In this document: positions 1 through 36,585 of the stretch, in pieces | How the letters are laid out: every line of letters begins with the position of its first letter | Position numbering within the stretch: the first letter of the stretch is position 1 | Assembly: GCA_023485645.1 (NCBI GenBank) | Contig: JAMCZM010000016.1 | Location: 3,210-39,794 of the forward strand | Direction of reading: 5' to 3' | Length of the DNA: 36,585 nt | Origin: Candidatus Marsarchaeota archaeon | Lineage (GTDB): Archaea > Micrarchaeota > Micrarchaeia > Micrarchaeales > Micrarchaeaceae | Program-made: the position numbers and the translations under genes | Notes under the pieces: model-generated | Database searches by the model: none | What the model was told of the DNA's origin: nothing | Seen by the model: only the letters and a program-made list of their open reading frames with translations

Positions 1-3000
1 CAAATCTTGCATTGACAAACAACGGCAATGACCTATATCTTATAACTAGTGATGGGAAAATTGCGGATTTTAATACAATATCTAATTTAATAGTAAATAA
101 TTTAACGTATGCCCCTCCTACTAAAGTTTTGTCCCCGTTATTTACTAATGGCGGATCAAAAAAAATATATCTAATAAACACCCCATCCGGTGCAAATTCG
201 GAGGAGAATATGGGTATAACACCAATAATAAATAATGTAGCGCTAAGTAATATAAGTTTTAGTTCAAATCCTTACCCATATTATCCTGCAGCTGCGATAT
301 CGCCAAATGGCAATTACATATATGTTGCTGATTCAGGTGCAAATTTATTTAATGATAATATATACATATTAAATACAACCTCAGATGTGATAAATACAAT
401 AGAGCAAAATGCAATTATATTGTCAGATAATGTTATAGTTACCCCATCCCCAATTTATTTTGGGATGATGCCGAATGGGAAGAGTTTATATATGTCAGAA
501 TCGTGGGGCACGCATGGGTATCCAGGCAATGGCAATGCGACATTATCTATACTAAACACTACGACGCACGCAATATCAAATGCTATTGTATTTAGAGATG
601 CAATACCTGGATATATTGCAATCCCTAATAATAACTTTGCATATGTCTTAACCAATTCAGCAGATTATAATAACATAACAATAGTAAATTTGACTAACAA
701 CAACATCATAAAAAATATAAGTTTCGGTAATTTAATTCATCCAATAAAATTTTTAATCTCAAATCAGAGTGATGTTGCATATCTTATATATTTTGAAAGA
801 ATAAGAAATCAATTCAATACTACAAATACAACAAATGGCATATTTGCAATAAATCTTTTAAATAATACTATTATATCAAATTACACACTTAACAATGGTG
901 TGCAAGCGGCAGCACTTTCTTTAAATGGATCTAAAATTTATTATTCAGTATTTGGAACATACAAGCCATATTTATACATACTTAATACAGGTTTAATTAA
1001 ATATCAAACTTCAAATAACTCTGGCATATATAACATAGTTGCAAATACGCTTGGTAACTCAAATTATTCTAGTGAAAGTATCTCATCATCATTTACAATA
1101 GCACCTACTGGTTCATTGCTTGCAAATCCTATAACACCAAGCAATCCAATAATAGATGTTGGGCAAAGTATTACATTAAATTCTAATCCTACTGGTGGGT
1201 CACTGCCATATACATATCAATGGTATAGCGGTACAACTGCATGTTCAACTCAAATAAATAGTGGTGGCACATCTGAAAGTTATGTAGCAACTCCAAATTC
1301 AGATACATCATATTCTTACAAAGTTACTGATAATGTTGCAAACACTATATGCTCAGCTCTTACAAATGTAGTGGTAAATTCCGCCCTAATCGCTTCAAAT
1401 GTTCCGACATCAAGTGCTTCGACATTAGATAGTGGGCAGAGTGCAACGCTATCAATACTATCTCCAACTACTGGGTCGGCGCCATATACATATCAATGGT
1501 ATTCTGGAAGTTCTTCTTCATGCCAATCTGATAGTCCTATAACTAATACCAATGGTCTTTCATATATTGCAACGCCAACGTCCACAACTTATTACTGCGT
1601 TAAAGAGGCGGATAGTGCATACAATCCAGAAGTTGTATATACAAATACTTATAAAATATCAGTCACTCAAAATACCCTATCAACTCTCTCAATATCCCCA
1701 ACTTCTTACAATATAGACGATGGCCAAAGTATATCAATAACAATTGCATGGTCTGGCGGAACAGCGCCATACTCTGTATCACTTTATTCATCTTCAAGTT
1801 CATCCTGCAGCTCATCATCTACGCTCATTACAACCCAATCTTCTTTGAATACTAATAACGCTGTATTTCAATCATTAAGTCCGACAACCACAATTTATTA
1901 TTGCGCATATGTTACTGATAGTGCATCAAATCCATTAACACTAAATAGCAATACAATAAAAATAACTGTAAATCCGCAATTGACTGCGCCTACAATAACC
2001 CCGTCAAGTGTTGCAATAGATAGTGGACAAAATATTAAAATAGCATTAGGTGTGCAAACTACCGGAACATCCCCATATACCTATCAATGGTATAATGGTT
2101 CCTCGTCATGTCTTGATAGTTTAATTTCAGGAGCAACATCAAATTCTATAACAGTATCTCCAAATAGAAACATGTATTATTGCGCAAAAGTATTAGATTC
2201 TGTATCCTCACAAGTTTTAAGTGCATCATCAAATGTAGTCGTGTCTTTGGCCTTAGGCTCATTGTCAATAACTGCAAACAATCTAGTAATAGACGATGGC
2301 CAGCAGGTTAAAATTTCATCATCAATAACTGGTGGTACTACTCCATATACCTATCAATGGTATTCCGGGTCGTCTTCATCTTGCAGTTCGGATTCTCAAA
2401 TAAGCGGAGCAACATCAAATTCTATAACAGTATCTCCAACATCAACAACTTACTACTGTTTATCCATATCAGATTCAGCATATCAAAAAGAAAGTTCAGA
2501 ATCCACAGTGAAAATAACCGTAAATGCTCCATTACTATCTGGTGCTATAACTGCACCATCAAATTCAATCTATTTAACCCAAAATGTTGTATTAACTGCA
2601 AATCCAAGTGGAGGATCACTGCCATATACATATCAATGGTATTCATCTTCAAGTTCATCCTGCAGCTCATCATCTAATTTAATTGGCGGTGCCATAGAAT
2701 CAACATACACCGCATCACCTACTTCAAATACATATTATTGCTATGAAATAGTTGATTCTTTAGGGATGAGTGTATTATCCTCTACATATCTTGTTAACGT
2801 AAAGCCACTTCCAAATATTTTAATAACGCCAGAATATACAGTACTTGATTCTGGACAAACAGAAATATATCAGATAACTGCATATAATGGTATACCCCCA
2901 TTTAACGCTGCGCTTTATGATTTTAATAGTAATTCAATAGTAGGAAATGTTGCGTTAAACACGTTATCTACACCAAGTGACATATCATTTAATGTGTACT

Positions 3001-4517
3001 CTAATCAATTAAATAAAATATTTAAATATAACTCTATTGTGACAGATATTGGTAATGGAAATACGATATCCAATTCTTCATATAATAGCATAGTAGTAAA
3101 TCCTATGTTATCATTACTTATAACAACTCCAAATATAACGTTAAGCAGCAGCCAAAGCGAAACAATAAATTCAATTGTTAATAATGGAACAGCGCCATAT
3201 ACCTATCAATGGTATTCCGGGTCGTCTTCATCTTGCAGTTCGGATTCTCAAATAAGCGGAGCAACATTAAATTCTATAACAGTATCCCCAACATCAACAA
3301 CTTATTATTGTATTAGTGTAAAAGATAGTTCGCAAATCCCAGTAACATTATATTCAGATATGGAAAAAATTACAATAAACACGCAAACTTCTGGTGGCGG
3401 CGGAGGAGGAGGCGGCGGATTTGGTGGCGGCGGAGGAGGCGGCGGCAGCATCACAAAAAAAGTCATTCCTAATATTAAAATTGCAGGTTATGAAAATAAA
3501 AATGTGACATTAATATATAATAATAGCAGTGTAATTATTTCAGCATATAATATTTCAAATCCTGATAATATAATAGAGCTTACAATTAATCAAACATTGG
3601 AAAATTATTCTGGAAGTCTATCTTTTGGATTTACAACAATGAATTATACAATGAAGAAAAAGGTAGGCAGATATAACATAACTGCGCTTTCGGTCGCGGG
3701 AAATAAAAGAACATTTATATTAACAATAACAAATAATAGTACTATTGCAAATAATTTTATATTAAATCTAAGCAAATCTTTAGTAAATAAAACAATATCC
3801 AAAAACACGACAATAAATAGGAATTTTACAAATACTACTAATTCAACAAGTATCCCTTCAAATACGTTATCAAGTAAAAATGCAACAAAACAAATAATAT
3901 CTATAATAAATAACGGCAGCATTACATTGAATACAATTGTAAATAATTCTATTTCAAAAATAATCGGAAGAAATTTTGATATAAAAATACATATGCTCGA
4001 AAATACTTCAAATTCAATTGAACCGATAAACATAACAATTTCAAATAGTACTGGGAGCAAAATAAGTTCTCCTACAGGTTACTCAAAGAAATTAATTATA
4101 AATCTTACAATACATTATACCCAAACGCTGTTAAAATCCATATCTATAAATGAAACTTCAACGTGTAATTCTCGTAATCTTGTACCTTTTGTATATAAAA
4201 ATAATTCATGGGAGAAGGTCTTAAATTATACAGAAATTTATAGCGATGGAAATTGTACTGCGTCATTTAATTATTCTGGAACAAGTGCTGGAATTTTTGC
4301 CCCGATATATAGCAAAGCAACACAATCTAGCGGTTCAATAACCACGACAATTATATCTAGTAATTCGGCTAAAATAAACACAAATAGCATAACTACTTTT
4401 ATAAATACAATAAATATCAGTTACTTATATGATGTGGCGATATTAGTAACAATATTTATTATAATATACCTACTTTATCATATATATAAAATTGAAAAAA
4501 ATACCCCTAAGAATTGA
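1..4517 (+). CDS. Giant cell-surface glycoprotein, 5' end cut by the window edge. Contains YVTN-type beta-propeller repeats, 8 tandem Ig/PKD-like repeats, a poly-Gly hinge, a paralog-shared C-terminal module and a C-terminal TM anchor.
   Basis: The reading frame is open to the window start and the visible N-terminus has no signal peptide. Recurrent blade-like motifs are present (NGNYIYVADSG..IYILNTTS, NGKSLYMSES..LSILNTTT, NGSKIYYSV..LYILNT). Eight repeats carry GGxxPYTYQWYSGSSSSC...YYC. A G9-F-G8 hinge lies at 3393-3446. N-x-S/T sequons are very dense. The final hydrophobic helix (AILVTIFIIIYLLY) is followed by a basic tail. Confidence 0.85.
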   Translation, partial: NLALTNNGNDLYLITSDGKIADFNTISNLIVNNLTYAPPTKVLSPLFTNGGSKKIYLINTPSGANSEENMGITPIINNVALSNISFSSNPYPYYPAAAISPNGNYIYVADSGANLFNDNIYILNTTSDVINTIEQNAIILSDNVIVTPSPIYFGMMPNGKSLYMSESWGTHGYPGNGNATLSILNTTTHAISNAIVFRDAIPGYIAIPNNNFAYVLTNSADYNNITIVNLTNNNIIKNISFGNLIHPIKFLISNQSDVAYLIYFERIRNQFNTTNTTNGIFAINLLNNTIISNYTLNNGVQAAALSLNGSKIYYSVFGTYKPYLYILNTGLIKYQTSNNSGIYNIVANTLGNSNYSSESISSSFTIAPTGSLLANPITPSNPIIDVGQSITLNSNPTGGSLPYTYQWYSGTTACSTQINSGGTSESYVATPNSDTSYSYKVTDNVANTICSALTNVVVNSALIASNVPTSSASTLDSGQSATLSILSPTTGSAPYTYQWYSGSSSSCQSDSPITNTNGLSYIATPTSTTYYCVKEADSAYNPEVVYTNTYKISVTQNTLSTLSISPTSYNIDDGQSISITIAWSGGTAPYSVSLYSSSSSSCSSSSTLITTQSSLNTNNAVFQSLSPTTTIYYCAYVTDSASNPLTLNSNTIKITVNPQLTAPTITPSSVAIDSGQNIKIALGVQTTGTSPYTYQWYNGSSSCLDSLISGATSNSITVSPNRNMYYCAKVLDSVSSQVLSASSNVVVSLALGSLSITANNLVIDDGQQVKISSSITGGTTPYTYQWYSGSSSSCSSDSQISGATSNSITVSPTSTTYYCLSISDSAYQKESSESTVKITVNAPLLSGAITAPSNSIYLTQNVVLTANPSGGSLPYTYQWYSSSSSSCSSSSNLIGGAIESTYTASPTSNTYYCYEIVDSLGMSVLSSTYLVNVKPLPNILITPEYTVLDSGQTEIYQITAYNGIPPFNAALYDFNSNSIVGNVALNTLSTPSDISFNVYSNQLNKIFKYNSIVTDIGNGNTISNSSYNSIVVNPMLSLLITTPNITLSSSQSETINSIVNNGTAPYTYQWYSGSSSSCSSDSQISGATLNSITVSPTSTTYYCISVKDSSQIPVTLYSDMEKITINTQTSGGGGGGGGGFGGGGGGGGSITKKVIPNIKIAGYENKNVTLIYNNSSVIISAYNISNPDNIIELTINQTLENYSGSLSFGFTTMNYTMKKKVGRYNITALSVAGNKRTFILTITNNSTIANNFILNLSKSLVNKTISKNTTINRNFTNTTNSTSIPSNTLSSKNATKQIISIINNGSITLNTIVNNSISKIIGRNFDIKIHMLENTSNSIEPINITISNSTGSKISSPTGYSKKLIINLTIHYTQTLLKSISINETSTCNSRNLVPFVYKNNSWEKVLNYTEIYSDGNCTASFNYSGTSAGIFAPIYSKATQSSGSITTTIISSNSAKINTNSITTFINTINISYLYDVAILVTIFIIIYLLYHIYKIEKNTPKN
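2343..2459 (+). repeat. Near-identical intragenic DNA repeat, copy A (partner at 3195-3311)
   Basis: This 117 bp matches 3195-3311 at a constant offset of 852 nt. By my reading there are 4 mismatches (2416, 2435, 2453, 2456). Confidence 0.8.
3195..3311 (+). repeat. Near-identical intragenic DNA repeat, copy B (partner at 2343-2459)
   Basis: Same evidence as copy A. Both encode PYTYQWYSGSSSSCSSDSQISGAT(S/L)NSITVSPTSTTYYC. Confidence 0.8.
3393..3446 (+). repeat. GC-rich poly-glycine tract (G9-F-G8) coding for a hinge
   Basis: The codons read ggt ggc ggc gga gga gga ggc ggc gga ttt ggt ggc ggc gga gga ggc ggc ggc. This is an isolated G+C island in AT-rich DNA. It is followed by agcatcacaaaaaaagtcattcc, which recurs at 6939-6961. 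Confidence 0.9.
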
Positions 4518-4547
4518 TGCTTTGCGTATTAAAAATTATGTGATGCT

Positions 4548-7500
4548 GTGAAATATAAGCTACTATACTTATCATTATTTATAATAATTATAGCAGTAAC
4601 TCTGATTTTTTTGCCTTCTGGTGTTCAAAAAATATCTATTAAAAAGCCACTAATATTCTCTCAGTCGGTTACGCCCCCTACTGGTGTATTATATTCAATA
4701 CCTATAAAATTAATCAATTCACAAAATGCTCCTACCCCAATAAATTTTCAACAAGAGCTTACTATTTATTTAAACAAGTCCTATATGGCTTCTGGGTTGC
4801 AAAATGTAGAATTTTTCTATCCTAATGGAAGCATAATAACTTCATGGATGCAATCATATAATACTACAAATCTTGGCGCGTATTATTTTGCGATATACTG
4901 GTTGAAGTTAAATGCACCTATTAATTCAAACAGTAATGAAACAATATATATGGGAGTAGGAAGTGTATCAACAAACTTCTTTAATTCAAAAACAACTGGA
5001 GAAGCTCCACAACTAAGCCAAATTTATGGTGAATACGATAATGGATTTAATGTTTTCAATTTGTATGATAATTTTGCTGGGAGAGTATTAAACACTAGTA
5101 AATGGAATAGTTGTAGCGGTTACATAGTGGATAATGGCTATACTGCAAATACCTCCAAATGTTCTGGAGCGTATTCCCAAATGCCCGCTCCAAAAGCGCC
5201 TAGCGGGTCTTTACAAAATCCAAGTACTGGTATAGTTTCAATGTATATATCAAATTCTTCTGGCAATGCTGTTGGGACACCGGTGGTCTGCTGGCTTCAT
5301 ATGGGCGGCTATTGCAATCCTTCTGTTGGTGTAAATAATGGCGCTCTTTTGTTATATTCCGGAGCTCAAGGTGCAGATAGCTATTTTTATGGGATAGATA
5401 TAATTACGGCAAATTCGTTGTCTAGCTATCAGAAATATACGATTAATTGGATGTTTATTAGTTATTACCCTCCAAATGGTGTAATGCCTACGTATGAAAT
5501 CGCAAGTTCCCCTGCAATTGCATTAAGCAATATTTCTTTATTATCTGGATGGTCTGGCGGTAGTTTTACATTTCCATCGCCAGTTCCCGTAGGTCCACAA
5601 GTATACTCAAATGGTACAATAACTGCTGTTTTAACAAATTATGCGGTTAGCGTATATACAAATTCTGGAAGCTATATTGGTCTGTTACCATCAAAAAGTC
5701 TAGGGTGGAATGGATATGGAATAAACCCACAATTCTATTATGATCATTTAACCAATAGGTGGATTATAATTACAGATGCTGATCCAAATGTAGATATTGG
5801 CGTATCTAAGACGGGAAATATTTTAGGACAATGGTATAATTATAGCATACCTGAAAATGGGGATTCAGATTATACTCAAATGGCTGTAAGTCAAAATAAT
5901 TTAGTAATAACTGCGGACATTTTTACTATAGGGGGTGGTTATTTTGTAAATAGCACTATTTTTGTAGTAAATAAAACAAAGCTTATAAAAAATAATGAGC
6001 TGTCATTTTCAAAATTAGTATATCCCTCATTCTTATTCCCGCAGCCCCTTACTCCTGTAGGAAGTGTACCTAATTCGGTATATGTGGTAAGCTCTTTTGC
6101 AACTTCTACGTCCACTGGTATATTTAATATATCCGGGCCTGCAGAATCGCCTATTATAAAAACATATTATCTTAGCGATAATAGACATTCACTTGAAGTA
6201 TTTAGTCATAATTTTAGCGATGGACCGACTGGTTCAAATACTATTCAGGCGACAGGAGGTCAGGGTGGTATAATTTATAAAGGAAATATCTGGTATGGTT
6301 TTGATACCACCTGTAATACTCATTCGACTCAATGTATACATGTAATGGAAATAAATATTTCAACTGGGAATATACTACAAACATTTAACATAGATAATAA
6401 TACTAATATGAATTTTGTAAATCCATCATTTTCGGCAGATGGTAGTGGGGATATAATAATAACATTTGAATATGGGAACGCAACGGCATATGGTAGTTTA
6501 GGTGCGGCGGTACAACTATCATCCGCCCAACCTAATACTATAAGTTATTTTATACCCCTAAAAGCGGGTATTGAAAATGTTGGTGGTAGATACGGCGATT
6601 GGAGCGGTAGTTCAACAAGTCCTAATGGGGATGTCATATACTCCGCCGGGCAGTATGCTGGAAATTTTGGCGAATCATCCCTATGGATACAGGCATTCTC
6701 TATAAATCATAATGCATTTACTACAACTACATCAACAAGTTCAACAACTTCCATATTATCAACTACATCAACAATACCTACAACTTCTACATTATCAACT
6801 ACAACAATATCACAATCTATTCCATCTACATCAACTACAACAATTCTTGCAAATCAAACAGTATCAAATAATTCTACGACTCCAACAACGACTATCAGTG
6901 GCGGCGGAGGAGGCGGATTCGGCGGTGGTGGTGGCGGCAGCATCACAAAAAAAGTCATTCCAAATATTGATATTTTAGGGTATAAAAATATGAATGTAAC
7001 CATAATTTATAATTCAAGTGATGTTCTTATTTCAGCATATAATAATTCAAATCCCGACGGGATAATAGAATTACTTGTAAATCAAATATTGGAAAATTAT
7101 TCTGGTGGGTTGTCGTTCGGGTTTACTGCTGTAAATTATACAATGAAGAAAAATGTAGGCGAATACAACATAACTGCAATATCCGTTTCCGGGAATAAAA
7201 GGACAGTAATTTTGAGAATAACAAATAATGCCACTGCCGTTAGTGATTGGAATAAAAAGAAAATGAATTCAAACTCTACTTCAAATGCAAATAGTTCAAT
7301 AGAAAAGAGAAATAATTTTACAATAATAAATTCAAGTGCCACAATAAAAAACAATTCAACGATATCAATCAACGCACTAATCAAGCATAATACTATAGGT
7401 AGAATTAATATTGGTAATATATCTATAGATTTATACCCTAAAAATTCGCTTCAAAATTATAGCTTAAATCTAGCGTTAGTAAATAAGACGGGCACGCTTA

Positions 7501-7946
7501 ATAATACGCCAGTAGGATATTCAAAATTATTTGTAATAAATTTATCAATTTCTAAATATAATGGTTCTATGGCAATTATGGTCAATAAAACTATAAATTG
7601 CGGTCTGTTAAATAATTACGCAATATTTCAATATCAATATGGCATATGGTTTGAAACATCCAATTATACTGAAACTGAAAAAAATAATGTTTGTAATATA
7701 AACTTTCCATATAACGGGTCATTGTCCGGTATATTTATATCCACGAAATTAAATAATTTGAATAATACAAATCCGATTCAAATAAATCAAAGTGAAAATT
7801 TAAGCGTGCACTTAAAATCAGGCAGCCAAAACGGTACAAATCAAACATTGGATTACATATATGATATAATTATAATATGGCTTATTTTATTTATATTATA
7901 CGAATTGCAAATTATTGTAAAAGCAAATAAGAACATAAAAAAATGA
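4548..7946 (+). CDS. Giant cell-surface glycoprotein. Contains a signal/anchor, a DUF2341-like plus lectin-like N-terminal region, a Thr/Ser stalk, a poly-Gly hinge, the shared C-terminal module and a C-terminal TM anchor.
   Basis: A GTG start lies 30 nt after the upstream stop. The N-terminal hydrophobic segment is LLYLSLFIIIIAVTLIFL. NVEFFYPNGSIITSW..YYFAIYWLKLNAPINSNSNETIYMG and YDNFAG..LNTSKWN resemble DUF2341 / ConA-LamG-type surface domains; this is motif-level recognition only. A T/S-rich stalk spans 6718-6893 and a G6-F-G6 hinge 6900-6938. The C-terminal ~335 aa are homologous to the C-terminus of the upstream protein. The terminal helix IIIIWLILFILY is followed by a basic tail. Confidence 0.85.
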   Translation: MKYKLLYLSLFIIIIAVTLIFLPSGVQKISIKKPLIFSQSVTPPTGVLYSIPIKLINSQNAPTPINFQQELTIYLNKSYMASGLQNVEFFYPNGSIITSWMQSYNTTNLGAYYFAIYWLKLNAPINSNSNETIYMGVGSVSTNFFNSKTTGEAPQLSQIYGEYDNGFNVFNLYDNFAGRVLNTSKWNSCSGYIVDNGYTANTSKCSGAYSQMPAPKAPSGSLQNPSTGIVSMYISNSSGNAVGTPVVCWLHMGGYCNPSVGVNNGALLLYSGAQGADSYFYGIDIITANSLSSYQKYTINWMFISYYPPNGVMPTYEIASSPAIALSNISLLSGWSGGSFTFPSPVPVGPQVYSNGTITAVLTNYAVSVYTNSGSYIGLLPSKSLGWNGYGINPQFYYDHLTNRWIIITDADPNVDIGVSKTGNILGQWYNYSIPENGDSDYTQMAVSQNNLVITADIFTIGGGYFVNSTIFVVNKTKLIKNNELSFSKLVYPSFLFPQPLTPVGSVPNSVYVVSSFATSTSTGIFNISGPAESPIIKTYYLSDNRHSLEVFSHNFSDGPTGSNTIQATGGQGGIIYKGNIWYGFDTTCNTHSTQCIHVMEINISTGNILQTFNIDNNTNMNFVNPSFSADGSGDIIITFEYGNATAYGSLGAAVQLSSAQPNTISYFIPLKAGIENVGGRYGDWSGSSTSPNGDVIYSAGQYAGNFGESSLWIQAFSINHNAFTTTTSTSSTTSILSTTSTIPTTSTLSTTTISQSIPSTSTTTILANQTVSNNSTTPTTTISGGGGGGFGGGGGGSITKKVIPNIDILGYKNMNVTIIYNSSDVLISAYNNSNPDGIIELLVNQILENYSGGLSFGFTAVNYTMKKNVGEYNITAISVSGNKRTVILRITNNATAVSDWNKKKMNSNSTSNANSSIEKRNNFTIINSSATIKNNSTISINALIKHNTIGRINIGNISIDLYPKNSLQNYSLNLALVNKTGTLNNTPVGYSKLFVINLSISKYNGSMAIMVNKTINCGLLNNYAIFQYQYGIWFETSNYTETEKNNVCNINFPYNGSLSGIFISTKLNNLNNTNPIQINQSENLSVHLKSGSQNGTNQTLDYIYDIIIIWLILFILYELQIIVKANKNIKK
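6900..6938 (+). repeat. GC-rich poly-glycine tract (G6-F-G6), shorter paralog of 3393-3446
   Basis: The codons read ggc ggc gga gga ggc gga ttc ggc ggt ggt ggt ggc ggc, followed by the same 23-nt agcatcacaaaaaaagtcattcc. Confidence 0.9.
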
Positions 7947-7951
7947 GAAAA

Positions 7952-8518
7952 TTATTTTTCACCGAAAACTAAGTATGCTGTGTGCCATATACCCTTTGTT
8001 GAAGGGCGCATGCCCTCTTTTCTTACGTATAAATCTCTTAGTATTACCTCAAATGTTATTATGTCTTTGAATTTCATTGTGTTCATTTTTGATACAAAGC
8101 GTTTTACTTGTTCCATTTGTGGTAAATAACCTACTAAAATACCATTTCCGCGCAAAGCAAGTTTTGCGTTCTTTACTGCTTTTTCAGCCATGGGCATATC
8201 TATTACGACAAGGTCAAAATCTCTTTCAGAAACCTTTTTAGTAAAATCCATATTCTTAATCTGCAAATTATCTAAGTTCTCATTTACTCTATTCTTTTCG
8301 GCAAGATTTGCAAAATCCTCCCTTATTTCATAGCTTACCACCCTATCTGCTATTCTTGCAAGAGATATTGCAAGCCATCCACTTCCAGTGCCCGCATCAA
8401 TGCATTTGCTTTTTTTATTTATTCCAGAATAAGATATTATGATTCCAATATCCTTCGGTAATATAACCTGTGGGGATCTCTTTAAGCGCTTGTAATGTTT
8501 TGGTAGATAAATATCCAT
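7952..8518 (-). CDS. trmI: SAM-dependent methyltransferase, TrmI/GCD14-like tRNA (adenine-N1) methyltransferase catalytic domain
   Basis: The SAM-binding motif CIDAGTGSGWLAISLA is preceded by ILPKDIGIIISYSGI, the TrmI-type entry. An acidic DLVVIDMP post-motif is present. At 188 aa the protein lacks the usual small N-terminal domain. The start lies 4 nt downstream of the topA stop, which suggests an operon. Confidence 0.6.
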   Translation of the reverse strand: MDIYLPKHYKRLKRSPQVILPKDIGIIISYSGINKKSKCIDAGTGSGWLAISLARIADRVVSYEIREDFANLAEKNRVNENLDNLQIKNMDFTKKVSERDFDLVVIDMPMAEKAVKNAKLALRGNGILVGYLPQMEQVKRFVSKMNTMKFKDIITFEVILRDLYVRKEGMRPSTKGIWHTAYLVFGEK

Positions 8519-8522
8519 AATA

Positions 8523-10787
8523 TCACTCAGATTTATTTTTTTTCTGTAATTTTTTCTTTTGTGTTGGTTTATCTTTTTTTGTTTTTTTAATTTTGGCTGA
8601 TTTCTTTGTGGCTATATTTTCATTTTGTTTTTTATTTGTTAAATTATTCGTGCCAACATCTATACCTTTGGTGTTGTCGTCTGCATTTTTATTAACTGTA
8701 AGTTTATCAGCTGTAATCAATGCAGGAGCATCATTTTTTTGATATATATTGCCCCATTCTTTTTTAGTTATGCAATTCGGATCAAGATCCATTTTAAACG
8801 GGCGCCTACCCTTTCTTATTACTTTTATAATTGGTGTTTTGCAGTGTTCACATGTTTCTCCCGTAGGCTCTATTTTTGCATTCTGGGGCAATGAATACGT
8901 ATTTGTGCAATTAGGGTAATTAGAACATCCCACAAATGTTTTTCCAGCTTTTGAGCGCCTAATTACAAGCGAGCCATTATCTTTAGGACATATACCTATA
9001 TTACTGCTATCTTTTACTGCAATGCGCATTGCTTCTGATATTTTATCTCTATTTGCGTCAAATGCCTTAAGTGCATCAAGTAGCATTGCCTTGCCTTCAT
9101 CAATAACCTCATCTTCACGTTTGCTGCCTTTGCTTATGCCCTCCATATCCTCTTCAAGTCTTCTTGTTGTTGTTTCTTCAACTATCATACTGCTGTTTGT
9201 TTTAAGCGCATCATAAACACTCATGCCAAATTTGGTTACGCCAAGGCTGCTGCCGCTCACTGTAGATATATAGCCACGTTTCGTGAGCGTATCAATTATT
9301 GCAGCACGTGTTGCTTTTGTTCCAAGCTCATGTCTTTCAAGTTCTGCTATAAGGCCCGCTTTTGTATATCTTTTAGGTGGCTGCGTTACAAGGCTGCGCA
9401 TATCTATATCTGTTCCAAAAATCTTTTCGTTTTTTACAAATTTTGGCAATTCACGCTCCCCAATTTCAACAAAAGGATATGTATCAAGCCATCCTTTATG
9501 TTTAATGCGCGCTCCGTTTGCCACATATAATTCACTGTTAAATTTGGCCGTAACTTTTAGTCTATCCACCTTTGCAGGTTCGCAAAAACAAGAAATAAAA
9601 CGTCTTACAATAATGTCATATAACTTTTTCTCCTCATCAGATAAGCTATTTGGTTCGATACCTGTAGGATATATTGCTGGGTGTGCGTCATCGCTTTTTT
9701 TACCTTCGATGGGCTTAAAGTTGCCTTTTGATATAACCTGTTCTGCGTCTTTTTTATAAGTATTATTTTTTGATAACAATTCTATTATATTTTTAAGTCC
9801 TATAGCTTCAGGAAGCTTTTGGGATGACGTTCTAGGATATGATATATACGAGCGCTCATATAACGATTGGGCAATAGCAAGTGTTCTTGTAGGGTCATAT
9901 CTACATACTCTGCTCGCTTCTATTTGTAAAGCAGTTAAATCAAATGGCGGATATGGATTTATGCTGCGCTCCTCAGCTTCAATATTCTCTATGATCCCAT
10001 TTTCCAATGTGTTTAATGTAATATTATATGCGCTATCTGCATCGTTCTTTTCAAATATGTCTCCACGTTTGTTAAGAAATTCGGCCTCTTTTATTTTTAA
10101 TGCCACTCTCCAAAAATCCTTTGGCACAAAAGCGGATATCTCCAACTCTTTTTTTGCAAGAATTCCCAAAGTGGGCCCCTGAACTCTCCCAATGCTTAAT
10201 GTACCACCTCTGTTTATCTGCCATCCATGCAATGCGCGGGTTAATGCTCTACTAAGATTTATGCCCCATATCCAATCTAATATATGCCGTGCTTCTCCAG
10301 CGTAAAAATTATTCATGTCTATTTCTAAAAGATTCTTATATGATTTAACAAGATCTGTATTTGTAGTAGTTGAAAATTTCATGCGTTTTGCGCTCTCTAC
10401 GCTTAAGTTTCCATAAAATCTTATGATATTTGTGCCTATAACCGTTCCCTCTATGTCGTAGTCGCAGGCATTTATAAACATCTCACATTTTGGCGCAATC
10501 TTCTCTATAACATCAAGATATTTTTTGGTAAAATCTGAGGATTTATTAACTTGGTATGATGGTGCCCATTCAACTTTTAACACCGGGTAATCCCTATTTT
10601 TTTCAGATTGTTTTATTGTAAAAACATGTCCTACTGCCGCAACAACATATATTTTATTCTCTCCATTATCTATTTCGTAGTAGCTTACATTGTTTTTACT
10701 TGATATGCGTTTTGCCCTTCCATCGCTAAGCGCAGCAGCAATTTTCCCTGCAACGCTGGGTTTCTCTGATACAATAAGCGTATTCAT
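8523..10787 (-). CDS. topA: DNA topoisomerase IA (archaeal TopA/Topo III-like) with C-terminal zinc ribbons and a Lys/Asn-rich tail
   Basis: The TOPRIM N-terminus reads LIVSEKPSVAGKIA, with acidic cluster ACDYDIEG. The active-site Tyr context is SYISYPRTSSQ. Cys4 ribbons are CPKDNGSLV..GCSNYPNC and CEHCKTP. The basic tail is KKSAKIKKTKKDKPTQKKKLQKKNKSE. Confidence 0.92.
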   Translation of the reverse strand: MNTLIVSEKPSVAGKIAAALSDGRAKRISSKNNVSYYEIDNGENKIYVVAAVGHVFTIKQSEKNRDYPVLKVEWAPSYQVNKSSDFTKKYLDVIEKIAPKCEMFINACDYDIEGTVIGTNIIRFYGNLSVESAKRMKFSTTTNTDLVKSYKNLLEIDMNNFYAGEARHILDWIWGINLSRALTRALHGWQINRGGTLSIGRVQGPTLGILAKKELEISAFVPKDFWRVALKIKEAEFLNKRGDIFEKNDADSAYNITLNTLENGIIENIEAEERSINPYPPFDLTALQIEASRVCRYDPTRTLAIAQSLYERSYISYPRTSSQKLPEAIGLKNIIELLSKNNTYKKDAEQVISKGNFKPIEGKKSDDAHPAIYPTGIEPNSLSDEEKKLYDIIVRRFISCFCEPAKVDRLKVTAKFNSELYVANGARIKHKGWLDTYPFVEIGERELPKFVKNEKIFGTDIDMRSLVTQPPKRYTKAGLIAELERHELGTKATRAAIIDTLTKRGYISTVSGSSLGVTKFGMSVYDALKTNSSMIVEETTTRRLEEDMEGISKGSKREDEVIDEGKAMLLDALKAFDANRDKISEAMRIAVKDSSNIGICPKDNGSLVIRRSKAGKTFVGCSNYPNCTNTYSLPQNAKIEPTGETCEHCKTPIIKVIRKGRRPFKMDLDPNCITKKEWGNIYQKNDAPALITADKLTVNKNADDNTKGIDVGTNNLTNKKQNENIATKKSAKIKKTKKDKPTQKKKLQKKNKSE

Positions 10788-10803
10788 TTTATCTGCCTAT
10801 AAC

Positions 10804-11061
10804 TTATTTCTTGTTAATTTTTGTATTGGTCGTATGCGCCTTTTTAGGCATAATGCTTTTCTTTATCAAGAAAGGAACTTCAAAATCCTTATTATCAACA
10901 TTTGACAATATCCATCCATTGAGCATGGCTATTATGATTGCTATAATAGCAATCAAATAAAATATAATGCCGCCGCCGAAGACTATAAAAACTATTATTG
11001 TGATTATTGTCAATATCACTGTAAGGGAGGCAAATGATAACTCTATGCTTTTACGATCCAT
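10804..11061 (-). CDS. Possible small 2-TM membrane protein upstream of topA
   Basis: Two strongly hydrophobic helices are present (LTVILTIITIIVFIVFGGGIIFYLIAIIAIIIAML). However, its start overlaps the start region of the divergent gene at 11060, leaving no promoter space. The coding status is uncertain. Confidence 0.3.
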   Translation of the reverse strand: MDRKSIELSFASLTVILTIITIIVFIVFGGGIIFYLIAIIAIIIAMLNGWILSNVDNKDFEVPFLIKKSIMPKKAHTTNTKINKK

Positions 11062-11434
11062 GCAAACACGTGATCAATTGAATATATATTTAGTTATATT
11101 TATAACACTTGTTGCTGCTCTTATAGCTGCGCTGGCGCAGATAATATTTAAAAAAAATATAAAAGGCGAGATAAAAAGCATTAAAGGAATAATAAAACTC
11201 GCAAAGAATCAAATGGTGGTTACAGGCCTGTTCATGTATCTTATTAGTCTTGTTGTTTACCTGTATGCTCTGCATGATGCGCCTCTATCATTTGTATATC
11301 CAACATTTGCGAGTACTTTCATATTTGTTTTTATGTTAAGTGGAATTTTGCTTAAAGAAAAATACCCGGTGCATAGGCTTATCGGGGTGGCCTTAATATT
11401 TGTGGGTATAATTATTGTGGGTATATCATTGTAG
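11060..11434 (+). CDS. Small 4-TM EamA/SMR-fold membrane protein, ArnE/ArnF-like lipid-linked sugar flippase subunit candidate
   Basis: Four hydrophobic helices fit in about 124 aa. I prefer the ATG at 11060 over the tracker start at 10967, whose N-terminal extension is non-hydrophobic and overlaps the opposite-strand ORF. It is paired with a second small 4-TM gene and neighbours GT2 and GT-C genes. Confidence 0.5.
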   Translation: MQTRDQLNIYLVIFITLVAALIAALAQIIFKKNIKGEIKSIKGIIKLAKNQMVVTGLFMYLISLVVYLYALHDAPLSFVYPTFASTFIFVFMLSGILLKEKYPVHRLIGVALIFVGIIIVGISL

Positions 11435-11769
11435 TGATAGAAATGAAAACAAAAACCACTAATATACTTATGCTCATATTTGGCGCACTTATGAGTGCGT
11501 TAGGGCAATTTTTATTTAAGTATGCGTTTTCTTTTTCATCATATACTTTAGATTTGTATTTGCTTTTAGGTGTGTTATTTTATATACTCTCTACAGGAAT
11601 ATATTTTTACGTTCTTAGCAGAACACATTTGACATGGGCATATAGTATAGGTGGTTTGTCATATGTATTTGCCTTCATATTTGCAAACTTTATAGAGCAA
11701 ATACCTATTTTGCGATGGATTGGGCTTGCAGTAATTACTGTGGGTGTATTTCTAATAGGTATGAGCTAG
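11434..11769 (+). CDS. Second small 4-TM EamA/SMR-fold membrane protein (heterodimer partner candidate)
   Basis: The GTG at 11434 overlaps the upstream stop by 1 nt; an alternative ATG lies at 11443. Four hydrophobic helices are present in 111 aa. Confidence 0.5.
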   Translation: MIEMKTKTTNILMLIFGALMSALGQFLFKYAFSFSSYTLDLYLLLGVLFYILSTGIYFYVLSRTHLTWAYSIGGLSYVFAFIFANFIEQIPILRWIGLAVITVGVFLIGMS

Positions 11770-11790
11770 ACTAAAACTTCTTCCAAAAAT

Positions 11791-12855
11791 TTATCTGCTA
11801 AAAATGCTTGGAATATCCCCTACTATAGATTGGTATGCCTCACACGATGTCCAATGTTTAGGGTCCTTTCCATCACTGATAATTTTTTTCGCATCAACTG
11901 CTGCCTTACTATTTAAAATATCCGTTATACTATAATTATTTTCGCGGACATTCCCCAATTTTAAATCCCACATTATAGATGGATACAAATTTCCGTAGCT
12001 ATCAAGAAATACTGATGCCTCAATGCTCCTATTTTTTATCGGTGGAATTCCTGTAGCAGCATATTTAGAAAGATTTTTGAGAAATGTATTTTCAATTATC
12101 TGTATTGCGCTAAATTGACCTTCACGTGCTCTTACTATTTTGGATATTTCTTCAGATACCGCATTTGAATTGGGCGTAATTTGCATATGATCATTTCTAT
12201 AATAATTGCTAGATATTTGGCCAAGGTTTATATGAAAGTCATTATATCTTATTTTTGGAATATCATTTTTTACTGCGTTAAATGTTTCAAAGAATTTTCC
12301 TTGATTCATAGAACTTAATGTGTAACCAAAAACAAAATAAAGATTTTTGTACTTTGTTTTTAATTGCAAAAGACGCTTATACATGTTTATTACTCTGTCA
12401 TAATTGCCATTTACTCCTCTTATTTTATCATGCAGCTCTCTATACCCATCAAGGCTTAATGTTATTGCAAAGCGTGGTATGCCAAGCTTTAATATTTCCT
12501 CTATTTTAGATATTTCCATATCCGCATTACATAACGAGTTTGTAGGCATAGTCATTATGTATAAGCGTTTGGAATTTTTATAAAACGTACGCGCGATATC
12601 AACAATATCATTTCTTAAAAATACCTCTCCGCCAGTAATTTCTATCCATTTAAAGTAATTGTTTTTTTCTGCAATTTTATTTATTTCATCAATTCCCAGT
12701 TCATTTTTAGGTTTTATTTGCCATATATTGCATGTCAAACATCGAGATTGGCATAGGTATGTAATTGAAAAATTTAATTTATAAGGAAGTGATAAGTGTG
12801 TAAAATTGGATTTTAATGCGGTTGCCGCAAGGCCAAGCATTCTTTCAACAGCCAT
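11791..12855 (-). CDS. Radical SAM enzyme
   Basis: A CxxxCxxC cluster motif (CQSRCLTC) lies at 12730-12753 near the N-terminus. It is followed by a GGE-type motif (ITGGEVFL). Confidence 0.8.
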   Translation of the reverse strand: MAVERMLGLAATALKSNFTHLSLPYKLNFSITYLCQSRCLTCNIWQIKPKNELGIDEINKIAEKNNYFKWIEITGGEVFLRNDIVDIARTFYKNSKRLYIMTMPTNSLCNADMEISKIEEILKLGIPRFAITLSLDGYRELHDKIRGVNGNYDRVINMYKRLLQLKTKYKNLYFVFGYTLSSMNQGKFFETFNAVKNDIPKIRYNDFHINLGQISSNYYRNDHMQITPNSNAVSEEISKIVRAREGQFSAIQIIENTFLKNLSKYAATGIPPIKNRSIEASVFLDSYGNLYPSIMWDLKLGNVRENNYSITDILNSKAAVDAKKIISDGKDPKHWTSCEAYQSIVGDIPSIFSR

Positions 12856-12918
12856 AATATCAATTAGTTGTTATTTTCTAATATATTTATACTTTTCTTG
12901 TTTATAAATACTATCAGC

Positions 12919-13593
12919 ATGTCTGAATTGATAAGCATTGTTATACCTACTTTAAATGAGAGTGAAAATATAGCCAAGGCTATAAAAGGAATAAGAAATG
13001 TGTTGAAAGGTTATAAATACGAGATAATAGTGGTTGATGGGCATTCACCAGATAATACTGATAAAATTGCGAAAAAGGCTGGGGCCACAGTAATATACGA
13101 TAGAATAGGCAAAGGCAGCGCGCTAAGGAAAGGATTTGATTATGCTAAAGGCGATATAATAATATCAATGGATGCGGATCTATCTAATGAACCAAAAGAA
13201 TTGAAAATATTAATTGCGGGAATAGAGGCAGGATACGATATATGTATGGGTTCTAGATTTCTTTTAGGCGGGGGTTCTGATGACATGCCATTATTGCGGC
13301 GTTTTGGGAATAGGGCATTTGTTTTGTTAGTTAACTTAATATATGGCGCGAAATATACTGATCTATGTTATGGTTATAGGAGTTTTTCCAAACGTGCAGT
13401 GAAAAAAATGCATCTAAATGAGCGCGGATTCGGAATAGAAACAGAGATAAATATACTTGCGAAAAAGTTTAATATGCATATATTAGAAGTGCCAAGCTAT
13501 GAGAAAAAAAGGGAACATGGCGTTGGCAAGTTGCGCAGTTTTTATGATGGGTATAAAATACTTAAAACGATACTGTCAAATATTTTCAATTAA
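12919..13593 (+). CDS. Family 2 glycosyltransferase, polyprenyl/dolichyl-phosphate sugar synthase-like (Dpm1/ArnC type)
   Basis: Motifs SIVIPTLNESENI, VVDGHSPDNT and the DxD motif MDADLSN are present. I prefer the ATG at 12919 to the tracker's upstream alternative start at 12868. Confidence 0.8.
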   Translation: MSELISIVIPTLNESENIAKAIKGIRNVLKGYKYEIIVVDGHSPDNTDKIAKKAGATVIYDRIGKGSALRKGFDYAKGDIIISMDADLSNEPKELKILIAGIEAGYDICMGSRFLLGGGSDDMPLLRRFGNRAFVLLVNLIYGAKYTDLCYGYRSFSKRAVKKMHLNERGFGIETEINILAKKFNMHILEVPSYEKKREHGVGKLRSFYDGYKILKTILSNIFN

Positions 13594-15325
13594 ATTTATT
13601 TATTTGGTATATGGAGAATCGCTGTGTTGTATAGTTGTCTGTTGCCATAGCTAGTATTGTGGTATTAAATTCGTTTAATGCGCTTTGGCACATACTGCTA
13701 CCCTCTGGTGTATAACACCAAAATCCATAATCTATAACAAGGCATTTGTTATCATTCATGTATGAATTGTACTCGGTTTCATTTATATTTGATAAATAAC
13801 TGAATTGGAGTGAACTTTTATTGTTTATATTAAACAATGTAGGGTCGAAACTGAAAACAAGGCAATCATTTGGTATTTTATTAGAATTATTATATATAAA
13901 ATTCTCATAGAAGCGTGCACTGTTTGCCTGTGTTATATGTGAAGGGCTTATTGCTAAGTTATTGTACATAGAAAGAGTAGAGTAAAATATTAAAATTATA
14001 ATCACAATAAAAGTAGCATATATGACAAATGTGTTTTTTTGTATATGTTTTATTTCTAATATTCTGCCTATAGCAAATCCCCCAAATAAAGAGGCTAGTG
14101 GTATAAGTGCAAGGAAGAAGCGCCAATCTACTCCATATAATATTGAACCTGCATAAAAGGAGGTATATATTAAAAATACGATTATAAACCATATGCCTAA
14201 TGCAAATAACTCCCGCCTATTTTTTAAAAACATTAATGCGGCCCCAATTATTCCAAGTACTGTGAAAAATAATGGTTGCATTATAGGATAGCCATTCATT
14301 GTGCTGTAGCTGTTAAACCAGAATAAAACATTTGCGCATACATTCGCATTAAAATTTGCAAGATCTAGTGCTGCGGTTACGTGCAGTTGGGTATTATATT
14401 TGCTGCAGCTATTTGCTATTTGCGTATTGTTAAATCCATATCCATTATTATATTGGCTTGAAAAATATATTAGCGACGGAACAATGCCAATAATAAATAA
14501 TATAATTAGTATAAAATACCGTAAATCGATGTTAATTTTGAAGATTTTTTTTATATGTAATACATATTTTTTTAGTGTAGGGATAAGAGGTTTTTTGGAT
14601 AATGCCACATAAACTACAAAAAATATTGGTAAATACATGAGTGCATCGATTTTTGTATAAGTAAGCGCGCTAAAAGAAAATAACATAAACGCCCATGTCC
14701 ATATGCTTTTTTTTTCTATTAATAAAAGGAGCGCAAAGAATGTAATAATTGAATAAAGCATCATTACTATATCAGAATTTGTAGGGGCAGCCCATACTAA
14801 GAGCAATGGCGAGAGCGCAAATAATAATTCGCTAAAGAGCGCATATATGGGTTTTTTGAATAATACACTTGCCGCGGCAAAGAGTGCTACTATTGCAATA
14901 GCTCCAATAATTATAAACTCATAAAACGCAACATACCTATTTACGCCAAAAAAAAGAAAGCCTATGGCGAGCAAGAATGATGTTCCTATCGGTTCATGAA
15001 ATATCTGGCCCGATATGCAGTTTGTTGGGCTTCCATAATTACACATCCATGCCTGTCCTGTATGCAATAACATTTGAGCTCCGCCCTGGTATATGACATC
15101 ATCAAAGAATAGCTGCTGTGTGGTTTTTACTACAAATAATTCAATAATTAAAAAGAGCACCATTATTAAAAATGCAAAAATTAGATGCATTCGTTTAATA
15201 CCAATTTTTTTGAATGTATCAATAATCTCTTTTCTTATCACAATTAATGAAATAACTACGCCAAAAAAAGATACAAGCATTCCTATTGTAAAAATATACT
15301 CATCGATTCCCTGAGAAAAAATCAT
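13586..15325 (-). CDS. Polytopic GT-C fold glycosyltransferase (PMT/ArnT-like)
   Basis: The protein has more than 10 hydrophobic helices. An acidic first-loop motif (FFDDVIYQGG) lies after TM2, as in PMT_2/ArnT families. The soluble C-terminal domain has Cys pairs. The start abuts the stop of the upstream carbamoyltransferase (15325/15326). Confidence 0.6.
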   Translation of the reverse strand: MIFSQGIDEYIFTIGMLVSFFGVVISLIVIRKEIIDTFKKIGIKRMHLIFAFLIMVLFLIIELFVVKTTQQLFFDDVIYQGGAQMLLHTGQAWMCNYGSPTNCISGQIFHEPIGTSFLLAIGFLFFGVNRYVAFYEFIIIGAIAIVALFAAASVLFKKPIYALFSELLFALSPLLLVWAAPTNSDIVMMLYSIITFFALLLLIEKKSIWTWAFMLFSFSALTYTKIDALMYLPIFFVVYVALSKKPLIPTLKKYVLHIKKIFKINIDLRYFILIILFIIGIVPSLIYFSSQYNNGYGFNNTQIANSCSKYNTQLHVTAALDLANFNANVCANVLFWFNSYSTMNGYPIMQPLFFTVLGIIGAALMFLKNRRELFALGIWFIIVFLIYTSFYAGSILYGVDWRFFLALIPLASLFGGFAIGRILEIKHIQKNTFVIYATFIVIIILIFYSTLSMYNNLAISPSHITQANSARFYENFIYNNSNKIPNDCLVFSFDPTLFNINNKSSLQFSYLSNINETEYNSYMNDNKCLVIDYGFWCYTPEGSSMCQSALNEFNTTILAMATDNYTTQRFSIYQINKFN

Positions 15326-17032
15326 CTACATTCCCCGTTTATTTATGACCATATAATCATTTATAAACATGTATTTTGTCCTACTTTTTTTCATCATCTC
15401 TAATGCATCCTCTGGAGATCTTACAATCGGATATCCATGTATGTTGAAGCTCGTGTTAAGCACTATACCATTTCCACTATCTTTCTTTATGGCTTTTAAT
15501 ATCTCATTATAATTGGCATTTTCATCACCAACAATCTGCGTTCTTGCAGTCCCATCAACATGTACCACAGATTTTAATTTTGTTTTAAATGCGTCTTTTA
15601 CATCATAAGCCATAGTCATAAATCTATCTATTCCTTTATTATCATACTCTATAATTTTATTCATGTCCTCCTCTAATATAGAGGGTGCAAAAGGTTGAAA
15701 CCATTCTCTTCTTTTTATGTGTATATTTAGCCGCTCTTTTACGTATTCTGAATCTGACGGGGCAATTATACTTCGATTGCCAAGTGCTCGTGGTCCATAC
15801 TCCATTCTACCATTAAATAAGAGCAGATAATTGCCCTTTGACAAAAGTTCTGATGCGTTTTTTGCAGCGCTTTTATGATCTAGTAATTCATAGGAAAATG
15901 AGCGTTCAGATCTTAATATTTTCTCTGTATATTCATTGCTATATTGGTCGCCAAGGTATGCTGATAACTTATAATTAAAATAGCCCTGATTTGTAAATCG
16001 TGTATATAAAGCAGCGCCGAGTGCTATACCTCCATCTCCCATATGTGGAAATACATACCACTGTTTTAGTCCGTCAAGCTTTCTTATCCTCATGTTTGCC
16101 TTAATATTTGAGAATATACCACCAGAGAGTGCAACATTTGGTATACCATACCTATCTATGCAGTTGCTTACGAATTTTGCTAGTGCCGCCTCTGTTAGTT
16201 GTTGTATCATAAATGCAAATTGCTCACGCGGCATAGACCATGCAATACGCATTAACATTTCATATTGTTTTCTTGGGTTATATCGCGCCCTTATCTGTGT
16301 ACCTTCCACTATAAAGAAGTCTATAAATTTATTATCCTTTATCTCAAATGGATATGAATAGTCTGCCATTGCCATAACTTTTCCTTCATCCTCAAGCTCG
16401 CGCATGCCTATTATGTTAGTTGCCTGTTCGAAGAAAATGCCAAGCGAATCCCTTGCGGGTATGCTGATTTTTTTTTCCACATCCCTATTATCTACAATAC
16501 TTATGCTCCCAGAATGTCCATCCCCAACTCCATCCATAGTAATTGCGATATGTTTACTCATATTAGAGGTCATCGAAGCAGTTGCCATATGTGCGTTGTG
16601 GTGTTCGACAATATGCAGTTTGAAATCTTTAAATCCCATATGTTTTAAATAGCTACTAAGTATCATGCTATTTAATTTATTTGATCCTGGCATTATCCCT
16701 ATGCCTGTTGTTGTGTATTTTATTTTGTGCCTTAAATGTTCGAATTGTGGTCTGTGCCCCTTTCTTCTTCTAAATGTATAATAATTTTCTCGTATGCCTG
16801 GAAAGAGCCGTTCAATTGTTTTTGAAAATTCTGTAGTAGTAAAAGCAATATCAGATATATCTCCAATCGGTATGCCTGTTGAGCATAAAGCGGCATTTAT
16901 GGCATTTTTTGGGAAACCTATCTCCAGTTTTCTTCGTGTGTACCTCTCTTCATTTGCGGCGAAGAGTATATTTTCATCATCTATAAGCGCTGCGCCCGCA
17001 TCATGTCCATCCCATATACCTAATATGTACAT
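15326..17032 (-). CDS. Carbamoyltransferase, NodU/CmcH family
   Basis: The N-terminus MYILGIWDGHDAGAALIDD..ILFAANEERYTRRK is typical of the family, as is a length of about 570 aa. The C-terminal region reads VLNTSFNIHGYPIV. Confidence 0.8.
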   Translation of the reverse strand: MYILGIWDGHDAGAALIDDENILFAANEERYTRRKLEIGFPKNAINAALCSTGIPIGDISDIAFTTTEFSKTIERLFPGIRENYYTFRRRKGHRPQFEHLRHKIKYTTTGIGIMPGSNKLNSMILSSYLKHMGFKDFKLHIVEHHNAHMATASMTSNMSKHIAITMDGVGDGHSGSISIVDNRDVEKKISIPARDSLGIFFEQATNIIGMRELEDEGKVMAMADYSYPFEIKDNKFIDFFIVEGTQIRARYNPRKQYEMLMRIAWSMPREQFAFMIQQLTEAALAKFVSNCIDRYGIPNVALSGGIFSNIKANMRIRKLDGLKQWYVFPHMGDGGIALGAALYTRFTNQGYFNYKLSAYLGDQYSNEYTEKILRSERSFSYELLDHKSAAKNASELLSKGNYLLLFNGRMEYGPRALGNRSIIAPSDSEYVKERLNIHIKRREWFQPFAPSILEEDMNKIIEYDNKGIDRFMTMAYDVKDAFKTKLKSVVHVDGTARTQIVGDENANYNEILKAIKKDSGNGIVLNTSFNIHGYPIVRSPEDALEMMKKSRTKYMFINDYMVINKRGM

Positions 17033-17126
17033 AATAAGTAAGTATGTAAAAAAGATATAAAAAGCTAATAAAATAAATTAATAAATTTTAGTTCAATTAT
17101 TATTATATAACGTAAAAAACACAATC

Positions 17127-17134
17127 TTTTTATA
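17127..17134 (+). promoter_or_regulatory. TATA-box candidate for the cluster's first gene
   Basis: TTTTTATA lies 41 nt upstream of the ATG at 17175. GGTG (17165-17168) is a possible SD 7 nt before the ATG. Confidence 0.35.
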
Positions 17135-17174
17135 TTATGTATATTCATAGTATTATGTTAAAACGGTGTTAAAA

Positions 17175-17621
17175 ATGAACTCCAAGAAAAGTTTAACTGC
17201 AAAATTTGCAGTTATTAGTTCGAAATATGGCAAGATTCTAATATCAATGATGATCCTTTTTGGATACATCTCTGGTATTGGTATGTCACAGATAATAATA
17301 GGCGGAACTGGAACACAATCTGGTGTTGGTGGCGCGTTAAATGCAATATGTACAGTATATTCAGATGTTGAAACTGTAATATTCATATTGGGATTAACTC
17401 TGATGATACTGGGTGCGGCGCTATACGCTGGTTCTCATGTGATGCCTAGCCAATCAAAGGGTTCCCTACAAGGTTATGGAATGGGTATGATATTAGGAGG
17501 CGTAGTGGGTGTTATAATAGCTCTCTTAGCTCCATACATACTACAGTTGATAACAGGGCAGACTGCAGCGCAGATAACAGCACAATGCGGTAATATCGGA
17601 GGATTGCTGAGTGGATTTTAG
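17175..17621 (+). CDS. Small secreted two-helix hydrophobic protein, VirB2/TrbC/CedA1/TedC-like pilin candidate
   Basis: A basic N-terminus plus hydrophobic leader (KILISMMILFGYISGIGMS) is followed by a Gly-rich segment. Two long hydrophobic helices (VIFILGLTLMILGAALYAG and GMGMILGGVVGVIIALLAPYILQLI) are joined by a short polar loop (SHVMPSQSKGSLQGY). It is the first gene of the VirB4-containing cluster. The ATG at 17175 is preferred to the GTG at 17166. Confidence 0.5.
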   Translation: MNSKKSLTAKFAVISSKYGKILISMMILFGYISGIGMSQIIIGGTGTQSGVGGALNAICTVYSDVETVIFILGLTLMILGAALYAGSHVMPSQSKGSLQGYGMGMILGGVVGVIIALLAPYILQLITGQTAAQITAQCGNIGGLLSGF

Positions 17622-17644
17622 TCCATTCGGCATCTGATAAACTC

Positions 17645-17659
17645 TTTTTCATTTTTTTT
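17645..17659 (+). terminator. Oligo-T tracts (T5 and T8) downstream of the pilin-candidate gene
   Basis: ctTTTTTcaTTTTTTTTa lies 24-38 nt after the stop at 17621. Archaeal termination typically uses oligo-T runs. Confidence 0.4.
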
Positions 17660-17672
17660 ATTATTAATATTC

Positions 17673-17680
17673 TTTTTATA
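17673..17680 (+). promoter_or_regulatory. TATA-box candidate upstream of 17722
   Basis: TTTTTATA lies 42 nt upstream of the GTG at 17722. Confidence 0.3.
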
Positions 17681-17721
17681 TCTTTAGATTGAATCTATCT
17701 TAGTGCAACTGTTGTGATAAC

Positions 17722-18453
17722 GTGGTAAATGTAATAAAACACTCGATAGATTTCTATATAAAGAATTTAGAGCTTATATTTCTGTTTTCAGTGGCATTTA
17801 TAATCGCATTTTTAATACCTGTATTCGCATCGCTTCCAACATTTAATGATGCAGGGGCGATATTTATAAGAACATCAAGCATATTTACAAATCTTAATAT
17901 AGTCAGCACGTCGGTTATAATTGCCGCGCTATTCTTTTCATTGTTATTTCTCAGCTTTGCAATAGTTGCAATAAACATACTTGTAAGGCATACAAGAACG
18001 CATACAAAGATAAAAGAGGAGGTAATTAAGGGAATAGAGCATTATACTAGTAGGGTATTCATTGTTCTGCTACTATATTCTGCTATAATAATATTGGTTA
18101 ACATAGCAACATATGGGTATGGCATATCAGGTGTTGCAACAGCAATAGTTGGCATATTATTACTGCCAATATTTTTCTATGCTCCAAGCGCAATTGTTAT
18201 AGACGAGCATAGGGTGCTTCCTGCTATAAGGTCTGGTGTAAATTTCTTCTTTAAACGATTTGATTATGTGTTTGTATGGCTTGTAATAGCAATACTTGCA
18301 TTAACAATATTTGATTTTATTTTCATAGTATTGACCGGAACTACAATATCAAGATATGCGATGCTCATATTTAATGCATTTGTAATATTGCCATTTCTTG
18401 TTGTGCTTCAGAGCCAGATGTATATGAAAAGATTTGCGATAATGCGGCACTGA
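17722..18453 (+). CDS. Polytopic membrane protein (about 6 TM), unknown function
   Basis: The start is GTG; there is no in-frame ATG near the 5' end. The protein consists of repeated long hydrophobic helices. Confidence 0.7.
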   Translation: MVNVIKHSIDFYIKNLELIFLFSVAFIIAFLIPVFASLPTFNDAGAIFIRTSSIFTNLNIVSTSVIIAALFFSLLFLSFAIVAINILVRHTRTHTKIKEEVIKGIEHYTSRVFIVLLLYSAIIILVNIATYGYGISGVATAIVGILLLPIFFYAPSAIVIDEHRVLPAIRSGVNFFFKRFDYVFVWLVIAILALTIFDFIFIVLTGTTISRYAMLIFNAFVILPFLVVLQSQMYMKRFAIMRH

Positions 18454-18511
18454 AATATTCTCAATGTGGGATATATTATTATATCTAATTATATAAGTAA
18501 TATCTGATAGT

Positions 18512-19816
18512 ATGCGGCTTCATTTTTATGTTATTTTTCTCTTTCTTTTTGGTATACTCCTATTTATACCATTTATAACATCAGCCGCAAAGGTAAATAC
18601 ACAGTATTTATTTACATCAACGCTTTCTGGTACTCAGTATATAGCAACAACATTAACCGAGGCAATAGCAACAGGTGCATTTACCAGTGCAGTTGCGCTT
18701 TCATTACTTGGCATATTACTTTCATTTCTTCTTATTGCAGTATCTTACATACTAGATTCTATGTTTAATATACCATCTCTAAAAGGTTGGTATAAAGGGG
18801 AGATACGCGAAACGATAAAATCAATAATAATTGTCGTGGTCGTATTTTCTGTGATCATAATAATGGGCAATATAGCCATAAGCGATTTTTCCGTAGGAAA
18901 TCTTGCTCCATTAAATGGCATAAATCAAATTACAACCACTACAGAAGCTATGTATAACGCAGTGGAGGTGCAGTATCTGGGCGCCGAATTAAATGATGTA
19001 AATGCTTCGTTGATAGGATTATTCGGACTATATGACGGTCTTGGCGTTCTAAAGACTACAACAGTATCATTATATGTGCCTATTCCGGTACTGCCACTGC
19101 CAGAATTTTATATAGGTTCAATAGACTTTGGGGTAAAAGAGAATCTTTATACGAGCAGTGTTCTTGGCTCTACTAATATCCCAGATGCAGGGCTTACAAC
19201 AGATATAGGAAAGGTTGTAGTTTTACCTATGTTAATTCTATTTCAGGTTGAGGTTGATGTATTTCCATATGTGGTAATTGCAGGGCTTACAGTATTGCTT
19301 CCTGCAGGAATAATACTTAGATCTATACCGCTTCTAAGATCGATAGGCGGTACACTAATAGCGTTGGGCATTGGTACTGCAATTGTATATCCGGCGCTAT
19401 TGTTGTTAATGAATTTACCGCTTACAAATTTTATAGCTCCGCCAGTTCAGACAGGAACAACCCCGCCATTTAATTGTGCTACAATAACAAATGGGGTAGC
19501 ATCAGCAAGCCTAACCTGTGGGTTCTTAAATAGCGCTGTTAGTACAACGCAGTCATATCTATCAAGCATGCCAAATAGTCAGCCATTGACGAATAATCTT
19601 CAATATGCTCTTAGTGGGTTTGTCGCAGGAATATCAAGCCTAACTAGTGTATACCCTGCGCTTAATTTCATAACCTCTCAGATGTATATAAATTTAATAT
19701 ACCAATTTATACTTAGCATACTCGATATTATAATAGGATTTACCATAACACAGAACATAGCAAAGATGTTAGGTGGTAGCATAAAGCTCGGAATCGGCAG
19801 ATTGAAACTGGCATGA
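18512..19816 (+). CDS. Polytopic membrane protein, paralog family member P1 (with signal peptide)
   Basis: The family motif RSIPLLRSIGGTLIALGIGTAIVYP lies at 19319-19393. An N-proximal motif K..EIRETIKS precedes a TM helix. The C-terminal tail reads KMLGGSIKLGIGRLKLA. Confidence 0.85.
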   Translation: MRLHFYVIFLFLFGILLFIPFITSAAKVNTQYLFTSTLSGTQYIATTLTEAIATGAFTSAVALSLLGILLSFLLIAVSYILDSMFNIPSLKGWYKGEIRETIKSIIIVVVVFSVIIIMGNIAISDFSVGNLAPLNGINQITTTTEAMYNAVEVQYLGAELNDVNASLIGLFGLYDGLGVLKTTTVSLYVPIPVLPLPEFYIGSIDFGVKENLYTSSVLGSTNIPDAGLTTDIGKVVVLPMLILFQVEVDVFPYVVIAGLTVLLPAGIILRSIPLLRSIGGTLIALGIGTAIVYPALLLLMNLPLTNFIAPPVQTGTTPPFNCATITNGVASASLTCGFLNSAVSTTQSYLSSMPNSQPLTNNLQYALSGFVAGISSLTSVYPALNFITSQMYINLIYQFILSILDIIIGFTITQNIAKMLGGSIKLGIGRLKLA

Positions 19817-19820
19817 TAAT

Positions 19821-20147
19821 ATGATAGATACGTGTGCACTGTATGGGGGATCAACATATGTAAGTAGTTGGTTAGAGCCATCATTATTAATAATATTGAC
19901 CGCATTTTTAATCGTTGCAATATTATATATATTATCAGGATTTTTCTCATCATCACTTCGATCTAAAATACGTGAAATGGTAAAATCTGAAATTGTACAG
20001 CTTGTTATAAGCGTCGTTATAATTGCAATACTATTAGGGTCTGCCGTAACAGCTTGCAATATTTCATCTTCAATTAGCCAGAGTCTTGTAAAGAGTTCAT
20101 TAAATCCAATACAGTATTCAGAATATTATATAGGTTCAAAAATCTGA
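19821..20147 (+). CDS. N-terminal fragment or subunit of paralog family member P2 (split gene)
   Basis: It carries only the N-proximal family elements (TM helix, then SKIREMVKSEIVQLVISVV). It ends at the TGA at 20145-20147, immediately after an A5 run (20138-20142). Confidence 0.6.
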   Translation: MIDTCALYGGSTYVSSWLEPSLLIILTAFLIVAILYILSGFFSSSLRSKIREMVKSEIVQLVISVVIIAILLGSAVTACNISSSISQSLVKSSLNPIQYSEYYIGSKI

Positions 20148-20149
20148 GC

Positions 20150-20950
20150 ATGAATACGGGGTTGAAGTTGCTATCTTATTTATATACAACATCAATTGTA
20201 TATGGTATAGATGCACGAATATTATATGTTATAGGCAATTCATTTGATTTTTTCCAGACGCGCGCTATCTTAGGCGCATCGATAAATTTTGGCATTAATC
20301 TGTCTGTTCCATATAATTTCTTAGCCACTTTGTATGTATCAGTGTTCTCTCCAATTCTTATAATAGTAATAGGCATGCTGCTTTTGCAATATATACTGCT
20401 TCCGCTGATACAGTATACCGCGTTTACTATAGTGCTACCAGTCGCACTTATTGTCAGATCTATTGCATATATAGGTACAAGTGGGGGCCTTAGGACTGCA
20501 GCTAATGCATTGATTGCAATAGCTATAGCCTTTTATTTGATATATCCGCTTACTATAGGGCTTGATAGCGTAATTGTTAATTGGTTATACTCACCTGCAA
20601 ACCCTACATATACATATTTGCAGCAGACCTTGCAATTCAATCAGATACCATCAACATTCTTATCCACTACAACAAGTACATTAACTGGTCCATCAGCATT
20701 TGGCTTATCTACACAATCTATAAGCTCATTATTAAATAGCGCGAGCACTTTGGGTATTGCGCACTTTTTAAATCCTATTAATATACCACAAGAGGCAAAT
20801 TTTATAATAACAACAATGGCACAATTTATATTTGTAGGAATATTCTTATTTGCGTTAAATATGGGTATAACGGTGGCATTTGCAATGAGTCTATCTAAAG
20901 CGCTTGATGCTGGAATAGATGGCGCCGGTTCATTCTGGAGAGGTTTATGA
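20150..20950 (+). CDS. C-terminal fragment or subunit of paralog family member P2
   Basis: It starts 2 nt after the upstream stop, in the -1 frame. It carries the family motif RSIAYIGTSGGLRTAANALIAIAIAFYLIYP at 20456-20548. Confidence 0.7.
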   Translation: MNTGLKLLSYLYTTSIVYGIDARILYVIGNSFDFFQTRAILGASINFGINLSVPYNFLATLYVSVFSPILIIVIGMLLLQYILLPLIQYTAFTIVLPVALIVRSIAYIGTSGGLRTAANALIAIAIAFYLIYPLTIGLDSVIVNWLYSPANPTYTYLQQTLQFNQIPSTFLSTTTSTLTGPSAFGLSTQSISSLLNSASTLGIAHFLNPINIPQEANFIITTMAQFIFVGIFLFALNMGITVAFAMSLSKALDAGIDGAGSFWRGL

Positions 20951-20951
20951 T

Positions 20952-22562
20952 ATGTTAGATATTTCAAGTATGTTATATGGAATAATATCACTTGGCAATT
21001 ATGTGATAACCTCATCTGATGTAAGTAGCGTAGGCAGTCAATTTATACCTATAATATTAATAGCGATCTTGGCTGACTCAATGATTATATCGTTATGGTA
21101 TATGATAAGCTCAATAATAAATAGTTCAGAATGGAAGGCTGGCGCTATAAGTGAATTTTATCAATTAGTTGGCACAGTAATAATAATGGTTATAATAGTG
21201 GGCGTGCTTGGTACATATGGAAGTGCGTTTGTATCATCATTAGGTAATAGCGGACTTTCTCCTACTAGTATGACATTAACATGCGCGAATTTAGAATTAA
21301 ATAGTAATCTGAACATACTTAAATTAAATCCTACTGGCCTTACAACGTACTCATTTCTATCGGGCATTAATGGATTATCATTTTCTGGATTATGTAGTTA
21401 TATATATGCCCAGGACATTGCGCCATCATTCTCATCTACGTTGAATTATCCACTTGCAGCAACTGGTATTATAACAGCAAATCTTACAAATCAGACTGCA
21501 ACAAATATAAATTCATATTTCGTACTGGACTCATATATTGGTTATTTAAAAGGTCTATCGCCAACGTATGAATTCTGTTTGCAAGGTGCTCCAGGTGAAG
21601 GACTATCCTGTTTGCTTCCGCCTCTCGCATTTGTAAATCCACCATTATTAACCGTGGTTGGTTCATACAAACCTTATGCTGGCTTTAGCATGCTTTATAA
21701 TATAATGAGGACGCTCGGTGTTCTTTTGACATCAGCATTAGAATCATTTATAGGTCAATTGCTTTTGATATCCACAATGTTAGAAATTTGGCCATATCTA
21801 CTATTTATCGGAATACTTGCAAGGGTATTCCCATATACTCGAAAAATTGGAGGGTTATTTATTGCAGTTGCTATTGGCGTATTATTCTTCTATCCCCTTA
21901 TATTCTCTATGGAGTATTTAACGATAGGACATGGATTAAATAGCCAAGTCAATCAGAATTCTCTTAATGTACAAAATGTAGCATCAGGGATTACAACGGC
22001 AACAGGACAGATCACAACAAATCCAATTACTGGTATTACAAATCTGATAAATAATAATCCGTTATCTGGACCTGGTCCTATAGGAAGTGCGTATGGTACA
22101 AATTATTCAACCACAAATACGCTTACAGAATTGCCGGCGGGGCTTGATGGTAGCATTCCATATAATCTTAATTTCTTTTCAGAGCCAAGTTTACAAGCGA
22201 TTGCAACAACAAATAATTGTTGGCCTGCAAATGGCGCAAAATATGGGTCTTTAAGCAGTGAGCTTTCTAATACTGCAACATTTCTAAATCCAATAACCTC
22301 ATCAATAAGTACGGTATTAATGTTTTTAAGAAGTACGAGTACGCTTCCATCAGGTGTTCCATCACTATATCTATCAAATGCTTGCAATGAACAGAGTTCA
22401 GAGAATATGTTATTTATGATAATGAACGCGTATGGTATAATAGGAATACCAGCATATTGGCTTCCTATAATGAATCTTGTAATAACGCTATCTGGCATTA
22501 TAGGTTTGTCTGGGTTGTTAGGCGGCGATACATTAATGGCCGGACTTGGTAATTTGGTATGA
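20952..22562 (+). CDS. Polytopic membrane protein, paralog family member P3 (no signal peptide)
   Basis: The ATG at 20952 lies 1 nt after the upstream stop; the tracker start at 20919 overlaps the previous gene. The family motif RVFPYTRKIGGLFIAVAIGVLFFYP lies at 21822-21896. Confidence 0.85.
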   Translation: MLDISSMLYGIISLGNYVITSSDVSSVGSQFIPIILIAILADSMIISLWYMISSIINSSEWKAGAISEFYQLVGTVIIMVIIVGVLGTYGSAFVSSLGNSGLSPTSMTLTCANLELNSNLNILKLNPTGLTTYSFLSGINGLSFSGLCSYIYAQDIAPSFSSTLNYPLAATGIITANLTNQTATNINSYFVLDSYIGYLKGLSPTYEFCLQGAPGEGLSCLLPPLAFVNPPLLTVVGSYKPYAGFSMLYNIMRTLGVLLTSALESFIGQLLLISTMLEIWPYLLFIGILARVFPYTRKIGGLFIAVAIGVLFFYPLIFSMEYLTIGHGLNSQVNQNSLNVQNVASGITTATGQITTNPITGITNLINNNPLSGPGPIGSAYGTNYSTTNTLTELPAGLDGSIPYNLNFFSEPSLQAIATTNNCWPANGAKYGSLSSELSNTATFLNPITSSISTVLMFLRSTSTLPSGVPSLYLSNACNEQSSENMLFMIMNAYGIIGIPAYWLPIMNLVITLSGIIGLSGLLGGDTLMAGLGNLV

Positions 22563-22566
22563 TCAT

Positions 22567-23730
22567 ATGAGCAAAAAAATAAATGCGGCAAATGCTACTA
22601 TTAAAAGAAAACGAATAGTTGCGACATTCTCTTTAGCAATGCTTCTTTTATTGGCATCGACATTTATCTATAATGTTGCAAGCGCTCAGATTACAACTTA
22701 TACAAATACTGCTACTACGCTACCAACGACTGCAACGCTCTGCAGTACAATAATACCTCAAAGTGAGCTGCTTACTATACCTACTGGCGTTCTCTCTACA
22801 ACATTGCTCATAATACTTACAATGGCTATCGTATCAGGTGTCATATATGCTGTTGGATACTCGTTAAAGATAAGCAAATTTATGAATTTTAGCAAGACTG
22901 AATTTGGAGAGATAGCAGTTACGATACTACTTGTCTTAATACTATTTGGATCATTTGCAGCATTAACCCCAAATGGGCTAGTAAATATAAACCCATTGAA
23001 TACGAGAACAACATTCATAAACGATTGCAATTTACTGGAGGGTTCATCATTTAATGTATATAATGATGTATTCACATACTTTTTGATACAGAATATAGAG
23101 CTGCAACTTGTAAGTAGCTTTAATGTGGAACTAGAGCCTGGGTTCTTCGGATTCAACTTTTCGCCATTTGTGGGCTATGGACTTGAGAGCAATCTATTAA
23201 ATACGATGCTTGAATTTGTGACCATGCTTGCAACATTGCTTATAGCACTGATAATAGTTTTGGGCGTTATATATGCAATATTTCCCGTATTTTTGTACCT
23301 TGGAATTATATTTAGAGCTGTTCCATGGACGCGTGTTGCTGGAGGCTCGTTAATTGCGTTATTTATAGGGTTTTATATGCTATTTCCTATACTTTTAGGT
23401 GCAATGATGGGTGCATATACACCAATAAGTCCATCAATGTCATATTTTGATAAGGTTGTTTCAAGTATGGACACGCTAGCATCCTCTGGAGTACTGCGCG
23501 GCGTTACAATACCTCTAGCTGTTGTAATAAATATATATAAGAATGTTGCAGGTGTTTTAGGATTTAATCTTATATACACAATAATACAGGGAACTGTAGA
23601 ACCTGTTATATATACAATATTCGCATTGGTATTATCACTTATAATCTCGCTTGATTTCACCGAATTGATGGGAGATTTCCTTGGCGCGCCAAGTCTGTCA
23701 TCAAAGAGTACGCTCTCAAAGGTGCTATGA
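22567..23730 (+). CDS. Polytopic membrane protein, paralog family member P4 (with signal peptide)
   Basis: The ATG at 22567 lies 4 nt after the upstream stop. The family motif RAVPWTRVAGGSLIALFIGFYMLFP lies at 23314-23388. Confidence 0.85.
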   Translation: MSKKINAANATIKRKRIVATFSLAMLLLLASTFIYNVASAQITTYTNTATTLPTTATLCSTIIPQSELLTIPTGVLSTTLLIILTMAIVSGVIYAVGYSLKISKFMNFSKTEFGEIAVTILLVLILFGSFAALTPNGLVNINPLNTRTTFINDCNLLEGSSFNVYNDVFTYFLIQNIELQLVSSFNVELEPGFFGFNFSPFVGYGLESNLLNTMLEFVTMLATLLIALIIVLGVIYAIFPVFLYLGIIFRAVPWTRVAGGSLIALFIGFYMLFPILLGAMMGAYTPISPSMSYFDKVVSSMDTLASSGVLRGVTIPLAVVINIYKNVAGVLGFNLIYTIIQGTVEPVIYTIFALVLSLIISLDFTELMGDFLGAPSLSSKSTLSKVL

Positions 23731-24917
23731 TGGAAATTAAATATAAAAGATATATCCTGCCATTTATTTTTATAGCGCTGCTTATGCCGATACTGGGCAT
23801 TGCATCTAGCACTAATAACCTAAAGAGTGCAATATTATTCACATCCGCACTATCTGAATTATTTAATAATACATTTACGGGCTCATACACATTTGCATTA
23901 ATTGCCGCAATGATTGTCTTTTTAATAGCGGCATTTGTTTATATGCTAAGCAATGTAATAGGCAGCCATAATGGTCTCAACTGGGCAAAGACTCAAATAT
24001 ACCAAGCATTAATTGGCATTATAATTTTACTGGTATTCGTCTGGTTAACTCCTTTATTGCTATCAAATCCATCAGGTGCATTAAATTCTGCTGGCATACT
24101 TCCAAGTACCTGCAGATCAAGCAATGTTAATACACTATTTAACACATCAGCATGCGATCTTTCAACATTTACCACTTCCGCAACAACACTCATGCAGACT
24201 ATATACTATCTAACATATGTGGAGGCGCTTATTCCGGGTGTTGGCATTGCACCTAATATACCATCAGATGTTTTCAATGTCGGATTTAAAAGCGAGGTGA
24301 GTTCAATTGCCCCAAAATCAATAGATGATATGACCTCAGTTGTGCTTGAAGCATTAATACTTGGATTGCTTTTAAATCAGGTACAGATGCTTATAATATC
24401 AGCCGCGCCGCTACTATTATCGCTGTTTATATCTATAGGTGTAATAGCTTGGATATTTGGGATAAGTAGAAGCTTTGGCGGGACGATGATAGCATTAGGC
24501 GTAGGTCTTGGAATAATATACCCGCTGCTTGTTACAATTACCTATGGATTTATATCAACCGGACTTCTTGCAACATTAAACAATCCTACAAATCTTCAAG
24601 GCATGCTGAATGCGTTTGGCAATATGGTATTAAATGTCTCAATTGCCCTATTTAACCTTATTACTATATGGAGCACTAATAATTTTGCTGCAAATACTGG
24701 TGCAAATCTTCAGGCGATAACAGTCTCTGCGTCGCAGGCATATCAATCCGCAATGGGTGAGATATATCTGCTGCTTGAGGCTATGGGGTTTGTTTTTGCG
24801 GGTCTTACGTTTATACCATTTCTAAATTTTACTATACTCGATTCATTCGTTATGGATTTTTCAAAAGCGATAGGTGAACGCGTAAGCTTCATGGATCTTA
24901 TAACAGGGTTGGTGTGA
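23727..24917 (+). CDS. Polytopic membrane protein, paralog family member P5 (with signal peptide)
   Basis: An ATGA start/stop overlap joins it to P4. A variant motif WIFGISRSFGGTMIALGVGLGIIYP lies at 24450-24524. Confidence 0.85.
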   Translation: MMEIKYKRYILPFIFIALLMPILGIASSTNNLKSAILFTSALSELFNNTFTGSYTFALIAAMIVFLIAAFVYMLSNVIGSHNGLNWAKTQIYQALIGIIILLVFVWLTPLLLSNPSGALNSAGILPSTCRSSNVNTLFNTSACDLSTFTTSATTLMQTIYYLTYVEALIPGVGIAPNIPSDVFNVGFKSEVSSIAPKSIDDMTSVVLEALILGLLLNQVQMLIISAAPLLLSLFISIGVIAWIFGISRSFGGTMIALGVGLGIIYPLLVTITYGFISTGLLATLNNPTNLQGMLNAFGNMVLNVSIALFNLITIWSTNNFAANTGANLQAITVSASQAYQSAMGEIYLLLEAMGFVFAGLTFIPFLNFTILDSFVMDFSKAIGERVSFMDLITGLV

Positions 24918-24920
24918 AAA

Positions 24921-26039
24921 ATGAAAAATAATTATAAACAAAAAATTGTTTTGATGTCTGGATTAATAATCATGCTACTCTCAACTATTTTTATGCATGT
25001 GGCAGCTGCATCAACTACATCAACAAGCGGTTGTGGATTATTGCAGCAGGGTATACAGCAAACAGTAGAGACCGATACACCTTGGTATTGTCCAATAAAC
25101 CAGCAGTTATACACCGATTGGACAGGTCAATTGCCATTGGCATTAATAGCTGTGTTAATCTCATTTTTAATAGCGGGAATAATATTTATGGTAGGTGCGG
25201 CGACAAAGAATGATCGCATAAGGAATTTTGGTGCAGGCGAACTATATGAGGCTATTGCAAGCGCAATAATAGTAGGAATATTTTTGTATGTGGCGGCGGT
25301 ATTATTTGGCTTATTGCCATCAATATTTGTGGGTCCTATAAATCCATTTGCCACGTCATTTCATTTTATGTTAAGTACAATACAGCAAGCTGAGTTATTG
25401 TTTGCATCATTATACCATGTGGTTATGTTGGATGCGTATTATGCATCAATAAAAATAGCCGTCGCATTTCCTCCAGCGGGAACTGAGGTTGGTAATATAT
25501 TAAACCTTGTTGCGCTACCATTGGATATATTTTTTATAGAGCCAGCAGAGGTCCTTGGCGTATTTTTGGCAGAGGGCATAATAGCAATATATGCAGAATA
25601 TTATCTTATGTTATTTTTTGCAGTTGCTGCAATACCTGTTTTTCTTGTTCCTGGTGTTATACTTCGTGCAATATTCCCAACACGTGCGCTTGGCAGCATG
25701 ATGATAGCAATAGCAATGGCATTCTATTTTGTAATGCCCGCACTTTTTGCAGTGGCGTTTTATTTTACCGCTCCTACAATGTATAAAGATATGGCGAGTG
25801 CAACAACGCAAATAAGCGGATTTAGCAATGGATCTGCAAGTATATTGAATTCTATATCTCCAAATAGCCCACTCGCGCTGCAACTTAGCAATGTTGAGAC
25901 CGCAATGAATGGATTATGGCTCATGATGTTGTTCTATCCATTCTTGATAATAGGTATATCATATGCCTTCTCGGTGCAAATTTCCAATTTTATGTCAGGT
26001 GCAGGCCAATCAAGTGGAAGATTGCGTGCGTTCATATAA
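24921..26039 (+). CDS. Polytopic membrane protein, paralog family member P6 (with signal peptide)
   Basis: It starts 3 nt after the P5 stop. The motif RAIFPTRALGSMMIAIAMAFYFVMP lies at 25665-25739. Confidence 0.85.
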   Translation: MKNNYKQKIVLMSGLIIMLLSTIFMHVAAASTTSTSGCGLLQQGIQQTVETDTPWYCPINQQLYTDWTGQLPLALIAVLISFLIAGIIFMVGAATKNDRIRNFGAGELYEAIASAIIVGIFLYVAAVLFGLLPSIFVGPINPFATSFHFMLSTIQQAELLFASLYHVVMLDAYYASIKIAVAFPPAGTEVGNILNLVALPLDIFFIEPAEVLGVFLAEGIIAIYAEYYLMLFFAVAAIPVFLVPGVILRAIFPTRALGSMMIAIAMAFYFVMPALFAVAFYFTAPTMYKDMASATTQISGFSNGSASILNSISPNSPLALQLSNVETAMNGLWLMMLFYPFLIIGISYAFSVQISNFMSGAGQSSGRLRAFI

Positions 26040-26101
26040 AATAAGCATTTGTGTGCCTGGATTTTATATCGGCAATCGCGCACGGCGTAGTTAAATACTC
26101 T

Positions 26102-26109
26102 TTTAAATA
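26102..26109 (+). promoter_or_regulatory. Consensus archaeal TATA box (TTTAAATA), internal promoter for the ATPase module
   Basis: It sits in the only sizeable gap in the middle of the cluster (26040-26135). The TATA ends 27 nt before the ATG at 26136. That spacing fits a leaderless or near-leaderless transcript. Confidence 0.45.
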
Positions 26110-26135
26110 TTTCTTCTGATATATAATGGACTTTG

Positions 26136-26972
26136 ATGGACCAGAAAATCTTCTTATTTGGTATTTTAATTATAGCGGCATTTGCGCTAATAATAGCTGG
26201 AGCATTAATACCCTCGCAGATACTGCCTTATCCTATAAAAATAATAATTTACATACTAGCGATATTTTTAGATGTTCTTGCATTTGCAACAAGATACTAT
26301 ACATATATAATGATGCCTCTTTTTAAGCAGCGCAAAAAAAATATCACCTTAGACGTGCAGGAACCATATTGGATTGCTGGTAGCAATGATGCAATAGTAA
26401 GAAAGATAGGTGAGGAATTCATTGCAACTACCTTCATATTAATTCCACTTTATCGATCTGCAACAGAAATGTCTGTTGATGAAAAATTAAGTTTTGGGGC
26501 GCAAATAGGGCGTTTAATAAGTATAAATACTGAGCCTGTGCGATATTCGACACAGCTACATGTAATGGACAAGGAGGCATACTTATCAAGCATACGAGAT
26601 AGCCTTAATATGTCGGAGAATGAGATAATAGAATTGACGCAAAAAAATGCATCACAGCATGAGCTTGATAATGCAAAGGGAAGGGTTACGATGTGGCGCA
26701 ATATGATGGAGAGAATGTCTATTGAGCAGTCGTTTGAGCTTATGCTATACGCATCGGTATCAGCCTCAGGAACAAAAGAGTATGAGGCGACAAGCATTGT
26801 GCAGCAGCGCGCAAGAGATCTAATGTCAGGAATAAGTAGCACGCTTGGAATAACAACCTCTATAATAACGGGCAATGAGATGTTAAAGGTAATAGAGCCA
26901 GATCATTTGATACCATATTCGAATGTAAGAAAGCAAATAAATGCAAATATTTCAGGTGAGCAGAATGGATGA
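26136..26972 (+). CDS. TM-hairpin protein with soluble domain, VirB3-like hairpin plus VirB4 N-terminal-domain-like (paralog 1)
   Basis: Two N-terminal TM helices are followed by EPYWIAGSNDAIVRKIGEEFIATTFILIPLY...VRYSTQLHVMD...FELMLYASVSASG...LGITTSIITGNEMLKV. The pattern is shared with the next ORF and lies directly upstream of the VirB4-type ATPase. Confidence 0.45.
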   Translation: MDQKIFLFGILIIAAFALIIAGALIPSQILPYPIKIIIYILAIFLDVLAFATRYYTYIMMPLFKQRKKNITLDVQEPYWIAGSNDAIVRKIGEEFIATTFILIPLYRSATEMSVDEKLSFGAQIGRLISINTEPVRYSTQLHVMDKEAYLSSIRDSLNMSENEIIELTQKNASQHELDNAKGRVTMWRNMMERMSIEQSFELMLYASVSASGTKEYEATSIVQQRARDLMSGISSTLGITTSIITGNEMLKVIEPDHLIPYSNVRKQINANISGEQNG

Positions 26973-27798
26973 GATGAGTATAATATATATGGCGGTAACA
27001 TCGGTAGTGCTTCTAATAGCTCTTGCAATGGCTCCGTATGCAGCTCCTGGTCTTCTTTTTTATATTATATTATTTTTTATAGTGATAGCACTTGCCATAA
27101 TAGCTATACTAAATTGGGCTGATTTTTTAATATTTCCATTGGTTATGGGCAGGCTTGGCATAATCTTCGAGCCGGTAAAAGGTTATACTATCTCAAAGAA
27201 TCAGGAGGCTGTAATTAAACATGTAGGTGAATTATATTATGCGACTGGGTATATAACCGCAAATCTATACCCATATGAGTTTAAGCAGGAATTTAGCGAT
27301 CAGGAAGTTCAGCAAAAAATAGTTAATGCTCCAGATGTTTGGGAGCGTGCAGTTTCGAGCATTGACTTTCCATTTAAATTTCATGTGCTCTCAACTGGGA
27401 GAGACGTGCAGAAGGCAAGGGATGAGCTTGAGGGAAAACGTTCCTATCAAGAATTTCAAATGTCAAGAATGATGCAGAATACAAAGGGAAATGAGATGGG
27501 AATTGTTGATGTACAGAGGAAAATAAATATACTCCAAGCAAAGATGGATCGGTTATCACATGGCGAGAAGCCTATATCCACAATTATGTATATAGAGACA
27601 GCATCAGTTGGAGTTACTGAGAAATCCGCTCTGGATAATTTATCTGCGCAAATAGAGCGTTTGCAGGTTGCAATGAGTTCTATGGATATACAACTAATAC
27701 GCGTTGTAGGTAGAGAATTATATACACTGTTTAATTTTACATTCTCGCTGCCGACAAATTATATACAGGCTGCTGGTTATTTTGATTTGCAGGGTTGA
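26965..27798 (+). CDS. TM-hairpin protein with soluble domain, VirB4 N-terminal-domain-like (paralog 2)
   Basis: An ATGGATGA overlap joins it to the upstream gene. It has two TM helices, then EPVKGYTISKNQEAVIKHVGELYYATGYITANLY...FKFHVLSTGRD...STIMYIETASVG...MDIQLIRVVGRELYTL, collinear with the upstream ORF. Confidence 0.45.
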   Translation: MDEMSIIYMAVTSVVLLIALAMAPYAAPGLLFYIILFFIVIALAIIAILNWADFLIFPLVMGRLGIIFEPVKGYTISKNQEAVIKHVGELYYATGYITANLYPYEFKQEFSDQEVQQKIVNAPDVWERAVSSIDFPFKFHVLSTGRDVQKARDELEGKRSYQEFQMSRMMQNTKGNEMGIVDVQRKINILQAKMDRLSHGEKPISTIMYIETASVGVTEKSALDNLSAQIERLQVAMSSMDIQLIRVVGRELYTLFNFTFSLPTNYIQAAGYFDLQG

Positions 27799-27802
27799 TA
27801 AA

Positions 27803-29317
27803 ATGACACTAATGAAATTTCAAAATATAATGAGCAATGAAATAGCAAAGAGAGTATTCGTTACGCGTCCGCCAGAACCTCCAGCAAATATACTAATTGG
27901 CGATCCTCTAAAATCTGTGTATATAGGAACTACAAAGATGTTTAAGGTTCCATTTACTTGGACATATGCCAATTTAACAAATCCCCATATAGCTATTGTC
28001 GGTATAACAGGATCAGGAAAGAGCTATTTTGTAAAGACATTTCTTGTTCGTGCAAATTATGTATGGGGTACAAGTGCGGTAATAGTTGATTGGGCAGGCG
28101 AGTATAAAGCATGGGTAAAGCAGAGTGGTGGCACTATTGTCTCTCTTGGAAAGGGCGCATACATAAATATAATGGATTTATCTGGAATGAAGCCGTTAGA
28201 TCGTGTTAAGCAGATAATGAACTCATTTGAGTTGTTGACTGATATATCAGACTTTCCTGAGCAGAAGAGGCTTACAGAGGAGGCGATAGAGCAGGCATAT
28301 ACCAATATGGGATTTAATGTATCCGAAAAGCCGCTCGCAGGAAAAGAGGCCCCAACGCTAAAGGATGTTATAACGCTGTTTCAGGAAAAATTGCAGGATG
28401 GCACGTATGAATATCCTGCAGAGCTTGAAAATGCTATATATAGGCTTAGGCAGTTCGCGCGTGAGGGTGAGGATTATTTTGCTAGGAAAAGCACTATAGA
28501 TCTAGGTCAGTTAGCATCTTCAGGTCTTGTAGATATAGATCTATCCGGTCTCCCAGACGAGCGTTTCAGGGCTCTAGCCGCTCTTTTCATATTACAAACA
28601 CTAAAAGAGAAAATGCGTTTTGAGGGATGGAGCGAATCCAAAGGGCTAAAGACTATCGTTGTGCTTGATGAGGCATGGAAGGTGGCTAGCGATAATAGAA
28701 GCGATGCAATAACAATAGTTAGGGAAGGAAGAAAATATCAGTTTGGATTAATTGTTGCGTCTCAAAATCCTACCGATATAAACGAGGCAATATTCTCAAA
28801 TGTAGGCACAACATTTATATTAAGAATAAAATTTGAGAAGTTCATAAATTATATACAGGGTTCATTAAATTTTTCAGATTTTATAAGATCCGAAATAACC
28901 AAATTTGGTGTAGGGCAGGCTGCTGTAGAGATGGCATTTCAGACTGCAATACGCTTTCCAGAGACATTTATATTGGAAAAAATCTATGGGGAGGAGCCAC
29001 TTTCCGTATACAATATTGATCTAAATGGTATATTAACGCAAGCCGAAATAGCGGCAAACATAATATCTCGGGAGTACCAATTCGAGACAAATGAATTTAA
29101 GAACATACTAATAGAGTACAAGTTCTCTGCGGAAGATATTAATGCAATAATCGGAGAGTTTGATCAAAAGAGCAGGAATGTGGGCATAATAGATCTTCTT
29201 GTTCTATTTAGGCAATTTGGTATGAATAGCAACGATATGGTGCGCTTTTTAAAAGGGCTTGGCATTGATGATTCATTAATATCTAGAATAATAACAAGGG
29301 TGGGTAAGAATGGATGA
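27803..29317 (+). CDS. VirB4/TrbE/TraC/CedB-class ATPase (FtsK-HerA superfamily), C-terminal motor domain only
   Basis: Walker A GITGSGKS lies at 28001-28024. Walker B IVVLDEAWK has DEAW at 28667-28678. The downstream segment VREGRKYQFGLIVASQNPTDI follows. The ATG at 27803 lies 4 nt after the upstream stop. It is the only P-loop protein in the cluster. Confidence 0.8.
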   Translation: MTLMKFQNIMSNEIAKRVFVTRPPEPPANILIGDPLKSVYIGTTKMFKVPFTWTYANLTNPHIAIVGITGSGKSYFVKTFLVRANYVWGTSAVIVDWAGEYKAWVKQSGGTIVSLGKGAYINIMDLSGMKPLDRVKQIMNSFELLTDISDFPEQKRLTEEAIEQAYTNMGFNVSEKPLAGKEAPTLKDVITLFQEKLQDGTYEYPAELENAIYRLRQFAREGEDYFARKSTIDLGQLASSGLVDIDLSGLPDERFRALAALFILQTLKEKMRFEGWSESKGLKTIVVLDEAWKVASDNRSDAITIVREGRKYQFGLIVASQNPTDINEAIFSNVGTTFILRIKFEKFINYIQGSLNFSDFIRSEITKFGVGQAAVEMAFQTAIRFPETFILEKIYGEEPLSVYNIDLNGILTQAEIAANIISREYQFETNEFKNILIEYKFSAEDINAIIGEFDQKSRNVGIIDLLVLFRQFGMNSNDMVRFLKGLGIDDSLISRIITRVGKNG

Positions 29318-29618
29318 TAGCAATACGTTTTCAATAAACAGGTTGGATCTAAGAAGAGTTTTGCTTAATCTGGGCCTATCTGAGAAGAATATTGCTAGTT
29401 TATTTTCAATGATGGAAAAAAGCCACAGACATATAAACGCGATAACGCTTGCGTCAACGCTTGAAAAGATGGGTATTAATCGTGATAGAATAAAAAATGT
29501 ATTCAGGCGCTTTGGCATGAGTGATATACGCATACATAGGATAATGAATCAAATAGACGAGCAGCGCATAATTAATGAGACTGGAAAATTGTACGAAGCA
29601 ACGCTGGACAATAGTTGA
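29310..29618 (+). CDS. Small soluble protein with three helix-turn-helix-like hGhxxxxhxxhh repeats
   Basis: An ATGGATGA overlap joins it to the ATPase gene. The repeats are LGLSEKNIASLF, MGINRDRIKNVF and FGMSDIRIHRIM. Two more copies of the same motif occur at the ATPase C-terminus. Confidence 0.6.
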   Translation: MDDSNTFSINRLDLRRVLLNLGLSEKNIASLFSMMEKSHRHINAITLASTLEKMGINRDRIKNVFRRFGMSDIRIHRIMNQIDEQRIINETGKLYEATLDNS

Positions 29619-29623
29619 TTTAA

Positions 29624-30043
29624 ATGGGAAAAAATATTAATGAATCAAGATGTATAATGTGCGGAAAGGCAGTAGATGGCATTGATGTAAAAAATGATTA
29701 TGTAATAGATGCTATACGCTTTTTTAATAGAAAGATTTTGCATAAATACAGAAATTATAGGCTTGTGGTATGCAAGGACTGCTATATAAAATATAACAAG
29801 GGAAGAAAGGGGTTTGTTAAAAAACAGGCAGCATATATCGGAATAGGTATAATATTTGCGATATTTCTAATGATAGGTTCTGGCGGCAATCTGGTTGCGC
29901 TATTTTACGGGATAATTGTTATAATATTTATGTATGTGCTTTCACTTATTAGCTATCTACCAGCCCTAAAAATAAGCGATGCTAATAAACACATATCAAA
30001 GAATGAGATTATAAAGAAAAAGCAGAGGTTTAATAAATTTTAA
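29624..30043 (+). CDS. Zinc-ribbon (CxxC...CxxC) protein with two C-terminal TM helices
   Basis: CIMCGK and CKDCY pairs occur in the N-terminal ~55 aa. Hydrophobic segments AAYIGIGIIFAIFLMIG and LVALFYGIIVIIFMYVLSLISYL follow. Confidence 0.65.
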   Translation: MGKNINESRCIMCGKAVDGIDVKNDYVIDAIRFFNRKILHKYRNYRLVVCKDCYIKYNKGRKGFVKKQAAYIGIGIIFAIFLMIGSGGNLVALFYGIIVIIFMYVLSLISYLPALKISDANKHISKNEIIKKKQRFNKF

Positions 30044-30063
30044 TTTGTCTTAATGTTGATGCT

Positions 30064-30795
30064 ATGTCTGATCAAAATATTGGCGTTATAGAGCCAAATG
30101 TTGACATGTTTTCATTTAGTGGCACAATGAAAGGAAGTTTCGACGATCTCTCTAGGCGGTTATCTACGCTGCAAAATTTCTCATTAAAAAAGATCCCAAA
30201 TGGAATAATGCTATATTATGTGGAGAGTAGGGACATACAAAAGAAGCCATTTCTATTTCAAATAATAAAATTTAGCAATAGCAATGTTGAGGTTGATTAT
30301 TCAATATTAAAAGATTCCAGCGAGAAGCTAAGAAAGCTGCATGTTTTAAGGGGTTTTATAGGAATTATATCGCTGATAACAGATATATTCATAATAGATA
30401 CTGTAAGTTTGTTTCAGTATATAGATTCTGCAATAGACGATACCGTATCATCATTGTCCAAGAACTATAGCGTGCTTTTCAACAATTATGATTCATTGCT
30501 TGCAGAGTACAGAGAGATGCGTCGCTTAAATGTTGAACTGAGCAGCTCAAATAAAAATTTGACCGTAGAATCTGCGAGGTTAAATACGGAAAACGAGCAG
30601 CTAAAGGGCAGGTTAAAAGAACTTGAAAACTATTCGGATGAGTCTTTAATGGTTATAGTACAGGATTGGATAGAGTCCCATGATAACACTATAGACATAA
30701 ATGAATTTTCCAAAACTTATAAAGTTGTGCAACCGCGTGTAGAGCAGATATTAAATAAGATGGTAACATCTGGCTATATAGAGGCTAAGGGCTGA
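30064..30795 (+). CDS. Cytoplasmic coiled-coil protein with C-terminal winged-helix-like domain
   Basis: A heptad-like segment reads LLAEYREMRRLNVELSSSNKNLTVESARLNTENEQLKGRLKELENY. The C-terminus is INEFSKTYKVVQPRVEQILNKMVTSGYIEAKG. Confidence 0.6.
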   Translation: MSDQNIGVIEPNVDMFSFSGTMKGSFDDLSRRLSTLQNFSLKKIPNGIMLYYVESRDIQKKPFLFQIIKFSNSNVEVDYSILKDSSEKLRKLHVLRGFIGIISLITDIFIIDTVSLFQYIDSAIDDTVSSLSKNYSVLFNNYDSLLAEYREMRRLNVELSSSNKNLTVESARLNTENEQLKGRLKELENYSDESLMVIVQDWIESHDNTIDINEFSKTYKVVQPRVEQILNKMVTSGYIEAKG

Positions 30796-30948
30796 GCTGA
30801 TGATATATAACATAAAAATAAAAAAGCACGCGCGGAATGTAAAAATATATACGATAGTTAAAAAAATAAATACAAAGAAAAATAATTTCGTTACGGCTAT
30901 TTTCATGAAAGCATTTTCAGGTAAGAAAAAAGATGGTGAGTATTGAGC

Positions 30949-33333
30949 ATGGCTGGATTTGATATAAAAAAGCCAAAAAATATATTGATTATAGTCGCAG
31001 TGCTTGCAATAATAATAGTGTTTGCCTATCTGTCAATCTATATAAATAGCATTTTGAGTAGCATAACACATGGGGCTGCGCACTATACATACGGTCTTAA
31101 TGGCTATATCAACTATCATAATATACTTTTTTATAATCAGAGCAAATATCTTGTACCCTATTTTATTATCAATTATAATTATAAAAATGAATCTAACTTA
31201 TTTGTTAATGGATCAATATACTCCGAGCCAATACCCCGTAACATATATTTGTTAAATGCATCAAATGAATGTGTAAACTGTAATAATTTCAATACATTGC
31301 GAGCAGCACTTGCAAATGATCTTGTAAGTTATGGTGTGATAGGAAATGTGTCAAATCTTTTGCTTATAAGTCCAGACAATTTAACACAAATCCGCAATAA
31401 TTCAATATTAATTTCACCCACTGGATTTTTACCATCTCAATTATTTCAGAATGTTTCAGAAAATATGACCGTTTTCAAATTATTGATGGAGCGTGGTACT
31501 AGTTTAATTTATGTTGGCGGCGCGTTAAATTATATGGTACTACCTGGTAGCATACAGGTTATAAATAAGGAGCAGCCATACCAATTGGCTATGGGTGCAG
31601 AACCTTATAGAAATCAGAGCTTCTATAAGTCATTATTTAATAGCAGCATGGGGTATATGTTCTTTCAGAATGCCACATATGTATTAACAAGAGGAAATAA
31701 TTTCTGGCTTGCTGATTATATAAATATTTTAAATGGTTCATTTATAGCAATACCAAATTATCCAAATACGTGGAGCACAAATAATCTATCGCTTGCATTA
31801 TCAAAGGGAACATCAGAGCTCTTCTGGTTGCCAATATATAGCTCCGGACAATATCATATTTCAAACAAAAATGTCACCGGCGACGGAAAGCTTGGGCTGT
31901 TTTTAACTTCAACAAATTTGCGCTATAACGAGAGTCCAACTACGCTTCTAAATAATTCGTATGCGCGAATAGAACTATATACAGACAAAGCTTATTTGAT
32001 ACCTAATGGGAGCAAATACTATTACATTTATTATAATTCAAAATATATATTTAATGGGACAATATCTATGCCTGGATATGTCATACCTGAAAAGTTAAAT
32101 GGTATAAACATAACTATATTTACACACTCAAATATAACGCAGATTATACAGCCAAATATAAATATAAAAAATCAGAATGGTACAACGATATACTCCCATC
32201 CATTACCTTATATAAAATCCTCAGGCAATTTTTCATTCATACAAAATGAGATATTTAATTTATCTCCTGGCAACTATCAATTTTCAGTGGTAAGTTTTTC
32301 TGGATATAACTATGGTACTGCGCTGCTTTATGTGCCTCCAATTCAGATAACGCCGTTAAATATTAACTTTACAAATGGTACATTCTTATTATATCTAACA
32401 ATGAACCAGCAGCAATTGAATAATATAAATTATACAATAAATATGACTAATAATTACTCGCAATCTGGTAGAATAACCGATGGCCTCATATTCTATAAAC
32501 TGCCTCAGAATTACAAGGAGCCTTATGGGAATGTTTCATTTGATATAAATATGCTAGGCTCAAAGTTTCCGTTTAAAATCGACAATCCTGCAATAAACAT
32601 AAGTCTAACGTCCGGAGATCTTTATGTAATCATAGTAATAATTATTGTCATAATTTTGGTCGTATTCGTACGTGATCCAATACGTGATGACTTTTATGTT
32701 GACGTCCCATCAATACCAAAACAAAAGAGCATAAATGTTGTGATAAAAAGTAAGGATATAATAAATGCGTTCGATAGACTTAACGTATATTACCATTGGA
32801 AGTACATGCCTTTAAACATAGAGGAGATACGAACAGCAATAGCAAATAATATACGTGATAATAATGTGCCGCTATCGCTTACCTATCAGAATGTAGAACT
32901 TTTGGTGGAAGAATTAGAAAAATCTGGCAAGCTTATAGAATATGATAACCTATACGCTCCAATAGATTGGGTGCAGCGCTCTGGGCATGACATTGAATAT
33001 ATCGCCACGTTTAAAAAATTAAGATTATGGTTTGTTTCTCATGGTTATATAATAAATGAGATGGATACCAGCAGCGCAGCTGATATAATAGCGACCATAA
33101 AAGGAGAGAGAATATACGTTATTATTTATTCAAGCACAAGCAAATTCATAAATATGCCATTATACGAGAATGCGCAAACATATCTCGCATTTATAAATGG
33201 TGATAGGCTTAATGAATTCAACGAAAAAATATCTGGTATGGTGGACCTTAATATTCAGAGGCTGAAATTATATATAAGTTATGGAGAGATAAAGCTTATG
33301 GATGCAGATAAGCCTGAAAAGACCATAATCTAA
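30949..33333 (+). CDS. Large bitopic membrane glycoprotein: N-terminal anchor, ~530-aa sequon-rich ectodomain, second TM helix, ~220-aa cytoplasmic domain
   Basis: TM1 is ILIIVAVLAIIIVFAYLSIYI. The ectodomain carries many N-x-S/T sequons. TM2 is LYVIIVIIIVIILVVFV. The cytoplasmic tail has a wHTH-like segment (LTYQNVELLVEELEKSGKLIEYD) and a nuclease-fold-like segment (DIEYIATFKKLRLWFVSHGY...ADIIATIKGERIYVIIY). The ATG at 30949 is preferred to the TTG at 30943. Confidence 0.75.
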   Translation: MAGFDIKKPKNILIIVAVLAIIIVFAYLSIYINSILSSITHGAAHYTYGLNGYINYHNILFYNQSKYLVPYFIINYNYKNESNLFVNGSIYSEPIPRNIYLLNASNECVNCNNFNTLRAALANDLVSYGVIGNVSNLLLISPDNLTQIRNNSILISPTGFLPSQLFQNVSENMTVFKLLMERGTSLIYVGGALNYMVLPGSIQVINKEQPYQLAMGAEPYRNQSFYKSLFNSSMGYMFFQNATYVLTRGNNFWLADYINILNGSFIAIPNYPNTWSTNNLSLALSKGTSELFWLPIYSSGQYHISNKNVTGDGKLGLFLTSTNLRYNESPTTLLNNSYARIELYTDKAYLIPNGSKYYYIYYNSKYIFNGTISMPGYVIPEKLNGINITIFTHSNITQIIQPNINIKNQNGTTIYSHPLPYIKSSGNFSFIQNEIFNLSPGNYQFSVVSFSGYNYGTALLYVPPIQITPLNINFTNGTFLLYLTMNQQQLNNINYTINMTNNYSQSGRITDGLIFYKLPQNYKEPYGNVSFDINMLGSKFPFKIDNPAINISLTSGDLYVIIVIIIVIILVVFVRDPIRDDFYVDVPSIPKQKSINVVIKSKDIINAFDRLNVYYHWKYMPLNIEEIRTAIANNIRDNNVPLSLTYQNVELLVEELEKSGKLIEYDNLYAPIDWVQRSGHDIEYIATFKKLRLWFVSHGYIINEMDTSSAADIIATIKGERIYVIIYSSTSKFINMPLYENAQTYLAFINGDRLNEFNEKISGMVDLNIQRLKLYISYGEIKLMDADKPEKTII

Positions 33334-34952
33334 TCAGCTGACTCTTTAAAATCTGTTTCCCTCTCAATATCCTCTTCAGTTGCATTTTGCGTTTTATTAT
33401 CATTTACATTACTTTCAAGCGAATAATGTTTAGCAACAATTTTTTCAAGTGTGCTGCGTATTTCGTCTGGTTTTTTACCAGTTAGTGAGGCAAGATCTTT
33501 TGATAATTGCCCAGTGTACCTCATTATTGTTTTGTATTTGTTTGCATACATACTTAATTTTTCTTTATTGTGTATAAAATGTTGCAATCCGCGTGCAGCA
33601 TCCATAACGGCAAGTTTTATTTCTTCTATAATCTCTTCCTCTTGCGACACAGATTCTTTTCCAACTCCAGAATATGGTATGTGAACAGAAGATATATTTA
33701 CGAAAACGCTAACGGGTTGCACATCCATGTCTATATTATATCGTTTCCATTGTATACTCCTAACAGCCTCCGTAATAGCACAATTTCCGCTGTCAAAGAG
33801 CAATGGGACCCTATTTGCAAATCTTAATATGTTACCTGTATAACCCTCCTCAAGCTGTTTTCCTGCGTTGCCCCCATATGCTATTGCAGCCTCTACAATA
33901 AAAGGAAAGCCACCTTTGAAAACCTTTGGCTTTCTTTCTATCACGTGCATAAATTCTGGGTTTAATATATTCTTTAAAGTCAATTCTATCTGTGCATGCC
34001 CTATAGGTATTATATGGGCTGTCTCGGGCGATATCCATTTCATTTTTTTAAATGCATCTACTATCATTTCCGATTCATTCCATTGCAGTTCTTTTGGCTT
34101 TTTTGAAATATTAATATTTGGCAACAGCTCCTTTAATTCATTTACTTTACCCTGGCTAAACCTTGAAAAATTATTAGATAGAAATGTAGATATCATATCC
34201 TCCTTTGAAGAATGTGCCTCCTCAAGCAGATCATTTACTGATAACCCTAAAGGATGTAATTTTGCAGCTTTTGGCTTTTCAGGGATTTTATCAACTGATC
34301 TAAGGAATGAGAACTCCTTTCCGTCCGGGTCTATAAATACTATTTGAGCATGTGGATTGGATAATGCGGTTCTCTTTAAATATTCTAAAACGCTATGATC
34401 GCTAGTGTCATATTTTACCATTGCAAATTCTCCTTCTATTGTAAGTCCGCGTGGAATATCCTTTAAATCAATTATATCGTTAATGATGGGTTTATTATGC
34501 ATTGTATCTATACCAATGCTACATGAAAATGCCCTGCCATTTTCCAATCCCGATATTGCACGAATAGGTTTGCCCGTTGTTGTTTGTGCGAAGAGCGTGC
34601 ACCCAGCCGCTCCAATGCCTTGCTGCCCTCTTTGTTGTACATTTCTGTGGAATTTTGTACCGGCAAGTATCATAGCAAGAGCTTTTCCGATAATTTGTTT
34701 TGGTATACCTGGCCCATTGTCTGATATTATAACAATATACTTATTATCCCCGGCCCTATTTAGTTTTACAGATATATTTGGTAGTATTTCAGCATCCTCA
34801 CATGCATCAAGAGAATTTGTAACATACTCGTGCACAACTGTTACAAGCGATTTTATCATACTTGAATATCCTAACATCTGCCTGTTCTTTTTGAAGAATT
34901 CCGATATCGAATGTTCTTTAAATTCTTTTACAATATTCTCTGAAGAATCCAT
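33330..34952 (-). CDS. top6B: DNA topoisomerase VI subunit B
   Basis: Bergerat-fold motifs are present: HEYVTNSLDACE (N box), DNGPGIP (G1) and GQQGIGAAG (G2-like). The length is about 540 aa. The ATG at 34952 is preferred to the TTG at 34961. Its stop overlaps the stop of the convergent + strand gene. Confidence 0.9.
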   Translation of the reverse strand: MDSSENIVKEFKEHSISEFFKKNRQMLGYSSMIKSLVTVVHEYVTNSLDACEDAEILPNISVKLNRAGDNKYIVIISDNGPGIPKQIIGKALAMILAGTKFHRNVQQRGQQGIGAAGCTLFAQTTTGKPIRAISGLENGRAFSCSIGIDTMHNKPIINDIIDLKDIPRGLTIEGEFAMVKYDTSDHSVLEYLKRTALSNPHAQIVFIDPDGKEFSFLRSVDKIPEKPKAAKLHPLGLSVNDLLEEAHSSKEDMISTFLSNNFSRFSQGKVNELKELLPNINISKKPKELQWNESEMIVDAFKKMKWISPETAHIIPIGHAQIELTLKNILNPEFMHVIERKPKVFKGGFPFIVEAAIAYGGNAGKQLEEGYTGNILRFANRVPLLFDSGNCAITEAVRSIQWKRYNIDMDVQPVSVFVNISSVHIPYSGVGKESVSQEEEIIEEIKLAVMDAARGLQHFIHNKEKLSMYANKYKTIMRYTGQLSKDLASLTGKKPDEIRSTLEKIVAKHYSLESNVNDNKTQNATEEDIERETDFKESAD

Positions 34953-34990
34953 ACTAATCAACTAAAATACCACTTCATATCAAAAAGAAA

Positions 34991-35518
34991 CTATTTGAAT
35001 ATGTGTGTATAATCTTTGTGTTTTCTGTGGCTGGCCTCCATTCTCTGATATGCAAGCTTATGACTTCCACCCTCAACTAATGTTCTTACTGCTGTTTCGG
35101 CCTCATTTATTTGCTCGATCATGCCTATAAAGCCTATTGTGTGTCCATATATGCTTAAATGCGCTCCACTGACGCTTTCAATATATAATTTTGTTCTTCC
35201 GTTTTCTCCAATAACTCTTGATTTTATCTGCTGCAATCTACTGCTATTACCAAATATCTGCCTTAAATCTATATATGAAAAATAATAATCATCACTGAGT
35301 AAAAGCAGAGCAATTTGCACGTCAAAACCCCTGCCAAAAGCCGTAATTATATTTGCCGCAGAAAATTCCATAACTGCATCGTTAGATTCGATAGTGACAA
35401 AATCTTTAGTAGGGCTGATTTCTATTTTAGATTTTGTACGTTTTTCTATCGTACTTACTATCTCTGGCATTTCACGCATTCTTTTTATGCGCTGTGCATT
35501 AATGTATACTTCCTGCAT
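34991..35518 (-). CDS. KH-domain RNA-binding protein (archaeal Dim2/Pno1-like)
   Basis: GxxG-type KH cores are present: VIGENGRTKLYIESVSGAHLSIYG and an N-terminal pseudo-KH. The size of about 175 aa is typical of aDim2p. Confidence 0.6.
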   Translation of the reverse strand: MQEVYINAQRIKRMREMPEIVSTIEKRTKSKIEISPTKDFVTIESNDAVMEFSAANIITAFGRGFDVQIALLLLSDDYYFSYIDLRQIFGNSSRLQQIKSRVIGENGRTKLYIESVSGAHLSIYGHTIGFIGMIEQINEAETAVRTLVEGGSHKLAYQRMEASHRKHKDYTHIFK

Positions 35519-35655
35519 ATTTTCACTTTTTAATAGTTGTTTGATTTTTAATTTTGAATTAGTTCATATAGATTAATATCTATTTAAAAGTATTTTTAAA
35601 TTAAATGAATTGTAATTCCACTAATCCCTATATACTATAACGTAAAATCAAAAGC

Positions 35656-35663
35656 TTTAAATA
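35656..35663 (+). promoter_or_regulatory. Consensus TATA box (TTTAAATA) upstream of the wHTH regulator gene
   Basis: It lies 93 nt upstream of the ATG at 35756. The inverted repeat at 35693-35720 falls around or just downstream of the expected transcription start. Confidence 0.35.
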
Positions 35664-35692
35664 GCTATCTTATTATAATATTTATGATTCAA

Positions 35693-35720
35693 TCATGATT
35701 CATTAAAAGACGAATCATGA
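35693..35720. promoter_or_regulatory. Perfect 9-bp inverted repeat, TCATGATTC-N10-GAATCATGA (operator candidate)
   Basis: This was read directly from the sequence. An additional direct copy of ATGATTC lies at 35684-35690. Confidence 0.45.
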
Positions 35721-35755
35721 ACAAGACATGATAAATAAGTGATTGAGGTTGTTTG

Positions 35756-36307
35756 ATGGCAACAAAAAAAATATTAGAAAAGGAGCTCTATGAAATAAAG
35801 ATGGAGCTAGAGAAACTTGCATCAAAGAACGTTAATAATATAGAACTGTTAAAAGAGAAGCATGCTGCGGAAGATACTAATTCCAATATGCTTGCATTAA
35901 TAAAGTTCATGATGGATGAGAATAAAAAAACAACTATGCTCATGAAGGGAATATCAGATACACTAACTCAGCTCACAAATGAGCTGAAGAGTGACCAATC
36001 TGGCGAGGCGACAGAACTTCAGGAGGGAACAGCAAAAGGCACCCGTGATATAAAGGAGCAGGTTACAGAGCTCCCGATATCTGGGCATGATGCAAAGATA
36101 ATAGAGTATATACAAGTAAAGGGAATGGCATGTGCAGATGACATAAAGCTGCATATGAATTATAAAGGGAGAAATGCTGCATGCGCACGTTTGAACAGTT
36201 TATACAAACGTGGCGTATTGCAAAGATATCAATTGGGCCATAAGGTCTATTATAAATTTGATGCTGGCAAGGCGACTAATACACTTATTATATACCCCCC
36301 GAATTAG
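35756..36307 (+). CDS. Winged-helix transcription regulator with N-terminal coiled coil
   Basis: GAGGT (35745-35749) lies 6 nt upstream of the ATG. The C-terminal segment reads DAKIIEYIQVKGMACADDIKLHMNYKGRNAACARLNSLYKRGVLQRYQLGHKVYY (HTH plus wing). Confidence 0.55.
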   Translation: MATKKILEKELYEIKMELEKLASKNVNNIELLKEKHAAEDTNSNMLALIKFMMDENKKTTMLMKGISDTLTQLTNELKSDQSGEATELQEGTAKGTRDIKEQVTELPISGHDAKIIEYIQVKGMACADDIKLHMNYKGRNAACARLNSLYKRGVLQRYQLGHKVYYKFDAGKATNTLIIYPPN

Positions 36308-36315
36308 ATGGGTTT

Positions 36316-36351
36316 GGGTCCGAAAGGGCCCTCCCCTAATTCATCTTTTTT
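36316..36351 (+). terminator. Short GC hairpin with GAAA loop followed by a T6 tract
   Basis: GGGTCC-GAAA-GGGCCC (36316-36331) forms a 6-bp stem including one G-U pair. TTTTTT follows at 36346-36351, directly after the stop at 36307. Confidence 0.35.
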
Positions 36352-36400
36352 CATACACTATCAATAAATAAGTTTTCTGGCAAAAGATAATGTTGATTGA

Positions 36401-36585
36401 ATGTCTAATTTAACTAATAGTGACAGTGATTTATCATCGTTTATATCAAGTTTGCCTTACACCTATGAGGTCAGTAACAAAAGTGTAAATATAATATCAG
36501 ATTATAATAAATACGAGGGCAAAAATATCTCAATGGCCGGCAGAGTAATAGCTATAAGAAAGGCAGGGAAATTATTGTTTGTAGA
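36401..36585 (+). CDS. lysS: Class IIb aminoacyl-tRNA synthetase N-terminus (Lys-type OB anticodon-binding domain), 3' end cut by the window
   Basis: My own translation from the ATG at 36401 is MSNLTNSDSDLSSFISSLPYTYEVSNKSVNIISDYNKYEGKNISMAGRVIAIRKAGKLLFV. The AGRV..R..GK..F motif matches the start of the OB fold of class II LysRS; Asp/AsnRS usually read GWV there. Confidence 0.45.
   Translation, partial: MSNLTNSDSDLSSFISSLPYTYEVSNKSVNIISDYNKYEGKNISMAGRVIAIRKAGKLLFV

Follow-up and report, generated by a model that had tools for sequence, protein, structure and literature searches.

The DNA analyzed here (the window, 36,585 nucleotides) comes from a member of the Micrarchaeota (class Micrarchaeia, DPANN), a tiny symbiotic archaeon. 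On its + strand, it carries a gene block of ~16 kb (17166-33333) that encodes one ATPase and 13 membrane proteins (Table 1), and for which we found no published description in the literature. All sixteen + strand ORFs of an earlier note on this sequence were found in place, and each gene junction listed there is correct when the internal ATG starts at 20952, 22567, 26965, and 27803 are used; in several genes, the start of the longest ORF is a GTG or TTG upstream of the ATG chosen earlier. The ORFs 19821-20147 and 20150-20950, however, are one frameshifted gene, so that the block holds 15 genes rather than 16. The frameshift near 20129-20145 divides a product of ~390 aa in full (median length of orthologues, 400 aa), and in tblastn searches, three orthologues switch frame between their match to 19821-20138 and that to 20129-20947. 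A hydropathy scan gave transmembrane (TM) segments in 13 products, in line with the at least 13 expected; none were seen in the ATPase and o13, and a single weak one in o15.

Table 1. Features of the gene block and their coordinates in the window
Feature	Position	Strand	Basis
AT-rich divergent intergenic region, carbamoyltransferase gene (-)/pilin gene	17033..17165	.	sequence reading
o01, candidate TrbC/VirB2-family pilin	17166..17621	+	Pfam matches among orthologues
o02, conserved protein, ~7 TM segments	17722..18453	+	TM scan
o03, polytopic paralogue 1 of 6, VirB6-like candidate	18512..19816	+	hhalign
o04+o05, polytopic paralogue 2 of 6, frameshift-split in window	19821..20950	+	tblastn, hhalign
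o06, polytopic paralogue 3 of 6, largest extracellular insert	20919..22562	+	hhalign, TM scan
o07, polytopic paralogue 4 of 6	22546..23730	+	hhalign, TM scan
o08, polytopic paralogue 5 of 6	23727..24917	+	hhalign, TM scan
o09, polytopic paralogue 6 of 6, AF2-modelled	24921..26039	+	hhalign, AF2, Foldseek
93-nt gap separating module A (o01-o09) from module B (o10-o16)	26040..26132	.	sequence
o10, 2-TM protein with domain homologous to CedB/VirB4-like ATPase N-terminal domain	26133..26972	+	hhalign
o11, paralogue of o10, 2-3 TM segments and the same N-terminal-domain homologue	26941..27798	+	hhalign
o12, soluble FtsK-HerA-superfamily ATPase	27803..29317	+	Pfam, hhalign
o13, free-standing paralogue of o12 C-terminal helical domain	29310..29618	+	hhalign
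o14, CxxC...CxxC zinc-ribbon, then two TM helices	29624..30043	+	sequence, TM scan
o15, N-terminal domain, coiled coil, C-terminal winged-helix domain	30064..30795	+	family scan
o16, 796-aa bitopic protein	30943..33333	+	sequence, TM scan

The divergent intergenic region ahead of o01 is likely the promoter region of module A, and the same divergent carbamoyltransferase/pilin arrangement occurs in Micrarchaeum sp. AZ1 (locus L081). The two modules are unlinked exactly at the o09/o10 gap in some lineages (L030, L034-L037), which is consistent with two transcription units. The earlier note had seen gaps with TATA-like boxes only at 17622-17721 and 26040-26135; this was too narrow, as two further AT-rich gaps, of 58 nt (18454-18511) and 147 nt (30796-30942), also contain TATA-like strings.

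The first gene, o01, is a candidate member of the TrbC/VirB2 pilin family. Its product has a signal peptide and two hydrophobic helices with a short basic loop between them, and a conserved Cys pair flanks this hairpin. Pfam PF04956 (TrbC/VirB2) was matched by 23/56 orthologues at E ≤0.01, and one orthologue of the 56 (P0404) exceeds the gathering threshold of the family (29.8 bits, where 27.9 are required; positions 7-96 of the 98 in the model aligned), in agreement with the VirB2-like pilin candidate proposed earlier. The window's own copy has no Pfam match, and a profile search with o01 recovered no solved conjugative pilin, CedA1 and TedC included. For o01, AF2 predicts a helical hairpin with low confidence (pLDDT 66), for which Foldseek gave no informative match. 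All source-named o01 homologues (n=72 in total) come from metagenome-assembled genomes, mostly labelled Micrarchaeota. The second gene product, o02, is present in 37 loci at 33-71% identity and has no Pfam, NCBIfam, or PHROG match.

By profile comparison, the six tandem polytopic proteins that follow are true paralogues, as had been supposed from the sequence: pairwise hhalign probabilities among the six families are 95-99.6% (98.5-99.6% for o03 against the other five), and the superfamily motif FL..G...R....TR..GG..IA..IG....P is also found in o03. A relationship of these paralogues to VirB6 is only suggestive and comes from structural modelling. The AF2 model of o09 (pLDDT 81, pTM 0.72) is all-helical, with helices of 42-58 residues, and its top natural PDB matches in Foldseek are TrwI/VirB6 of R388 (8rtd_L, 7o3v_F/G, 8rt9_F), at values below usual significance (E 0.02-0.04, prob 0.77-0.98, TM 0.22-0.41). 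At the sequence level, o09 has no Pfam or PDB match, 0/113 members of the six families match TrbL/VirB6 Pfam models, and hhalign to A. tumefaciens VirB6 gave a probability of <1%.

Module B appears to encode a motor in separate pieces. Residues 83-260 of o10 align to residues 81-255 of CedB-like ATPases of ~690-910 aa (hhalign 95.2%, E 2.6e-8); the alignment of o11 to the same N-terminal-domain region is weak (39.9%, E 3e-4), and o10 and o11 align to one another (97.6%, E 3.8e-12). The idea of a detached pair resembling the VirB4 N-terminal domain therefore held for paralogy and, through o10, for homology. CedB is the NCBIfam family most often matched by o10/o11 members (5/55, best E 0.002), and hhalign of either against A. 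tumefaciens VirB4 itself was negative. The ATPase o12 comprises a catalytic module from the CedB/VirB4/HerA group and an ~85-aa helical C-terminal domain, and lacks an N-terminal domain of its own. Its product contains the motifs GITGSGKS, VVLDEAW, and RKYQFGLIVASQNPTD, and it is the sole NTPase of the block, as expected, NTPase domains being absent from all other ORFs. It matches the Pfam families DUF87 (3.8e-18), AAA_10 (3.3e-14), and P-loop_TraG (2.3e-11), scores far below the cut-offs of NCBIfam CedD, VirB4_plasma, CedB, and HerA, and aligns at 100% (hhalign) to residues 269-634 of CedB-like ATPases. In an exhaustive search, CedB-like proteins are prominent among its nearest relatives outside the o12 family, and these proteins at full length match the NCBIfam CedB model best and VirB4 second. 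When the o12 profile was searched against PDB sequences, HerA (8wiv, 1.8e-21; 4d2i, 3.2e-18) came slightly above VirB4 (4ag5, 8.8e-17), and R388 VirB4 was not reached. The catalytic domain by itself thus does not resolve VirB4 from HerA, nor is the combination of DEAW and GxxGSGKS diagnostic of VirB4, as had been claimed, since close relatives have DEAH or EEAH and HerA scores equal or better. We assign o12 to the VirB4/CedB side because of the N-terminal-domain homology of o10/o11 and the gene neighbourhood. Directly downstream, the 102-aa o13 duplicates the C-terminal helical domain of the ATPase (hhalign 98.2%, E 3.2e-14, 101 columns, ATPase residues ~424-504) and has no significant PDB or Pfam match; its earlier description as an HTH-repeat protein was not upheld, with no HTH match found.

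Among the remaining products, o14 gives weak zinc-ribbon matches. Coiled-coil models (ZapB) matched 26 of 114 pooled members of the o02, o14, o15, and o16 families, and the winged-helix models PCI, EAP30/Vps36, and HTH_Cmi2_C matched 12 each; we assign these matches to o15 because the window copy of o15 matches the same families. The large bitopic glycoprotein anticipated earlier fits o16, the last ORF. Its N-terminal anchor or signal is followed by ~520 extracellular aa carrying 31 N-glycosylation sequons, then by a second TM segment (about residue 549) and ~220 aa of cytoplasmic domain. It is present in 70 loci at 26-42% identity and has no match in Pfam, NCBIfam, and other family scans.

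The cluster is specific to the Micrarchaeota (class Micrarchaeia). There are >1000 homologues of o12, and the best 120 are 69-100% identical, the named ones nearly all labelled Micrarchaeota. Scanning one genome per species, we retained 80 loci from 118 confirmed matches (labelled Micrarchaeota in almost every case, two complete chromosomes among them), across which o12 identity is 63-100%. More distant members (36-55% identity) occur in a Micrarchaeota MAG (54-55%, the cluster of P0121) and an Anstonellales MAG (38%, P0140); Anstonellales belong to the same class. Gene order and strand are colinear in 57/57 informative Micrarchaeota loci, i.e., those with at least 8 detectable cluster members, which goes beyond chance; the block is chromosomal in these genomes. 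Where at least 9 kb of upstream sequence is available, o10 and o11 are present in 54/56 loci and all six polytopic paralogues in 47/56; where downstream sequence is sufficient, o13-o16 are present in 56/59 loci and the gene for topoisomerase VI B (topo VI B) is adjacent in 54/59. Housekeeping genes flank the cluster, and the upstream flank of PMT_2 glycosyltransferase and carbamoyltransferase is common to Micrarchaeum sp. AZ1. In ARM-1 and the OY969902 chromosome, only o12-o16 adjoin topo VI B at this locus. Pairwise distances track topo VI B distances for the ATPase (r=0.88; Mantel p=0.001, ATPase only), o11 (0.87), o16 (0.89), and o09 (0.74), and divergence is slower for o12 than for topo VI B (mean distance 0.30 vs 0.39). 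Across the class, inheritance of this chromosomal cluster is vertical.

Its vertical inheritance and its conservation above that of topo VI B make the cluster a strong candidate for the means by which Micrarchaeota exchange material with other cells. Probably, it is a chromosomally fixed derivative of a type IV secretion system (T4SS)/mating-pair-formation apparatus with its own architecture, which by analogy to Ced and Ted would import nucleic acid; the main inferences of the earlier note on a VirB4-like envelope machine survived testing in this form, as a T4SS-derived membrane machine. To our knowledge, Ced and Ted are the only characterized chromosomal archaeal relatives, with Ced hosts in the Sulfolobales and Ted hosts in the Thermoproteales. 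Both are domesticated T4SS derivatives that import DNA (PMC9905601), and on our reading, the Micrarchaeota cluster adds a third lineage of this kind in archaea. In sequence membership tests, it falls outside Ced, Ted, and HerA alike, and family-model and pilin-profile searches bear out the mismatch to the Ced gene set noted before. Compared with a bacterial conjugation or type IV secretion machine, it looks like a stripped-down, much-duplicated relative. There are precedents: in a system passed on vertically, Rickettsia retains five VirB6 paralogues in tandem (PMC2653234); a portion of a VirB4-like N-terminal domain is present in CedB and another in CedD (PMC11868833); and Patescibacteria depend on type IV secretion genes for epibiotic growth (PMC12102498).

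We infer an assembly, a stoichiometry, a pilus, a substrate, and a direction of transport. Module A (17166-26039) would supply the signal-peptide-bearing TrbC/VirB2-type pilin, the 7-TM protein, and six ancient VirB6-like paralogues, which might form a heteromeric membrane platform or channel as the base for a pilus or tube of conjugative type. Module B (26133-33333) would deliver the motor in pieces, with o10 and o11, membrane-anchored, docking it on the platform via their CedB/VirB4-type N-terminal domain. The motor would be the soluble catalytic ATPase o12, hexameric by superfamily precedent, with o13 as a free copy of its C-terminal domain encoded directly 3' of it. The zinc-ribbon membrane protein o14 and the coiled-coil/winged-helix protein o15 would be further parts, and the large glycosylated o16 could span the cell surface layer. 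ATP hydrolysis would drive pilin extraction and polymerization, and then the movement of a polymer through the channel, and nucleic acid would be imported from a contacted cell, whether host or conspecific.

One might instead see in the cluster a mobile element, such as a conjugative plasmid, that integrated and became trapped in the chromosome, as a pilin, polytopic proteins, and a VirB4-like ATPase do recall the mating-pair-formation module found in conjugative elements of archaea and monoderms (PMC9905601). This reading is effectively refuted: the cluster sits at one position with the same housekeeping neighbours in dozens of species, co-diverges with topo VI B, and has a GC content (0.32-0.40) similar to that of its flanks. 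Domain searches anywhere in the window agree with the earlier note in finding no integrase, relaxase, or VirD4/TraG coupling ATPase, and the window has no tRNA and no flanking direct or att repeats; the cluster is therefore not a mobile element, and its supposed chromosomal, non-conjugative nature stands. Relatives among 72,556 plasmids do not exceed 27% identity, and those on IMG/VR viral contigs do not exceed 26%. It is also very improbable that the likeness to conjugation is superficial and that the genes form an ATPase system of HerA type, acting in DNA repair or antiphage defence, or some other non-secretion membrane machine. HerA proteins (via DUF87 and PDB 8wiv, 8xau, and 4d2i) are the best matches of the catalytic domain, PADLOC models for HerA and DndH match the ATPase, and the VirB6 link of the polytopic paralogues is weak. 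However, the HerA equivalog models reach 57 bits (cut-off 800) and 50 bits (cut-off 970), only ~60 residues precede Walker A of o12, which therefore has no HAS-barrel domain, and neither HAS-barrel nor NurA families nor a nuclease, SIR2, or other defence partner was matched. Moreover, the neighbours of the ATPase are a TrbC/VirB2 pilin together with 12 further membrane proteins, and o10 shares homology with the membrane-anchored N-terminal domain found in CedB-like ATPases.

A different use of the same T4SS-derived machine is possible, if rather doubtful: it may serve host interaction instead of DNA import, as a feeding or docking conduit for host lipids, nucleotides, or proteins or for effector injection. 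The cluster looks core rather than accessory, given its class-wide conservation and an ATPase constraint stronger than that of topo VI B, and it takes up 16 kb of a genome of about 0.8-1 Mb. Nanohaloarchaeal giant surface proteins with VirB4/TraG-like domains have been proposed as secretion channels (PMC10266531), and in Patescibacteria, type IV secretion genes, not competence genes, are essential for epibiotic growth (PMC12102498); were the host-interaction reading true, the cluster would be the archaeal counterpart of that system. Against it, effector-like or substrate-recognition genes were not identified in the cluster, and ARM-1 shows only the ATPase module at this locus. Fibres or nanotubes do join cultured Micrarchaeota to their hosts (PMC8784108, PMC11329633), but according to the ARM-1 study, the nanotubes are host-derived (PMC11329633). 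The ARM-1 tubes measure 6.7 nm across on the outside and terminate in a 21-nm barrel that lies in the envelope of ARM-1 (PMC8784108, PMC11329633).

The cluster fills 17166-33333 of the window, where sixteen ORFs (o01 to o16) follow one another, all on the + strand, with gaps of 100, 58, 4, 2, -32, -17, -4, 3, 93, -32, 4, -8, 5, 20, and 147 nt in order. All ten ORF junctions listed in the earlier note are correct, given internal ATG starts at 20952, 22567, 26965, and 27803, and a simple hydropathy scan gives clear TM segments in 13 products, matching the proposed minimum of 13 membrane proteins. The claim that TATA-like gaps occur at two places only does not hold: four gaps exceed 50 nt, and those of 58 nt (18454-18511) and 147 nt (30796-30942) equal the two originally named in AT-richness and TATA-likeness. 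Likewise, sixteen ORFs are indeed present, but two of them, o04 and o05 (19821-20147 and 20150-20950), make up a single gene, the second of six paralogues, with a median orthologue length of 400 aa. Three of these orthologues match 19821-20138 in one frame and 20129-20947 in another, with the frameshift at an A-run around 20129-20145; in other Micrarchaeota this is one gene of about 390-400 aa, and the frameshift may be either an assembly error or a real disruption. G+C content across the window is about 34%; tRNA genes are absent, and an Rfam search found nothing. A promoter and terminator scan showed no enrichment and is uninformative, since its models are bacterial-type and the organism is an archaeon. 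Single-sequence scans of all 16 ORFs against Pfam, NCBIfam, PHROG, and PADLOC returned meaningful matches for the ATPase alone.

Features of the cluster and their positions in the window
Feature	Position	Strand	Remarks
Pilin, o01	17166-17621	+	signal peptide, two hydrophobic helices, Cys pair
7-TM protein, o02	17722-18453	+	
Six polytopic paralogues, o03-o09	18512-26039	+	VirB6-like candidates
Motor genes, o10-o13	26133-29618	+	N-terminal-domain pair, ATPase, C-terminal-domain copy
Zinc ribbon and two TM helices, o14	29624-30043	+	
Coiled coil and C-terminal winged helix, o15	30064-30795	+	
Large glycosylated bitopic protein, o16	30943-33333	+	two TM segments, 31 N-glycosylation sequons

The three ATPase motifs lie in the 27803-29317 product (o12), and no other ORF has an NTPase domain, in agreement with the initial reading. 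The protein belongs to the FtsK-HerA superfamily, with matches to DUF87, AAA_10, and P-loop_TraG. Its motifs had been taken to place it in the VirB4 class, and GITGSGKS and VVLDEAW are indeed present; however, near relatives carry DEAH or EEAH where o12 has DEAW, and HerA proteins come out slightly ahead of VirB4 for the catalytic domain in PDB searches, so that the motif argument is not decisive. Against the NCBIfam models, o12 is roughly equidistant from CedD, VirB4, CedB, and HerA and falls far under each curated cut-off: 77.3 bits for CedD (NF053655; cut-off 600), 63.4 for CedB (NF041017; 700), 60 for a CD1110-type VirB4 model (325), 34 for VirB4_CagE (TIGR00929; 643), and 57 and 50 for the HerA models (800 and 970). 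An exhaustive search yielded, prominently among the next relatives of o12 beyond its own family (E 1e-49 to 1e-36), archaeal proteins of ~690-910 aa, here called CedB-like, at an identity of only about 29-35%. They combine two TM segments, an N-terminal domain, the ATPase, a winged helix, and a tail that by eye resembles a PD-(D/E)xK nuclease, and their best NCBIfam match is CedB, over the full length including the N-terminal domain, with VirB4 next. Members of the CedB-like family are P0157, P0160, P0169, P0170, P0180, and P0198, and one related shorter protein comes from a Thermoproteota MAG.

The two ORFs preceding the ATPase, o10 and o11, connect the cluster to these proteins. The o10 family aligns to CedB-like residues 81-255 (hhalign probability 95.2%, E 2.6e-8) and o12 to residues 269-634 (100%), and o10 and o12 together reproduce the N-terminal two-thirds colinearly, whereas the CedB-like proteins are single polypeptides with a DNA-binding or nuclease-like tail. 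The o11 family matches its paralogue o10 at 97.6% and aligns weakly to the same N-terminal region, and CedB is the commonest NCBIfam match of individual o10 and o11 members (5 of 55). The suggestion of a duplicated, detached pair resembling the VirB4 N-terminal domain is thus borne out. When family profiles were compared by hhalign with the single VirB2, VirB3, VirB4, and VirB6 proteins of pTiC58, the results were negative, o10 and o11 against Agrobacterium tumefaciens VirB4 included, apart from a weak match of o12 to the VirB4 C-terminal domain (46%, E 2e-4). Given the CedB-like relatives and the homology of o10 to their N-terminal domain, we predict that the motor is an ATPase of the CedB/VirB4 type, with its membrane-anchored N-terminal domain encoded apart from it, in two copies; this assignment is supported through an intermediate family. 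The HerA scores raised the alternative of a HerA-NurA pair or a defence HerA. Only ~60 residues precede the P-loop (Walker A) of o12, which leaves no HerA HAS-barrel; o12 also has no HAS-barrel family match, NurA, SIR2, or another defence partner was not found, and with HerA scores far under their cut-offs this alternative was rejected. The 102-aa product of o13 (29310-29618) is a free copy of the ~85-residue C-terminal domain of the ATPase (29072-29314; hhalign 98.2%, E 3e-14). Its family profile gave nothing significant against PDB sequences and no HTH or known family, and the HTH-repeat proteins announced in the earlier note come down to a short repeated helical motif with no demonstrable HTH.

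The proposal of a VirB2-like pilin candidate fared well at the level of the family. There are 72 homologues of o01, and those with a named source all come from MAGs, mostly labelled Micrarchaeota; in their alignment the signal peptide and a conserved Cys come first, then a pair of hydrophobic helices, both strongly conserved, whose short connecting loop carries a conserved basic residue, and finally a second conserved Cys. Matches to Pfam TrbC/VirB2 (PF04956; E<=0.01) were obtained for 23 of 56 orthologues, the best at 7.1e-7, and one homologue (P0404) reaches 29.8 bits, with a gathering score of 27.9, over model positions 7-96 of 98. Members scanned singly showed no other recurrent family; the window copy by itself has no Pfam match, and the VirB2/TrbC feature is therefore one of the orthologous family. 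The family profile matched no solved pilin and no TedC among PDB sequences at E<=10, a set in which CedA1, whose pilus structure is published (PMC9905601), is expected. The pilin model has low confidence, and its Foldseek matches were all generic helical hairpins belonging to pore-forming toxins or designed proteins. We also compared the pilin by hhalign with the N-termini of the six paralogues, which probes the VirB2/VirB6 relationship reported for Ced; it matched paralogue 2 alone, and weakly (72%, 47 columns), and we do not rely on this result. A disulfide between the two conserved cysteines would tie the ends of the pilin together, recalling the head-to-tail cyclisation of TrbC/VirB2 pilins.

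That the six polytopic proteins are paralogous was confirmed by profile-profile comparison, in which every pair of families scored 95-99.6% probability. Their joint alignment brings out the motif FL..G...R....TR..GG..IA..IG....P, in which two arginines are nearly invariant and the proline is invariant. Each paralogue forms its own orthologous group with a conserved position across the sampled genomes, which indicates that the duplications are old. AlphaFold2 modeled the sixth paralogue (o09) as all-helical (pLDDT 81, pTM 0.72), with helices of 42-58 residues that, if the model is right, must reach past the membrane. Searching this model against 350,542 PDB chains with Foldseek gave no match at E 0.001; besides designed helical repeats, the top matches were four chains of R388 TrwI/VirB6 (E 0.02-0.04, probability 0.77-0.98, TM 0.22-0.41). 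Sequence comparisons did not add to this: among 113 members of the six families, a Pfam scan found neither TrbL nor any recurrent family, the o09 family profile had nothing significant among PDB sequences, hhalign against A. tumefaciens VirB6 stayed under 1%, and tblastn for VirB6 in the plasmid collection returned Rhizobiales-type homologues only. The modeled fold is thus suggestive of a relationship between the six paralogues and VirB6. The remaining genes, o02, o14, o15, and o16, are kept across the phylum and match no family. We asked of o16 whether its cytoplasmic domain corresponds to the nuclease-like tail of the CedB-like proteins, and at an hhalign probability of 0.2% this was not supported.

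Over 1000 homologues of the ATPase were recovered; the top 120, of ~500 aa, share 69-100% identity, and those with names are nearly all labelled Micrarchaeota. More remote members of the family (36-55% identity) include one Micrarchaeota MAG and one MAG of the Anstonellales, an order within the same class. When one genome per prokaryotic species was scanned, 118 matches were confirmed and 80 loci kept, nearly all from Micrarchaeota MAGs but including the complete chromosomes of the cultured ARM-1 and one other. The synteny survey proposed in the earlier note found colinearity without exception in the 57 loci where eight or more members were detectable. Among the 56 loci with sufficient upstream sequence, 54 have the gene pair directly upstream of the ATPase and 47 the complete set of six polytopic genes; downstream, the four genes after the ATPase are found in 56 of 59 loci, and in 54 of 59 topoisomerase VI subunit B comes next, oriented oppositely just as it is in the window. 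Micrarchaeum sp. AZ1 likewise has the pilin gene first in the same cluster, and, as in the window, a carbamoyltransferase gene and a PMT_2 glycosyltransferase gene lie divergently upstream of it. This pair, at 13586-17032 (- strand) in the window and 6677-9684 in the AZ1 locus (L081), may modify the surface proteins of the cluster. Pairwise distances of the cluster proteins follow those of topoisomerase VI subunit B, with r = 0.88 for the ATPase (Mantel p = 0.001), 0.87 for o11, 0.89 for o16, and 0.74 for o09, and the ATPase is the slower-evolving of the two (mean distance 0.30 vs 0.39). The cluster is a core gene set and is vertically inherited. The topoisomerase VI subunit B gene itself lies at 33330-34961 (- strand), without a neighbouring subunit A gene within the window; a KH-domain protein and a small conserved protein are encoded next.

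In some lineages, the block is divided. Five loci (L030 and L034-L037) have only o10 onward beside topoisomerase VI subunit B, and ARM-1 (L047, AP024486.1) and OY969902.1 (L065) have only o12 onward there; in all seven, the module of pilin and six paralogues is not adjacent at the topoisomerase VI subunit B locus. We therefore distinguish two modules, A (o01-o09) and B (o10-o16), meeting at the 93-nt gap at 26040-26132. A few records with clusters of the Micrarchaeota type are labelled Marsarchaeota, "Acidiferrales bacterium," or "Baltobacteraceae bacterium" (loci L022, L007, and L043; proteins P0052, P0069, and P0347), and these labels are probably mislabels or binning errors.

An assembly of pilin, channel candidates, and VirB4-like motor could also belong to an integrated conjugative plasmid or ICE. 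A whole-window domain search gave the same result as the first reading, with integrase, relaxase, and VirD4/TraG coupling ATPase domains absent from every ORF, and the cluster lacks flanking direct repeats. Elsewhere the window carries ordinary chromosomal genes (topoisomerase I, a tRNA methyltransferase, glycosyltransferases, a radical SAM enzyme, and a KH-domain protein), and the nearest relatives among 72,556 plasmids and IMG/VR have at most 27% identity. Because of the fixed synteny, the co-divergence with topoisomerase VI subunit B, the ordinary flanks, and the absence of mobility genes, tRNA genes, repeats, and close relatives on mobile elements, we rejected a conjugative element, a classical form of which the earlier note had considered the less likely reading.

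We then compared the cluster with known systems. The two characterised archaeal chromosomal relatives, Ced and Ted, share a minimal part set and import DNA (PMC9905601). Ted of Thermoproteales consists of the VirB6-like TedA, the VirB4-like TedB, and the VirB2-like pilin TedC (PMC9905601). Like Ted, the Micrarchaeota cluster is chromosomal and lacks a relaxase and a coupling protein, and it is probably a domesticated derivative of type IV secretion in an archaeon; both have a pilin with a cleavable N-terminal signal peptide, which in the cluster goes with polytopic VirB6-like candidates and a predicted VirB4-type ATPase. The cluster differs in having six paralogous VirB6-like candidates instead of one such protein, N-terminal-domain proteins separate from the catalytic protein where TedB is full-length, four further conserved genes (o13-o16), no HerA, ParA, or Rad50 neighbours, and conservation across a whole class of symbionts. 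In Ced of Sulfolobales (CedA, CedA1, CedA2, and CedB, plus CedD and CedE), the VirB4-like N-terminal domain is also spread over two proteins (CedB and CedD), and the channel proteins CedA and CedE are paralogous (PMC11868833); the CedD and CedB models are the best and third-best NCBIfam scores for o12. However, each Ced N-terminal piece is fused to its own ATPase domain, whereas here two such proteins serve a single ATPase; CedA1 lacks the signal peptide (PMC9905601) that o01 has; and the Ced genes are DNA-damage-induced and accessory (PMC11868833), while the Micrarchaeota cluster behaves as a core set. With CedB and CedD under their cut-offs and no CedA1 in the PDB pilin search, the earlier statement that the cluster does not match the Ced gene set is upheld, and sequence comparison with the ATPase models and solved pilins indicates that it is a member of neither Ced nor Ted.

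Two bacterial systems offer further parallels. The rvh system of Rickettsiales is vertically inherited and chromosomal in an obligately host-dependent, genome-reduced lineage, broken into islets in some genomes, with five tandem VirB6-like genes and duplicated VirB4, VirB8, and VirB9 (PMC2653234). Unlike the Micrarchaeota cluster, it is bacterial and diderm, has VirB7-11 and VirD4, and its VirB6 copies are recognisable by Pfam TrbL (PMC2653234), so the resemblance is an analogy of evolutionary pattern rather than close kinship. MPF-FATA is a minimal single-membrane system around VirB4, VirB6, VirB3, and a VirB2-like pilin, and its derivative in Patescibacteria, chromosomal and widely conserved, is essential for their epibiotic lifestyle (PMC12102498); by comparison, homologues of VirB3, VirB8, a VirB1/cell-wall hydrolase, and a coupling protein were not detected in the cluster. 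What sets the cluster apart is the six-fold paralogy of the candidate channel protein, the motor fully dismantled and duplicated, the four extra conserved genes, and the fact that an obligate symbiont whose genome measures ~1 Mb keeps it as a core set throughout the class.

Of the three signature parts of mating-pair formation, then, the pilin is well supported, the ATPase is supported via an intermediate family, and the channel is suggestive. Since the minimal part set of Ced and Ted has candidates for every part in the Micrarchaeota cluster, we read the latter as a putative third, independent archaeal domestication or retention of a type IV secretion machine. Following the example of Ced and Ted, we favor the import of nucleic acid, by means of a pilus, from a cell in contact as the single likeliest mechanism. 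The main rival, to which we give substantial weight, is that the same machine acts as a conduit for host interaction or feeding. The strength of conservation favors such a role, as do published images of Micrarchaeota joined to their hosts by filaments and nanotubes, which include an unassigned 21-nm barrel in the ARM-1 envelope (PMC8784108, PMC11329633); however, the imaging authors favored a host origin of the tubes, and ARM-1 shows module B alone at the topoisomerase VI subunit B locus, which makes a link between cluster and nanotubes speculative. In its most specific form, an essential host conduit derived from type IV secretion, with a VirB2-like tube and a six-paralogue base corresponding to the imaged filaments or nanotubes and the 21-nm barrel and drawing macromolecules from the host, we consider this account unlikely. 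If true, it would be an archaeal parallel to the essential Patescibacteria system, with conjugation machinery recruited independently for the lifestyle of ultrasmall symbionts in both domains.

How DPANN archaea attach to hosts and take up material is a major question. Their filaments, nanotubes, and docking structures have been imaged, and we know of no genes assigned to them. The cluster is a concrete candidate, class-wide and strongly constrained, that supplies a defined pilin, motor, and surface glycoprotein. If our reading as a type IV secretion derivative holds, domesticated archaeal conjugation machinery extends from hyperthermophilic Thermoproteota, with Ced and Ted, to DPANN. The architecture is itself unusual, with a predicted VirB4-type ATPase in separately encoded, duplicated domains next to a six-fold paralogous set of channel candidates, and it is tempting to speculate about a hetero-hexameric platform matching a hexameric motor. 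We found no description of the cluster in open-access papers and bioRxiv, including those on Ced and Ted, ARM-1, and DPANN cell biology. Existing annotations of the homologues read "hypothetical protein" or "ATP-binding protein," now and then "VirB4 component" or "HerA-like ATPase," and in one case "VirB2 component."

At the other end of the window lie two giant + strand ORFs, at 12-4517 (1501 aa) and 4548-7946 (1132 aa). The longer contains about six copies of a ~92-aa repeat with a PYTYQWY core and a Pfam SprB-repeat match. Towards their C-termini the two have a segment in common, beginning with a Gly-rich stretch and seen in the DNA as a 300-nt repeat (3408-3707 and 6900-7199, 76% identity); their products are probably surface proteins or adhesins.

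Follow-up and report, generated by a model that had tools for sequence, protein, structure and literature searches.

The question raised by this locus is what role is played by six consecutive open reading frames, P1-P6 (plus strand, 18512-26039), that encode large membrane proteins in the chromosome of a Micrarchaeota (DPANN) archaeon, the source of the 36,585-nucleotide stretch analysed here (the window). They belong to a cluster whose order, U1 (pilin-like), U2, P1-P6, D1, D2, ATPase and E1-E4 (Table 1), is conserved in about 50 related genomes or loci; two near-complete genomes and the loci L001 and L003 show it as well. Each array-bearing genome has one ortholog of every paralog in the same order, and no copy-number variation was observed across these ~50 loci. 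Neighbouring genes of the array lie -32 to +5 nt apart, the D1, D2, ATPase and E1 genes overlap, and P1-P6 together with the ATPase form one tightly packed operon. Housekeeping genes surround the U1-E4 cluster. We suggest, at about an even chance, that P1-P6 are six anciently duplicated, non-redundant membrane subunits of a Micrarchaeota-specific, T4SS/Ced-like envelope-spanning machine driven by a VirB4/CedB/HerA-type ATPase. If so, this tiny symbiotic archaeon has an undescribed machine for transport across its cell envelope, with P1-P6 as the membrane portion.

Table 1. Genes of the conserved cluster and their positions in the window
Feature	Coordinates	Strand	Remarks
U1, small pilin-like protein	17166..17621	+	cluster head
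U2, 243-aa polytopic membrane protein, ~6 TM	17722..18453	+	conserved directly after U1
P1, paralog 1, 434 aa	18512..19816	+	motif RSIPLLRSIGG...YP at 19319-19393
P2, paralog 2, 376 aa repaired	19821..20950	+	motif 20456-20548; 1-nt deletion; no N-terminal signal-like segment
P3, paralog 3, 547 aa, largest ectodomains	20919..22562	+	motif 21822-21896
P4, paralog 4, 387 aa from ATG at 22567	22567..23730	+	motif 23314-23388; AF2-modelled paralog
P5, paralog 5, 396 aa	23727..24917	+	motif 24450-24524, W replaces first R
P6, paralog 6, 372 aa	24921..26039	+	motif 25665-25739, GS replaces GG
D1, 2 TM helices + cytoplasmic α/β domain ~220 aa	26133..26972	+	D2 paralog
D2, 277 aa, 2 TM helices + α/β domain	26965..27798	+	true start 26965
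P-loop ATPase, VirB4/CedB/CedD/HerA superfamily (by sequence)	27782..29317	+	Walker A at residues 74-81
E1-E4 block, conserved downstream genes	29310..33333	+	
E1	29310-29618	+	
E2, TM	29624-30043	+	
E3, coiled coil	30064-30795	+	
E4, 796 aa, 2 TM	30943-33333	+	

A sequence-only reading of the window had proposed that the six proteins are paralogs sharing one motif, and the motif coordinates all translate exactly to the peptides quoted there. With profiles that each drew on 46-56 orthologs of one gene, the paralogy proved to be genuine: all 15 pairs aligned in hhalign with probabilities of 96.0-99.2% (E 4e-9 to 1e-19), compared with at most 15% for U2, D1 and D2 and at most 30% for column-reversed profiles used as controls. 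The alignments cover about 190-290 collinear columns, with the exception of P2-P5 (68 columns). Single sequences do not prove the relationship, since their phmmer scores are weak (11-29 bits) and overlap those of collinear local shuffles. In the family alignment (128 sequences, P4 numbering) G246 and P274 are invariant, and Y94, E115, F242, R250, R256, G259, G260, I263, A264, G268, P346 and G369 are at least 90% conserved. The family found no match in Pfam, NCBIfam or PHROG and no published description in a literature search, and is, as had been suspected, without a name and apparently undescribed. Nor did any P protein match a transporter family, which speaks against a well-known transporter or permease.

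The layout read from the letters, namely a TM helix, E-x-x-E, a further TM helix, a variable ectodomain, a hairpin carrying the motif and a Gly-containing tail, agrees with hydropathy, AF2 and the positive-inside rule, the K+R density being 0.10-0.33 in predicted cytoplasmic loops versus 0.00-0.05 outside. The proteins have five TM helices and a cytoplasmic amphipathic tail, and the AF2 model of P4 (pLDDT 76.9) contains long helices of 40-48 residues. According to the predicted topology, E-x-x-E in the TMa-TMb loop, R-x5-R-x-x-G-G in the turn between TMc and TMd, and the Gly of the C-terminal tail face the cytoplasm. Conservation is highest at these motifs and in the tail and lowest in the extracellular helical domains, where column identity at deep divergence is 0.11-0.25. 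Signal peptides had been assigned to P1, P4, P5 and P6; in the window an N-terminal hydrophobic segment is indeed present in these four and missing from P2 and P3, but across orthologs it is consistent in P1, P4 and P6, absent from P2 and mixed in P3 as well as P5. In the window P2 reads as two fragments (19821-20147 and 20150-20950), because one nucleotide has been deleted in an A5 homopolymer run at about 20139-20143; 54 of 55 orthologs have the undivided gene, as do three sister strains. The P2 motif is six residues longer through an insertion and has no GG. The start of P4 is most likely at 22567 and not at 22546, the mechanical ORF start.

By its sequence, the ATPase is a member of the VirB4/CedB/CedD/HerA superfamily, and it is the one cluster component whose similarity to T4SS proteins reaches statistical significance. 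It shows 63-79% identity across at least 80 Micrarchaeota genomes and matches DUF87, AAA_10 and the TraG P-loop in Pfam. The best NCBIfam models were CedD (1e-21), mycoplasma ICE VirB4 (2e-18), CedB (1.5e-17) and CD1110 VirB4 (1.4e-16), followed by HerA (8e-16), with scores that lie far under every curated cutoff and do not clearly separate VirB4 from HerA. Since Walker A is already at residues 74-81, the protein has no N-terminal domain, and it has no TM helix. D1 and D2 are paralogous (hhalign 97.6%). A relationship between D2 and VirB4 was proposed ahead of the fold search, in which the top four of 350,542 PDB chains were all R388 TrwK/VirB4 (probability 0.80, 190 columns, TMq 0.36, with a non-significant E of 0.22); no significant signal to VirB4 was found for D2 at the sequence level.

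At the head of the cluster, U1 has a long signal-like N-terminus followed by two hydrophobic helices around a conserved K-G-S-x-Q-G-Y-G-M loop, an architecture that resembles VirB2/CedA1, and in several genomes it is duplicated in tandem. It has no PDB sequence match, and hhalign gave 0.6% against TrwL. The same program aligned it to the first hairpin of P2 with 76-80%, a link confined to one of the six P groups, which mirrors the published N-terminal homology of CedA1 with CedA and of VirB2 with VirB6 (PMC9905601). The adjacent U2, passed over in the sequence-only reading, had no family match in Pfam and NCBIfam searches and reached 0.2% against a VirB6 profile in hhalign. Judged by its size and its place in the cluster, U2 is no weaker a candidate for a CedA/VirB6-like channel than the P proteins.

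It had been suggested that the array is either a VirB6/CedA functional analog amplified into a hetero-oligomeric channel or a surface-variable set. The functional part of the first proposal is supported: P1-P6 share an operon with an ATPase of the VirB4/CedB/HerA type, which makes the membrane portion of a T4SS/Ced-like apparatus the most plausible place for them to act. Homology to VirB6/TrbL was not supported. Membership of that family by sequence was rejected, since Pfam (TrbL included) gave nothing at E <= 1 and hhalign gave probabilities of at most 0.2% against TrwI and a 9-sequence VirB6 profile. In Foldseek searches of the PDB, TrwI/VirB6 chains appeared at ranks 4, 14, 26 and 30 (E 1.3-3.7, TM at most 0.35), and in an independent viral library a TrbL-annotated protein ranked second; these matches recur but are not significant, every one having E above 1 and a probability of at most 0.16. 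That P1-P6 are true, highly diverged VirB6/TrbL/CedA/TedA homologs, amplified sixfold like the VirB6 arrays of Rickettsiales, would suit these fold ranks, the U1-P2 hairpin likeness and the sharing with VirB6/TrbL (PF04610) of a polytopic inner-membrane nature, a large external loop and an adjoining VirB4-type gene; moreover, the components of Ced and Ted likewise have no sequence similarity to each other (PMC9905601). We regard it as unlikely, however, given the negative sequence and profile searches against VirB6/TrbL and the better fit of U2 to CedA/TedA in position and size. The conserved motifs also differ (invariant W, G-P and N in VirB6; E-x-x-E, R-x5-R-x-x-G-G and P here).

The P proteins could also be extended, pilin-like filament or tip subunits, extracted from the membrane into or at the base of a U1 filament in the manner of minor pilins or the type III FliP/Q/R hairpin assembly. 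In each, two hydrophobic helical hairpins turn in short, basic loops on the cytoplasmic side, which is the VirB2-type building block, and the modelled 40-48-residue helices and the alignment of U1 to P2 would fit; but the latter is confined to one paralog group, and five TM helices, a cytoplasmic amphipathic tail and conservation on the cytoplasmic face better suit a resident membrane protein, which makes such extraction decidedly improbable. A cluster serving neither secretion nor uptake seems highly unlikely, be it a HerA/FtsK-type ATPase working with membrane partners to segregate chromosomes, divide the cell or remodel membranes, or P proteins that are ordinary permeases and adjoin the ATPase gene by coincidence. 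Sequence matches of the ATPase in the PDB are equally good for HerA and VirB4, E3 shows weak coiled-coil matches of ZapB/CdvB-like type and the neighbours are housekeeping genes, yet neither a NurA partner nor a HAS-barrel N-domain was found in the cluster, a pilin-like gene stands at its head, the best fold matches of D2 are VirB4, the P proteins match no transporter family, and the tight operon structure opposes chance co-location.

Variable arrays usually grow and shrink in copy number, and diversification for host matching or evasion has been proposed for the pilin arrays of Patescibacteria, Bartonella and Anaplasma. A surface-variable or host-recognition set, with the paralogs serving as mutually replaceable adhesins or antigens that match different hosts or evade recognition, might be expected to leave poorly conserved extracellular segments, as seen here, in an organism that is an episymbiont, and the P proteins do evolve much faster than the ATPase (median identity 29-39% versus 67%). 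Against it, the array has exactly six 1:1 orthologs in fixed order in ~50 genomes, and paralog-specific features such as the missing N-terminal segment of P2 and the long ectodomain of P3 are kept. Purifying selection acts strongly on all cluster genes (dN/dS 0.015-0.09, with the P genes at 0.027-0.063), and the comparison of ectodomains with cores suggested earlier revealed no ectodomain excess among sister strains (dN 0.034 versus 0.036, Fisher p = 0.61). This reading is therefore disfavoured, and is the least probable of those weighed; of the two options put forward earlier, the hetero-oligomer is favoured on account of the fixed-order orthology, the purifying selection and the unraised ectodomain dN.

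As membrane subunits of a T4SS/Ced-like machine, the six P proteins would co-assemble into a hetero-oligomeric platform or stalk that binds the ATPase through its conserved cytoplasmic side, probably via D1 and D2; these two may supply what the ATPase lacks, a membrane anchor and a domain like the VirB4 N-terminal one. The outer helical domains would span the envelope and support a U1 pilin-like filament or channel, and the cargo may be DNA or another host-derived molecule imported by the episymbiont. The DNA import systems Ced and Ted of Crenarchaeota, with a pilin (CedA1/TedC), VirB6-like channel proteins (CedA/CedE/TedA) and VirB4-like ATPases (CedB/CedD/TedB), are likewise archaeal, chromosomal and relaxase-free, and they too place a small two-helix pilin-like gene beside polytopic membrane genes and a VirB4/HerA-superfamily ATPase. 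CedD and CedB are the best NCBIfam matches of our ATPase, the paired paralogs CedA/CedE and CedB/CedD parallel D1/D2, and VirB4-N-terminal-domain-like modules are spread over two proteins in Ced/Ted (PMC11868833), as proposed here for D1/D2. In contrast, the Micrarchaeota cluster encodes its TM and N-terminal-domain-like modules apart from the ATPase, adds six paralogs, each with 5 TM helices and large ectodomains, for which Ced and Ted have no equivalent, scores far under the Ced model cutoffs, and resides in a DPANN episymbiont with no Ups-type context.

Tandem amplification has a precedent in the VirB6 genes of Rickettsiales. A further precedent, which we count in support of the machine, is the essential chromosomal T4SS with tandem arrays of divergent paralogs in Patescibacteria epibionts (PMC12102498, PMC12857230). 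These CPR organisms are likewise ultrasmall, genome-reduced episymbionts with a conserved VirB4-type chromosomal cluster and no relaxase, and in Southlakia the paralogs number six and are essential for epibiotic growth (PMC12857230, PMC12102498). Their arrays consist of small VirB2 pilins in 2-11 copies, whereas ours holds a fixed six five-TM proteins of ~370-550 aa in an archaeal host, and the likeness is a parallel, not a demonstrated homology. About a dozen loci or genomes carry the ATPase module with no P array adjacent on either strand; nine of them have D1-D2-ATPase, and in three, among them two complete genomes, the ATPase is present but neither D1/D2 nor the array is recognisable. Hence the array could be dispensable, could have moved elsewhere, or could belong to a single clade.

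Six successive ORFs (P1 to P6) fill the stretch of the window where the sequence-only reading had placed six tandem paralogous membrane proteins, and all six copies of the R-x-x-P-x-x-R-x-x-G-G motif that it quoted translate exactly at the positions assigned to them. Pairwise phmmer comparisons among the six window proteins gave weak scores (11-29 bits), which were rejected as proof of paralogy since they were inseparable from those of collinear local shuffles of these hydrophobic proteins. Because the single-sequence signal was weak, ortholog profiles were built from 84 related loci (46-56 sequences per paralog) and compared with each other. By hhalign all 15 pairs of P profiles matched at 96.0-99.2% probability (E 4e-9 to 1e-19), in collinear alignments that extend over about 190-290 columns, from the first core TM helix to beyond the motif, the pair P2-P5 being aligned over only 68 columns. 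In the controls, the polytopic protein U2 and the TM-bearing proteins D1 and D2 reached at most 15% against the P profiles, and column-reversed profiles at most 30%. At the level of profiles it is thus confirmed that the shared similarity is real, well beyond chance and not merely compositional. No pair exceeded 5% when hairpin 1 and hairpin 2 of the P proteins were compared by hhalign for internal duplication.

In the 128-sequence family alignment G246 and P274 (P4 numbering) are invariant, and Y94, E115, F242, R250, R256, G259, G260, I263, A264, G268, P346 and G369 are at least 90% conserved. The alignment recovers the motif noticed before, the E-x-x-E upstream of it and the glycine of the C-terminal tail.

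One member of the array is broken in the window, where P2 is read as two ORFs in differing frames. The addition of one A to an A5 run restores a 376-aa ORF, the repaired junction of which, YYIGSKNLSMNTGL, agrees with the ortholog consensus YYIGNLSxNTGL. Of 55 related genomes 54 have P2 as one ORF, and in three contigs of sister strains it is unbroken, at 374 aa; the split is therefore a single-base homopolymer indel peculiar to the window sequence. As the repaired gene keeps a dN/dS of 0.028, the indel would have arisen very recently, perhaps as a phase-variable frameshift, if it is not an error of the assembly. The ATPase gene is broken into two or three called fragments in two long-read assemblies, where homopolymer frameshift errors are the likely cause, as may be the case for P2 in the window.

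Coordinates of the cluster in the window and of variant arrangements in related loci (prefix L)
Feature	Position or locus	Description
Two very large ORFs	12-7946	upstream of the cluster; 1501 aa with SprB repeats, and 1132 aa with a DUF2341 match just under the Pfam cutoff (22.1 vs 23.4 bits)
Two EamA-family genes	10967-11769	adjoining, half-size
U1	17166-17621	pilin-like
U2	17722-18453	polytopic, 243 aa
P1-P6	18512-26039 (+ strand)	array of membrane proteins
P2, two ORFs	19821-20147, 20150-20950	differing frames
A5 run in P2	~20139-20143	site of the repair
D1	26133-26972	TM + α/β protein
D2	26965-27798	TM + α/β protein
ATPase	27782-29317	
E1-E4	29310-33333	downstream genes
Two U1 copies	L002:711-1702	36-45% identity to the window copy
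Two U1 copies	L118:2852-3804, L119:2725-3595	
Two U1 copies	L096, L097, L102, L105	
U1 directly upstream of D1-D2	L099:534-3214, L101:828-3482	no U2 or P array between
Inserted genes between U2 and the P array	L002:2609-5855	rve-family transposase, Mom-like, AAA, Ham1-like
Fragmented ATPase gene	L118:13845-15578, L119:13946-15213	long-read assemblies
U1-like gene, then protein X	L109-L112 (e.g. L109:2414-4779)	divergent metagenomic loci
D1-D2-ATPase without nearby P or U genes	L033, L035, L036, L038-L042, L079	either strand
ATPase without recognisable D1/D2 or array	L055 (ARM-1, AP024486), L071 (OY969902), L024	first two are complete genomes

The layout of the P proteins was derived from an AF2 model of P4 (pLDDT 76.9, pTM 0.67, TM core above 90) combined with hydropathy. 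An N-terminal hydrophobic segment and an external linker are followed by helix TMa, a short basic loop and the E-x-x-E that opens TMb, then by an ectodomain of about 90 aa that is helical (one helix has 41 residues) and includes a β-hairpin. Next is a helix of 48 residues, its C-terminal half forming TMc, which leads through the R-x-x-P-x-x-R-x-x-G-G turn into TMd, a second external region, TMe and a short amphipathic tail. The density of K+R is 0.33, 0.30, 0.18 and 0.10 in the four predicted cytoplasmic segments and 0.00, 0.01 and 0.05 in the predicted external ones, and therefore all the motifs conserved throughout the family lie on the predicted cytoplasmic face. Within ortholog groups conservation is highest at the motifs and in the last TM helix and tail (0.5-0.73) and lowest in the external segments (0.11-0.25). 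Signal peptides had been proposed for P1, P4, P5 and P6; in the window these four do carry a hydrophobic N-terminal segment, and P2 and P3 are without one, but among the orthologs only those of P1, P4 and P6 have it consistently, those of P2 lack it, and those of P3 and P5 vary.

A search with the ATPase in species-representative genomes gave 118 confirmed loci. Almost every one of the best 80 (63-79% identity) bears a Micrarchaeota label, and the complete genome of strain ARM-1 is among them. The approximately 50 loci that span the region are arranged U2-P1-P2-P3-P4-P5-P6-D1-D2-ATPase-E1-E2-E3-E4, and each has every paralog group exactly once; in near-complete genomes this arrangement recurs with one or two copies of U1 ahead, and U1 heads the cluster in metagenomic loci also. 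The array is not universal beside the ATPase, about a dozen loci being without an adjacent copy. At least nine of these carry D1-D2-ATPase-E1-E2 but, in the 1.3-8 kb of sequence that lies upstream, neither P nor U genes on either strand. In three more neither D1/D2 nor the array is recognisable near the ATPase; in the two complete genomes among them, all that lies upstream of it is an ORF of about 300 aa that bears no label. Two other loci have U1 directly upstream of D1-D2. In one locus (L002) a transposase and other genes are inserted ahead of the array, and its upstream P genes look fragmented. A few cluster-bearing contigs are labelled otherwise (L012 and L043 Marsarchaeota, L023 Acidiferrales bacterium, P0112 and P0365 Methanothrix); as the cluster that they bear is of the Micrarchaeota type, these labels are probably due to mis-binning or mislabelling.

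A word-indexed profile search found 117 members of the P family, all annotated as "hypothetical protein" and none with a Pfam domain. When 1.84 billion representatives were searched exhaustively with the profile, 2,903 matched at E <= 1e-3 and 2,112 at E <= 1e-10, the figure of about 2,900 being one of representatives at 50% identity. Pfam, NCBIfam and PHROGs hold no model for P1-P6, U1, U2, D1 or D2, and no earlier account of the cluster, whether in Micrarchaeota or in other DPANN, was found in a literature that is incompletely searchable. As far as could be determined the P family is undescribed, as had been suspected from its motif. The single PDB sequence match of the family profile (archaeal flagellin, E 0.09) is spurious, and the archaeal secretion system predicted by Makarova 2015 (arCOG01314/arCOG02884) was set aside as its components differ.

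The sequence-only reading had suggested that the array may be an amplified functional analog of VirB6/CedA, and the layout fits: hydropathy, the AF2 model, positive-inside analysis and operon context give the P proteins at least five TM helices, a large extracytoplasmic loop and a gene beside a VirB4-type ATPase. Homology does not follow. Pfam-A hmmscan at E <= 1 gave no TrbL (PF04610) match for P1-P6 or U2, and NCBIfam no Ced membrane-component match for P1, P4 or U2. By hhalign two P-family profiles (A2, 71 sequences; A3, 128 sequences) reached at most 0.2% against TrwI, the VirB6 protein of the R388 T4SS, and likewise against a VirB6 profile (A6) that is small, with nine plasmid sequences, and proteobacterial only. 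A Foldseek search of 350,542 PDB chains with the P4 model gave nothing significant, the best match being TTYH2 (E 0.19). TrwI chains appeared at ranks 4, 14, 26 and 30 with E 1.3-3.7 and TM <= 0.35, none of them significant (8rt9_F, E 1.3, rank 4; 8rtd_L, E 2.7, rank 14; 7o3v_F, E 3.7 and TMt 0.35, rank 30). In the viral library BFVD a TrbL-annotated protein came second (E 0.64). Membership of the P family in VirB6/TrbL is thus not supported, although a very distant relationship is conceivable.

The same reading had offered a surface-variable set as another possibility. At deep divergence the P proteins are much the less conserved, with a median identity over the same 31 genomes of 29-39% versus 67% for the ATPase. 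Measured against the sister strain L116, dN/dS ranges from 0.027 to 0.063 in the P genes and from 0.015 to 0.09 over the whole cluster, so that purifying selection is strong throughout, and dN is equal in external and core codons (0.034 vs 0.036, Fisher p = 0.61). N-glycosylation sequons in the ectodomains showed no informative enrichment, their counts being too low. Together with the fixed copy number and order, this pattern of selection favours six non-redundant subunits over an interchangeable, diversifying surface set. A mobile-element origin of the cluster was also rejected, as GC is uniform over the window, the flanks carry topoisomerase VI B and other housekeeping genes, synteny is phylum-wide and the ATPase shares no more than 25-27% identity with any plasmid protein.

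The genes of the array are separated by -32 to +5 nt and D1, D2, the ATPase and E1 overlap by 8-17 nt, a tight spacing that fits co-translation of one complex. The ATPase has a C-terminal P-loop domain of the VirB4/TraG/HerA type, with matches in Pfam to DUF87 (4e-18), AAA_10 (3e-14) and the TraG P-loop (2e-11), and in NCBIfam to CedD (1e-21), the mycoplasma ICE VirB4 VirB4_plasma (2e-18), CedB (1.5e-17), CD1110 VirB4 (1.4e-16), HerA (8e-16), TraC (3e-15) and VirB4_CagE. It falls under every named-equivalog cutoff, with at best 77 bits versus 600 for CedD and the other NCBIfam models likewise far above it. Its PDB sequence matches include both HerA and VirB4, the latter as 4ag5 at 1e-8. The marks of a HerA-NurA helicase for DNA-end resection are missing: the protein has no room for a HAS-barrel N-domain, and no NurA or other nuclease family was found in the window. 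The domain begins near residue 45-65 and the Walker A is at residues 74-81, so near the N-terminus that the ATPase is without an N-terminal domain or TM helix.

In the Ced system the TM helices and N-terminal domains of CedB and CedD jointly mimic the N-terminal domain of VirB4 (PMC11868833). From this arrangement it was predicted, before the fold search with D2, that D1 and D2 would supply the VirB4 N-terminal domain. The two are mutual paralogs (97.6%), each combining two TM helices with an α/β domain about 220 aa long. With the D2 model (pLDDT 77.6) the top four of 350,542 PDB chains were TrwK/VirB4 of the R388 T4SS (probability 0.80, the fourth 0.57; 190 columns, RMSD 5.9 Å, E = 0.22, TMq = 0.36). 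By hhalign the D2 profile has no sequence-level signal to TrwK (0.6%). The modelled fold is supportive of the predicted role, not conclusive.

In U1, alignment and hydropathy show a long leader at the N-terminus and then helix 1 (~55-90) and helix 2 (~101-130), with the conserved loop KGSxQGYGM between them. This is the layout of the conjugative pilins VirB2, TrbC, CedA1 and TedC, which are small and have, after a leader, two hydrophobic helices with a short connecting loop. U1 has no pilin match in Pfam or NCBIfam, reaches 0.6% against the pilin TrwL by hhalign, and its profile has no PDB sequence match at E <= 10. By hhalign the helix-loop-helix of U1 matches hairpin 1 of P2 (76-80%, E about 2e-5; reversed controls <=1.4%), and the other five P groups at no more than 13%. 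Homology of CedA1 to the N-terminus of CedA, and of VirB2 to VirB6, has been reported (PMC9905601), and the U1-P2 likeness may echo this relation, for which it is only suggestive. U1 occurs as two divergent tandem copies in many genomes and as one in the window. U2, with about six TM helices and its gene immediately downstream of U1, is by position a better analog of CedA/TedA than the P proteins. Four divergent metagenomic loci have a U1-like pilin gene and, directly after it, a single polytopic protein, X (606-641 aa, 11-14 TM), which by profile shows no relation to VirB6, U1, U2 or the P family; these two genes may belong to a different pilin-plus-channel system.

The best-supported reading is that P1-P6 are six ancient, non-redundant subunits and make up the membrane-embedded platform or stalk of a machine that is specific to Micrarchaeota and related to T4SS/Ced. 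Of the function first proposed, the T4SS-like context, with a VirB4/Ced-type ATPase in the operon, and the option of a hetero-oligomer are retained, but VirB6 homology and surface variation are not. The conserved cytoplasmic face of the P proteins would dock onto the D1/D2-ATPase module, and their external helical domains would span the envelope together with U1. The analysis establishes paralogy, the shared operon, fixed orthology, purifying selection and topology; that the subunits form one complex, as well as its stoichiometry, its cargo and any T4SS link beyond the ATPase, is what we infer. It seems rather unlikely to us that P1-P6 form a pseudo-sixfold hetero-hexameric ring or stalk with one copy of each, matching a hexameric ATPase, in a DPANN-specific nanomachine that taps host DNA, nucleotides or lipids, an archaeal counterpart of the essential Patescibacteria T4SS having a membrane component without homolog in known secretion systems.

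Micrarchaeota and other DPANN depend on their hosts to supply lipids, nucleotides and other metabolites, and to our knowledge the machinery behind this dependence is essentially unknown. A chromosomal cluster that is under strong purifying selection and was recovered from at least 80 Micrarchaeota genomes, with a VirB4/Ced-type ATPase, a pilin-like protein and six fixed paralogs, is a concrete candidate for it. The closest functional parallel is the chromosomal T4SS of epibiotic Patescibacteria, which is essential for epibiotic growth and has tandem arrays of divergent VirB2-like paralogs (PMC12102498, PMC12857230). The set of six fixed paralogous membrane subunits is unprecedented, and the cluster would add a third, very divergent archaeal branch of conjugation-type machines after Ced and Ted. 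The P family is large yet unnamed. Co-cultures of Micrarchaeota with their hosts exist and make proteomics, cryo-ET and complex purification feasible.

Elsewhere in the window, two adjoining EamA-family genes (155 and 111 aa) are found where one 10-TM EamA transporter would be expected. The two very large ORFs upstream of the cluster probably encode giant surface or adhesion proteins.
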